Shown here one piece after another: positions 1 to 40,908 of a stretch of DNA of 40,908 bases. The first letter of the stretch is position 1; every line of letters begins with the position of its first letter. Under the pieces are notes generated by a model. The model had not been told where the DNA came from. It searched no databases and saw nothing but the letters and a program-made list of their open reading frames with translations. The translations under genes and the position numbers were made by a program. Origin of the DNA: a virus (lineage: Duplodnaviria > Caudoviricetes); the IMG/VR virus record IMGVR_UViG_3300037424_002340, positions 1-40,908 of that record, one strand, 5' to 3'.

Positions 1-590
1 GTTCCCCCATAAAGTTTTCCATTGTAAACTGCGAGGGAATAAATTCTGCCCTCCGCGCCTAATGTTGGTGCTTTCTCTACCCAGGCGTTCGTCCCATTCC
101 ACTCATACAACTTGCCGTTGGTAGCTGTTCCTCCGTACAGTTTTCCATTGTAGACGGCAAGGGAAAGAATGTAGGTCTCCGCGCCTAATTTTGGTGCTCT
201 TTCTACCCAGGCGTTCGTCCCATTCCACTCATACAACTTGCCGTTGGGAAGTGTTCCTCCGTACAGGTTTCCATTGTAGACGGCAAGGGAACGAATTTGG
301 GTCTCCGCGCCTAATTTTGGTGCTCTTTCTACCCAGGCGTTCGTCCCATTCCACTCATACAACTTGCCGTTAGGATGTGTTCCCCCATAAAGTTTTCCAT
401 TGTAAACTGCGAGGGACATAGTGTAAGTCTCCGCGCCTAATGTTGGTGCTCTTTCTACCCAGGCATTCGTCCCATTCCACTCGTACAACTTGCCGTTTTC
501 GGCTGTTCCTCCGTACAGTTTTCCATTGTAAACTGCGAGGGAATAGATGTCAGTGTCCGCGCCTAATGTTGGTGCTCTTTCTACCCAGGC
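1..590. repeat. Coding tandem repeat, 126-bp unit, about 4.7 copies visible
   Basis: Units begin at 1, 127, 253, 379 and 505 and are near-identical apart from short variable patches. Confidence 0.97.
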
Positions 591-1022
591 AACGTCGGGA
601 TGGTTGTTATCTATACCAAAAACTACCTGTCTGAAATTTGACTGCGAACCCGTACTGCCAGCATTATTCAGAATTGTTAAGTTGAAGCCCTTTTTATTAG
701 AGGCATCAAATTTACTGACAATATCACCGATAACATCGGTTAGAATCGCCGCAGTTTTCACGCGTGCGATAATAGTGAAGTTGCCAGCGCCGAAGTTCAA
801 ACTGGACTTGTTACCACAGTTTACTACATCATCTATGCCATCGAAATTCAGCATCCATTTCCCTTTTTCGCTTACCCAGGACGGTCCATTCAATATTCCG
901 TGATTGTTCTTTCCACTCAAGTCCATTAGAGTACCGCCGCCCAGTTTGTCTGCTATCCAACACCCCACGAGTCCGGGTTGATTCATCAATTGTTGTGTTA
1001 TTGTCTCTCTTCTTAGCGTCAC
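1..1022 (-). CDS. LamG/ConA-like domain followed by a beta-propeller of 42-aa repeats; putative virion adhesin (3' end off-window)
   Basis: Not in the ORF track because it has no stop in the window. GGAGGAG RBS then GTG at 1022. Manual translation MTLRRETITQQLMNQPGLVGCW..DLSGKNNHGILNG..LNFDGIDDVVNCG..NFTIIARVK matches a LamG-3 type N-terminus, followed by AWVERAPTLGAETxxxSLAVYNGKLYGGTxxNGKLYEWNGTN repeats. Confidence 0.85.
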   Translation of the reverse strand, partial: MTLRRETITQQLMNQPGLVGCWIADKLGGGTLMDLSGKNNHGILNGPSWVSEKGKWMLNFDGIDDVVNCGNKSSLNFGAGNFTIIARVKTAAILTDVIGDIVSKFDASNKKGFNLTILNNAGSTGSQSNFRQVVFGIDNNHPDVAWVERAPTLGADTDIYSLAVYNGKLYGGTAENGKLYEWNGTNAWVERAPTLGAETYTMSLAVYNGKLYGGTHPNGKLYEWNGTNAWVERAPKLGAETQIRSLAVYNGNLYGGTLPNGKLYEWNGTNAWVERAPKLGAETYILSLAVYNGKLYGGTATNGKLYEWNGTNAWVEKAPTLGAEGRIYSLAVYNGKLYGG

Positions 1023-1050
1023 ATGCTCCTCCAAAAAGTAACCTATAGTC

Positions 1051-2019
1051 TTACGTCAGTTTGTTGATAGTAACATCAATCGACGTCAACGGAACTGTTA
1101 AATTGTCACAATCGTACCAAACAGCCAGATAGCGAGCCTTTGGTTGAAGAATAGGGGTCATATAGTACCGAGTTGTACCCCCGGAAGTTAAGTCGCAAAT
1201 CATCGAGTATTCGCTCGTAGCCAGTTGAGTGGGTGCATTCGTAGTCAAAGAAGCGGAACAGAAGCCCCAGAATAAGGTAAAATCTTTTGCGCTTTCATCA
1301 CCAGCCGCTTGCACACTCTTCACTTCAAGAGTGAAGTCGTGCCACAAGGCATCCCCTAAATCTACTTCCGCAAGATACACATCGGCGACATTGTCAACAC
1401 TCGTTTGTTGACTACCGACTGCCTGCGATGCCTTGTCATTCAATCTAACCGTAAGAGCGGTACCAGACACTGCATTGTCAATAAGTTCGACAGCAGTCTT
1501 AATCGCATTAAATACCGCTTCCTGCTCAGTCGACAATACTGCGGCTAAACTTGCAGCAGATGCTTTTTGTCCCAAGGTCCCTGGCAATTTTCCCGACATA
1601 GTCTCAATATCAGATTCTACTGTGCTAAAATCTTTTGTTGAGGCGCCACGCAAGCCATCTCTTAGAGCAGAAAGAGTTATATCTAATTGTGATAAAATAC
1701 TTGCAAGTTCTGTGACAGCGGGGTCGTTTGAGGCAAGGGTTATGCGAGGGGTGGAAGCAGAAACAACGCCTGCTCCGCCAGGGACATCAACATCCCCTAT
1801 TTGCAATGTTGCGTTTGCATTCAAATCGTCATGTGTATTCTGTGTTACTTCTGTGGATGCCGTAGATATAATAGACGATATACTAATCCGACCATTAGAA
1901 TCGGGAATAATTCTATTGTTTGGGTTGTTTGGGTCAATAATTGATACTTCTATCACAGCCTCATTCTGAGGCGTAAGACCCGCTTTAATTTTATCTCGAA
2001 AAAAACTAACTAATGACAT
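1051..2019 (-). CDS. Hypothetical virion structural protein (fibre/decoration-like)
   Basis: 322-aa ORF directly after the capsid gene; Ala/Ser/Thr-rich, with a TLGQKASAASLAAVLSTEQ segment of a kind seen in phage fibre-like proteins. Confidence 0.6.
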   Translation of the reverse strand: MSLVSFFRDKIKAGLTPQNEAVIEVSIIDPNNPNNRIIPDSNGRISISSIISTASTEVTQNTHDDLNANATLQIGDVDVPGGAGVVSASTPRITLASNDPAVTELASILSQLDITLSALRDGLRGASTKDFSTVESDIETMSGKLPGTLGQKASAASLAAVLSTEQEAVFNAIKTAVELIDNAVSGTALTVRLNDKASQAVGSQQTSVDNVADVYLAEVDLGDALWHDFTLEVKSVQAAGDESAKDFTLFWGFCSASLTTNAPTQLATSEYSMICDLTSGGTTRYYMTPILQPKARYLAVWYDCDNLTVPLTSIDVTINKLT

Positions 2020-2040
2020 ACTTCATCCCTCTCTCCAGTG

Positions 2041-2140
2041 CGTTGGAGCGCTGGGGCGTTGGAGCATTGGAGCGATGGAGCATTGGGGCATTGGAGCTCC
2101 CTCTCCCCAGTGCTCCATCTCTCCAGTGCCCCATTTCTCC
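2041..2140. repeat. Inverted octamer tandem repeat, (TTGGAGCA)n ... (TGCTCCAN)n
   Basis: Degenerate 8-mers on the left mirrored on the right; related tracts at 7396-7430 and 27588-27663. Confidence 0.85.
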
Positions 2141-2197
2141 GGACCTACGTATTCTCGAATTCCGAATTCCCAATTCCTCAAATCCATGCTATACCAC

Positions 2198-3106
2198 CTA
2201 TGTCAAGGTATCCGTAATTAAATACGCCGCATCCGACGCGATGAGTTTTTCATCCTGGATAACACTGCATTCGATAAATTCGCCATCTCGCTTTTCCTCT
2301 CTCCAGGTTTTGGTTCTGAATATTCGAGACCGGAAAGTATATAAAAACGAGAAACTGTCAAGTGATGGCGATTGCTCGATATAGGCGACCAGAACATTAT
2401 CATTCCAAATGTCTGAAATGTTATCTGGTTGCCCGTCCGCCGAAGTATTTTCAATCGAGCCTGCGACAATCAATTTCAAATTCCAAATTGAGTCAGGTGG
2501 TTTTCCAAGCGTGATATATTCTTGATAGGTCAAATTCGTGCTCTGAGATTTCAACCAGCGCCTCAACGCTTGCCATACTTTTTCACTCATTAAAATTGTG
2601 TTCGGATTGACACCGGCGGTCTGGCGAATTGACGTTTTAGCTGTGTCAACATCCTCTTCAGGGTCCTGACCTGACGCAACATCCCATTTGGTTGTAGGAG
2701 TGGCACTGCCACCTACATTTGCGGTGTTTTGTGCTATCGCCTGTACTCTCTTTTCGTACCCAAGCCGAATCCATTTCGTCAATTTTTCCGTCGTGTTTAT
2801 TCGCGGCTGCACAGCTACGTCGGCATTGTCACAAACTCGATCAGGAAGCATATATTTTAGGGCGTACTCCCTCGCAGAGTAAGTCGCGGTTGTTACATTC
2901 CATTCTACTTCGTTCGATTCAGCGCCAGCGGCTCTCAGGGAATCTTTGTCCCTAAGTTCCTCTTTGCCGAAGATGTAATACTTGTCGCTTTCCTTGTTTA
3001 CGGGAACTACAGGCGCAATCAACTCCGCCACGAACGCCGGGTTCTTGTATTTTATTGCTATATTTGACAACGGTACACTGACGTGCACCGATGATACTTC
3101 TGGCAT
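2198..3106 (-). CDS. Major capsid protein
   Basis: 302 aa; LSNIAIKYKNPAFVAELIAPVVPV N-terminus and PNTILMS motif typical of HK97-fold capsids; AGGAGG RBS; follows protease and decoration genes. Confidence 0.9.
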   Translation of the reverse strand: MPEVSSVHVSVPLSNIAIKYKNPAFVAELIAPVVPVNKESDKYYIFGKEELRDKDSLRAAGAESNEVEWNVTTATYSAREYALKYMLPDRVCDNADVAVQPRINTTEKLTKWIRLGYEKRVQAIAQNTANVGGSATPTTKWDVASGQDPEEDVDTAKTSIRQTAGVNPNTILMSEKVWQALRRWLKSQSTNLTYQEYITLGKPPDSIWNLKLIVAGSIENTSADGQPDNISDIWNDNVLVAYIEQSPSLDSFSFLYTFRSRIFRTKTWREEKRDGEFIECSVIQDEKLIASDAAYLITDTLT

Positions 3107-3132
3107 TTAGATTCCTCCTTTCTTTAAAAAGT

Positions 3133-3260
3133 AGTGATTGGTTACTGGTAATTAGTTACTGGTTACTGGTTACTGGTTACTGGTGAGTAGTAATACCAAT
3201 CACCAATCACCAATCACCAATCACCAATCACTAATCACCTATCACCAATCACCAATCACT
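3133..3260. repeat. Inverted heptamer tandem repeat, (GGTTACT)n ... (AATCACC)n
   Basis: Directly visible intergenic heptamer arrays in opposite orientation. Confidence 0.9.
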
Positions 3261-3272
3261 CCCTTGCAAGGA

Positions 3273-3665
3273 CTAACTTAATAACTGGCTAATATCCAGC
3301 GGGCATATAAACGCAGTGAAAATATCATTGTCAACAGCCGCCTCCTCTGCTGTTCCTACTCTACCATTATCCCCGTCCTGAGTATATTTTCGGACAGCTC
3401 CACTAACATTTGCAATTTCAAGCTCATCGCCGTATGCGATTGTTCCGGCCGCGACCACTTTAGAGATGCCTAATTTTACCACGCGAGACGCGACGCCGGA
3501 AGCGGGATAATTTTGGAGAATACCTAATATTCTCCCTGCTCCAGCGGCAGTAGGCAATTTGCATTCATAAGCGCTCGTTCCAACAACAACTACGCTATAT
3601 TGCGAACTTGAGAAATCTTCGCCCGCTATATATGTTACTGGGAGAACCGCTATAGGACCTGCCAT
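3273..3665 (-). CDS. Capsid decoration/cement protein (DUF2190-like)
   Basis: About 130 aa, Gly/Ala-rich, GISKVVAAGTIAYGDEL and VGTAEEAA motifs; between scaffold and capsid genes; AAGGAGG RBS favours ATG at 3665. Confidence 0.8.
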   Translation of the reverse strand: MAGPIAVLPVTYIAGEDFSSSQYSVVVVGTSAYECKLPTAAGAGRILGILQNYPASGVASRVVKLGISKVVAAGTIAYGDELEIANVSGAVRKYTQDGDNGRVGTAEEAAVDNDIFTAFICPLDISQLLS

Positions 3666-3738
3666 TTTCAACCCTCCTTTCCGTATAAGCGATACATCAT
3701 CCGAATAAGTTACAGACTACATCGCAGGTTTAAAGATT

Positions 3739-3848
3739 GTCTTGTTGCTGATGACAAGAACTTTCGGATTGGGTGTCATCAGCAACAAAAAGATTGTCTT
3801 GTCCGTTCCGACAACCACTTCCGACAGTTCTGTCGGAACGGACAAGAT
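3739..3848. mobile_element. Two tandem 53-bp hairpin elements (family A), 3739-3791 and 3796-3848
   Basis: Arms GTTGCTGATGACA/TGTCATCAGCAAC and GTCCGTTCCGACA/TGTCGGAACGGAC around a conserved 17-nt loop; first copy flanked by GATT on both sides. Confidence 0.8.
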
Positions 3849-3851
3849 ACT

Positions 3852-5204
3852 CTATTTTTCCAACTGTTCCGAAGCCACTATGAGAGCTTCGGTATAACCA
3901 ATCTTGCGTTCTATAGCTATCTTTTCCGCAAGTTCGGCAACATCAATACCATCAAGAGCAAGAGTTTTTTCATTCTCGCTCATAAAGACATCGCGGTATT
4001 GTTTTTCTTTTCCCTTCGCATCTTGCTTCCCTCGCTGTTGTGAAAGCTCCGCAAATTGTACGACATTCGGCAATGCGTCGAGTACCTTGAAAAGCAATTC
4101 AGATTGTTTCAAGTCTTGCGAAGTTCCATTGTCGCTATATTTTAAAACCTTTGTTTCGTCAAAGGAAAGCAACAACGTTGACAACGCAACCTCTTGAACC
4201 GGGAGCACTTTACCACTTTCTTTATACTTAGCAATCGACGCTTTGATACCTTCGACTCGTTGGGTCTCTTTTATTTGTGCGGCGTCTGCTTCCAATTTAG
4301 CTACCCGATCCGCCTTCGATTTGAGTTCAGCTTGCAACTTTGCAATCTCTTGCTCAGTTGTTGGTTTCGGGTCATCTGCCATTATTAAACCCCCTTTATT
4401 TCGGTCAAAATTTTCGTTGTAACAGGCAATTACTGAAGTGAACACTTCATTATTGAATAATGCTTCTATGTCCGGGAGAGACTTTATCGCCGGTATATCC
4501 GCACCCAAAAGCGCAATCGCACTCAAAGTCAGGCCGTATTTTTGTCCTTTGTCATCCTGAAAATCCGCGTAAATCTCCGCCGAAGGACGCTGGTATGCTT
4601 TGCTTTTCAATAATTCGTAAATTCGCTTAGGAATATTCTTTATATCGGCATAAAGAACTTGGCCAACTTTCTTAAGTTTATCTATCCAACCAGCCGCGGG
4701 ATAGCCTTCATCCCTCAGAAACTTCTGGCCGCCATGACCTAATTTCAGGACTGGCTTCACTTGAGGTTGAAGTGAATAGAAATTTGATACAAGTCGGTCT
4801 AAGTCAGATTCGGAATATGTTCTCCCGTTGTGGGTCCCTGACTTGAAAAATGGGAAATCCTTGAGCTCAAATGTTTCACTCTTTTTGTCCGTTTCAACAA
4901 GAACTTTCGGAATTGGTGTTGAAACGGACAAGACACTCATCATGTCGATTTCGTCAAATTCCGCCATTTTTTCATTTTCGCTTCGCTTCACCCATTTGCC
5001 ACCTTCGACTTTGTACATTCGCCTGAAATTTGTTATCGCTATCGCCGCCGGGCTGTCTATTCCTTCTGTACCTTTTAGCCCATCAAACATCCGAGCAATT
5101 TCGTTCGCTTGCTCTAATGTCAGGTCTATTTTATTTTCTCCGCCGGGTTGGGGCGCTAATGAGCGAAATTGAGGCGGAACATCCTCTATTTTTTCATACG
5201 GCAT
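3852..5204 (-). CDS. Prohead protease/scaffold fusion (Mu gpI-like protease, possible ChaB-like N-terminus)
   Basis: LKLGH, PAAGWI, SAEIY, IALLGADIPAIKSL protease motifs; coiled-coil C-terminal half; AGGAG RBS before MPYEK. Confidence 0.85.
   Translation of the reverse strand: MPYEKIEDVPPQFRSLAPQPGGENKIDLTLEQANEIARMFDGLKGTEGIDSPAAIAITNFRRMYKVEGGKWVKRSENEKMAEFDEIDMMSVLSVSTPIPKVLVETDKKSETFELKDFPFFKSGTHNGRTYSESDLDRLVSNFYSLQPQVKPVLKLGHGGQKFLRDEGYPAAGWIDKLKKVGQVLYADIKNIPKRIYELLKSKAYQRPSAEIYADFQDDKGQKYGLTLSAIALLGADIPAIKSLPDIEALFNNEVFTSVIACYNENFDRNKGGLIMADDPKPTTEQEIAKLQAELKSKADRVAKLEADAAQIKETQRVEGIKASIAKYKESGKVLPVQEVALSTLLLSFDETKVLKYSDNGTSQDLKQSELLFKVLDALPNVVQFAELSQQRGKQDAKGKEKQYRDVFMSENEKTLALDGIDVAELAEKIAIERKIGYTEALIVASEQLEK
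4882..4934. mobile_element. Family A hairpin element inserted in-frame in the protease gene
   Basis: TTTTT-GTCCGTTTCAACA-loop-TGTTGAAACGGAC-AAGAC flanked by ACTC on both sides; 53+4 = 57 bp = 19 codons (VLSVSTPIPKVLVETDKKS). Confidence 0.85.
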
Positions 5205-5271
5205 TTTACTCAACTCCTATGAATCGCGAATCTCCCTCTCCCTGAAAACGTCCCTTGTACTCAGCAACGGA

Positions 5272-5321
5272 CAAACAAAAACCCCTCCTACGAGATCTCG
5301 TTTTTCCCGCGGGAGGGGTTT
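5272..5321 (-). terminator. Putative intrinsic terminator
   Basis: AAACCCCTCC ... GGAGGGGTTT stem followed by TTGTTTG on the minus strand; loop is long. Confidence 0.5.
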
Positions 5322-5387
5322 ATTATAAAGATTGCCCAAAAGCAAGCACAGCAGGGATAGCTAAGGGCGACCATAATTGTACCATAT

Positions 5388-5416
5388 AGAATAACCTAAA
5401 AAAATAACATTGTCAA
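5388..5416 (-). promoter_or_regulatory. Putative sigma70-type promoter upstream of the head genes
   Basis: TTGACA-17 nt-TATTCT on the minus strand. Confidence 0.55.
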
Positions 5417-5676
5417 ATTATTGTTTGGACAACATTGGACAATTTTTTCCTAATCCTCCTTACGGTTCGTGTTGAAATACTAAAGTTCTGTGCCGCTTCT
5501 TCGTCAAGGGCAGCATAACTCCAATTTGTATTCTGCTCTTGCAAGTTGAGCCAAAAAAAATATATTTTCTCCCAAACGCAACTATTCAACTCTAAAATCA
5601 TCGGATGTTGGCAATGCGTTATGTTTTGAATAGATGATATCAATTCTTGTGGTACTTGCGGAGTAAGATTTTTCAT
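5413..5676 (-). CDS. Small protein with C-terminal helix-turn-helix
   Basis: EEAAQNFSISTRTVRRIR is HTH-like. Confidence 0.6.
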   Translation of the reverse strand: MKNLTPQVPQELISSIQNITHCQHPMILELNSCVWEKIYFFWLNLQEQNTNWSYAALDEEAAQNFSISTRTVRRIRKKLSNVVQTII

Positions 5677-6133
5677 GAAAGTACTCCAATTCTTTTTTTA
5701 GGTCAGCATTCTTTTCTCGAAGCTCTTCATTCATCTTGCATTCAGTATCCATCATCTTTTCATAGGTGCTTATCAACATTTCGTATTGTTGGTTTTTCAA
5801 GATGAGTTTACTAATTTCTTTTTTTGTAGCTATTTTTCTCCAACAAGCATGACAAAAAACCTGACCATCTTCAATATTCCCAACCCTTTTGCCGCAAAGA
5901 ACGCAGATATAAAAACTGCGTCTTTTGCAGTTAGCGCATAAGTGTTTGCCTTTTGGAATGATCGCTCCGCATTTCCGGCAGGTTTTCACTCGCGGCGCGG
6001 ATGGCTGAATGTGCCAAGTTAGTTGTTTCCATAACCGCCTACATGTGGGACGCGAACAACAAATCCTATTTTGCCAACCGCGATAAATCAATCCACATAT
6101 TGGGCATTTTTTGTCTATATAGGGCATATTCAC
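5582..6133 (-). CDS. Cys-rich multi zinc-ribbon protein with coiled coil
   Basis: Repeated CxxC pairs (CPIC, CRKC, CANC, CVLC, CHAC). Confidence 0.65.
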   Translation of the reverse strand: MNMPYIDKKCPICGLIYRGWQNRICCSRPTCRRLWKQLTWHIQPSAPRVKTCRKCGAIIPKGKHLCANCKRRSFYICVLCGKRVGNIEDGQVFCHACWRKIATKKEISKLILKNQQYEMLISTYEKMMDTECKMNEELREKNADLKKELEYFHEKSYSASTTRIDIIYSKHNALPTSDDFRVE

Positions 6134-6163
6134 GAATTACGAATTACGAATTACGAATTACGA
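6132..6163. repeat. Heptamer tandem repeat (ACGAATT)n
   Basis: About 4.5 copies; relatives near 16571-16602, 33284-33320 and 37735-37768/37962-37991. Confidence 0.85.
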
Positions 6164-6411
6164 GGTCCGAATTGCAAAAACATATCACATTCTCGTATTA
6201 AAGTCCCGTCCCAATGATACCATCTTTGAGTTCCGAATGTTGCTTCCTTCATATCAGTAACACGATTCCCCTTTTCATCATACATCCAGGTAACAATCAC
6301 ATAATCACCGGAAGGCTCCAAAAAACTCGGCACATTCTCAAATCGCATGTATGACAGAAAATCTTTTGTCTTTAAATGACTTGTCTCAGTTGGCATATTT
6401 TTGATAGTCAA
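6151..6411 (-). CDS. Hypothetical protein
   Basis: 86-aa ORF with plausible RBS; PSGDY..YDEKGN..DGTLIRE pattern. Confidence 0.6.
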   Translation of the reverse strand: MTIKNMPTETSHLKTKDFLSYMRFENVPSFLEPSGDYVIVTWMYDEKGNRVTDMKEATFGTQRWYHWDGTLIRECDMFLQFGPRNS

Positions 6412-6475
6412 TTCCTTAACTCCCCCCTAAACAGTGAAAATTTTCTTAATTAGTTCGCCTTGCCGATAATACAAA

Positions 6476-6729
6476 TATGTTTGTCCGTTGGCCTCTTTTG
6501 ATTGTCGATTGTTGATTGTTGATTGTTGATTGGTAATTCTTTTCAATCATCAATCGCCAATCATCAATCATCAATCTAAATAGGGGATTTGATGAGTGTC
6601 TTGTTGCTGATGACAAGAACTTTCGGAACGTCCCGATTCTCGGGATCCCGCTCCCGTTTCGGGATCCCGTAAGCGGGAAAGGCGGGAGGTGTCATCAGCA
6701 ACCAAAAGAGTACAAGGGACAAAACATAT
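6476..6729. mobile_element. Composite nested palindromic element (family C shell, heptamer element, family A hairpin with loop insertion)
   Basis: Ends match the reverse complement of 25724-25853; 6478-6693 recurs at 17728-17943 with 2 mismatches. Confidence 0.8.
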
Positions 6730-7310
6730 TAATGTTCCTTTTCTAGAAGAGGCTCTTTAAACCTATTAAATGCATCGCTGTCCTCAAACTCTTTATAATC
6801 AGGCGCATATTTAATTATACCCCCGGCTAATTCAAAACCCTCTTCCCAACCATTGCTAACGCTATAACGTTTTCCGGTTATTTCGATAAGGGATTCCGAA
6901 TCTTCATAATTGAAATGTTCGGCTATGATAAAAGCAATCGGGGAATAAATGGGGTCATCATATCCAGCATAATCCCAATCAAAAGCATCATCGTAATTGT
7001 CAACGCGACCGTTATAACTGGATGCTTTTAAATATTCATCATATACTTCAGATGTCGCGGTAAGAGTCTCCATTTCTTGAGTTTGGATGGGGGGTTCTGA
7101 GGTGCCTATTAAATATTCCCCTTTGCCAAGATCACATTTGCCTTCAATTGCTGATGTACGCATACGGCACACAAGAACCAGAGCCTCCGAATAACTAATC
7201 TTGTACTCAACGGCGATTCTCTCCGCGAGTTCTGATACTTCGATGCCCTCGAGTTCTATTTCGCCGTCGCCGTCGGTTGTGAACATATTTCGATATTGTT
7301 TGTCTGTCAT
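6729..7310 (-). CDS. Acidic protein whose N-terminus is homologous to the scaffold C-terminal tail
   Basis: 193 aa; AAGGAG RBS; 22 of 42 ungapped identities to the end of the protease/scaffold. Confidence 0.75.
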   Translation of the reverse strand: MTDKQYRNMFTTDGDGEIELEGIEVSELAERIAVEYKISYSEALVLVCRMRTSAIEGKCDLGKGEYLIGTSEPPIQTQEMETLTATSEVYDEYLKASSYNGRVDNYDDAFDWDYAGYDDPIYSPIAFIIAEHFNYEDSESLIEITGKRYSVSNGWEEGFELAGGIIKYAPDYKEFEDSDAFNRFKEPLLEKEH

Positions 7311-7396
7311 ACTAACGTCTCCTTGCTAAAACCTGCGTCTGGTTTCAACCCCGCCGGCACCGGCGGAGAAATCACATAATTTAGATTTGATGTTAC
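7307..7396 (-). pseudogene. Relic copy of the last 29 codons of the portal-MuF gene
   Basis: VTSNLNYVISPPVPAGLKPDAGFSKETLV* versus VTSNLNYVISQPVPAGVKPDAGFSKGTLI* at 8006-8095. Confidence 0.85.
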
Positions 7397-7471
7397 AGTG
7401 CCCCAGTGCCCCAGCGCCCCAATGCTCCAAATTCGTCCCTCCCGTTTCGGCATCCCGAGAATCGGGACTTG

Positions 7472-7690
7472 CTAAAATAATTCAAGTTGAACTGGACGTT
7501 TTTTGTCCTTATTCGGATACACCATTTCAATAGTTACTAATCTAGGCGCCTTTCCAGCCGCTACTCTCTTTAAAACATCAAGAGCTTCCTTTTTTCCTTC
7601 TTTTGCTATTATTGGCAACATTTCCAACAACGACTTGTTTTTCATTTTTGTGCAATTCTCCTTGATATTGCTTATACCCATCCTCACCAA
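7472..7690 (-). CDS. Hypothetical protein (true start probably the internal MKNKSLL)
   Basis: Short basic ORF ending QLELF; GGAGAA upstream of the internal Met. Confidence 0.45.
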   Translation of the reverse strand: MVRMGISNIKENCTKMKNKSLLEMLPIIAKEGKKEALDVLKRVAAGKAPRLVTIEMVYPNKDKKRPVQLELF

Positions 7691-8009
7691 GTGAACGTTT
7701 TAGCTGTGCCTGCCTTCCTTTGCCCGCAGTTCGCTGACGTTCACGATATTCTTTTGGATGTGTTTCTTTGAAACGCGTATGCCATTCCGAAGAAGGATAT
7801 CCAAAAACATTACATTTCTTTTTTAGTCGATTATAAAGTTCAACAATCAGTCCGGTAGCTTCAATTATTTCACTCATTGATTGAGCATTTGAAACTTCAG
7901 AAACTAAAAAAAGTAAATCCTTGAAATCCTCAGACTGACTAACAATTTTTAGCATACAACCATCACAAACAATATCTGCCTCAATATGCTCACAATAAAG
8001 ACATTTCAA
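7578..8009 (-). CDS. Hypothetical protein with N-terminal CxxC..CxxC
   Basis: 143 aa; start overlaps the portal stop codon. Confidence 0.55.
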   Translation of the reverse strand: MKCLYCEHIEADIVCDGCMLKIVSQSEDFKDLLFLVSEVSNAQSMSEIIEATGLIVELYNRLKKKCNVFGYPSSEWHTRFKETHPKEYRERQRTAGKGRQAQLKRSLGEDGYKQYQGELHKNEKQVVVGNVANNSKRRKKGSS

Positions 8010-10270
8010 ATTAACGTTCCCTTGCTAAAACCTGCGTCTGGTTTCACCCCCGCTGGCACAGGTTGAGAAATCACATAATTCAGATTTGAGGTCACTGGTA
8101 TTATGGTACACCTGCAATTATGCCCATTCGGAGGAAACCATTCTTGCCAAACCGGGTCTGACTTCAAATATATCCGTCCGTCCATCTCCCGATGTGTCTG
8201 CCGCGTCCGCTCATCCATGATTGCGCTATATTGAAGCGCAGGCACATAATCAGTCACATCGGGGTCAAAGTAAAGGTCGCGACGAGCACCATTGTAAATA
8301 TCGCTGATGGCGTTTCGGAATACCAAGTTTGTATGGTACTTTTTCATTGGAGTTCCAGGCGGCAACGACCATGCTTTTCCAGTGTATTGAATTTGTGATT
8401 GCTCTATCGCCTTGACTAAATCGGTGATAAACCAGTCCTCGTCGATTGCTTTGTACACAATCCGTTGGATTTCATCCACAATGTCACTCTCAATGAACCC
8501 TGCTACCGTGAACGCCTTCGATTTGAAACCGGAGACCAACTTGAGCCATTCTGTTTTGGTGATAGGGACCCTACCAATGAATTGCTTCAGTCTTTCCGAT
8601 GGTGTCGGTGCGAAATCCTCTTGAAAAGTTAAGCGTTGATTGAGTGAGTTTTCCATCTCGGAGACACCCGTTGCCATCGAAAGGAGATAAACTTCGGCAA
8701 ACTGATTTTCCATCTCAGTTTCTATTTCTTTTGTATCAAGATAAAGATTCCGAACGCTTCGATAATCCTTGTTCTGGAAGTATTCTTTGATTTGGGGAAT
8801 CACCTGGGCAAGATTTTTGAATAAATTATCAGAGACCTTTTCTGAAATATCCGCAACCCATTTTTCAAGAAAGAATTTCGTTTCGGAATAATCAATCATT
8901 GTCGCCTTTTCGTATTCAGTCAATGTGCGGAAGGGAAACGGTTCTGGTGTTTCTCTAAAGGCCGATACTGATTGCTTCGGAAGCCTCGCAACGCTCTCTT
9001 CCACCCAGAGCGGCGCTTCTCTGTATTCTTGAAACTTTCTTATATAAGGTTGATTTTTCTGTGGAACATTGAGATAGTCCCTGACCCATTCCTCAGATGG
9101 GTCAACAACGCCCGCATCCAAAAGAATTTTGAGAATCTTTGATTTAACTTCGGGGTCTTCTTCAGGTGAAATCATCTGAAAAGTAGGCGCCTGAGCATCA
9201 AAGTTATATTGAGTTAATGGGGTTAAAAGTTGTTCAGTAATAAGTGTACTAATACTTGAACCTAAATCCTCCAGAATCCAGATGAATACATCAAAATGCT
9301 TCTTTCCAAGCGCATAACTGCCGCGCGAGCCACTTTCGGTATACCCCAATAAATCGGGGACAAGTGCGCCGCGCGTAATCCCTCGATTCATTGTATCAAT
9401 GGCGACTTTGTATGCATCAGATGCCGTCGCCGATATTTCCAATTGGTCTAAGATTACTCCCATAGGCAAGGTAGCAATCGTACCCGTCTGCAAATGTTCG
9501 AGGACATCCTCAAGAGCGTCTATATCTGCTTCAGAAGTTCCTGGCGGATACCATCCGATGGTCGGTGGGAATGGGAACCTCTCTAACCACATTGCATAGA
9601 ATTTGAGGATGACCGATTTAATCCACCACTCCCGGTAAAATGCCCGGTAATCTGACCTGCCGTATAAATTGTCAAATTCCTCCTGATATGAATACAAAAT
9701 GAATTTGTCAATTGGCATTCGCTGAATTTGACCACTCACCTGCTCTTGGGCAATGCCCTCTTTTTCGAGGTTGCCGTAAATATCTTGGTAGAAGGTGAAA
9801 TATTGGGGGTCTCTCGTCTTTAGGGTTGACAAAATTATCTTTCCCTCATAAGTGGTTCCCTTCTCTTTTGAAAGCTCCCAATTTTTTTCTGTAACGCTAA
9901 AGCCGTAATCCAGCGCCGACATCAACTGAAATAGATGCTTGTTGAATGTCCCAGCAAGATTTTCAAGATTCCACTTGCAAAATTCCGCCGCGGCAGCATC
10001 ACTTTTGGCAGAGCTTGCCGGTTGAATTTGCCAGCCCGGGGAGATACGAGCAAATTTTTTGAGCGTCATTACCGACCGCACCTGGTCATCGTGCCGCATT
10101 TCATCTATTATCGTGTATGTTTTTTTAGAGAGTAGCGCATCGGGATTGTAGGGCGTAATCCCATATTGAGCGGAGATGTAATCCCCGCGTGCTGTCGATT
10201 GGATTGTTAGGTCAGGAGCATCTTCTCTAAAAACTTGTATGGCGGTTTTTAGCTTTTGTATAAAACTCAT
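8006..10270 (-). CDS. Portal protein (DUF935/Mu gp29-like) fused to MuF minor head domain
   Basis: ALDYGFSVTEKNW, NLYGRS, GSYALGKKH portal motifs; C-terminal YSAIMDERTRQTH..PPNGHNCRC MuF signature. Confidence 0.92.
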   Translation of the reverse strand: MSFIQKLKTAIQVFREDAPDLTIQSTARGDYISAQYGITPYNPDALLSKKTYTIIDEMRHDDQVRSVMTLKKFARISPGWQIQPASSAKSDAAAAEFCKWNLENLAGTFNKHLFQLMSALDYGFSVTEKNWELSKEKGTTYEGKIILSTLKTRDPQYFTFYQDIYGNLEKEGIAQEQVSGQIQRMPIDKFILYSYQEEFDNLYGRSDYRAFYREWWIKSVILKFYAMWLERFPFPPTIGWYPPGTSEADIDALEDVLEHLQTGTIATLPMGVILDQLEISATASDAYKVAIDTMNRGITRGALVPDLLGYTESGSRGSYALGKKHFDVFIWILEDLGSSISTLITEQLLTPLTQYNFDAQAPTFQMISPEEDPEVKSKILKILLDAGVVDPSEEWVRDYLNVPQKNQPYIRKFQEYREAPLWVEESVARLPKQSVSAFRETPEPFPFRTLTEYEKATMIDYSETKFFLEKWVADISEKVSDNLFKNLAQVIPQIKEYFQNKDYRSVRNLYLDTKEIETEMENQFAEVYLLSMATGVSEMENSLNQRLTFQEDFAPTPSERLKQFIGRVPITKTEWLKLVSGFKSKAFTVAGFIESDIVDEIQRIVYKAIDEDWFITDLVKAIEQSQIQYTGKAWSLPPGTPMKKYHTNLVFRNAISDIYNGARRDLYFDPDVTDYVPALQYSAIMDERTRQTHREMDGRIYLKSDPVWQEWFPPNGHNCRCTIIPVTSNLNYVISQPVPAGVKPDAGFSKGTLI
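8955..9004 (-). mobile_element. 50-bp REP-like element (family B) in-frame in the portal-MuF linker
   Basis: Identical to 40527-40576; both read VEESVARLPKQSVSAFR. Confidence 0.85.
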
Positions 10271-10282
10271 ACGTACTCCTTT

Positions 10283-10600
10283 CTACAACTCTACAGTTAG
10301 TTGTTGGGGTTGTTTAACTTTTCGATGCTTTTTCACTTTTTTGGTATCACGCACAAAGTTGTCGTAGTCTTCTGGTCCCAGAGTTTCCTCTAAAGTACCT
10401 CTTAAAAAATTTTGCCCCATAGTAGACTCATAAAAAATAAATAAAGGATGCCAGCGAGAAATACGCTCAGGCGAAATAATCCCTGCAAGCCCACTCTTGG
10501 CCGCAATAAACTGCGCATCTCTGAGATTTTGTACTTTTCGGATTATCAAACATTCACCTTCTACACGATAAAAATATAAGGCGTCTTCTTCTAATTTCAT
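10283..10600 (-). CDS. Hypothetical protein
   Basis: 105 aa; ATGA-coupled to the DHH gene. Confidence 0.65.
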   Translation of the reverse strand: MKLEEDALYFYRVEGECLIIRKVQNLRDAQFIAAKSGLAGIISPERISRWHPLFIFYESTMGQNFLRGTLEETLGPEDYDNFVRDTKKVKKHRKVKQPQQLTVEL

Positions 10601-11541
10601 ATCTCAATCCTTTTGACATCCTTCGAGAATGGAAGTTCATCACAAACAAAGCCCGCTGCACCTCTATGCCCTCCACCTCCATGTCTGACTGCTATCTCAG
10701 ATACATCTATTGTTTCAGAATATAACCCGATAATCCACTTGTCACCAGTAAACTCAAATGATATCAGTAAAGGATACTGCTTTATTCGTTCCCCAAACGC
10801 TTTGCTTCCGCCACGATACATCCCCTGCGCGAACGTCTTGTGCCCTTCAAATGTAGCTTCAAAACCGTAAGCATTGCAATAATCATTGCTTATCATATTG
10901 TCGTATTGGACACAAGTTATTCCTCGTTCGATTATACGGGCTATCAATGAACCGGCATTTCTGGAAAGCAATTGTACCCATACTTCATCTGTTGGTTGAT
11001 GCGAGTATAACTTCATTCCAGTTGTAAAATTCTCGGTTTCCTCATAGTCCCATATCCATCTATCCATATCATCAATTAGTTGGATAGCTTTTGGGATAAT
11101 AATCTTTGCGTTATCATCGAAGTATTCTGCCTTCATCTCAAGAAGGACAAAATATTCCCATGTGAGCCAGCACCCAGAACGCGCAGAAGTGATAATAGAT
11201 TCAATGTTAGAATACAATTCGGGATGCTTTTCTCGATGTTCTACTGTACTTTTGTGATGGTCAATTAAGGTAATATTCTGTGTAATCGCTTGAAGTTTTC
11301 TGAAATCATCATCATTCTGAACATGAAAATCGACAATATAAATCTGTTCATTTATACTGATTGAATCAAGCGGGAACTCACGGCTATATTCCATTTCAAT
11401 AAATTCATACGCATCTATCTTTTCGTTACTACTGGTGGAAGAGCGTCGTCTATCGGCCTTTAACGACTTTCCTTCTCGAAAATGATTTATGACCGCACCC
11501 GCGGCGCGCCCATCCAAATCATTGTGGTGGAAAACTTTCAT
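10597..11541 (-). CDS. DHH/DHHA1 family phosphoesterase
   Basis: HNDLDG, IVDF, LIDHH and GGGGHRGAAGF motifs. Confidence 0.92.
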   Translation of the reverse strand: MKVFHHNDLDGRAAGAVINHFREGKSLKADRRRSSTSSNEKIDAYEFIEMEYSREFPLDSISINEQIYIVDFHVQNDDDFRKLQAITQNITLIDHHKSTVEHREKHPELYSNIESIITSARSGCWLTWEYFVLLEMKAEYFDDNAKIIIPKAIQLIDDMDRWIWDYEETENFTTGMKLYSHQPTDEVWVQLLSRNAGSLIARIIERGITCVQYDNMISNDYCNAYGFEATFEGHKTFAQGMYRGGSKAFGERIKQYPLLISFEFTGDKWIIGLYSETIDVSEIAVRHGGGGHRGAAGFVCDELPFSKDVKRIEI

Positions 11542-11670
11542 TTCTTTACCTCCATTTGTCGAAGTTTTACCCTACTCAATAAATCTACAAGCCACGCTAA
11601 CCCATCCCAGAAGGGTTGTGTTGCCGCATGCCAGAGTAAGGAATGAAATGGCAAATAATGCTCAATGTCT

Positions 11671-12072
11671 CTATTCATTCTCGTTCACACCCCCACCTTC
11701 TTTTAATAATAAGTTGATATTTCGGGACATCTCATCCATTCGTGCATCATTTAAATAAAGATGGTTCTCAATCCGATAGATTCTCTGATAAAAGTCTGTT
11801 TTGTCCCTTGTGCTCGGTAATGCCCCTATTAGTTGATGTGTTGACGAGGCCAACGGACAAACATTAGTCTCCGCTTCTTCTTGCTTCGGGTCAAAAATAT
11901 TTTTCAATTTCTCATAAAATGTCCGCAAATGCACCTTATCACACCAATAGCCAAAACGATTTGTATGCTCAGGTTTAGCTTCTAAACTTGTGAACTCAGA
12001 GCCTTCAACAAAATCGGCTATTTGGACAAAATATCTGTCTTTCTTTTCATCGTAGTTCACAATGAACATCAT
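11671..12072 (-). CDS. Hypothetical protein containing element-derived segments
   Basis: 133 aa; GGAGG RBS; 11797-11863 matches the family C element. Confidence 0.6.
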   Translation of the reverse strand: MMFIVNYDEKKDRYFVQIADFVEGSEFTSLEAKPEHTNRFGYWCDKVHLRTFYEKLKNIFDPKQEEAETNVCPLASSTHQLIGALPSTRDKTDFYQRIYRIENHLYLNDARMDEMSRNINLLLKEGGGVNENE

Positions 12073-13908
12073 TTACACCTCCCATGGTGCCCGCGATGTA
12101 TTTTTTCGTTCCACGTGTTTGCTTCTTAAGCCCACGCTTTTTCTACTTAGCGTTTGAAAGTCATCTCCCAAAAGCGGCCTACTTTTATGTTGGTTGTCAC
12201 TTGTGGGAGAAAAGCGCAACGCCGCTGGCACTGACCGCTTCCGAACCTGCCACGCTATCGCGCGCGCAATAACAGTATCCATATATCCTTCAGAGTAAAT
12301 TTTGTCGCCTTTCGATTTCACACCAAAACACTCGTCAATAAACGAAAGACTTTTTACCATCATAAGTTTATCCTCAATGACATCGCTCCTGAGTTCATCC
12401 ATCATGATTGGCTTTGTTTTGGCATTCGTAATCCAACCAACTTCACCCTGGTCAATGATTTTGCTTCCGACCTTGCCAACTTTTGAAATTTTCTTTGCCC
12501 ATTCCGCATAATCAATATCAATATGCCGATAGAGATTGGGGTAGAATAATTGATTTTCCAAAGTGTTTATCACTGAATGTCCGTGATTGTTTCTCTCAAC
12601 AGCAAGCAAAGCGGTATTGTAAAAATAACCTAAATCGGCGATGGTTTTTGCTAATTGTGGTGGCGTGAGGCGTTCCTTCAATTCGGCAACCTCTTCAGCA
12701 TTATCAAAACGAATTACCGTTGCGGCTGAGAAGGTGCTGTTGATTCCGCCTCCCGATGTATCCGCCGCAATCAAATAACGTTTATCAGGAATTGGCTCAT
12801 TGTAAATCCTGATTCCATTTGGCATTTCTCTCAGAAAGGATATACCACGAACGAGTAGATACAATTCCTGCAGACTACGGGTATCAAAGAAACTGTTTTC
12901 GTCAGAAGCAACGAAACAAGATGAATCGTCCATCGGGTACTCTTGCCATACTTTCTTTTTGAGTTTGCGTCGCTTAGTGAGCCAGAATTTCATCTGCTCC
13001 CAGGATAGCTTATGTGTTTGCATCGCAAGCTTTTCCTCCGCGGTAAGCTCTGCTTCTAAATCTTGCCGTTCCTGCTCGCTTTCTATTTTTATCCGATATT
13101 CAGGGAAAATGAACCAGGGAAAAAACTTATAGTGAAACGGCTTGCCAGTCGTTTTGCTAGTAGTCGCCAACTCTTTTAAATATGGCATTCGCGAGGGTGT
13201 CGTTTCAATAAATACATTCCCGGTTGCCTCGGGAACCGCTTCACTAAGCGCCGCGCCAAGCAAACCTTCGGGGTTGGGCCAGAAGGCAAACTCTGAACAA
13301 TGGAGATTGTTAATGGTATCTCCTCTACCAAAGTTATCCTTCTGGGCACTGCCGACAAAGAATCGAGAATTAACTTTTTCAAACATTAGTTCACGAACAT
13401 TATCATATTTTGTTTTGGGACGGAATTTTTCATCTAAATTCGTGTGCGCGAAATTCACAATCCGAAATAATCTCTTGGTCGCTTCAAATTCCTCTGCAAT
13501 GATAACTGATGAAGTATTCTCCGTTGTAAGACAGTCCCAATAATCGAGCAAAAGCATAAATGTTGTGATGCCAAACTTTCTGGCTTTAATAACGAGCGTC
13601 CTGATTGGATATTCATACAACAGAGATTTGTATAATGCCTTTTGTAAGGAATTGAGCACGAATTTCCGCTTTTGTTTCTGCTTGTCGATGATGTAAAAAT
13701 AGTTTGCCGCGGCAAATTGAAAATCCCAATAGAAACGCTTTTCTGGGATTGATAACTCGTCGATTTGCTCAGCGACTTCTTTCTGATTGTTGTCACTCAT
13801 CTGGCTCATCAGAAATTTCATCTTCTGTGAATCTCTTAATAACATCGCTGACCAAATCTCGTCCGACAACTGACACTCTTTGGGTTTCTTCCACAATAAG
13901 TTTTTCAT
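12073..13908 (-). CDS. terL: Terminase large subunit (start may be downstream, near 13821)
   Basis: VIKARKFGITT Walker A, LHCSEFAFW Walker B, IETTP coupling motif, AADTSGG and AVERNNHG nuclease motifs. Confidence 0.93.
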   Translation of the reverse strand: MKNLLWKKPKECQLSDEIWSAMLLRDSQKMKFLMSQMSDNNQKEVAEQIDELSIPEKRFYWDFQFAAANYFYIIDKQKQKRKFVLNSLQKALYKSLLYEYPIRTLVIKARKFGITTFMLLLDYWDCLTTENTSSVIIAEEFEATKRLFRIVNFAHTNLDEKFRPKTKYDNVRELMFEKVNSRFFVGSAQKDNFGRGDTINNLHCSEFAFWPNPEGLLGAALSEAVPEATGNVFIETTPSRMPYLKELATTSKTTGKPFHYKFFPWFIFPEYRIKIESEQERQDLEAELTAEEKLAMQTHKLSWEQMKFWLTKRRKLKKKVWQEYPMDDSSCFVASDENSFFDTRSLQELYLLVRGISFLREMPNGIRIYNEPIPDKRYLIAADTSGGGINSTFSAATVIRFDNAEEVAELKERLTPPQLAKTIADLGYFYNTALLAVERNNHGHSVINTLENQLFYPNLYRHIDIDYAEWAKKISKVGKVGSKIIDQGEVGWITNAKTKPIMMDELRSDVIEDKLMMVKSLSFIDECFGVKSKGDKIYSEGYMDTVIARAIAWQVRKRSVPAALRFSPTSDNQHKSRPLLGDDFQTLSRKSVGLRSKHVERKNTSRAPWEV

Positions 13909-14341
13909 TTTCGTTTTTCTTGCAAATATCTTGCATTAATTTGTACATATTCAACACCCATTTATCAAGCACCGCCGCAGGAATTTCAGCAGTCGAAATA
14001 TCTATAATCCTTTGCGCCCCTTTGCTAATTAGCCCTCTGGCATATTTGATACTATCTTCTTGAAAGTCTTTCCATTCATCAATGCGCTTCTGTTCGGTCT
14101 GTTTATCTCGATAAGCGTCCCACGCTTCGGCACGCTTTACCCAGTCATAATCAACTGACCACTTCCTGATATGCCCTGGTACTTTCTTAATGCCGTCATG
14201 ATACTCCTTTAAATTCTTTTTGTAGGCGAGTGCGTAAGCGGTAACAAAATTTCTTTCTGACGGAGGCAGATTTCGATAAACAACGAAAACACGAAAAGCC
14301 CTCGCGCTTTCAGTATCTCTTTTTTCCCAGATTTTTTCCAC
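13793..14341 (-). CDS. terS: Terminase small subunit
   Basis: WEKRDTESARAFRVFVVYRNL...WSVDYDWVKRAEAWD pattern; immediately upstream of terL. Confidence 0.75.
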   Translation of the reverse strand: MEKIWEKRDTESARAFRVFVVYRNLPPSERNFVTAYALAYKKNLKEYHDGIKKVPGHIRKWSVDYDWVKRAEAWDAYRDKQTEQKRIDEWKDFQEDSIKYARGLISKGAQRIIDISTAEIPAAVLDKWVLNMYKLMQDICKKNENEKLIVEETQRVSVVGRDLVSDVIKRFTEDEISDEPDE

Positions 14342-14343
14342 AG

Positions 14344-15609
14344 TTACACATCCTTAGTTAGAAAAGGTTCTTGCGTTGCTTCATTTATTGGCACATTGCC
14401 AGTGAAGTCATAATACCGTCGGCAGCACACATCAGTATAATGACACGAAATCTCCATCCCTACGCACCGCCTCCCGGTCTTTTCGCAAGCAATTAACGTT
14501 GTGCCAGAGCCGAGGAAGGGGTCGAGGATTAATTCCTCTTTTAGCGTTGAATTGGCGATTAATAATTCTATTAATTCAACTGGCTTTTGCGTAGGATGCA
14601 ACTCTGACTTTAAGGGTTTATCAAACTCCAATACACTCGTTTGAAACCCTCCATAAAATTTATGTGTTCCGTCTTTTTTCCAACCGAATAAAATCGGCTC
14701 ATGTTTATAATTATAGTCAGTCCGTCCCAACACATGATTATTTTTTACCCAAATTAATTCATGCCTTACCTTCCAGTTAGCATCATTTATGCTCATCATC
14801 ATCATCATTTGATCGCCGCCTTGACAAGCAAACCAATAATAACTTGCAGTATCAGAAGTGAACGAATAAGCATTTACGCAAACTGTTTTCCAAAAAGGAT
14901 AAAGGTCTTTTAAATCTTGATGGTCATGTTCAATAGGGTCTTGAATACGATTACCCTTATCATATTTATTTAAAAAGGTGTTTTTGTCTGAATATTTTAC
15001 CCCATAAGGAGGGTCGGTTAAAAATAAATCCGCCTTCTCCCCCTTCATCAACTTCTCCACATCCTCCACCTTCGTACTATCCCCGCACATAACCCGATGC
15101 TCTCCACAAAGCCACACATCCCCTGTCTTAGTAATCGGCGTTGTCTCCACCCCCATCGCCGCGCCCACGTCAAACGTTTCCTCTTTATCAATCGGCTTTT
15201 GACTGATAATCTGCTTTAACCCCTCTTCATCAAATCCCATATTCGCCAATTCCATCGTTGGCATGGAGGCAATCAGCTTTTCCAACTGCTCAGGGTTCCA
15301 CTCGGCTAACTCGGCAGAGCGATTGTCGGCAATAGCATAAGCCTTGCAAAGTTCTACTGGAGTGCCTGAAGGTATCCAGGCGACCGGGATTTTCTCAATC
15401 CCTAATTCCAGCGCCGCTTCGAGGACACCGTTACCTGCATAGACGATATTTGTGTCCTCAGAAGCAACGAGAGGGCGGCGGATGCCGAACTGTTGGATAC
15501 TGCGGCGAATTGCATTTTTATTCGGTTGCGGATGCCGACGGGCATTCTCAGGGTCGGGAATGAGTTTGTTGGTATCAAATTCGGTTACTTTTAAGTCCGG
15601 CATATTCAA
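14344..15609 (-). CDS. ParB-like domain fused to N4/N6 DNA methyltransferase
   Basis: NARRH..AGNG..ADNR ParB-like region; DPPY, HPTQKP, DPFLGSGTT motifs. Confidence 0.92.
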   Translation of the reverse strand: MNMPDLKVTEFDTNKLIPDPENARRHPQPNKNAIRRSIQQFGIRRPLVASEDTNIVYAGNGVLEAALELGIEKIPVAWIPSGTPVELCKAYAIADNRSAELAEWNPEQLEKLIASMPTMELANMGFDEEGLKQIISQKPIDKEETFDVGAAMGVETTPITKTGDVWLCGEHRVMCGDSTKVEDVEKLMKGEKADLFLTDPPYGVKYSDKNTFLNKYDKGNRIQDPIEHDHQDLKDLYPFWKTVCVNAYSFTSDTASYYWFACQGGDQMMMMMSINDANWKVRHELIWVKNNHVLGRTDYNYKHEPILFGWKKDGTHKFYGGFQTSVLEFDKPLKSELHPTQKPVELIELLIANSTLKEELILDPFLGSGTTLIACEKTGRRCVGMEISCHYTDVCCRRYYDFTGNVPINEATQEPFLTKDV

Positions 15610-15615
15610 TCTCTC

Positions 15616-15882
15616 CTATAAATAAAAAGAAAACAGATGCCAGACACCATCGAGTTGAACCGTTCCAATATATTCCATCTGTTCTAATTCCTGGTCCCAT
15701 TGTATCGTTCCGGTTCCTATACAACGAAACTTTCGATGTATAAGTGCATTTTCCGTGTCGATTATCGCCCATATAACAGGGCGGCCTTTTTGCACTTGCA
15801 CGCATAAAATTTCAGACAGTGAAGGCATCTCAACTGTAAACTCATCAGCGAGAGAAATTTCACATTTCCATATTGTTATCAT
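15616..15882 (-). CDS. Conserved small phage protein
   Basis: TIWK..EMP..ILCVQVQ..IWA..GTG..YIGTVQ..VWHLF pattern common in phages. Confidence 0.75.
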   Translation of the reverse strand: MITIWKCEISLADEFTVEMPSLSEILCVQVQKGRPVIWAIIDTENALIHRKFRCIGTGTIQWDQELEQMEYIGTVQLDGVWHLFSFYL

Positions 15883-16384
15883 TTTTACTACTCACTTTCA
15901 ATAAAGTATTTTCATTTGTAATCTGAATACCGCAAATGTCAAGTTTTTCACGGGCATTCAACAAATTCTCCATGCTATCATCTAAAAGCAATGCTCTTGA
16001 AGGATGACAAGCAAAATCATCCAATGCCTTCTGCAAGATGAACGTTTTGGCTGGTAAGCCTGGCTCAACAAAGATTTTTTCTACTGTCCGCCCCCCATAA
16101 GCCTCAATCTGAGAGTTCATGTAAGCATGAATCTCATACAGCCCCTCCCAGGTGAGAAGTCCCTTGCCAATACATCGTTGTATAGAGCAAATACAAATAT
16201 CACACTCTAAATCATTCATAAGCCGAAACGCCTCCAACACGCCAGCTTTAAAGATGAAATCATTGGGCTTCAGAATGTAGTAATAGCGGCTCTTTGGATC
16301 AGGGGAATTTTCATTTATTACGCCATCACAGTCGAGGATTAAGAGACTAACTTGCTTTTGTCCTGTTTGGGTTTTTATTATCAT
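15860..16384 (-). CDS. gmhB: Heptose 1,7-bisphosphate phosphatase-like HAD protein (divergent)
   Basis: ILDCDGVIN, YILKPNDFIFKAGVLEA, SIQRCIGKG, IHAYMN align with GmhB; zinc loop absent. Confidence 0.75.
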   Translation of the reverse strand: MIIKTQTGQKQVSLLILDCDGVINENSPDPKSRYYYILKPNDFIFKAGVLEAFRLMNDLECDICICSIQRCIGKGLLTWEGLYEIHAYMNSQIEAYGGRTVEKIFVEPGLPAKTFILQKALDDFACHPSRALLLDDSMENLLNAREKLDICGIQITNENTLLKVSSKNDNNMEM

Positions 16385-16655
16385 TGGCAGTTCCTCTCAA
16401 AGTTTTTATAGCCCGGTGGTTAGCCGGGCTGAAACCTGGATAATCAAAGTTGATACGTAATATCTTTTTCTAAAACTTCACAGAAAGGAATATCCTCCAA
16501 TTCTATACGTTTCAGTGTGTGTATTTTTAAAATTGCCAGCTTAATCGTTTCGCGATTTCGCTAGCATAAAGTACGAGTTACGACTTACGAAATACGAATT
16601 ACTTTCCTTTTTGAGTAAATTACCGCCGCTATCCCGACGGTAATCTTGTTTCATC

Positions 16656-16771
16656 GTTTTGTCCAAAAAACACCCCATCCGCGACAGGCGGTTTTTCACC
16701 GCAGATAACCACAAGTTCTTGTTTTTTGGACAAGACATCTTTTTGTCCTTTTGACAGAAACTTTCGGAATG
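16656..16771. mobile_element. Family A hairpin with loop insertion, plus an adjacent half element
   Basis: Arms GTCCAAAAAACA/TGTTTTTTGGAC; the loop insert recurs inverted near 37905-37934. Confidence 0.75.
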
Positions 16772-16820
16772 AGTTTGTTGGTATCAAATTCGGTTACTTT
16801 TAAGTCCGGCATATTCAATC
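16766..16820 (-). repeat. Exact 55-bp duplicate of the ParB-methyltransferase 5' end (15557-15611)
   Basis: GGAATGAGTTTGTTGG...CATATTCAATC identical at both sites. Confidence 0.93.
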
Positions 16821-16848
16821 ACAAGTTATTCTCGTTATAATTTTGCCT

Positions 16849-17010
16849 CTAAAACAAATTACCCTGGCTATCTACTAAACCTCTAAAACCACAAACTTTG
16901 CAAGTTGCTTTGGCGCTACAACCATCAAATCCATCAAAATAATCGTAGGTATGCCATTGTAATGTCCTACATAAAAACAATCTAATCTTTTTATACACTC
17001 CTTTTTTCAT
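16849..17010 (-). CDS. Small Cys/His protein, 53 aa (below ORF-track cutoff)
   Basis: GGAGG RBS; MKKGVYKKIRLFLCRTLQWH..GFDGCSAKATCKVCG..DSQGNLF. Confidence 0.7.
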   Translation of the reverse strand: MKKGVYKKIRLFLCRTLQWHTYDYFDGFDGCSAKATCKVCGFRGLVDSQGNLF

Positions 17011-17369
17011 TTTACACCTCCCACCAAGGTATTTCCAATCAGTTCAATCTGAGTTCACCAACGATCTGTCTGCCTTCGTCAGGTTTGCCTTGCAAACTTG
17101 TGAACTCACAGGCAGGCGCACAGGCAGGCGAAGTATCTAATTAAGGACAAGACATCATAGTTTTTGGCTGCCAACCAACGCCATCCGAAAACAGATGATT
17201 TGGTATACGTTTTGCCCAGACAAGCATGAAGGCCACCTCAAACAGGGATAGCTTTTGATAGCTACTGGGGCTTATGCCTTCGCCTACTCCCATTTTACAG
17301 CAGCCGAGGGGAATTCAGATACTCCCTTAAATGCTTTAAAATCACCCTATCCCCTTTACAAAGGGGAGT

Positions 17370-17669
17370 TTAAAATTCGTTACCGTTCTCTTCTTTATCG
17401 ATCCTTTTTTGGGCATACTTTAGCCACGAAGCTTTATCATCTGTGACAACACCACGCGGATAATTACCTTCGGAACATCCGAATGTGAGTTCTTCTGCTA
17501 ATCTATCGGCGACCCTCCACCAATAATAAGCATCTTTTTGTTTGTATAGTTCCCCCATCTGCTGTTCGCATGGTAGTATTTGTTCAAGTTGTTCTTGTTC
17601 AGCCACTGGGGATATTTTTTCAGCTTGTCTTCGCGGTGGCCATTCCCCCCATGGTGATATAAATCTCAT
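17370..17669 (-). CDS. Hypothetical protein
   Basis: RBS before MRFISPWG; the longer ORF-track start lies within a repeat element. Confidence 0.6.
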   Translation of the reverse strand: MRFISPWGEWPPRRQAEKISPVAEQEQLEQILPCEQQMGELYKQKDAYYWWRVADRLAEELTFGCSEGNYPRGVVTDDKASWLKYAQKRIDKEENGNEF

Positions 17670-17683
17670 GTTCCTCAACCTCC

Positions 17684-17956
17684 TTTTTGTCCGTTTCACA
17701 CCTCCCGCCTTTCCCGCTTACGGCATCTGTTTGTCCGTTGGCCTCTTTTGATTGTCGATTGTTGATTGTTGATTGTTGATTGGTAATTCTTTTCAATCAT
17801 CAATCGCCAATCATCAATCATCAATCTAAATAGGGGATTTGATGAGTGTCTTGTTGCTGATGACAAGAACTTTCGGAATGTCCCGATTCTCGGGATCCCG
17901 CTCCCGTTTCGGGATCCCATAAGCGGGAAAGGCGGGAGGTGTCGGAATGGACAAGA
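17684..17956. mobile_element. Composite nested palindromic element
   Basis: Contains the 216-bp duplicate of 6478-6693; outer inverted repeat ACACCTCCCGCCTTTCCCGCTTA / TAAGCGGGAAAGGCGGGAGGTGT. Confidence 0.8.
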
Positions 17957-17963
17957 CACTCCT

Positions 17964-18569
17964 TTACAAGAAATTCAAATCACCGTTCAAATTCCATTTC
18001 CATTGAAGCGGTGTTTGAGTTGATAAAGCAACTGGCAAAAACTTCCATGCCAGAATATTGCTCCCCTGGCAATCCCTTTTCCACAAAGTATCAACATTGT
18101 ATCCCCATCTCATCAAATCCTCTGGATACATAGATGATACATGAGTTTCATGAATGTTTCCATCAAAGCAACCTTGCTCATAGATTCCCCAGGGACACCC
18201 CAAAATCACCAGGCTAGTTGCCAGCAACTCAAGATTAGCAAGAATTTTCGGAACATCCTCACGGAGAACATGCTCGGGGCCGTGATACCAAATCACAACC
18301 GAAAAACTTTTCGGTTCAAAGAATTTCTCAACATCTCTAACATCGCCCAGCACAAAGTGAAAATCCTTGTATTCCGGTCGGGATTGGAGATTTTGGATAT
18401 TCGGCTCGTAAATCTCCAATATTGTAGTCTGCATCGGATTGAGAAATTCCAAAAACGAAACCCTATTCTTTGATGCACCTATGTAGAGATACTTTCCCGG
18501 AAGTAAAAAGGCGATGGGAATACATCTATTGAGTTGTTCCACTCTTGCCTCATAAGATGTTTCTAGCAT
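17964..18569 (-). CDS. Class I SAM-dependent methyltransferase-like protein
   Basis: YLYIGAS, ILEIY, GDVRDV, HGPEHV pattern. Confidence 0.65.
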   Translation of the reverse strand: MLETSYEARVEQLNRCIPIAFLLPGKYLYIGASKNRVSFLEFLNPMQTTILEIYEPNIQNLQSRPEYKDFHFVLGDVRDVEKFFEPKSFSVVIWYHGPEHVLREDVPKILANLELLATSLVILGCPWGIYEQGCFDGNIHETHVSSMYPEDLMRWGYNVDTLWKRDCQGSNILAWKFLPVALSTQTPLQWKWNLNGDLNFL

Positions 18570-19311
18570 GATGCTAACGCCCTCCTTTTCTCAAATGGAT
18601 TCGGTGGCAGCGAATAGAGTTGAGGCGCATCCATTGGCGGATTCTCAAAACTGTGGGGGACTAAAATAGATGCGATGTCTTCAGAAAACACAAGCTGTAT
18701 ATTGATATTTTTTACGCAAGCATGGAGATTTTCCACTTCGCTACGATTATAAATAATATACGCATTGGCAGTAGAGTTGATACATTCTCGATAGAGCAAT
18801 AGTTGCCCTATGGCCTTATATAAAGTATTAATAGTAAGCACATCTTTCACTTCATATATACAAGTCTCGGTAATTATGTCAATAAAACCGGCCAAACAAC
18901 GTTTTTGACGTTCAACCTTTATGCCTTTTGATACCAACAAGTCATAAAGATTATCCTCAAGTTTCTTTTCGTTAAAAGTATATTCCGCTTTTCTGTGTCT
19001 GCGTCGCCGTGTATTGATGAATCTATTCAAACAGTTCTCATAAAAGAGAGTTACAGCCGGAGCACACAAGAGTCGTTTATGCGTTATCAGTCGTTTAAAG
19101 TCATCCAAATCTTGCCCCTCAGAGTCTCGAAGTCAGTACGTTCTTTCAGATATGATTCCTCTTGCAAAAATTTATAAACCGCATCGCTCGGATTTTTCAA
19201 TCCAGCGGCTTCGGCTATCTCCGTTGCAATCCAACACGGATTACCTCGCCATCGGATGGCGGGAATATCAATTTCCCCAAATGGTGTCGTTGTTAAAACC
19301 AACTCGTTCAT
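18563..19311 (-). pseudogene. BRO-N/antirepressor-like domain plus PD-(D/E)XK nuclease, split by a frameshift near 19112
   Basis: AGGAGG-MNELV..PCWIATEIAEAAG..DFETLRG continues in another frame as DLDDFKRL..VTLFYE..; C-terminal IDIITETCIYEVK..AIGQLLLY. Confidence 0.65.
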
Positions 19312-19346
19312 CTGACACCTCCTATAACACCAGGCACCGGACACTC

Positions 19347-19550
19347 CTATAACACATACGGCATATTGGGGCATTGTTTAGTAAGCCAATCAAACTTTTT
19401 AGTTATTTCGCATAACTCAACTGCAATTTTCTTGAGCACCGCTTGGTCATTCTCTTGATTATACAAATTTTCCAATCCTTGTTCATAGCGACCGAGCAAA
19501 CATTGCATTTCCACGTAATATCGCTGTTTTACCTCATCAAATTTTTCCAT
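19347..19550 (-). CDS. Hypothetical protein
   Basis: 67 aa, AGGAG RBS. Confidence 0.55.
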   Translation of the reverse strand: MEKFDEVKQRYYVEMQCLLGRYEQGLENLYNQENDQAVLKKIAVELCEITKKFDWLTKQCPNMPYVL

Positions 19551-19597
19551 TTCGTTTGACTTCCTCCTTGTTAATTATAAAATAACAACAATTTTTG

Positions 19598-19834
19598 TCA
19601 ATGCTTATTTTTTGCAATTTTCATAAGAGCATCTATCCGTTGCTCGTGAAAATCCCATTCTTTCATATTCCCTTTTGTGCGCTTTTTCATTGCCCGCAGT
19701 GCCAATATTGACCCCATCGTTACCTGATAAAAATTCCCACTGCCCACACCAAGAAACTCGACACCGCGCGGATATTTACCACTGCGGAGAAGGGAGTTGA
19801 GAAAATCAATTTTGCCCATAAATTTTTGTTGCAT
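19598..19834 (-). CDS. Hypothetical protein
   Basis: GAGGAG RBS before MQQKF; the ORF-track extension is the repeat array. Confidence 0.6.
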   Translation of the reverse strand: MQQKFMGKIDFLNSLLRSGKYPRGVEFLGVGSGNFYQVTMGSILALRAMKKRTKGNMKEWDFHEQRIDALMKIAKNKH

Positions 19835-19845
19835 GTTATCTCCTC

Positions 19846-19990
19846 TTTTTGTCCGTTTCACAAAAGATTCCGAGTGGGTGTGAAACGGACAAGACAATCT
19901 TTTTGTCCGTTTCACAAAAGATTCCGAGTGGGTGTGAAACGGACAAGACAATCTTTTTGTCCGTTTCACAAAAGATTCCGAGTGGGTGTG
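19846..19990. repeat. Tandem array of 2.7 identical 54-bp family A hairpin units
   Basis: Units at 19846, 19900 and 19954; 50-bp hairpin plus AATC. Confidence 0.95.
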
Positions 19991-20319
19991 CCAGGAACGT
20001 TCTCAATGACGTAGGGAACGCCAGACGAAATAAGTATTTCCCTGCAAGGGGTAAGCAAATCTGGGTAATCCAACCAATCAATCGAATGGCGGCTTTGATT
20101 AAACGACCGCGCTCGCATAAAACGTTGGCACGGCGGACTTGCGTGAATAAGGTCAAAATCACGCAAATTGACCGGCGGATTAAGTGCGTCTGCCTGGATG
20201 AATTTGAATGGATACCGCGGCTGAGGCGAAATATCTATACCCAGAATATCAGCAAAACCAGCCTGAAAATATCCCATTGCCGCTCCACCCGCACCGCAAA
20301 AAAGGTCTAATAGCCTCAT
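19966..20319 (-). pseudogene. Truncated C5-cytosine DNA methyltransferase
   Basis: LDLFCGAGG, SPPCQ and IENV motifs, then runs into the hairpin array and stops; motifs VIII-X absent. Confidence 0.85.
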
Positions 20320-20981
20320 TTCAAAAGCCTCCTGAGATTTTGCTTGATTATTACCTGTGTGAATTGTTGCAGTTCCGCAATTAACAACTTGATTTCTTGT
20401 GGTGATGGCTCTGGCAAAGTATGTCCCTTGCTATCTGCACCAATAGTAATTAACGCGGGTTGAGCATACTGCAATAATTCTACAAAGTCATCCTTGTCAA
20501 AATCCAATATTGGTTCAACCGTTACCTGCGTCTCAAGCCCACGAAAACGTAATTCGCGCATGCACTCCGCGCGCTCAAACATAGCGGCGGGCGATTTTGA
20601 AATAGCTACGTCACGATTTGTTTCAATTGTTGTACATGCGATGCTTTTGGGTGGAAAGCGAAGGTAAAAGTCGAAAAATCGTAAGGGGTTTTTGCTCTGA
20701 AAAAGATATTTATTCTCTGGATACTTTCTGCAATGAGAAAGGACACTCTCTATCCATTCGGAAGGCACATTCTCGGCAAACATATCCGTAGAACTGCCAA
20801 CAAAAATATAGTTGCCCTCACCTAAGCCAGTTTGAAACTCAGAGTTATCCAACTTCAGCGGACCCAGTTTGAACGCGCGCATGTAGCAATAATGGCAATC
20901 ATGCGAGCAGCGACCCTTAATAGCATTCCATGTATGCGAAACGTGCGCATACATATTGCCTTTTTGTTTATTTAGCCCCAT
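20316..20981 (-). CDS. Radical SAM-like protein (phage Gp37/Gp68, DUF5131-like)
   Basis: TWNAIKGRCSHDCHYCY (CxxxCxxC), IFVGSSTDMF, QSKNP, VTVEPI. Confidence 0.85.
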   Translation of the reverse strand: MGLNKQKGNMYAHVSHTWNAIKGRCSHDCHYCYMRAFKLGPLKLDNSEFQTGLGEGNYIFVGSSTDMFAENVPSEWIESVLSHCRKYPENKYLFQSKNPLRFFDFYLRFPPKSIACTTIETNRDVAISKSPAAMFERAECMRELRFRGLETQVTVEPILDFDKDDFVELLQYAQPALITIGADSKGHTLPEPSPQEIKLLIAELQQFTQVIIKQNLRRLLK

Positions 20982-21496
20982 ATCTCGCTCCTAAAAAATT
21001 CATCAAATGAGAGAAAACAGGGAATACCAAGCCGATTATACATCGGCTTTAATATTCCACTGTAATCATCATCTATTGCCGCGATAAAGTGATAATATTT
21101 TTTCTCCTCGTATAGTGGAAGCATTCGCAACCACGTAATATTATCCTCTTTAACTTCATAAGCTGGTCTCAAATCGTCCCTGCCTCGCATTTCAAGCCCA
21201 TTGCGCAAACCAAAGGGGACAGGAAAATGTCTCTCTCTGAGAGCTGCCAGAGTACCAACCCAACAACGCTTACTTCGCCCGGTTAGATAAATTATTTCAA
21301 AGCGATGACTGATTTTTGAGACATTTTCAGACGCGCCAGGCAATATTGGGTCAAGCATTACTTCCTCATTACTAAATGCTTTATTCCAGTCGATTATACC
21401 ACTCGCATCTTTGCACCGCTCAAGGCGTGGCATGGCATCAAAGCACACACCGTCGAGGTCGATAATAATTGTGTCTCTTGTTTCAACAGAACCCAT
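20972..21496 (-). CDS. HAD phosphatase (PNK 3'-phosphatase-like)
   Basis: IDLDGV, YLTGR, MR..DDLRP..VK, AIDDD motifs. Confidence 0.8.
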   Translation of the reverse strand: MGSVETRDTIIIDLDGVCFDAMPRLERCKDASGIIDWNKAFSNEEVMLDPILPGASENVSKISHRFEIIYLTGRSKRCWVGTLAALRERHFPVPFGLRNGLEMRGRDDLRPAYEVKEDNITWLRMLPLYEEKKYYHFIAAIDDDYSGILKPMYNRLGIPCFLSFDEFFRSEIWG

Positions 21497-21524
21497 TTTC
21501 GTCTCTCCTTTTTACACGGGACTT

Positions 21525-21836
21525 TCAGGAAGGATGAACAAAGTGATTGCCATACAATAATACAATAGGTTCATATTCTCTGGCGAATGCCACAGTTTTT
21601 GAGAGTTCTTCTTTTTGTGGTATCGTGGGTTTGATTTCAAGATATTTATCAAGAGTATTCAAATAAAAATCTGGAATATATGAACCTTCAACCAGCGAAT
21701 AGGGACCATAGGTAACTTCAAATATTTTAGGTTCGTATTCAAATTCAATATTTAAAGCATCAAAAAATACTGCCCATTTAGCTTCTAAATGAGAGCGATA
21801 TAATGTTCCATTGTAGGTAGTCTTATTAGATTCCAT
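21525..21836 (-). CDS. PD-(D/E)XK nuclease-like protein
   Basis: YRSHLEAKWA..FEYEP..YIPDF..YLEIKP. Confidence 0.8.
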   Translation of the reverse strand: MESNKTTYNGTLYRSHLEAKWAVFFDALNIEFEYEPKIFEVTYGPYSLVEGSYIPDFYLNTLDKYLEIKPTIPQKEELSKTVAFAREYEPIVLLYGNHFVHPS

Positions 21837-21863
21837 TTCTTCTATCCTTAATTTTTCACAATC

Positions 21864-22200
21864 GAATAATTCGCAAAGTCATTTTTATCAGTCACAGTAG
21901 GCGTTCAGACAAATAATTCGCAAATAATTCGCAATAATTCGCATCGTCAAAACCGTCGAGAAGTCAATCAGCATCTACGTTTCAGCGAATAATTCGCAAA
22001 ATTCGCAAAATTCGCACTTCTATATAAAAATATAAAATTTTAAATCTTAACATTACCAACAAAAAAAAATGCGAATTATGCGAATTATTCATAATAATAT
22101 AATAATAATAATAATATTTATATATATAATAAGGGTTCATGGCATTTTGAATAATTCGCAACGGTTAGCGAATTATTGCGAATTATTGCGAATTATTCGA
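21864..22200. promoter_or_regulatory. Putative replication origin: AATAATTCGCA-type repeats around an AT-rich core
   Basis: More than 10 direct and inverted copies of the AATTCGC core; AT-rich 22020-22130; directly downstream of the primase. Confidence 0.7.
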
Positions 22201-24577
22201 GCACATTTTCAATTAAACGAAAAACTGGCGTTGACTTTCGACTTCCTTGCCGCTTCTTGTTTTGTACTATGATTCGTCCAACTTTTTGCAAATTCTCCAA
22301 TGCCTGATTGAGCTTGTAGGAGTCAATATGTTTTTGGAAATATTTATATAACTCTGTTTTTGACTTCCCCCCATTGGCACATGCTTCAAGGATTTGTTGT
22401 TCTGTTTGTTGCGATTCAGTCAAACCATAGCTTTTAAACAAAACACAAATACACTCATGCCAGTATCGTCCCGTGACGATGGCTGCCTCCATTTGTTCGG
22501 GCGAAATTTCTGGGACAGTATTTTCCACCATAGCATATTGCAAAGAAAGTTTTCTAATCTGGTCTGGCAGTCTCCCAGTGATTGGGTCAATGACATCATT
22601 TTCATTTTGATAAAACCATTCATCATAATACTGCTTCCATAATTGGCGTGCTTGGGGATGTAATTGAAATCGTGTATTCGCCCATCGGCGACGTGCGGCC
22701 ACAAGTTTCTGTACGACACGATTGAGTTTATCAAAATCGGGTTCTGGTGGGTCATCATTCGGTCCTTTGCGGTCGCCAATGAAATACGAAAATCGGTTGG
22801 TGAATCCTCCTTCGGTTTCCTCGTTGGTCAGGGCGCGCAAGAGCCGTCCGATGGTAGTTGTAGTAATTAGCGAACACGAAGGATTTATCGCACTCAAAGG
22901 GGAAGTGCGAGTAGGATTATCTAATTTATCGCGGTTATCATAGGCGGCAATGAGCATCTCCGTCAACCCCGCGGAACTTTCTTTCCCAGCTTTTTTGAGC
23001 AATCCAGAAAATTCAGGGATATAGCATAGCAATCGCACTCCCTCATAATTGGCAACACCCTCCGATAGCCGTATTTTCTGGGCTCGGTATTTTGCCGGCG
23101 CTTGCTCAAAAGCTATTTCTCTAGCCTCGATGCGGGCATCAATTTCGGCTTCCTCTTTTTCATAGAGCGCAGAAAATAAATTGATAAAACCTTCGGCGCT
23201 TGCCAGTCCGCTATAATATAGTACATTTGGGTCACAACGTTGGAGTAAGTCAATGGCTTTCTCTGCTGCTGTTGTTTTGCGCGAGCGTGCTGTCACGCCT
23301 ACTATGCAAGAATAAAAATTAGGATATAATCTCCTTGCATACCACATCCAACCTCTACGACCTAAGATGGCGCCGGTTGCCGTGAGTATACTGGCAAAGA
23401 GAAACTCGTCCGAGGCTTCTGTTGTATTGGTGTGCGCGTCGCGGAAATCCGCAAAGACACCTCGCCAGGCAATCTCAGGAAGCGATGGAAATACTTTGAT
23501 GCCGTGGACATCCTTAAAGGCCGGTAGAAGCTCGTTCTCTTCCACAAAATGCGATAGTGTATCCTCGTGTGGAGGAGCGTCATCTATCGGCCTTTTCGGT
23601 AGCTTTGATTCTTTATCCAAGCCAGGGATAGCTGGTTCTCGTTGCGGGTGCTCGTAAGCCGATTTCAAGGTAGCTTGAGCCTCCTTCTCAGTGTATAGCT
23701 TCTCTCCCTGCGGGACCCCCTGAGCATATCGCCTCATGTAAGGTTCAACCTCAGTCTCCGATAAGCCCAAGTCCCGAAGTTGGCAAGCCAACCAGAAGCC
23801 CGTATCATTCCGCTTCCCTATATCAGCCTGTGTAAGTGCCCGCTTCAGGTAATACTCAGCCACCTTGTTAGGGTCAAGCTCCGGCACTTTCGAAACCTCG
23901 TTAGAAAATGGTACTCTATTAGGCTCTGATTCTTCAGATAGTTCCCCCATTTCTATCAAATCTTTAATCTGCTCAGGGGTTGCGCGTCTGATTGATTTCA
24001 GAAATGTCCACTGGTCGGGATAGGGCTTGTAGTGGTCAAGGGCATCGAGAAATATCGTTTTCTCTTTTGGCACATCCGCCCCAAAAAGTGGCAGATTGAT
24101 ATAATTCCCATATCCGAAGCTGCCGTCAGTATGCTTGATAGTATTTTGCTTCGGAAACATCTCATATATTTTGGCTTCTACATCCCTTTCCAGAACGGAG
24201 CTCGCATAATAAATAATTGCCCGCGCCCATTTCGCTTCAAGAAGCTCGGAAAAGAATACCCACACATGATATCCTTTCGACTTGCTTCTCTCGACGTAGC
24301 AGGGGATACCAAGATGGTCGATTGCCTCGGCTACAATAGCCGCGTAGCCAAGCTCATTGATATCAATATCCGCCGCTATCCACCATGTACCATTGCCGTT
24401 GAGTTGTTCAGGCGTGAGCGGGTAAATGCCTACGCGGCTTTTGCCTTGAATGTGCGCCCTAAGCACAGCGTCTGACACTTTTGCTTTTACTGCCTCTGCC
24501 GACCCTGCGCCATAAGCATCCGCGCGACCCTTGAATGTCTCACGTAAGAGGTTGATTTTCTCAAATTCATTCATCAT
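22193..24577 (-). CDS. AEP-type primase with PriCT domain and DUF3987-like helicase domain
   Basis: GIYPL, ADID, ERSKSKGYHVW, FPKQ, GNYINLPL; GKRNDTGF PriCT; GVTARSRKTT degenerate P-loop, GFTNRF. Confidence 0.88.
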   Translation of the reverse strand: MMNEFEKINLLRETFKGRADAYGAGSAEAVKAKVSDAVLRAHIQGKSRVGIYPLTPEQLNGNGTWWIAADIDINELGYAAIVAEAIDHLGIPCYVERSKSKGYHVWVFFSELLEAKWARAIIYYASSVLERDVEAKIYEMFPKQNTIKHTDGSFGYGNYINLPLFGADVPKEKTIFLDALDHYKPYPDQWTFLKSIRRATPEQIKDLIEMGELSEESEPNRVPFSNEVSKVPELDPNKVAEYYLKRALTQADIGKRNDTGFWLACQLRDLGLSETEVEPYMRRYAQGVPQGEKLYTEKEAQATLKSAYEHPQREPAIPGLDKESKLPKRPIDDAPPHEDTLSHFVEENELLPAFKDVHGIKVFPSLPEIAWRGVFADFRDAHTNTTEASDEFLFASILTATGAILGRRGWMWYARRLYPNFYSCIVGVTARSRKTTAAEKAIDLLQRCDPNVLYYSGLASAEGFINLFSALYEKEEAEIDARIEAREIAFEQAPAKYRAQKIRLSEGVANYEGVRLLCYIPEFSGLLKKAGKESSAGLTEMLIAAYDNRDKLDNPTRTSPLSAINPSCSLITTTTIGRLLRALTNEETEGGFTNRFSYFIGDRKGPNDDPPEPDFDKLNRVVQKLVAARRRWANTRFQLHPQARQLWKQYYDEWFYQNENDVIDPITGRLPDQIRKLSLQYAMVENTVPEISPEQMEAAIVTGRYWHECICVLFKSYGLTESQQTEQQILEACANGGKSKTELYKYFQKHIDSYKLNQALENLQKVGRIIVQNKKRQGSRKSTPVFRLIENVLE
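23515..23596. mobile_element. Inverted doublet of family B REP-like elements in-frame in the primase linker
   Basis: TAAAGGCCGGTAG..CTCTTCCAC (23515-23545) and GTGGAGGAGCG..TATCGGCCTTT (23569-23595); near-match at 11435-11462. Confidence 0.7.
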
Positions 24578-24679
24578 GTCCTTCCCGGTCCCTTTCCTTT
24601 TTTTGCTGAATTATAGGGCGAGGGATATGGCCATACCCCCCGCCGTGTCCATGAAGGAAAGGATACATGGAACATATAT

Positions 24680-25153
24680 TCATTTTAGTTTTTGCGAACA
24701 ATCATCCCCACATCCAAACGCGTAGGGCGCGTCTGGAACTTTCATCCTCATGGAAAGCGGTATGTTCTCGCCAATGACATCCCACACATCAGAGCGGTCA
24801 TAAGACTTGAATTTAAGTTTTTTTGAAGTTGTTCTATCTGCAATTTCCTGGCAGATAGAATAATATTTTTCATCTACAGCAGTTGCCAGAAGGGTCATCG
24901 CAGTACTCACTGAAGCATGTTGTGCTGTGATTGATTTCAAAGTTGTTCTAAGTTTTTCAAATTGTACTAATTCCTCGAAATTCATGTTTTCTCCTTCTGT
25001 TTTTGCGCTTGTACTCAGCAATGGATTCTCATTGAAAAATTGCACCAGTGCACGTCTGTTTAATTCAGCCATTGAGATATTTTCAATATGTGCAAAATCT
25101 TTCAGTATTTGATAAATATTGTCATCTATCGTCGTTAAAAATCTTTTTTTCAT
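24680..25153 (-). CDS. Ribbon-helix-helix-like regulator with C-terminal extension
   Basis: MKKRFLTTIDDNIYQILKDFA..ISMAELNRRAL resembles RHH; first gene after the leftward promoter. Confidence 0.65.
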   Translation of the reverse strand: MKKRFLTTIDDNIYQILKDFAHIENISMAELNRRALVQFFNENPLLSTSAKTEGENMNFEELVQFEKLRTTLKSITAQHASVSTAMTLLATAVDEKYYSICQEIADRTTSKKLKFKSYDRSDVWDVIGENIPLSMRMKVPDAPYAFGCGDDCSQKLK

Positions 25154-25160
25154 AATTCTC

Positions 25161-25220
25161 ACTTGACTTAAATTTGAAAATATGATATAATTATATCATA
25201 TTAAAAGATTTTTGTCAAGT
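25161..25220. promoter_or_regulatory. Symmetric overlapping divergent sigma70 promoters with central 24-bp palindrome
   Basis: Plus: TTGACT(25163)-17-TATAAT(25186). Minus: TTGACA(25218)-17-TATAAT(25195). Perfect palindrome 25179-25202. Confidence 0.85.
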
Positions 25221-25469
25221 GAATTTTTGAGAAATATTTTTATGCTTATGTTTTGTCCCTTATAGTGCTTGATACAATAACGTTAATGTCAAAAATATAA
25301 TACAGGTGTATGAAAAATATTACAGTAGATGATACAACTTTACGAACTACTTTTCTTTAGTACCTTCAGAAACCCAGTCGTAGTATAGGTTGAAAATATA
25401 TTCTCCAAAATATTAACACTGGCACACAAGTTGCATATATAATGAGTAGAAATTTTGAAGGAGGGCATC

Positions 25470-25757
25470 ATGAAAGTTAAGTTTGAGACAAAGTGCGAAA
25501 TCTGTGGAAAGGCACTCCCCGTTGGTTCAGAGGCGGAGGGCATAAAAGAGGAAAAATGGTATTTTTATTGTCCCGATTGTTTCCAAATCTACGAAGACGC
25601 AAATAAATTCTACGATTTTTTGGAAACTTCAGACAAAAGCCGCGAAATCAAAAAGGAAATGCGGCAATATGTCAATGAGAATCATTGTCCTCGTGAAGTG
25701 GCCGAAGCGATAATGTTTCGGAAATATTTTTGTCCCTTGTACTCTTTTTGTTGCTGA
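25470..25757 (+). CDS. Small zinc-finger protein
   Basis: AGGAGG RBS; CEIC...CPDC; last codons run into the family C element. Confidence 0.7.
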   Translation: MKVKFETKCEICGKALPVGSEAEGIKEEKWYFYCPDCFQIYEDANKFYDFLETSDKSREIKKEMRQYVNENHCPREVAEAIMFRKYFCPLYSFCC

Positions 25758-25853
25758 TGACACCCAATCCGAAAGTTCTTGTCATCAGCAACAAGACACT
25801 CAGCAACGCCCCTATTAATAGGGGATTTGACGAGGCCAACGGACAAAACATAT
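25724..25853. mobile_element. Family C element carrying a nested family A hairpin (25745-25797)
   Basis: Inner 53-bp hairpin flanked by ACTC on both sides; uninterrupted shell at 11797-11863. Confidence 0.82.
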
Positions 25854-25909
25854 TTTTCAGCGTAATGGGTCAAAACTTTTAAGTATAATCTGCATTTGTA
25901 GTAAGTACA

Positions 25910-25953
25910 AAAACAAAGCCGTCATCCGACGGAATCAGTTGACGGCTTTGTTT
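25910..25953. terminator. Putative bidirectional terminator hairpin
   Basis: AAAACAAAGCCGTCA ... TGACGGCTTTGTTTT. Confidence 0.65.
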
Positions 25954-25996
25954 TGAAAAATAATAGTATTAAACTTAGGAAAGGAAAGTATACAAT

Positions 25997-27034
25997 ATGT
26001 TACAATCGATTGTCAACTCAAAAGCAATTCACAAAGCTATGCGAGCTACCGTAGACCCCTACGAAGTGTCGTTGGATAGTAGCATGGAGTTTATAGAGCC
26101 TGAAACACTCGAATATTTCGGCCCTAATCGCGGTTGCTTCGAGGAGCCCGCGGTCCCTTGTGTCAACGGTCTTGCCAGAACCCTGAAAAAGCTCGGCATT
26201 CCAGAAGTCATTGGTGTTCTTGACAAGAAACGTATTAACGGATACTATCGTTGCAGTTTACTTTGCCTTGATGGTAGTATTTTGGAGGATGATGTTATGG
26301 AAAATGAATTGAACACTCTCCCTGAGTTGCGGAAAAATTCCGCCTTCGAGGAATGGATAGGCGGCGGCTATCCTGTTGACCCGGTCATTGAATACGCAGT
26401 TTACATCACGGAGAACAACGCCAAACTTTCAGTCTGCGTTCTCTGCGGTCGCACCCTAACCCACCCGGTCAGTATAAAGCGCCACGTGGGTCCAGAATGT
26501 TTTAAAAGGATCACCCCCTCTGGTAATACCTTCGTGCAGGGTGACGAAGTTGGCCAGGGACTTATAGATGCGTCCAGGGTGTATTCTGAAGAGCGATTCC
26601 AAAAATGGGTTATCCGGTCGGTTTTGACTTTGGATGCCCCTTTGCCAAAAAAGAAACTTGAATGGCTTGGAAATGAGTATTTTGGCTATAGCAATAAGCC
26701 TTCGCTTTATTATCTTGATGCCGCCAATAAATTGAATTGTATCGAGATAAGAAAGAAACACCGAATCCATCGCCAGATTACCAGTCTCTCAACTTGCGAA
26801 AACGACCTGGATTATCGAGCCTGGGGGATGGTGAAAGGAAAAGGCCTGGCATTCAAGGAATTTGAGGCCGAGGGTGATAGTCCTCGACAATGGTTGTTTT
26901 TCGATGGCAATGCCCGTCCGTGTGTCTATTTGGGAAATAATGGGCATCTCTGGTGCAATTGTCATCAAAAGAATTGCGCACATCTCCAGAAAGTTCGTAG
27001 GATATTAAAGGCCGAGGGAGGTGGTGCAAAATGA
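25997..27034 (+). CDS. Protein with DUF6011-like zinc ribbon and C-terminal SWIM-like finger
   Basis: CVLCGRTLTHPVSIKRHVGPEC; WCNCHQKNCAHL. Confidence 0.75.
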   Translation: MLQSIVNSKAIHKAMRATVDPYEVSLDSSMEFIEPETLEYFGPNRGCFEEPAVPCVNGLARTLKKLGIPEVIGVLDKKRINGYYRCSLLCLDGSILEDDVMENELNTLPELRKNSAFEEWIGGGYPVDPVIEYAVYITENNAKLSVCVLCGRTLTHPVSIKRHVGPECFKRITPSGNTFVQGDEVGQGLIDASRVYSEERFQKWVIRSVLTLDAPLPKKKLEWLGNEYFGYSNKPSLYYLDAANKLNCIEIRKKHRIHRQITSLSTCENDLDYRAWGMVKGKGLAFKEFEAEGDSPRQWLFFDGNARPCVYLGNNGHLWCNCHQKNCAHLQKVRRILKAEGGGAK

Positions 27035-27210
27035 TGGGATACACCGACACCATTGTTCGCAAAGCCCATATTTGCGATTGGTGTAAAAGGGAAATTCAAG
27101 CGGAGTGGTTAGCTCGGCGAGATAAATGTCGCATGAGTTTGATTTTTCACTCCAGTTGTGCGCATCGACGCGAAAATTATTTCAAGCGTTTATTAGCACA
27201 GCATCATTAG
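27031..27210 (+). CDS. Small zinc-finger protein, 59 aa
   Basis: GGAGG RBS, ATGA coupling; RKAHICDWC...FHSSC. Confidence 0.6.
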   Translation: MMGYTDTIVRKAHICDWCKREIQAEWLARRDKCRMSLIFHSSCAHRRENYFKRLLAQHH

Positions 27211-27268
27211 CGTAGAAGTGGCGGTGCAAATCCGCCACTTGCTTTATGGCAAGTGCAAGGAGTACAAT

Positions 27269-27475
27269 ATGACAGCACAACGTTATCTGGAGACACAGGA
27301 TTATAAAGTCCAATTTGAGCAATGCACCGTGGGCATCGGTTGTATCATTTCAAAAGATTGTTTGAGTTTTTCGGCGATTGCTGATAATCATGCTTCAGCG
27401 CTGTCGCGTGCCATTAGGTATTTACAAAAATTTAGGAAGTTGCAAGAAGGAGATGGAAAAAGTGAATCGTATTAA
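27269..27475 (+). CDS. Hypothetical protein
   Basis: AAGGAG RBS before MTAQRY. Confidence 0.5.
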   Translation: MTAQRYLETQDYKVQFEQCTVGIGCIISKDCLSFSAIADNHASALSRAIRYLQKFRKLQEGDGKSESY

Positions 27476-27551
27476 TTTCACAAACATTATTCGCCTGTGC
27501 TGGTTTTTGAGCATGGGGGTTGCGGTGGTAGTTTTGATTTGTACATTGTAA
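27462..27551 (+). CDS. Possible 29-aa membrane peptide
   Basis: AAGGAG RBS, GTG start, hydrophobic LCWFLSMGVAVVVLICTL. Confidence 0.35.
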   Translation: MNRINFTNIIRLCWFLSMGVAVVVLICTL

Positions 27552-27684
27552 GAAATCCTTGGATTGAGTTTATCGAAATCTTGTGTAGGAGTAATGGGGC
27601 ATTGGGGAGATGGAGCACTGGAGCATTGGATCTCCAACGCCCCAGTGCCCCAACGCTCCAATGGCAAAACGGACAAAAAGGAAT

Positions 27685-27735
27685 GTCTTGTCCAAAAAAC
27701 AACCAATTCCGAAAGTTCTGTTTTTTGGACAAAAA
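27685..27735. mobile_element. Family A hairpin element (51 bp)
   Basis: GTCTT-GTCCAAAAAACA-loop-TGTTTTTTGGAC-AAAAA. Confidence 0.8.
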
Positions 27736-27862
27736 GGAGAAAACATGAAAGAAGCATATTTAATTCACTTAGAAAACTTATTCGAACAGCTTGAACCAGA
27801 AAAAATCCCACAAACAAATGTGATTGAATATTTAATCGCCTGTTTACAGGGCTTTTGCCAAT

Positions 27863-28807
27863 CTACTGATGTTCGGGATAATCCAAAAGTTGTTTCTCAA
27901 TTAATGTATTCCCCAGGGAGGCAACATTCGGACCCGCCGCAAGATTCGCCTTCCTGACAATTTCCTCTATATCGCACTCGCCCCACAAAAACGCAACAAC
28001 CGCAAAAAACGAATCTCCCGCCCCGGTAACGTCAAAAATCTCTCTTTCTATTGTCGGAATGCGCCTCCCTGCATTCCTTTCAACTGAATAGTACGTCGCC
28101 CCTTTGCCACCAAGAGTAATAATACAATTCTGGATACCTCTTTCTTTGACAACCTTTTCGGCATAGAGGAGAGAATTGCCCAGAACTTCCTCTTTGGGGA
28201 CCGAAAAAGAAGCAGCGATTTCTTTGTGATTTACCACCGCGCAAGCGCAATCAGGCAAGCCATCAGTGCGCCTATATCCGTTCCAATTGTATTTCACGGC
28301 TATGATTATTGGAATGTCCTGGCATTTTTCTCGGACATACAAGATATTTTCATCTGAGAGAAGCCCCTTTTGATAATCACTGAATACAACTGCCTCAATA
28401 GTTGACAAATCCTGCTTCTCGAAAGTGCTGACGAATTGAGAATGAGGTAAATTGCCATCCTCAACCGCGAGACGCAAGATGTGCTGATGATAGTTTTCAT
28501 CAATCAGACGAATTTTCTGACAGGTTTTGCCATGTATGATTGAATGAAATTGAATCGATTGGAATTTGAGCCCATATTTGCGTAATTGGGCAATCGAGCA
28601 AACATCTATATCAGTTTTGCAGATGAACACTCCCGCGACGCCGAGATTGTCGAGAATCCATGCGACGTTCGCCGCGCCACCGAGTTTGTGTTCAATCTTG
28701 CCATTGAGTTTAAATTCCATCACGGGAGCTTCTGGAGAGATTTTTTCCACCGAACCAAAAATATACGAATCCAGGATAAAATCACCTATTATTAGAAATC
28801 TTTTCAT
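27863..28807 (-). CDS. hldA: Heptose 7-phosphate kinase (stand-alone HldA/RfaE domain I, PfkB family)
   Basis: GDFILDSYIFGSVEKISPEAPV, LGGAANVA, SDYQKG, DVTGAGD, ANLAAG. Confidence 0.92.
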   Translation of the reverse strand: MKRFLIIGDFILDSYIFGSVEKISPEAPVMEFKLNGKIEHKLGGAANVAWILDNLGVAGVFICKTDIDVCSIAQLRKYGLKFQSIQFHSIIHGKTCQKIRLIDENYHQHILRLAVEDGNLPHSQFVSTFEKQDLSTIEAVVFSDYQKGLLSDENILYVREKCQDIPIIIAVKYNWNGYRRTDGLPDCACAVVNHKEIAASFSVPKEEVLGNSLLYAEKVVKERGIQNCIITLGGKGATYYSVERNAGRRIPTIEREIFDVTGAGDSFFAVVAFLWGECDIEEIVRKANLAAGPNVASLGNTLIEKQLLDYPEHQ

Positions 28808-28821
28808 ATATTATGTTTCCC

Positions 28822-30969
28822 CTATGTAGCGGCATATTCCTCCGCCACAAGTTCGCTTTGGCGTCCTAAGAGGTCGTCTCTTTTCTCGATAATAAAGAAA
28901 TAGCGGTCTTCTATGCCGATGCCATCATCAGTGACTTTGATAACTTCTCCCAACTCCGCGTCAAGGCCATCGCCAGAGCCATATAAATTCGATGTTCCAA
29001 ACGTAATCACATCGGGGGGCTGCTGATAGCGAAAGAGCAACTGGCCAGAGATATTCAGCAAAACGCTAGTATCAACTTCCCATCCAGTGCTTAACTCCAA
29101 AGGACGGTAGCCATACTGTGCGATTGAGGCCACGCCCAGGGTTGGTCCATATTCGTTATTCGCTTGACCATACGTCCACTTGACGTAATTAATAACATCG
29201 CGGCGCGATGGATGGAGTCTAAAATTCATAATTTTTCGATCATCCCTCGTCTCACTCCCAATGAAATGTTTTTCAAGACCAGTAGGCAGAACACTGGGAT
29301 ATACCTTAGCCTTAATTCTGCCATTCCCGTTTGTGTAAATCCAGCCCTGTACGAGTTTGAGTGCATCCTGAATCATTTGAATAATACTACTCTCTGCCGG
29401 CCAGGTAGTGTCGTTGACTACATATGTAGAGCAAGCAGTGTACGCCGCATCAAATGAATTAGGGTCACATGCCGCAACGAAAGTTTCGGTACTGAAATCA
29501 AACACCTCAGCTCCTAAAACTTCATTAATGAGATATTCCACAATATGAATGGGATTGAGCGATTCCAAAGGTGTCGTATCAACCAAATTCTGGTCAAACG
29601 TAATCGCTGTTGCCAGCTTGCCATCAATGATCTCTTTTAGGATATCTACAATCACGAAATTGCAACTTCTCGCTTCCGTCAATTCCAAAGTCTCCACCAA
29701 TCCCTGAAATTGCGCTTGCACATTCTGGTCTAAATCAACCCCCCACCCACAGGTTATTTTAGCCCATGTCCAGATATACTTGCTTGTCGGATAGAAGTCG
29801 CCGTCAGGATGCAGATATGTATGGACTTTATCGGAGTTTTCACATACAACATCTACATTGCTCACTTGAGTTATTCCAAAAGATTTACCCAGGTATCTCC
29901 GAATGACCCCTATGCTTTCAACCCTATTTGTATAGTCGTGAATTTCCGATTCGTCGGCTTCGTAAATAAGAAACATCGGCGAGGGTATGACCAGGATAAT
30001 CTTTACTTGATGGTCTATGTCCACCGAATCTGGTGTTGTAAAAATATTGACCTGGTGGTCAATATCGGTTGTATCAGATGAGTAAATTTCAACATGGTGG
30101 TCAATATCGACCTCATCCGCCTCATAGATTTGCACCTGGTGGTCGATGTCAACCTCATCAACTGAATAGATTTGCACCTGGTGGTCGATGTCAACCTCAT
30201 CAACTGAATAGATTTGCACCTGGTGGTCGATGTCAACCTCATCAACTGAATAGATTTCCACCTGGTGGTCGATGTCGGTTTCGTCAGAGGAGTAGATTTG
30301 AATCTGGTGGTCAATGTCGAGCTGTGTGATGACCTCAGCTTCCGATGGTAGGTCAGAATGCCAATCAGGAAGTCCAACATTCCCGATAGCCGGTAACAAA
30401 AATCCAACAAGATGAATTTGTTCATCTATGTCACAGCGATATTCCTCATAAATCTGAACTTGTTCATCAATATCGGTTTCATCATTCTCGAAAATCTGGG
30501 ACTGATGGTCAATATCGGTTTCAAGATTCTCGTAGATTTGTTCATGGTGGTCAATATCTGTTTCAGCAGCATCGTAAATCTGGTTTTGATGGTCAATGTC
30601 CGAACTGAGTGGAATCCAAACGACGATTTGATGGTCTAAATCTACCGCATAAGATTCGTAAATATTGACTTCATGGTCTATGTCAATGGAATCAGCATCA
30701 TAAATCTGTTCCTGGTGGTCAATGTCCGAACTGAGTGGAATACAAACGACGATTTGATGGTCTAAATCTACCGCATAAGATTCGTAAATATTGACTTCAT
30801 GGTCAATGTCTGTTTCAGTAGCATCGAAAATCTGGACTTGATGGTCTATATCAACAGAATAATCTTCAGCAGTCGTGATTACTTCACCAGTCGAATAGCA
30901 ATCATCTGTTTCCGTAGCCGTAGCCGTATAAATCGTTATCCTGGAATATAGGTCTTTTGTATCGCTCAT
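28822..30969 (-). CDS. Putative tail tip/hub protein with N-terminal acidic 14-aa repeats
   Basis: 19 D(I/L)D(H/E)xxxI-type repeats; C-terminal SIAQYG..ELGEVIKVTD resembles tail hub proteins. Confidence 0.7.
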   Translation of the reverse strand: MSDTKDLYSRITIYTATATETDDCYSTGEVITTAEDYSVDIDHQVQIFDATETDIDHEVNIYESYAVDLDHQIVVCIPLSSDIDHQEQIYDADSIDIDHEVNIYESYAVDLDHQIVVWIPLSSDIDHQNQIYDAAETDIDHHEQIYENLETDIDHQSQIFENDETDIDEQVQIYEEYRCDIDEQIHLVGFLLPAIGNVGLPDWHSDLPSEAEVITQLDIDHQIQIYSSDETDIDHQVEIYSVDEVDIDHQVQIYSVDEVDIDHQVQIYSVDEVDIDHQVQIYEADEVDIDHHVEIYSSDTTDIDHQVNIFTTPDSVDIDHQVKIILVIPSPMFLIYEADESEIHDYTNRVESIGVIRRYLGKSFGITQVSNVDVVCENSDKVHTYLHPDGDFYPTSKYIWTWAKITCGWGVDLDQNVQAQFQGLVETLELTEARSCNFVIVDILKEIIDGKLATAITFDQNLVDTTPLESLNPIHIVEYLINEVLGAEVFDFSTETFVAACDPNSFDAAYTACSTYVVNDTTWPAESSIIQMIQDALKLVQGWIYTNGNGRIKAKVYPSVLPTGLEKHFIGSETRDDRKIMNFRLHPSRRDVINYVKWTYGQANNEYGPTLGVASIAQYGYRPLELSTGWEVDTSVLLNISGQLLFRYQQPPDVITFGTSNLYGSGDGLDAELGEVIKVTDDGIGIEDRYFFIIEKRDDLLGRQSELVAEEYAAT
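29995..30855 (-). repeat. Coding 42-bp (14-aa) repeats with a 126-bp higher-order duplication
   Basis: Near-exact 42-bp units at about 30125-30275; 30591 and 30717 offset by 126 bp. Confidence 0.92.
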
Positions 30970-31244
30970 TGGTAAATCTCATGTTTGTGCTCTACTTTTG
31001 TTCCATCTGGTAACTCATACCCGATAGTTTCTGATATATCTTTCATCATCGGCCTGCCCGATTCTATCATTGCCGTTTTGTAAAAAATAGCTTTTGTGCC
31101 TTCGGGTATATCAAGCGTGACATTTCCACACTTGAGAGTTTTTATCCTCTCAAGGAAATCCTTCTCCATTGCCCTTTTTATATGGAGGTCGAACCCCTTA
31201 TATATTTTCAGGACACCATGTTCTAAAACTGTTGCTTCAATCAT
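30966..31244 (-). CDS. Hypothetical protein
   Basis: 92 aa; ATGA-coupled in the tail operon. Confidence 0.65.
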   Translation of the reverse strand: MIEATVLEHGVLKIYKGFDLHIKRAMEKDFLERIKTLKCGNVTLDIPEGTKAIFYKTAMIESGRPMMKDISETIGYELPDGTKVEHKHEIYQ

Positions 31245-31253
31245 TTATTTTCC

Positions 31254-32699
31254 TCACGCGTAATCAAACTTAACCCTATAAACAAAGTCCTTGTCACCAT
31301 CGGTTTCGTCATTTCCAATAGCATTTACCAGGTAAATATATTGAGACGTATCGGCATGCCCGACGCCGGTGATATTTCCACCGCCTATTTTAGTCAAATT
31401 AGCCGCTGGCTCGGCTTGAGGACAAGTTCCAGGCGTCCCCGCCTTCACTTGTGCGGGCGTCTTATTTTGCGTCCACGAATCGGTAATGTCGGCATGATAA
31501 GTATTTGTTCCGACAAATTCAGATAAATCATAAGCCCAGAACCGCATATTTGATAAAGTGGAATAAGCCCCTAAATTCGTAGCTCGCCAGATGATGCATT
31601 TTACATTTGAATCATTACCTTTGGGCATCTGACCGAAATTGAGAGGATTTACTTGAGTTACTGCTGAGCCTTCTGAAGTTCTATCCGCTGGTTCAGTGCC
31701 CGCGACATTGAAACTGCGGAATTGGGTAAGGATTGCGGGATTGAGAGCAAAGAATAGACTAAGGTAAGCGGCACCGCCCGCTGGGATACCGCCTTGATTA
31801 TTCCATGTCTGGCCACCATCAATTGATTTCCAGCATTTTAAAGAACATATATATCCCACGCTATCTGAAATAAACTTAATCGGACATCTTGTATCGCTTA
31901 TGGAAGCTCCACTATCGGCAACATCAACTTTATTCCATGTTGTACCACCGTCTGAAGAATATGCTACCTCAATTTTAGAAAGATTTCTTCCAGTTGCCCA
32001 GACCATCCCAGACTCAGTAGCATAAAGTCTTTTTCCTTCAATAGTTTTACCACCTGTTCCCTTATTAACCCAGGTAGAGCCTCCATCTGTACTTTTCCAT
32101 ATACATCCAGCGGCGTTACTCTCTAAAAGATATATTGTACTTGTATCCACAGCAAATACACAATATGGAATATAAGTAAAATTACTCTTTAAAACTGACC
32201 AATTATTTCCTCCATCAGTAGTTTTCCATACTGAATTCGTTAGTACGCCGCCTGAATGGATATATCCACACATATAGCCTATTAAATTTGAAGCCATGTG
32301 AATATAGTAAATATATCCAGAAAGAGTTGCGCCTGGCGCTTGCCATATCAGGTTCCATGTTACTCCATTATCGGAAGAATAATGTACTCTCTCAGATCTC
32401 CCAACCATCCATACCTTGTTTTCATCAGTTGGTGAAAAACAAGCAAAATGAATAGCACTCGTCGCAACAGGAGTATAGACTTCGGCAAAAGTTAAACCGC
32501 CATCAGACGAACGATAGATTTTAGTTGCCCCTCCGATAAGAAATACTGATTGGTCGTTAGTTACGAGAGCTCCATTAGGCTCACTAACATCACCAGCATT
32601 GACATAATGATTAGTAAAAGATACACCATCATCATTAGAAACTTTAATTGTAATAGCTCCAGAAGGGCTACTAGAGCGAGTAAAAGAAAAAATTCTCAT
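31254..32699 (-). CDS. BNR/Asp-box beta-propeller tail protein (putative receptor binding) with C-terminal beta domain
   Basis: Seven SxDxGxxW/F-type boxes (SNDDGVSF, SSDGGLTF, SSDNGVTW, TTDGGNNW, STDGGSTW, SSDGGTTW, SIDGGQTW). Confidence 0.85.
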   Translation of the reverse strand: MRIFSFTRSSSPSGAITIKVSNDDGVSFTNHYVNAGDVSEPNGALVTNDQSVFLIGGATKIYRSSDGGLTFAEVYTPVATSAIHFACFSPTDENKVWMVGRSERVHYSSDNGVTWNLIWQAPGATLSGYIYYIHMASNLIGYMCGYIHSGGVLTNSVWKTTDGGNNWSVLKSNFTYIPYCVFAVDTSTIYLLESNAAGCIWKSTDGGSTWVNKGTGGKTIEGKRLYATESGMVWATGRNLSKIEVAYSSDGGTTWNKVDVADSGASISDTRCPIKFISDSVGYICSLKCWKSIDGGQTWNNQGGIPAGGAAYLSLFFALNPAILTQFRSFNVAGTEPADRTSEGSAVTQVNPLNFGQMPKGNDSNVKCIIWRATNLGAYSTLSNMRFWAYDLSEFVGTNTYHADITDSWTQNKTPAQVKAGTPGTCPQAEPAANLTKIGGGNITGVGHADTSQYIYLVNAIGNDETDGDKDFVYRVKFDYA

Positions 32700-32714
32700 T
32701 TCTTTCTCTCCATT

Positions 32715-32844
32715 TTTTTGTCCATTTTACAACCATTCCTTTAGGTTGAGTTTATCGAAACCAAAGTTATGTAAAATGGACAAGACAATTTTTTTGTCCA
32801 TTTTACAACCATTCCGAAAGTTATGTAAAATGGACAAGACAATT
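32715..32844. mobile_element. Two tandem family A hairpins; the first has a loop insertion
   Basis: Arms GTCCATTTTACA/TGTAAAATGGAC; second unit 50 bp flanked by AATT. Confidence 0.8.
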
Positions 32845-32856
32845 TCATTTTCCAAA

Positions 32857-33270
32857 TTAACTCGCATACCCCTTACAAGTTATCCTGATACACAAATCCT
32901 GTTTATTTTCAGCCGCGGTCGCCGCGGGCACAGTCATTCTTTCCCAGAACGTGAAACTGGCTGCCGGGTTCAAATCTGAGCCATACGCAAGAGCGGCTCC
33001 CGGAGTAGCGCCCGCCAACCCGCCCTGCGTCAAGGCAAGTTTCGTCCATGTCGATTCATCGCTTCCAACACGGTCATAAGGTGTGAGAATTAGATTACGG
33101 ATGATAAGGTCACCATCATTCCGGAACCAACATTGCACATCCCTTGTCTGCCCTACATCGCCGTCAAAATCTATTGGTGGATACCTGAAAATAGGGTCGC
33201 TCATATCCTGATCTTTTGAGTAGGCGTCAAGAAAATAGCTATCTTTATATACATTTACAATAACTGACAT
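32857..33270 (-). CDS. Putative tail structural protein (Ig-like)
   Basis: 137 aa, AGGAGG RBS, WFRNDG..FTFWERMTVPA. Confidence 0.65.
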   Translation of the reverse strand: MSVIVNVYKDSYFLDAYSKDQDMSDPIFRYPPIDFDGDVGQTRDVQCWFRNDGDLIIRNLILTPYDRVGSDESTWTKLALTQGGLAGATPGAALAYGSDLNPAASFTFWERMTVPAATAAENKQDLCIRITCKGYAS

Positions 33271-33330
33271 TTTCTACCTCCTTGTACGAATCACGAATTA
33301 CGAGTTACGAATTACGAATCGAATTCGTCG

Positions 33331-33705
33331 TTACCGTTCTAATAACATAACTTCAATATTATACCGCCCACCTCTCTGGAGAGCGGCTTTAAAATCGTTA
33401 ATCCAGTAAACATCCCAATAAAAGGGATTCGCCGAATCGGGGTAATAGCGGAATCGCCCCTCTTGAAAAAATGTCCGTAGCTCGGTAATCATTGTCTCAG
33501 GCACATAATAGAAAAAGAACGTCCAGGTATTTTTCGTTGTTAGCAATTCTCGCTCAATGATTACCTCATTGCGAGTATGCTCTATGGTATATGCTATCTG
33601 ATTAATACCATAGGCGAGTTCCGAGCGGTCTGACGGCAGCGAAGGATATTCCTCCCAGATATAGGGGTCCGTTCCATCTCTTTTTTCAAATTTTGGCAAT
33701 CCCAT
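33331..33705 (-). CDS. Putative distal tail protein
   Basis: 124 aa immediately after the tape measure gene; aromatic-rich beta pattern. Confidence 0.6.
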   Translation of the reverse strand: MGLPKFEKRDGTDPYIWEEYPSLPSDRSELAYGINQIAYTIEHTRNEVIIERELLTTKNTWTFFFYYVPETMITELRTFFQEGRFRYYPDSANPFYWDVYWINDFKAALQRGGRYNIEVMLLER

Positions 33706-33719
33706 TTACGAGATTCCTC

Positions 33720-36700
33720 CTATCCACTTACCCAATTTTCCTGCAATTCCTCTGTATACGGTTGAAGTTTTCGTGCCAGCTCCCGCATTGCTTCGGGATT
33801 ATCAAAGTTTACCAAGCCTGAGAATTGATTGTTCTGAATGAATGTCACCCCCGGCCTTGTTTCTACCACATCGGAGACTTGAGGTGGCTTGCCCCTTAAC
33901 ATCAGTGATTCAGCGTCGGGGGTGGCAGTTGTGGTTGTCTTAGGATACCCTGCGCCCAGTTGGTCAAAATATTCTTGCTGTGGTTTCATCAATATATCAC
34001 GCATAGTAATATCATCAAGCGCCTGCGTGCCCAAGAGTCCTACTTTGGTAAATTCCATCCAGTCAATGGCATCTTGTTGCGCGGTGCGTGATTGGCGAAC
34101 TTGTAAATCCAGCATATCAACCGCGGTCATCAATTTTTCCGTGTTTTCGCCATATACTTGAACTAACTGTTTTCGGTATTCATCAATTCGTTGCTTCTCC
34201 AATTCGGAAACAATACCATCTTGAAAAGCGGCAGCGATATACTCGCCCAGTTCTTGAGCTAATTGAATAATCTCTGGAGACTTAGTAAAGACCGCAACTA
34301 ATTGTTGGAAAATCATTTCATCGAGAGTATTGGCGAAATCCTCAAGCGGCTTAATCACAGCATCGGGGTCAAACATGGATTTCCACAAATTAGTCCAGGA
34401 AGTTCCTAAAGAGGATTGTAACGTTTTGGAAAACTCCTCACCAGCGGAGACAATCTTTTCAGCGCTTTGGGTAATACTTTTTGCCGCATCCTCAGTAGCA
34501 TCCTTTTGTACTCCACGGATTTGCAAATCAAGAGCATCAACGGCTAACATTATTTTTTCTGTAGTTTCCTGATATTCTTTTGTCAACCATGCTCGATAAC
34601 GGTCAATTTCAAACTTCTCTTTTTGCGAAATGATACCATCATTGAGGGCAAAGGCGATATATTCACCTAATTGTCGGGCACGTTCCATCAATTCAGGCGA
34701 TGTAGCAAAAACATCAACAAGTTGCTTGAAGATCATTGATTCAAGCGTCTCTGCAAAACTTTCCAATGGGTCCATGACTGAATCGGGGTCAAATAAAGAT
34801 TGCCATAGGTCATTCCATGAACTTTCTAAGCCTGGGCGTAGGGCTTCGGCAAAATCTACCCCCATAAGAAGAATTTCTTTTATTTTCTCGAGACGTTTCT
34901 GAGATTCAGCACTAGAGGCGCTTTCTACCATAGACTTCCACCACTCACGATTTTCTTTGCTTGGCATCACCAATCCGCCAGCGGTATATGTCATCATTTG
35001 AGCATATATTTTGTTGATTTTCCGCAAGGATTCAGCATCCCCTTGATGTGTTTTGATTAATAATTGATATTCCTCATTAAAACTACGAACTGACTGTTCC
35101 CCTTTATTGAAATTAACCGCAATGCCAGACCAAATATCTTCCCAGGCTTTACCTATTGCCATTCCTTCACCAACAGTAATATTGCCACTTTTCGCGACAT
35201 TTTGCAATTCTTTAAAGGCATCGGTTAAAGTACCTATATCGGTTTTTAGGGAACCAATTGAAATTTCAAGACTGCCAAAATAACGATTAATTTCTGCTAA
35301 TGTATCAATAATATCATCTTTTGTTCCTATCGTTGCATCAGAAGTCAATTCTTTCCACCCCATCATCACATCTTTTACGGTCTCCTCGAAGCCAAGGTCA
35401 GTAAGCTCTTTCATCCTCTTTTGATGTTGCGCTGTCCGCGTTTCCTGGATTTTAAAATAAGTCTCGGTTATGCCAATTTTAATGTTTGCGGTATCCTTAT
35501 GATATTGCCTTGCCTCTTCTTCGGCTTTTTGTTGCACCGCGGCATTGTCATTCCAATAATCAGCCCGTGCCTTCGTTTCCTCTTGTAATTGGACGATGGC
35601 TTCTCGCTCGGCTTGTTTTCGATATTCCGCCTCCGCTTTCGTAGCCGCTACGCTTGCCTGGACCCTATTCTTTACCCATTCATTTAACCTTTTCTGGCTT
35701 TCCTCAGCGTCTTTCTTGATAGCCTTATTTATTTTTTCTGTTTCTTCCTCAAGAATCTTATTTCTTTCACCAATAAATACCTGATCTACTGCTAATTTCT
35801 GTTGGTTTAACGCCTGTCTTAATTGCACTTCTGCAGTTGAACTTCCCTTTATTGCGGCAAGTCGTTTATCTATATCCTCTATCTCTTTTAGATGTCTTGC
35901 CTCAAGTATCTTTATTTCGTCACCGGATAATTTAGCTAAAGCATCTCGAGCTTCTTGCCTCGCATCGAGAGTATCCTTTTCAATTTTTGCTATTTCTTTT
36001 TCCTCAAGGACAATAGTCTTATCAATCTTTGGCAAAGGCGGGAGTTCAACTCGTAATCCTCTTTGTTGTTCTGCTTGCTCTATTTCACCCATCAATGCGT
36101 TATATTCCTGTCGCAAACCACGCACCTTTTCCGCTTGTTCTGCCATCCCACTAATGAAACGAGTTCTTGACCTTGTTGACATCTCGCCAAAACGTGTTTG
36201 GACTGTATACTCTTGTCTTCCAACATCGCCAAGTTGCTTATTCAGTGATTCCAGCGTTCCCACTTCTTTCCCTAATTGCTTCCCTAATTCACCCGCTCTC
36301 TGTTTAGCGCGCAGAACAAGAATTTCGCGTTCGATGTCCAAAAGTTTATATTGCTCAGCGGCATAATCAATAATCTCTTTCTTGGAGCCTGCCAGCGCCC
36401 GACCTTGCTCATCATATCCCCTTATCAATGTCGGCGATATTTCCGCAAGTTTTGCTTGCACTTCATATAATCTGTTAGATTCAGTTTGAGTAAGATTAGT
36501 TTTAGATTGCAATTCCCCTAGCTCTTTTGCCAGCCCAGTAATTTGGCCAACATTAGCCATCTCATCATTTAATTTCCCTATTGAACTAGAAAACTTTTCA
36601 ACTGTTATGATTGAAGCATTATAGTCGGCGCGAAGCGCAAGAAGTGTTGCGGCAAGCAACCCTATCGCGGTAATCGTTAATCCAATGGGATTTGTGGCTA

Positions 36701-37730
36701 AAAACGACAACGCGCTTCCTAGCGCTGGAATTACACTGGTTGTAAGGACTGTCATCCCGGCAATGAGGGCTGGGAGAGCTAAACCTAAACCTGCTAAACT
36801 TGCCGTAATTGCAGCAAGGCCCCCCACAACCACGCCCGACCATGTAATCAAAGATTTTGTTGTATCTGATAATTGATTAAACCAACCTACCAAATTCGTC
36901 AACATGCCCAACACTTGCGTAAAAACTGGCAACAACACTTGCCCAGCCGCGACCTTTGCATTGAAAACAGCATCATTGAAGTTTTCTATTTCATTTCGTG
37001 ATCCGCCTATTACTCTCGGTAATTTTTCAAAGCCGCTCACCAAAGTTGCAATGAAACTTTCAGCCGAAAGATTCATTTTCTGAATTGCTTCAGTCGAAGC
37101 GGTCCCGAACGCTTCCATCATCACTTTCCGCACTTCGGGAACACGCTCGGCAATCTGATTAATCTCCTCTGCGGTAACCTTGCCTGCGCCAACGATTTGC
37201 GTCAATGCAAGAATAACTCCCGAAAGTTCCTCACGTCCCTTGCCAACGCGTGCAAGCGCGTTCCCAAATTCCATCAATGCCTTGTTTGCTAATTGAGCAT
37301 TGATGCCAACCGCTTGCAACCGTGTTGAACCCTGAATCGCTTCCTGGAGTCCCAGACCAGGAAGTTTAGCAATCTCGCGCAATTCCTTCATTTGGGCATT
37401 GGCTGCCTGAGCGCTCCCCGCAACCGATGCTAACCCTAATTTGAGAGATTCCATCTCAATAGCCGCGTCGAGCGATGATTTTGCTACCAACAGCACCGCC
37501 CCTGCCACAATGCCAGAGGCAACAGCAATCGTTTTCAATCCATCTGCAAACGCCCGTGCTTTTTCCGAACCTTCCTGCATTCCCTTGACATAATCAGAGA
37601 TTGCCTTTTTGGCTCCGGCAACGGAAGTTTGCATATTGCGGACCGAGTCGCCAAACGCTTTAGAAATTTTGCCAAAGCCAGCGGAAGCCCTATCGGTTAA
37701 TTTCATTAAGATGGTAACTTCTTTGTTCAT
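33720..37730 (-). CDS. Tail tape measure protein
   Basis: 1336 aa; ALTQIVGAGKVTAEEINQIAER tape-measure domain, LATNPIG hydrophobic segment, long coiled coil. Confidence 0.93.
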   Translation of the reverse strand: MNKEVTILMKLTDRASAGFGKISKAFGDSVRNMQTSVAGAKKAISDYVKGMQEGSEKARAFADGLKTIAVASGIVAGAVLLVAKSSLDAAIEMESLKLGLASVAGSAQAANAQMKELREIAKLPGLGLQEAIQGSTRLQAVGINAQLANKALMEFGNALARVGKGREELSGVILALTQIVGAGKVTAEEINQIAERVPEVRKVMMEAFGTASTEAIQKMNLSAESFIATLVSGFEKLPRVIGGSRNEIENFNDAVFNAKVAAGQVLLPVFTQVLGMLTNLVGWFNQLSDTTKSLITWSGVVVGGLAAITASLAGLGLALPALIAGMTVLTTSVIPALGSALSFLATNPIGLTITAIGLLAATLLALRADYNASIITVEKFSSSIGKLNDEMANVGQITGLAKELGELQSKTNLTQTESNRLYEVQAKLAEISPTLIRGYDEQGRALAGSKKEIIDYAAEQYKLLDIEREILVLRAKQRAGELGKQLGKEVGTLESLNKQLGDVGRQEYTVQTRFGEMSTRSRTRFISGMAEQAEKVRGLRQEYNALMGEIEQAEQQRGLRVELPPLPKIDKTIVLEEKEIAKIEKDTLDARQEARDALAKLSGDEIKILEARHLKEIEDIDKRLAAIKGSSTAEVQLRQALNQQKLAVDQVFIGERNKILEEETEKINKAIKKDAEESQKRLNEWVKNRVQASVAATKAEAEYRKQAEREAIVQLQEETKARADYWNDNAAVQQKAEEEARQYHKDTANIKIGITETYFKIQETRTAQHQKRMKELTDLGFEETVKDVMMGWKELTSDATIGTKDDIIDTLAEINRYFGSLEISIGSLKTDIGTLTDAFKELQNVAKSGNITVGEGMAIGKAWEDIWSGIAVNFNKGEQSVRSFNEEYQLLIKTHQGDAESLRKINKIYAQMMTYTAGGLVMPSKENREWWKSMVESASSAESQKRLEKIKEILLMGVDFAEALRPGLESSWNDLWQSLFDPDSVMDPLESFAETLESMIFKQLVDVFATSPELMERARQLGEYIAFALNDGIISQKEKFEIDRYRAWLTKEYQETTEKIMLAVDALDLQIRGVQKDATEDAAKSITQSAEKIVSAGEEFSKTLQSSLGTSWTNLWKSMFDPDAVIKPLEDFANTLDEMIFQQLVAVFTKSPEIIQLAQELGEYIAAAFQDGIVSELEKQRIDEYRKQLVQVYGENTEKLMTAVDMLDLQVRQSRTAQQDAIDWMEFTKVGLLGTQALDDITMRDILMKPQQEYFDQLGAGYPKTTTTATPDAESLMLRGKPPQVSDVVETRPGVTFIQNNQFSGLVNFDNPEAMRELARKLQPYTEELQENWVSG

Positions 37731-37734
37731 TCTC

Positions 37735-37991
37735 GAATTACGATGTACGAATTACGATGTACGAATTGAAAAACCCTGGTTCTCTAAAGTGTCAAACGGA
37801 CAAACATAAGAACTTTCGGAATGGGAGTTCACCAACGCCCGAAGCGGGCTTATGGTGTCAAAAGCAACAAAAAAAGTTCTTGTCGAAACGGACAAAAAAA
37901 GTTAGTGGTTATCTGCGGTGAAAAACCGCCTGTCTGTGAAACGGACAAAAATAAGTTTTTTCAATTCGTACATCGTAATTCGAGATTCGTA
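37735..37991. repeat. Degenerate nested element cluster bracketed by inverted heptamer tracts
   Basis: GAATTACGATGTACGAATTGAAAAA mirrored by TTTTTCAATTCGTACATCGTAATTC; contains family A loop and arm fragments. Confidence 0.75.
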
Positions 37992-37997
37992 CTTTCC

Positions 37998-38399
37998 TCA
38001 CCTAAATCCTCTTTTTCCTACCTGCTTCGCGTTTGCAATTCTGGATTGTTGTTGCATCTTGTTTATTGTATCCTCTTGTTGTTCGCGCTCATATTCGGTT
38101 ACCAGACCGTGAATGATTTCAAAGATTTGCATAGTGATTTCCTCCTGGTCGAGGATACCGCCTGCTGATGGCAACTGCATATCTTTAAATCGCCGACATC
38201 TGAAATAAAGAGACAGTGATTGAGTTACAAGGGATGGTGGAGTGTCATCTGATTGTTGATTGTTGATTGTTGATTGCTGATTGTCTTGTTGCTTTTGACA
38301 GAAACTTTCGGAATGGTTGTCAAAAGCAACAAAAAGATTGTTTTCCAAATCATCAATCGACAATCGACAATCGACAATCGGATGGAGGAGCTCCATCAC
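37998..38399 (-). CDS. Tail assembly chaperone (second ORF) with in-frame element insertion
   Basis: LPSAGGILDQ motif typical of the ORF before tape measure genes; 38251-38379 is repeat-derived. Confidence 0.65.
   Translation of the reverse strand: MMELLHPIVDCRLSIDDLENNLFVAFDNHSESFCQKQQDNQQSTINNQQSDDTPPSLVTQSLSLYFRCRRFKDMQLPSAGGILDQEEITMQIFEIIHGLVTEYEREQQEDTINKMQQQSRIANAKQVGKRGFR
38251..38379. mobile_element. Heptamer inverted element containing a family A hairpin (38283-38335)
   Basis: 129 bp = 43 codons; inner 53-bp hairpin flanked by GATT. Confidence 0.8.
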
Positions 38400-38407
38400 C
38401 CCTTTCC

Positions 38408-38824
38408 TCAGTCCTCTTCGGTTTCAGGCGTGAGACTATTCATTCTATTAATCTCATCAAGCAGTCGGTCGGATACCCACTGAGGCAACTCGTCGAGCAG
38501 TTTTTCTGTGAACGGTATTTCTTTTTCAGGGTCCGTGCCATCGCCAATATTGCGACATTTCTTGCAAGCTGCGAGTATCTTTTGGTACGCTGCGGTTCCA
38601 TACTCAAAAGACGAGCCCCCCTTCCGACTGATTTTGTACATCCTGTTTGTGATATCACGAAATTCACGGGTGGTAATTCTTTTGAGCCCAAAGTAGGCGG
38701 TCTCCATGGTCTCGGTAGGCGCGATGGGCTCTTTGTTATCATCTACCGGCCAGGGCGTTTGTGTTATGGCGTCAAAGTGAATGTGATACCATTCTACCGC
38801 GATATCTACTATTTTTAAAGGCAT
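38408..38824 (-). CDS. Tail assembly chaperone
   Basis: Between tube and tape measure genes; AAGGAGG RBS before MPLKIV; ORF-track extension is repeat-derived. Confidence 0.75.
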   Translation of the reverse strand: MPLKIVDIAVEWYHIHFDAITQTPWPVDDNKEPIAPTETMETAYFGLKRITTREFRDITNRMYKISRKGGSSFEYGTAAYQKILAACKKCRNIGDGTDPEKEIPFTEKLLDELPQWVSDRLLDEINRMNSLTPETEED

Positions 38825-38837
38825 AAAAAGGCCTCCT

Positions 38838-38960
38838 TTTTTGATTGTCGATTGTTGATTGTTGATTGTTGATTGGTAATTCTTTTCAATCATCAATCGC
38901 CAATCGACAATCTAAATCCAGACCAATCATCAATCGCCAATCATCAATCATCAATCTAAA
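38838..38960. repeat. Heptamer inverted element (GATTGTT)n ... (CAATCAT)n
   Basis: Same element as 6496-6580 and 17746-17830. Confidence 0.9.
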
Positions 38961-38975
38961 GAATTCGTACTTCAT

Positions 38976-39950
38976 TTATGCGTAAGTTTCCTTATTATCC
39001 AAAATTGCCGCCAGCACTCTCTCATCCGTCGCGTAATACGACGCATGAAATTCTATTGTACATATTCCGCGATTACTTGTTCCCGCAATCTCAGGGAGTG
39101 GCAGTGTTGTAATTCTCGCATTCGGAATATCCACTTGGAGACGATAATTGTTTGTCCCCATGCTACTTCCCGTCCACGTGGCTACAATATCAAGTTGTTG
39201 GTCGGCAACGAAGGCATTGAAATCGTTGACATCCTCGAATTCTCTATCAAAAGCCCCAGTGACTACTAATATTCCTTCAGGCAATCCGGCGATGTAATCA
39301 GTGCCCTCAGCGGTTATTTTATCTCTTACCAGGTTGTTGACGATGCTTACCATGAAGCGTTCGATGGTAGTATCTGCCGAAGGCGCAACGCCGTTATATC
39401 CCTTCGTGAAACCGAGATTCTTGAAAATGAATGGGTGAATACTCAAATCAGCATAATCCGCGTCTGCGGGAGCAAGAGCTGCTACAGGAGCATGTTTTTG
39501 TGCCGCCCCGTCAACCGTCAAGCGCAGAACATCCCTTGCGGTATTTTCAAAGGTTAGTGTGTCTATTTTCCCACCCGCAAGCCTAAACGTCGGCGATGCA
39601 CCTACCGCTCTATCAAGCGAGATTGACCACGATGGCAGCGAACTCGCTGGTACAATCGTATGTCGTTTTTCAGTGTCAACAAGCGTAACACTTGACAAAC
39701 TTCCCAGTGCAGCTTCTAAAACTTCGCCAATACTTTCTGGATGCGCCCACATTTCCCAGTTGAAGGCATAATCCAATCCCGTCTTAATATCCCGATATTG
39801 CCATCGCGTCCCGCGCGCCTCCTCAGAGACCACTCTTGCCGCGGTAATCTCGGCATTCCCTCGTTGACACTCAATGTATCTTGTTGGCGCAACCGCCGTT
39901 CCATAAACGGTCTCTTTGCCCAACCCCATTTGACCTTGCCATGCAATCAT
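38976..39950 (-). CDS. Tail tube (major tail) protein
   Basis: GLGKETVYGTAVAPT N-terminus, LPSWSI, GGKIDTLTF, NNL motifs; position in the tail module. Confidence 0.88.
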   Translation of the reverse strand: MIAWQGQMGLGKETVYGTAVAPTRYIECQRGNAEITAARVVSEEARGTRWQYRDIKTGLDYAFNWEMWAHPESIGEVLEAALGSLSSVTLVDTEKRHTIVPASSLPSWSISLDRAVGASPTFRLAGGKIDTLTFENTARDVLRLTVDGAAQKHAPVAALAPADADYADLSIHPFIFKNLGFTKGYNGVAPSADTTIERFMVSIVNNLVRDKITAEGTDYIAGLPEGILVVTGAFDREFEDVNDFNAFVADQQLDIVATWTGSSMGTNNYRLQVDIPNARITTLPLPEIAGTSNRGICTIEFHASYYATDERVLAAILDNKETYA

Positions 39951-40585
39951 TTATTTTCCTCCTTTCGGATAAATTCATCTACATATTCACACAAGAGATG
40001 CAACAATATCAAGTGCATCTCCTGAACAATCGCGGTATTTTTCTCAGGAACACCAATCCAGAAATCGACTAACTCCCTTAACTTTCCACCATCTTGATTT
40101 GTGAACCCTATCGTAATTATTCGTCTATCCTTGGCGGTTTTCGCCGCTCTTATGCAATTTGGGGAATTGCCACTTGTGCTGAGAATAATTAGAATATCAC
40201 CATTCCAACCGAGCGCCTCGAGTTGTCGCGAAAAAATATTCTCATAACTATAATCGTTGCTAACCGCCGTTAGAATAGGGGCGTCGGTTGTAAGCGCAAT
40301 CGCTGGGAGAGCCTCGCGGTCATCTTTGAAACGGCAAACAAATTCGGCGGCGATGTGCTGAGCTTGAGACGCACTGCCACCATTTCCACAAAGCAATAAT
40401 TTAGTTTTTTGCTTGGGGCAGGTAACTGAATTGGCAATCAGAAAGCAAATTTCATCAAACCTACCCATCAAATCTATATTTTTCAATATTCTTTCCAAAC
40501 AATCTAAACGATTTTCCAACTTCACCCTAAAGGCCGATACTGATTGCTTCGGAAGCCTCGCAACGCTCTCTTCCACGATACTCAT
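39947..40585 (-). CDS. gmhA: D-sedoheptulose 7-phosphate isomerase
   Basis: CGNGGSASQAQHIAAEF, LPAIALTTD, SNDYSY..FSRQ, STSGNSPN, QEMH; ATGA-coupled at both ends. Confidence 0.95.
   Translation of the reverse strand: MSIVEESVARLPKQSVSAFRVKLENRLDCLERILKNIDLMGRFDEICFLIANSVTCPKQKTKLLLCGNGGSASQAQHIAAEFVCRFKDDREALPAIALTTDAPILTAVSNDYSYENIFSRQLEALGWNGDILIILSTSGNSPNCIRAAKTAKDRRIITIGFTNQDGGKLRELVDFWIGVPEKNTAIVQEMHLILLHLLCEYVDEFIRKEENK
40527..40576 (-). mobile_element. 50-bp family B element in-frame at the GmhA N-terminus
   Basis: Identical to 8955-9004. Confidence 0.85.
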
Positions 40586-40908
40586 GCCCCCCCCCATCTA
40601 ACATTTGAAATCAACTTGATTAAAATGGTATAAGTCAACTTGCTTTCGTCAATGCCAAAAGGATTTATTGCCCCATATTCTATCGTACCATCATGGTTTG
40701 TATCATCAACTGTATCATCCCAGGTAAAATTATTATCAATTATCGGCTTCAAGTCCTCCCAGATATTGCAAACTTTTTCAAAGCTCTCAGTCAAATTCCC
40801 AGTGCTATGACTGACGGCAATAAACCATCTATATCTTTCACCAAAACCAGATGGCGCGGGTAATCCATCTACCCGCGCTGCCCGACGATGCTGGCGTTCC
40901 TCATTATC
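40582..40908 (-). CDS. Putative tail completion/terminator protein (5' end off-window)
   Basis: Frame is open to the window edge (DNEERQHRR..RYRWFIAVSHS..); position upstream of the tail tube. Confidence 0.55.
   Translation of the reverse strand, partial: DNEERQHRRAARVDGLPAPSGFGERYRWFIAVSHSTGNLTESFEKVCNIWEDLKPIIDNNFTWDDTVDDTNHDGTIEYGAINPFGIDESKLTYTILIKLISNVRWGGA

Follow-up and report, generated by a model that had tools for sequence, protein, structure and literature searches.

The window, by which we mean the whole 40.9-kb stretch of phage DNA that was analyzed, carries 12 complete copies of a short element, each of which is a single hairpin unit. When we scanned the window for perfect inverted-repeat pairings of at least 11 bp bounded by TTGT and ACAA, 13 pairings were found. 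These make up 11 units, as two of the 13 are alternative pairings within tandem arrays. In contrast, 100 order-3 Markov controls gave a mean of 0.05 such pairings and a maximum of 1. With a covariance model, nine simple window copies were recovered at E<1e-11. The copies and related features are as follows:

3739..3791, minus strand: complete copy with 15-bp arms, GATT on both sides, intergenic
3796..3848, no strand assigned: complete copy in tandem with that at 3739, GAC-type end on both sides, loop decayed
3852-5213, minus strand: head maturation protease ORF, which contains the copy at 4882
4882..4934, plus strand: complete copy, ACTC on both sides, 19 codons in frame in the head maturation protease ORF
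6598..6707, minus strand: copy with one mismatch in the arms, its loop holding a second hairpin repeat of 57 nt
16656..16736, plus strand: copy whose 14-bp arms pair perfectly and whose 47-nt loop contains another repeat
16740..16773, plus strand: partial copy comprising left end, arm and loop, arranged in tandem with that at 16656
17684..17957, plus strand: 274-bp composite between one left and one right end
19846..19990, plus strand: tandem array of 54-bp period, complete copies at 19846 and 19900, cut copy at 19954
25745..25797, plus strand: complete copy flanked on each side by ACTC, interrupting a family-B element
27685..27735, minus strand: complete copy of 51 bp, intergenic, without exact duplication
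32715..32786, plus strand: copy with a 22-nt insert in its loop, in tandem with that at 32791
32791..32840, plus strand: complete copy of 50 bp, AATT on both sides, intergenic
37790..37951, no strand assigned: clustered loop fragments and half copies, one end among them being of subtype 2
38283..38335, minus strand: complete copy, GATT on both sides, inside a heptamer-repeat hairpin

All 11 positions named in a preliminary description of this DNA contain the hairpin unit, and its observation that, relative to the ends, the loop can point either way was borne out. Its dimensions required revision. The arms are paired as described, but they measure 14-15 bp rather than 12-13 bp once TTGT is counted, and their exact complementarity applies to most of the listed copies but not to the one at 6598. 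The loop, described as 16-17 nt long, extends to 47 nt at 16656 and to 38 nt at 32715 and takes up the 57-nt insert at 6598. Many units measure 54 or 57 bp together with their duplication, but the copy at 27685 reaches 55 bp with four flank bases.

The copy at 4882 is the only one in the window that lies in frame inside a gene, and comparison with protease orthologues places this insert within a hypervariable linker. The copy at 3796..3848 adjoins the stop of the protease gene, and the cut copy at 19954 ends a C5 methyltransferase ORF (19966-20319) at 117 aa, so that this array represents a gene truncation. Several copies are nested. The copy at 6598..6707 itself sits inside an element of the sister family B, the insertion at 25745 can be compared with uninterrupted family-B copies at about 5250 and 11800, and the composite at 17684..17957 holds a 219-bp block that is 99% identical to 6475-6693 and includes an inverted half copy at 17848. 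Metagenome contigs of run X1, possibly the sample from which the window itself came, match it from 30775 to 38500 without any difference, and no clean skip of a copy was seen in the metagenome contigs. Neither a terminator-like site nor a sigma-70 promoter was found over the copies between 3600 and 5000.

Copy set, insertion junctions and arms

Together with related phage, MAG and metagenome contigs, the window yields 139 distinct copies. The length of complete copies is fixed at 50-53 nt, with no truncation ladder among them. On the host contigs, seven of the ten proteins tested were named Ca. Poribacteria, and the element is a gene-less 50-53-bp mobile DNA found in Poribacteria contigs and phage contigs. 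Of the more than one hundred sites outside this phage, the majority of those that could be assigned lie in Poribacteria DNA. A GTDB scan returned seven matches, four of them real, on short contigs of MAGs labeled Pseudomonadota, Nitrospirae and Chloroflexota (1, 1 and 4-6 copies). Our guess is that misbinning lies behind these labels; spread of the element across phyla is possible. A looser viral scan gave 102 matches, 95 of them with unpaired arms, and the seven true ones came from three contigs already in the set. When we compared the element with plasmids and phages by blastn, no match was obtained. The preliminary description did not recognize the element and, in agreement with this, no Rfam family matched at the gathering score; sub-threshold miRNA matches were rejected as generic hairpin similarity. 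The literature searched, from which subscription journals were mostly missing, contained no description of it.

The proposal that the sequence is a non-autonomous mobile element was supported. Among 95 elements tested, six have an empty site with unique flanks (L062/L097, L074/L081, L091/L077, L110/L264, L087/L080 and L114/L030), and an exact insert of 18 aa is seen relative to the three empty orthologues P0078, P0079 and P0081. Thus, the element is almost certainly mobile.

The ends have a fixed polarity, with TTT on the left and GAC on the right outside the repeats in 118 of the 139 copies (type-1 copies). Counting one copy of the core, the sequence beyond the subterminal repeats amounts to 7 or 6 nt at the left end and 3 nt at the right end. 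The duplication frame of the 118 type-1 copies is 4 nt in 87, 3 nt in 23 and neither in 8, and at the six empty sites the overlap is 3-4 nt with a constant part of 1-3 nt. This constant core mostly ends in T and is alike on both sides. The middle two bases are equal in 87/118 copies (29 expected). More detailed inspection of the 87 copies in the 4-nt frame indicated that position 1 is unequal in 14, with A in the right copy of all 14, and non-A on both sides in 7; position 4 is unequal in 17, where the left copy is C in 12 and never G, and equal in 70 (36.6 expected). The base following GAC is A in 110/118, so that the other strand reads TGTC. At three empty sites the element-like edge bases are absent from the target, and L074 carries ACGT on both sides, whereas its empty paralogue reads ACTT. 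The base before the core (right copy) and that after it (left copy) can be element-derived. The reported 4-bp flanking duplication therefore stands as duplication of a short core but not as a plain 4-bp target duplication.

The target is weak, approximately C-A-N-T-Y, with about 3 bits in the left flank, and insertion into or next to members of the element's own family is frequent. A general preference for hairpin loops as targets was rejected (7 of 90 non-family flanks vs 8% of random sites). Identical elements share the same core in 14 of 31 pairs (null 6.1). In tandem copies (n = 12), the repeats are spaced by 10 nt in eight cases, 9 nt in three and 11 nt in one.

Coding compatibility, as assumed in the preliminary description, holds in part. 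Unit length is a multiple of three in 65/110 units and 374 of 546 element frames are stop-free (187 in shuffles), but 45/110 units do not fit and most copies lie outside long ORFs. Many copies are located at gene ends. The frame is kept in 24 of 27 classifiable copies within long ORFs vs 35 of 75 outside. Thus, frame preservation is a bias and not a rule. In-frame insertion into intact genes, documented by these 24 copies and by the exact 18-aa insert, is shared with the Rickettsia palindromic elements. The small dispersed repeats that Elhai et al. described in 2008 in Nostocaceae reportedly measure 21-27 nt, nest in repeats and enter genes in frame. Our element resembles them in being very small, mobile, nested and able to enter genes in frame, but at 50-53 nt it is about twice as long and has a core duplication and IS1111-like ends.

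The 14-15-bp arms fall into 31 types and are perfectly complementary in 137/139 copies, although their sequence is variable at 8 of 15 positions. Over 1385 cells we counted 191 two-sided changes, no one-sided change (not even G-U) and one unpaired cell, so that covariation of the stems, for which a test had been suggested, is strong and far above both controls. The loop measures about 16-19 nt and occurs in both orientations for most common arms. In one pair of copies, L121:657 and L116 (n = 1), the site is the same (flanks 88/92% alike), arms and ends are shared and the loop is inverted. Template switching, which homogenizes arms and inverts spacers (PMC8604942), predicts such an inversion and would explain the covariation without RNA. 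However, the two copies differ at one edge base, which makes two independent insertions possible, and family B keeps three fixed arm mismatches, indicating that some hairpins of the host are left imperfect by template switching. Overall, we consider it likely that arms and loop were shaped by DNA-level copying rather than by RNA selection.

Candidate mechanisms of mobilization

In agreement with the preliminary description, no transposase or integrase family was detected in the window (45 ORFs with Pfam, 26 with PHROGs), and a 103-aa resolvase/endonuclease-like ORF (21525-21836) was discarded as mobilizer since it is not linked to the copies. No copy with gene-sized cargo and no autonomous partner was found in 516 kb of loci. 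The flanking ORFs include one T5orf172/MUG113 ORF (L085). The only IS110 gene beside a copy (L043) was rejected because, by reading, its left end differs; upstream of it lies a 7-nt match to the right end of the element, which was spotted after the fact, and the upstream fold is no better than shuffles (z −1.2). A search for the gene context of relatives of this IS110 gave no result. By reading, the element ends are also absent from four IS110 loci of G001/G003.

Tentatively, we propose that a host recombinase of the IS110/IS1111 kind acts on the 1-3-nt core and that template switching acts on arms and loop. It is the end geometry that points to this enzyme type, which may thus be considered a possible candidate. 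In IS1111, the subterminal repeats measure 11-13 bp and are extended outward by 7 bp, in occasional cases 6 bp, at one end and by 3 bp at the other, and ISEc11 has an apparent 4-bp duplication (PMC11187229). The element has subterminal repeats of similar length (14-15 bp, 137/139 perfect, inside the 7-17 bp defined for such repeats), outer sequences of 7 (or 6) nt on the left and 3 nt on the right (87/118 copies fit 4+3 and 3, 23/118 fit 3+3 and 3), an apparent 3-4-nt duplication around a short core and fixed polarity. In contrast to IS1111, it has no DEDD gene, only 16-18 nt between the repeats, no room for a seek/bridge RNA, repeats that are free to vary at 8/15 positions and a target of about 3 bits instead of a long guided site. 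Despite its geometry, we did not file it as IS1111, since we found neither a transposase nor a guide RNA nor a long target. A precedent for a gene-less unit spread in trans is the ssr9 module of ISPpu9, which an IS110 enzyme circularizes at a dinucleotide; unlike our single hairpin of about 50 bp, ssr9 codes for a small RNA and uses REPs as landing sites (PMC12288879).

According to our proposal, the host-encoded recombinase would excise the element as a tiny circle and reinsert it by acting at the core. The circle joint would place the repeats 9-10 nt apart, as in the tandem copies. Polymerase template switching would keep the arms paired and flip the loop, which would account for the covariation, and copies that keep the frame and are poor in stops would survive in genes. 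Some observations sit uneasily with an IS110/IS1111 enzyme. The left-flank target of about 3 bits is far below the 8-14 nt of IS110/IS1111 guide pairing (PMC11208160), position 1 can be non-A on both sides (7/87), and the ACGT of L074 faces ACTT in its paralogue. Moreover, sharing of the core in only 14/31 identical-element pairs means that it is not strictly inherited, as it would be under conservative recombination.

The target core can be predicted from the orientation of the loop (p = 6e-4). A CT core was found in 31/75 copies with one orientation vs 6/50 with the other, in the same direction in 5/5 contig groups, and the junction matches the 5' half of its own loop better (382) than shuffled (355) or flipped (338) loops. 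These data suggested that the element might be a 50-bp minimal donor that brings its own guide. In this view, the single-stranded loop would determine the core by pairing with the target, and a loop flip through template switching would retarget a recombinase of the IS110/IS1111 type, but we regard this as quite unlikely.

A doubtful alternative is that the unit resembles REPs/REPINs and travels in single-stranded form, mobilized by an HUH transposase (RAYT, Y1) or a GIY-YIG (Ssn) nickase. Such an enzyme would read the stem shape and 3-nt feet, the Ssn nickase being hairpin-specific, and this agrees with conserved structure, free arm sequence and asymmetric ends like REPIN excision footprints (PMC3116915). 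One end reads TGTC, which is listed among the variants of the CGTC tag (PMC3733652), and Ssn nucleases cut single-stranded hairpin repeats of the CGTC class (PMC11893778). With CGTC-tagged REPs, which include Rickettsia RPE-4/RPE-6 and Neisseria dRS3/NTS (PMC3733652; PMC11893778), the element shares a short palindrome that bears a (C/T)GTC tag on one of its ends, occurrence in clusters and within genes, and the lack of a known dedicated transposase (PMC3733652). However, their stem of 8-9 bp, loop of 4-5 nt and CCA tail differ from its 14-15 bp, about 16-19 nt (16-18 nt between the repeats) and no CCA, and it has a core duplication and an invertible loop. REPINs with RAYT (PMC3116915) also have two inverted arms with a spacer, an asymmetric footprint and tandem clusters, and they are mobilized in trans, as the element would be, but the element has no GTAG tag, its arms are not palindromes, no RAYT gene was found beside the copies, and neither Y1 nor RAYT was found among 219 flanking ORFs. 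A single cut-and-join cannot place the target's variable base on both sides (87/118 vs 29 expected), and a search for a guide position found no element position that determines this base (best 0.29 of 1.65 bits).

An ordinary DDE MITE with a 2-bp (1-3 bp) staggered duplication, its true ends lying one base further out (C-TTT..., ...GAC-A), appears rather unlikely. A real target duplication would fit the poor core inheritance, the right end would be CA, family-B ends are nearly inverted and DDE genes are numerous in the host contigs. The element also has low target specificity and targets itself, both of which are common for DDE transposases. However, the outer 4 nt are not inverted repeats, the left end has no initial TG, the arms vary at 8/15 positions, and in some copies the edge bases on either side stem from the target (7/87 at position 1; 70/87 vs 36.6 at position 4). 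Prokaryotic and viral MITEs are non-coding elements of 50-800 bp common to hosts and viruses; a survey found them in 0.01% of viral sequences, and its available part does not mention Poribacteria (PMC11602168). The 3-4-nt overlap at the six empty sites lies in their 2-10 bp duplication range, but the repeats are subterminal with TTT vs GAC outside in 118/139, and against that share of viral sequences this phage alone holds 12 complete copies of one family.

That an RNA copy is written into a nick by a host reverse transcriptase, the second arm being made by fold-back, is very unlikely. Arms made in this way would be perfect from the outset, one strand has an A run before the duplication, and the element-bearing contig L091 carries a group II intron RT; this reading is opposed by the missing promoter and terminator-like site (3600-5000), the fixed length of 50-53 without truncation ladder and the same-site inverted loop, which points to a DNA-level change. 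A motif acting as structured RNA, either in regulation or as a processing signal, with pairing under selection, as the preliminary description had offered, is highly improbable despite the covariation and the many copies at gene ends, since there are 0 G-U or other one-sided changes in the 1385 cells, the loop lies in either orientation, copies use either strand with respect to genes (26:14 for those inside genes; 19:13 for those between co-directional ORFs), orthologous sites show presence/absence and Rfam offers no family.

Implications for short mobile repeats

How repeats of 20-60 bp move is a long-open question, and CGTC REPs are listed without a transposase (PMC3733652). The junctions of the present family are unusually sharp, empty sites are available, and the geometry of its ends points to an enzyme class that can be tested. 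It also advises caution, as perfect covariation without G-U may stem from DNA copying and not from RNA structure. If an IS110/IS1111 enzyme moves the element, bridge-type recombination would have in it a naturally occurring minimal donor whose arms withstand sequence change. For its carriers, the element ties the phage to Poribacteria and adds inserts of 18-19 residues to proteins.

Copies of the element and their genomic setting

When we scanned the window for inverted repeats, 13 pairings were recovered versus 0.05 in Markov controls, and all copies listed in the preliminary description were present. The element consists of TTT, an arm of 14–15 bp (starting TTGT, ending ACA), a loop of 16–18 nt, the complementary arm and GAC. 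Twelve copies carry both ends (nine simple, three with loop inserts), and alongside them lie a composite of 274 bp, two copies that are cut and a group of clustered halves. At 19846-20319, a C5 DNA methyltransferase is cut to 117 aa by a tandem array; the array's third copy breaks off within the right arm, as if an adjacent deletion had occurred. A 219-bp nested-repeat block occurs twice (17684-17957, 6475-6693; 99% identity), once between an element's left and right ends, for which cargo capture or gene conversion is possible.

The window, the entire record of a tailed phage, encodes portal, capsid, tape measure and tail tube proteins (Pfam) as well as terminase and head maturation protease (PHROGs). 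In line with the previous claim of no transposase, neither transposase nor integrase families were found by Pfam on 45 ORFs or PHROGs on 26 ORFs. Several repeat families crowd its intergenic DNA. Other features are:

3-1034 and 28822-30969: ORFs with coding tandem repeats of 126 nt (1-630) and 42 nt (29995-30870)
3852-5213: head protease, whose linker holds a ~100-aa additional domain in relatives P0003, P0005, P0006, P0008 and P0010
10597-11541, 27863-28807, 39947-40597: genes for a DHH phosphoesterase, a PfkB kinase and a SIS-domain (heptose isomerase-like) protein, which may serve in sugar modification

A search pattern of loop plus right arm, which did not demand arm complementarity, matched 5 viral, 7 GTDB and 119 metagenome stretches, 80 of the last group with long flanks. 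Four of the seven GTDB matches are real and three lack a paired arm. Pooling window and matches (140 sequences, 516 kb, overlapping) yielded 139 distinct simple copies. Beyond the window, copies are densest on other phage- or plasmid-like contigs (L064, L065, L080, L087, L102, L030, L049, L051, L023). A flanking LamG protein groups with clusters in which Ca. Poribacteria is the most frequent phylum, and ten proteins from element-bearing contigs carried the NCBI names Ca. Poribacteria (seven), Nitrospirae (one) or none (two). From the repeats in common, we infer that Poribacteria host the phage.

Arms and loop

The arms were perfect in 137 of the 139 copies, with 31 arm sequences in the regex set. 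Since the regex fixes seven anchor bases per arm, the test was redone from the loop alone. Here, 129 of 132 stem-forming copies were perfect over 14 bp and three had one mismatch; 15 stemless loop matches (nested or cut copies) were left out. In a set of 97 distinct stem-loops, variation affects 8 of the 15 pairs. In 1385 cells we counted 191 two-sided changes (against 45 in shuffles and no more than 25 with slid partners), no one-sided change and one unpaired cell, a tally in which copies that are related do not represent independent events. Even a one-base difference in arm length is mirrored in both arms. These data bear out the suggestion of covarying, exactly complementary arms. In contrast, the option of a structured RNA selected for pairing lost ground, since G-U pairs are absent, which argues for a DNA-level cause.

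With respect to the polar ends, the loop is found pointing either way, as first noticed (75:50 among perfect GAC-ended copies), and this applies to most common arm types. Two contig copies (L121:657 and L116) have their flanks, arms and ends in common and differ in loop orientation and one edge base; this suggests inversion in place, but a single pair with an edge-base difference is not proof. According to PMC8604942, template switching between short inverted repeats homogenises arms and inverts spacers. As a complete account it is opposed by a sister family (family B), which retains three fixed arm mismatches.

Insertion, junctions and reading frame

Six of 95 copies with non-family flanks have empty counterparts with unique flanks, the evidence of mobility that the preliminary description had called for; three more copies have empty paralogues in heptamer repeats. 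One contig copy (L043) amounts to exactly 18 extra residues versus three orthologues. The target carries little information (~3 bits on the left side). A family motif lies within 45 nt of 46 of 136 copies through tandem or nested insertion, several levels deep at most, and repeats of tandem copies are spaced by 9–10 nt in 11 of the 12 examples. The element shows no preference for unrelated hairpins (7 of 90 non-family flanks vs 8% of random sites).

Exact 4-nt flank identity, the duplication originally proposed, was found in 60 of 118 type-1 (TTT/GAC-ended) copies (7.6 expected), and the flanks fit a 4-nt frame in 87, a 3-nt frame in 23 and neither in 8. Within the 4-nt frame, position 1 is unequal in 14 copies, the right base being A in all 14, and position 4 is unequal in 17, with C on the left in 12 and G in none. 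At three empty sites (L097, L080, L030) such edge bases are absent from the target. Because of this bias and absence, the constant duplication is a shorter core (most often CT, 31; AT, 27; TT, 21), and the neighbouring bases are supplied by the element itself; seven copies with non-A at position 1 on both sides and the L074 copy are exceptions.

Inserted lengths were 54 (36 copies), 55 (30), 57 (29), 56 (10) and 53 bp (5). Thus, the predicted multiple of three holds for 65 of 110 copies and fails for 45. In long open frames the proportion was 24 of 27 (a partly circular figure), outside them 35 of 75 (p = 0.011 vs one third); 28 copies were not classifiable and nine classifiable ones lie at contig edges. 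Stop-free frames across the unit numbered 374 of 546 versus 187 (maximum 224) in hairpin-keeping mononucleotide shuffles, which leave dinucleotide content uncontrolled. In the window, only the copy at 4882 lies in frame within a gene. Taken together, frame preservation reflects survival bias plus some family-level enrichment.

Candidate mobilisers and related repeats

Counting one core copy on the left, 7 or 6 nt extend outside the subterminal repeats on the left and 3 nt on the right. This matches exactly the extension rule of IS1111, apparent 4-bp duplication included, as given in PMC11187229, and the geometry recurs with different feet in subtype 2 and family B. According to PMC12288879, an IS110 enzyme mobilises a gene-less module. 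Because of this geometry and precedent we rank a host IS110/IS1111-type recombinase first, as a tentative candidate that might move the element. However, no partner was found among element-bearing contigs, the target is weak and the core agrees in only 14 of 31 pairs whose elements are identical. One contig carries an IS110-family element with an upstream non-coding region inside a heptamer-repeat arm (L043:45-1394, minus strand); its near relatives (P0078-P0087) make up a clade that looks undescribed. The main element works in the manner of an IS1111 end pair, but as two defining features of that group are lacking we do not assign it there.

A DDE enzyme explains the joints in part, accounting for a true duplication but not for the unlike termini. 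Single-strand HUH cut-and-join does not explain them, leaving the variable base on both sides unaccounted for unless guided; no element position predicts the variable core base. The improbable reading in which the loop would act as a guide rests on two associations. The CT core depends on loop orientation (31 of 75 vs 6 of 50; Fisher p = 6e-4), alike in direction in all five contig groups, and junctions match the 5' half of the element's own loop better than they match shuffled loops (382 vs 355, p = 0.001; compared within orientation, 376 and p = 0.03, with no significance there at one of the three query lengths). Lineage effects among related copies may contribute to these associations.

The related and other repeats are:

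Family B (60 bp from one outer repeat end to the other; feet ATGT, AACA; variable inner loop; main-element joint geometry, and a target of the main element): window 6478-6725, 11800-11862, 25727-25850, 5250-5278; L072, L073, L083, L089, L092, L097, L116, L122
Subtype 2 (feet ATGT and GAAA; 11 copies, most of which sit inside the loops of others, with as many as three levels of nesting): L032, L047, L064, L065, L067, L080, L090, L095, L105
Shorter relatives (38 and 34 bp, loops of 10 or 6 nt, feet unchanged): L062:1392, L097, L086:321
Further repeat of ~30 nt (often within main-element loops, also in frame in genes): window 17055, 37826; L003, L006, L007, L011, L046, L133
Heptamer/octamer tandem-repeat hairpins: window 2040-2190, 3120-3272, 6126-6165, 6494-6577, 7396-7430, 16570-16600, 27595-27665, 33280-33320, 37730-37770, 38245-38385, 38835-38960

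The heptamer/octamer hairpins are mobile or unstable, since the one at 3120-3272 is missing at the orthologous site in a related phage (G005).

The main-element family was recovered neither in Rfam nor by blastn in plasmids and phages, and no description was found in the literature searched, which included few subscription journals. Among very small palindromic elements, nesting and in-frame entry into genes are already known; the combination of IS1111-like ends on a 50-bp unit, strict covariation and an invertible loop sets this family apart as a variant of its own.
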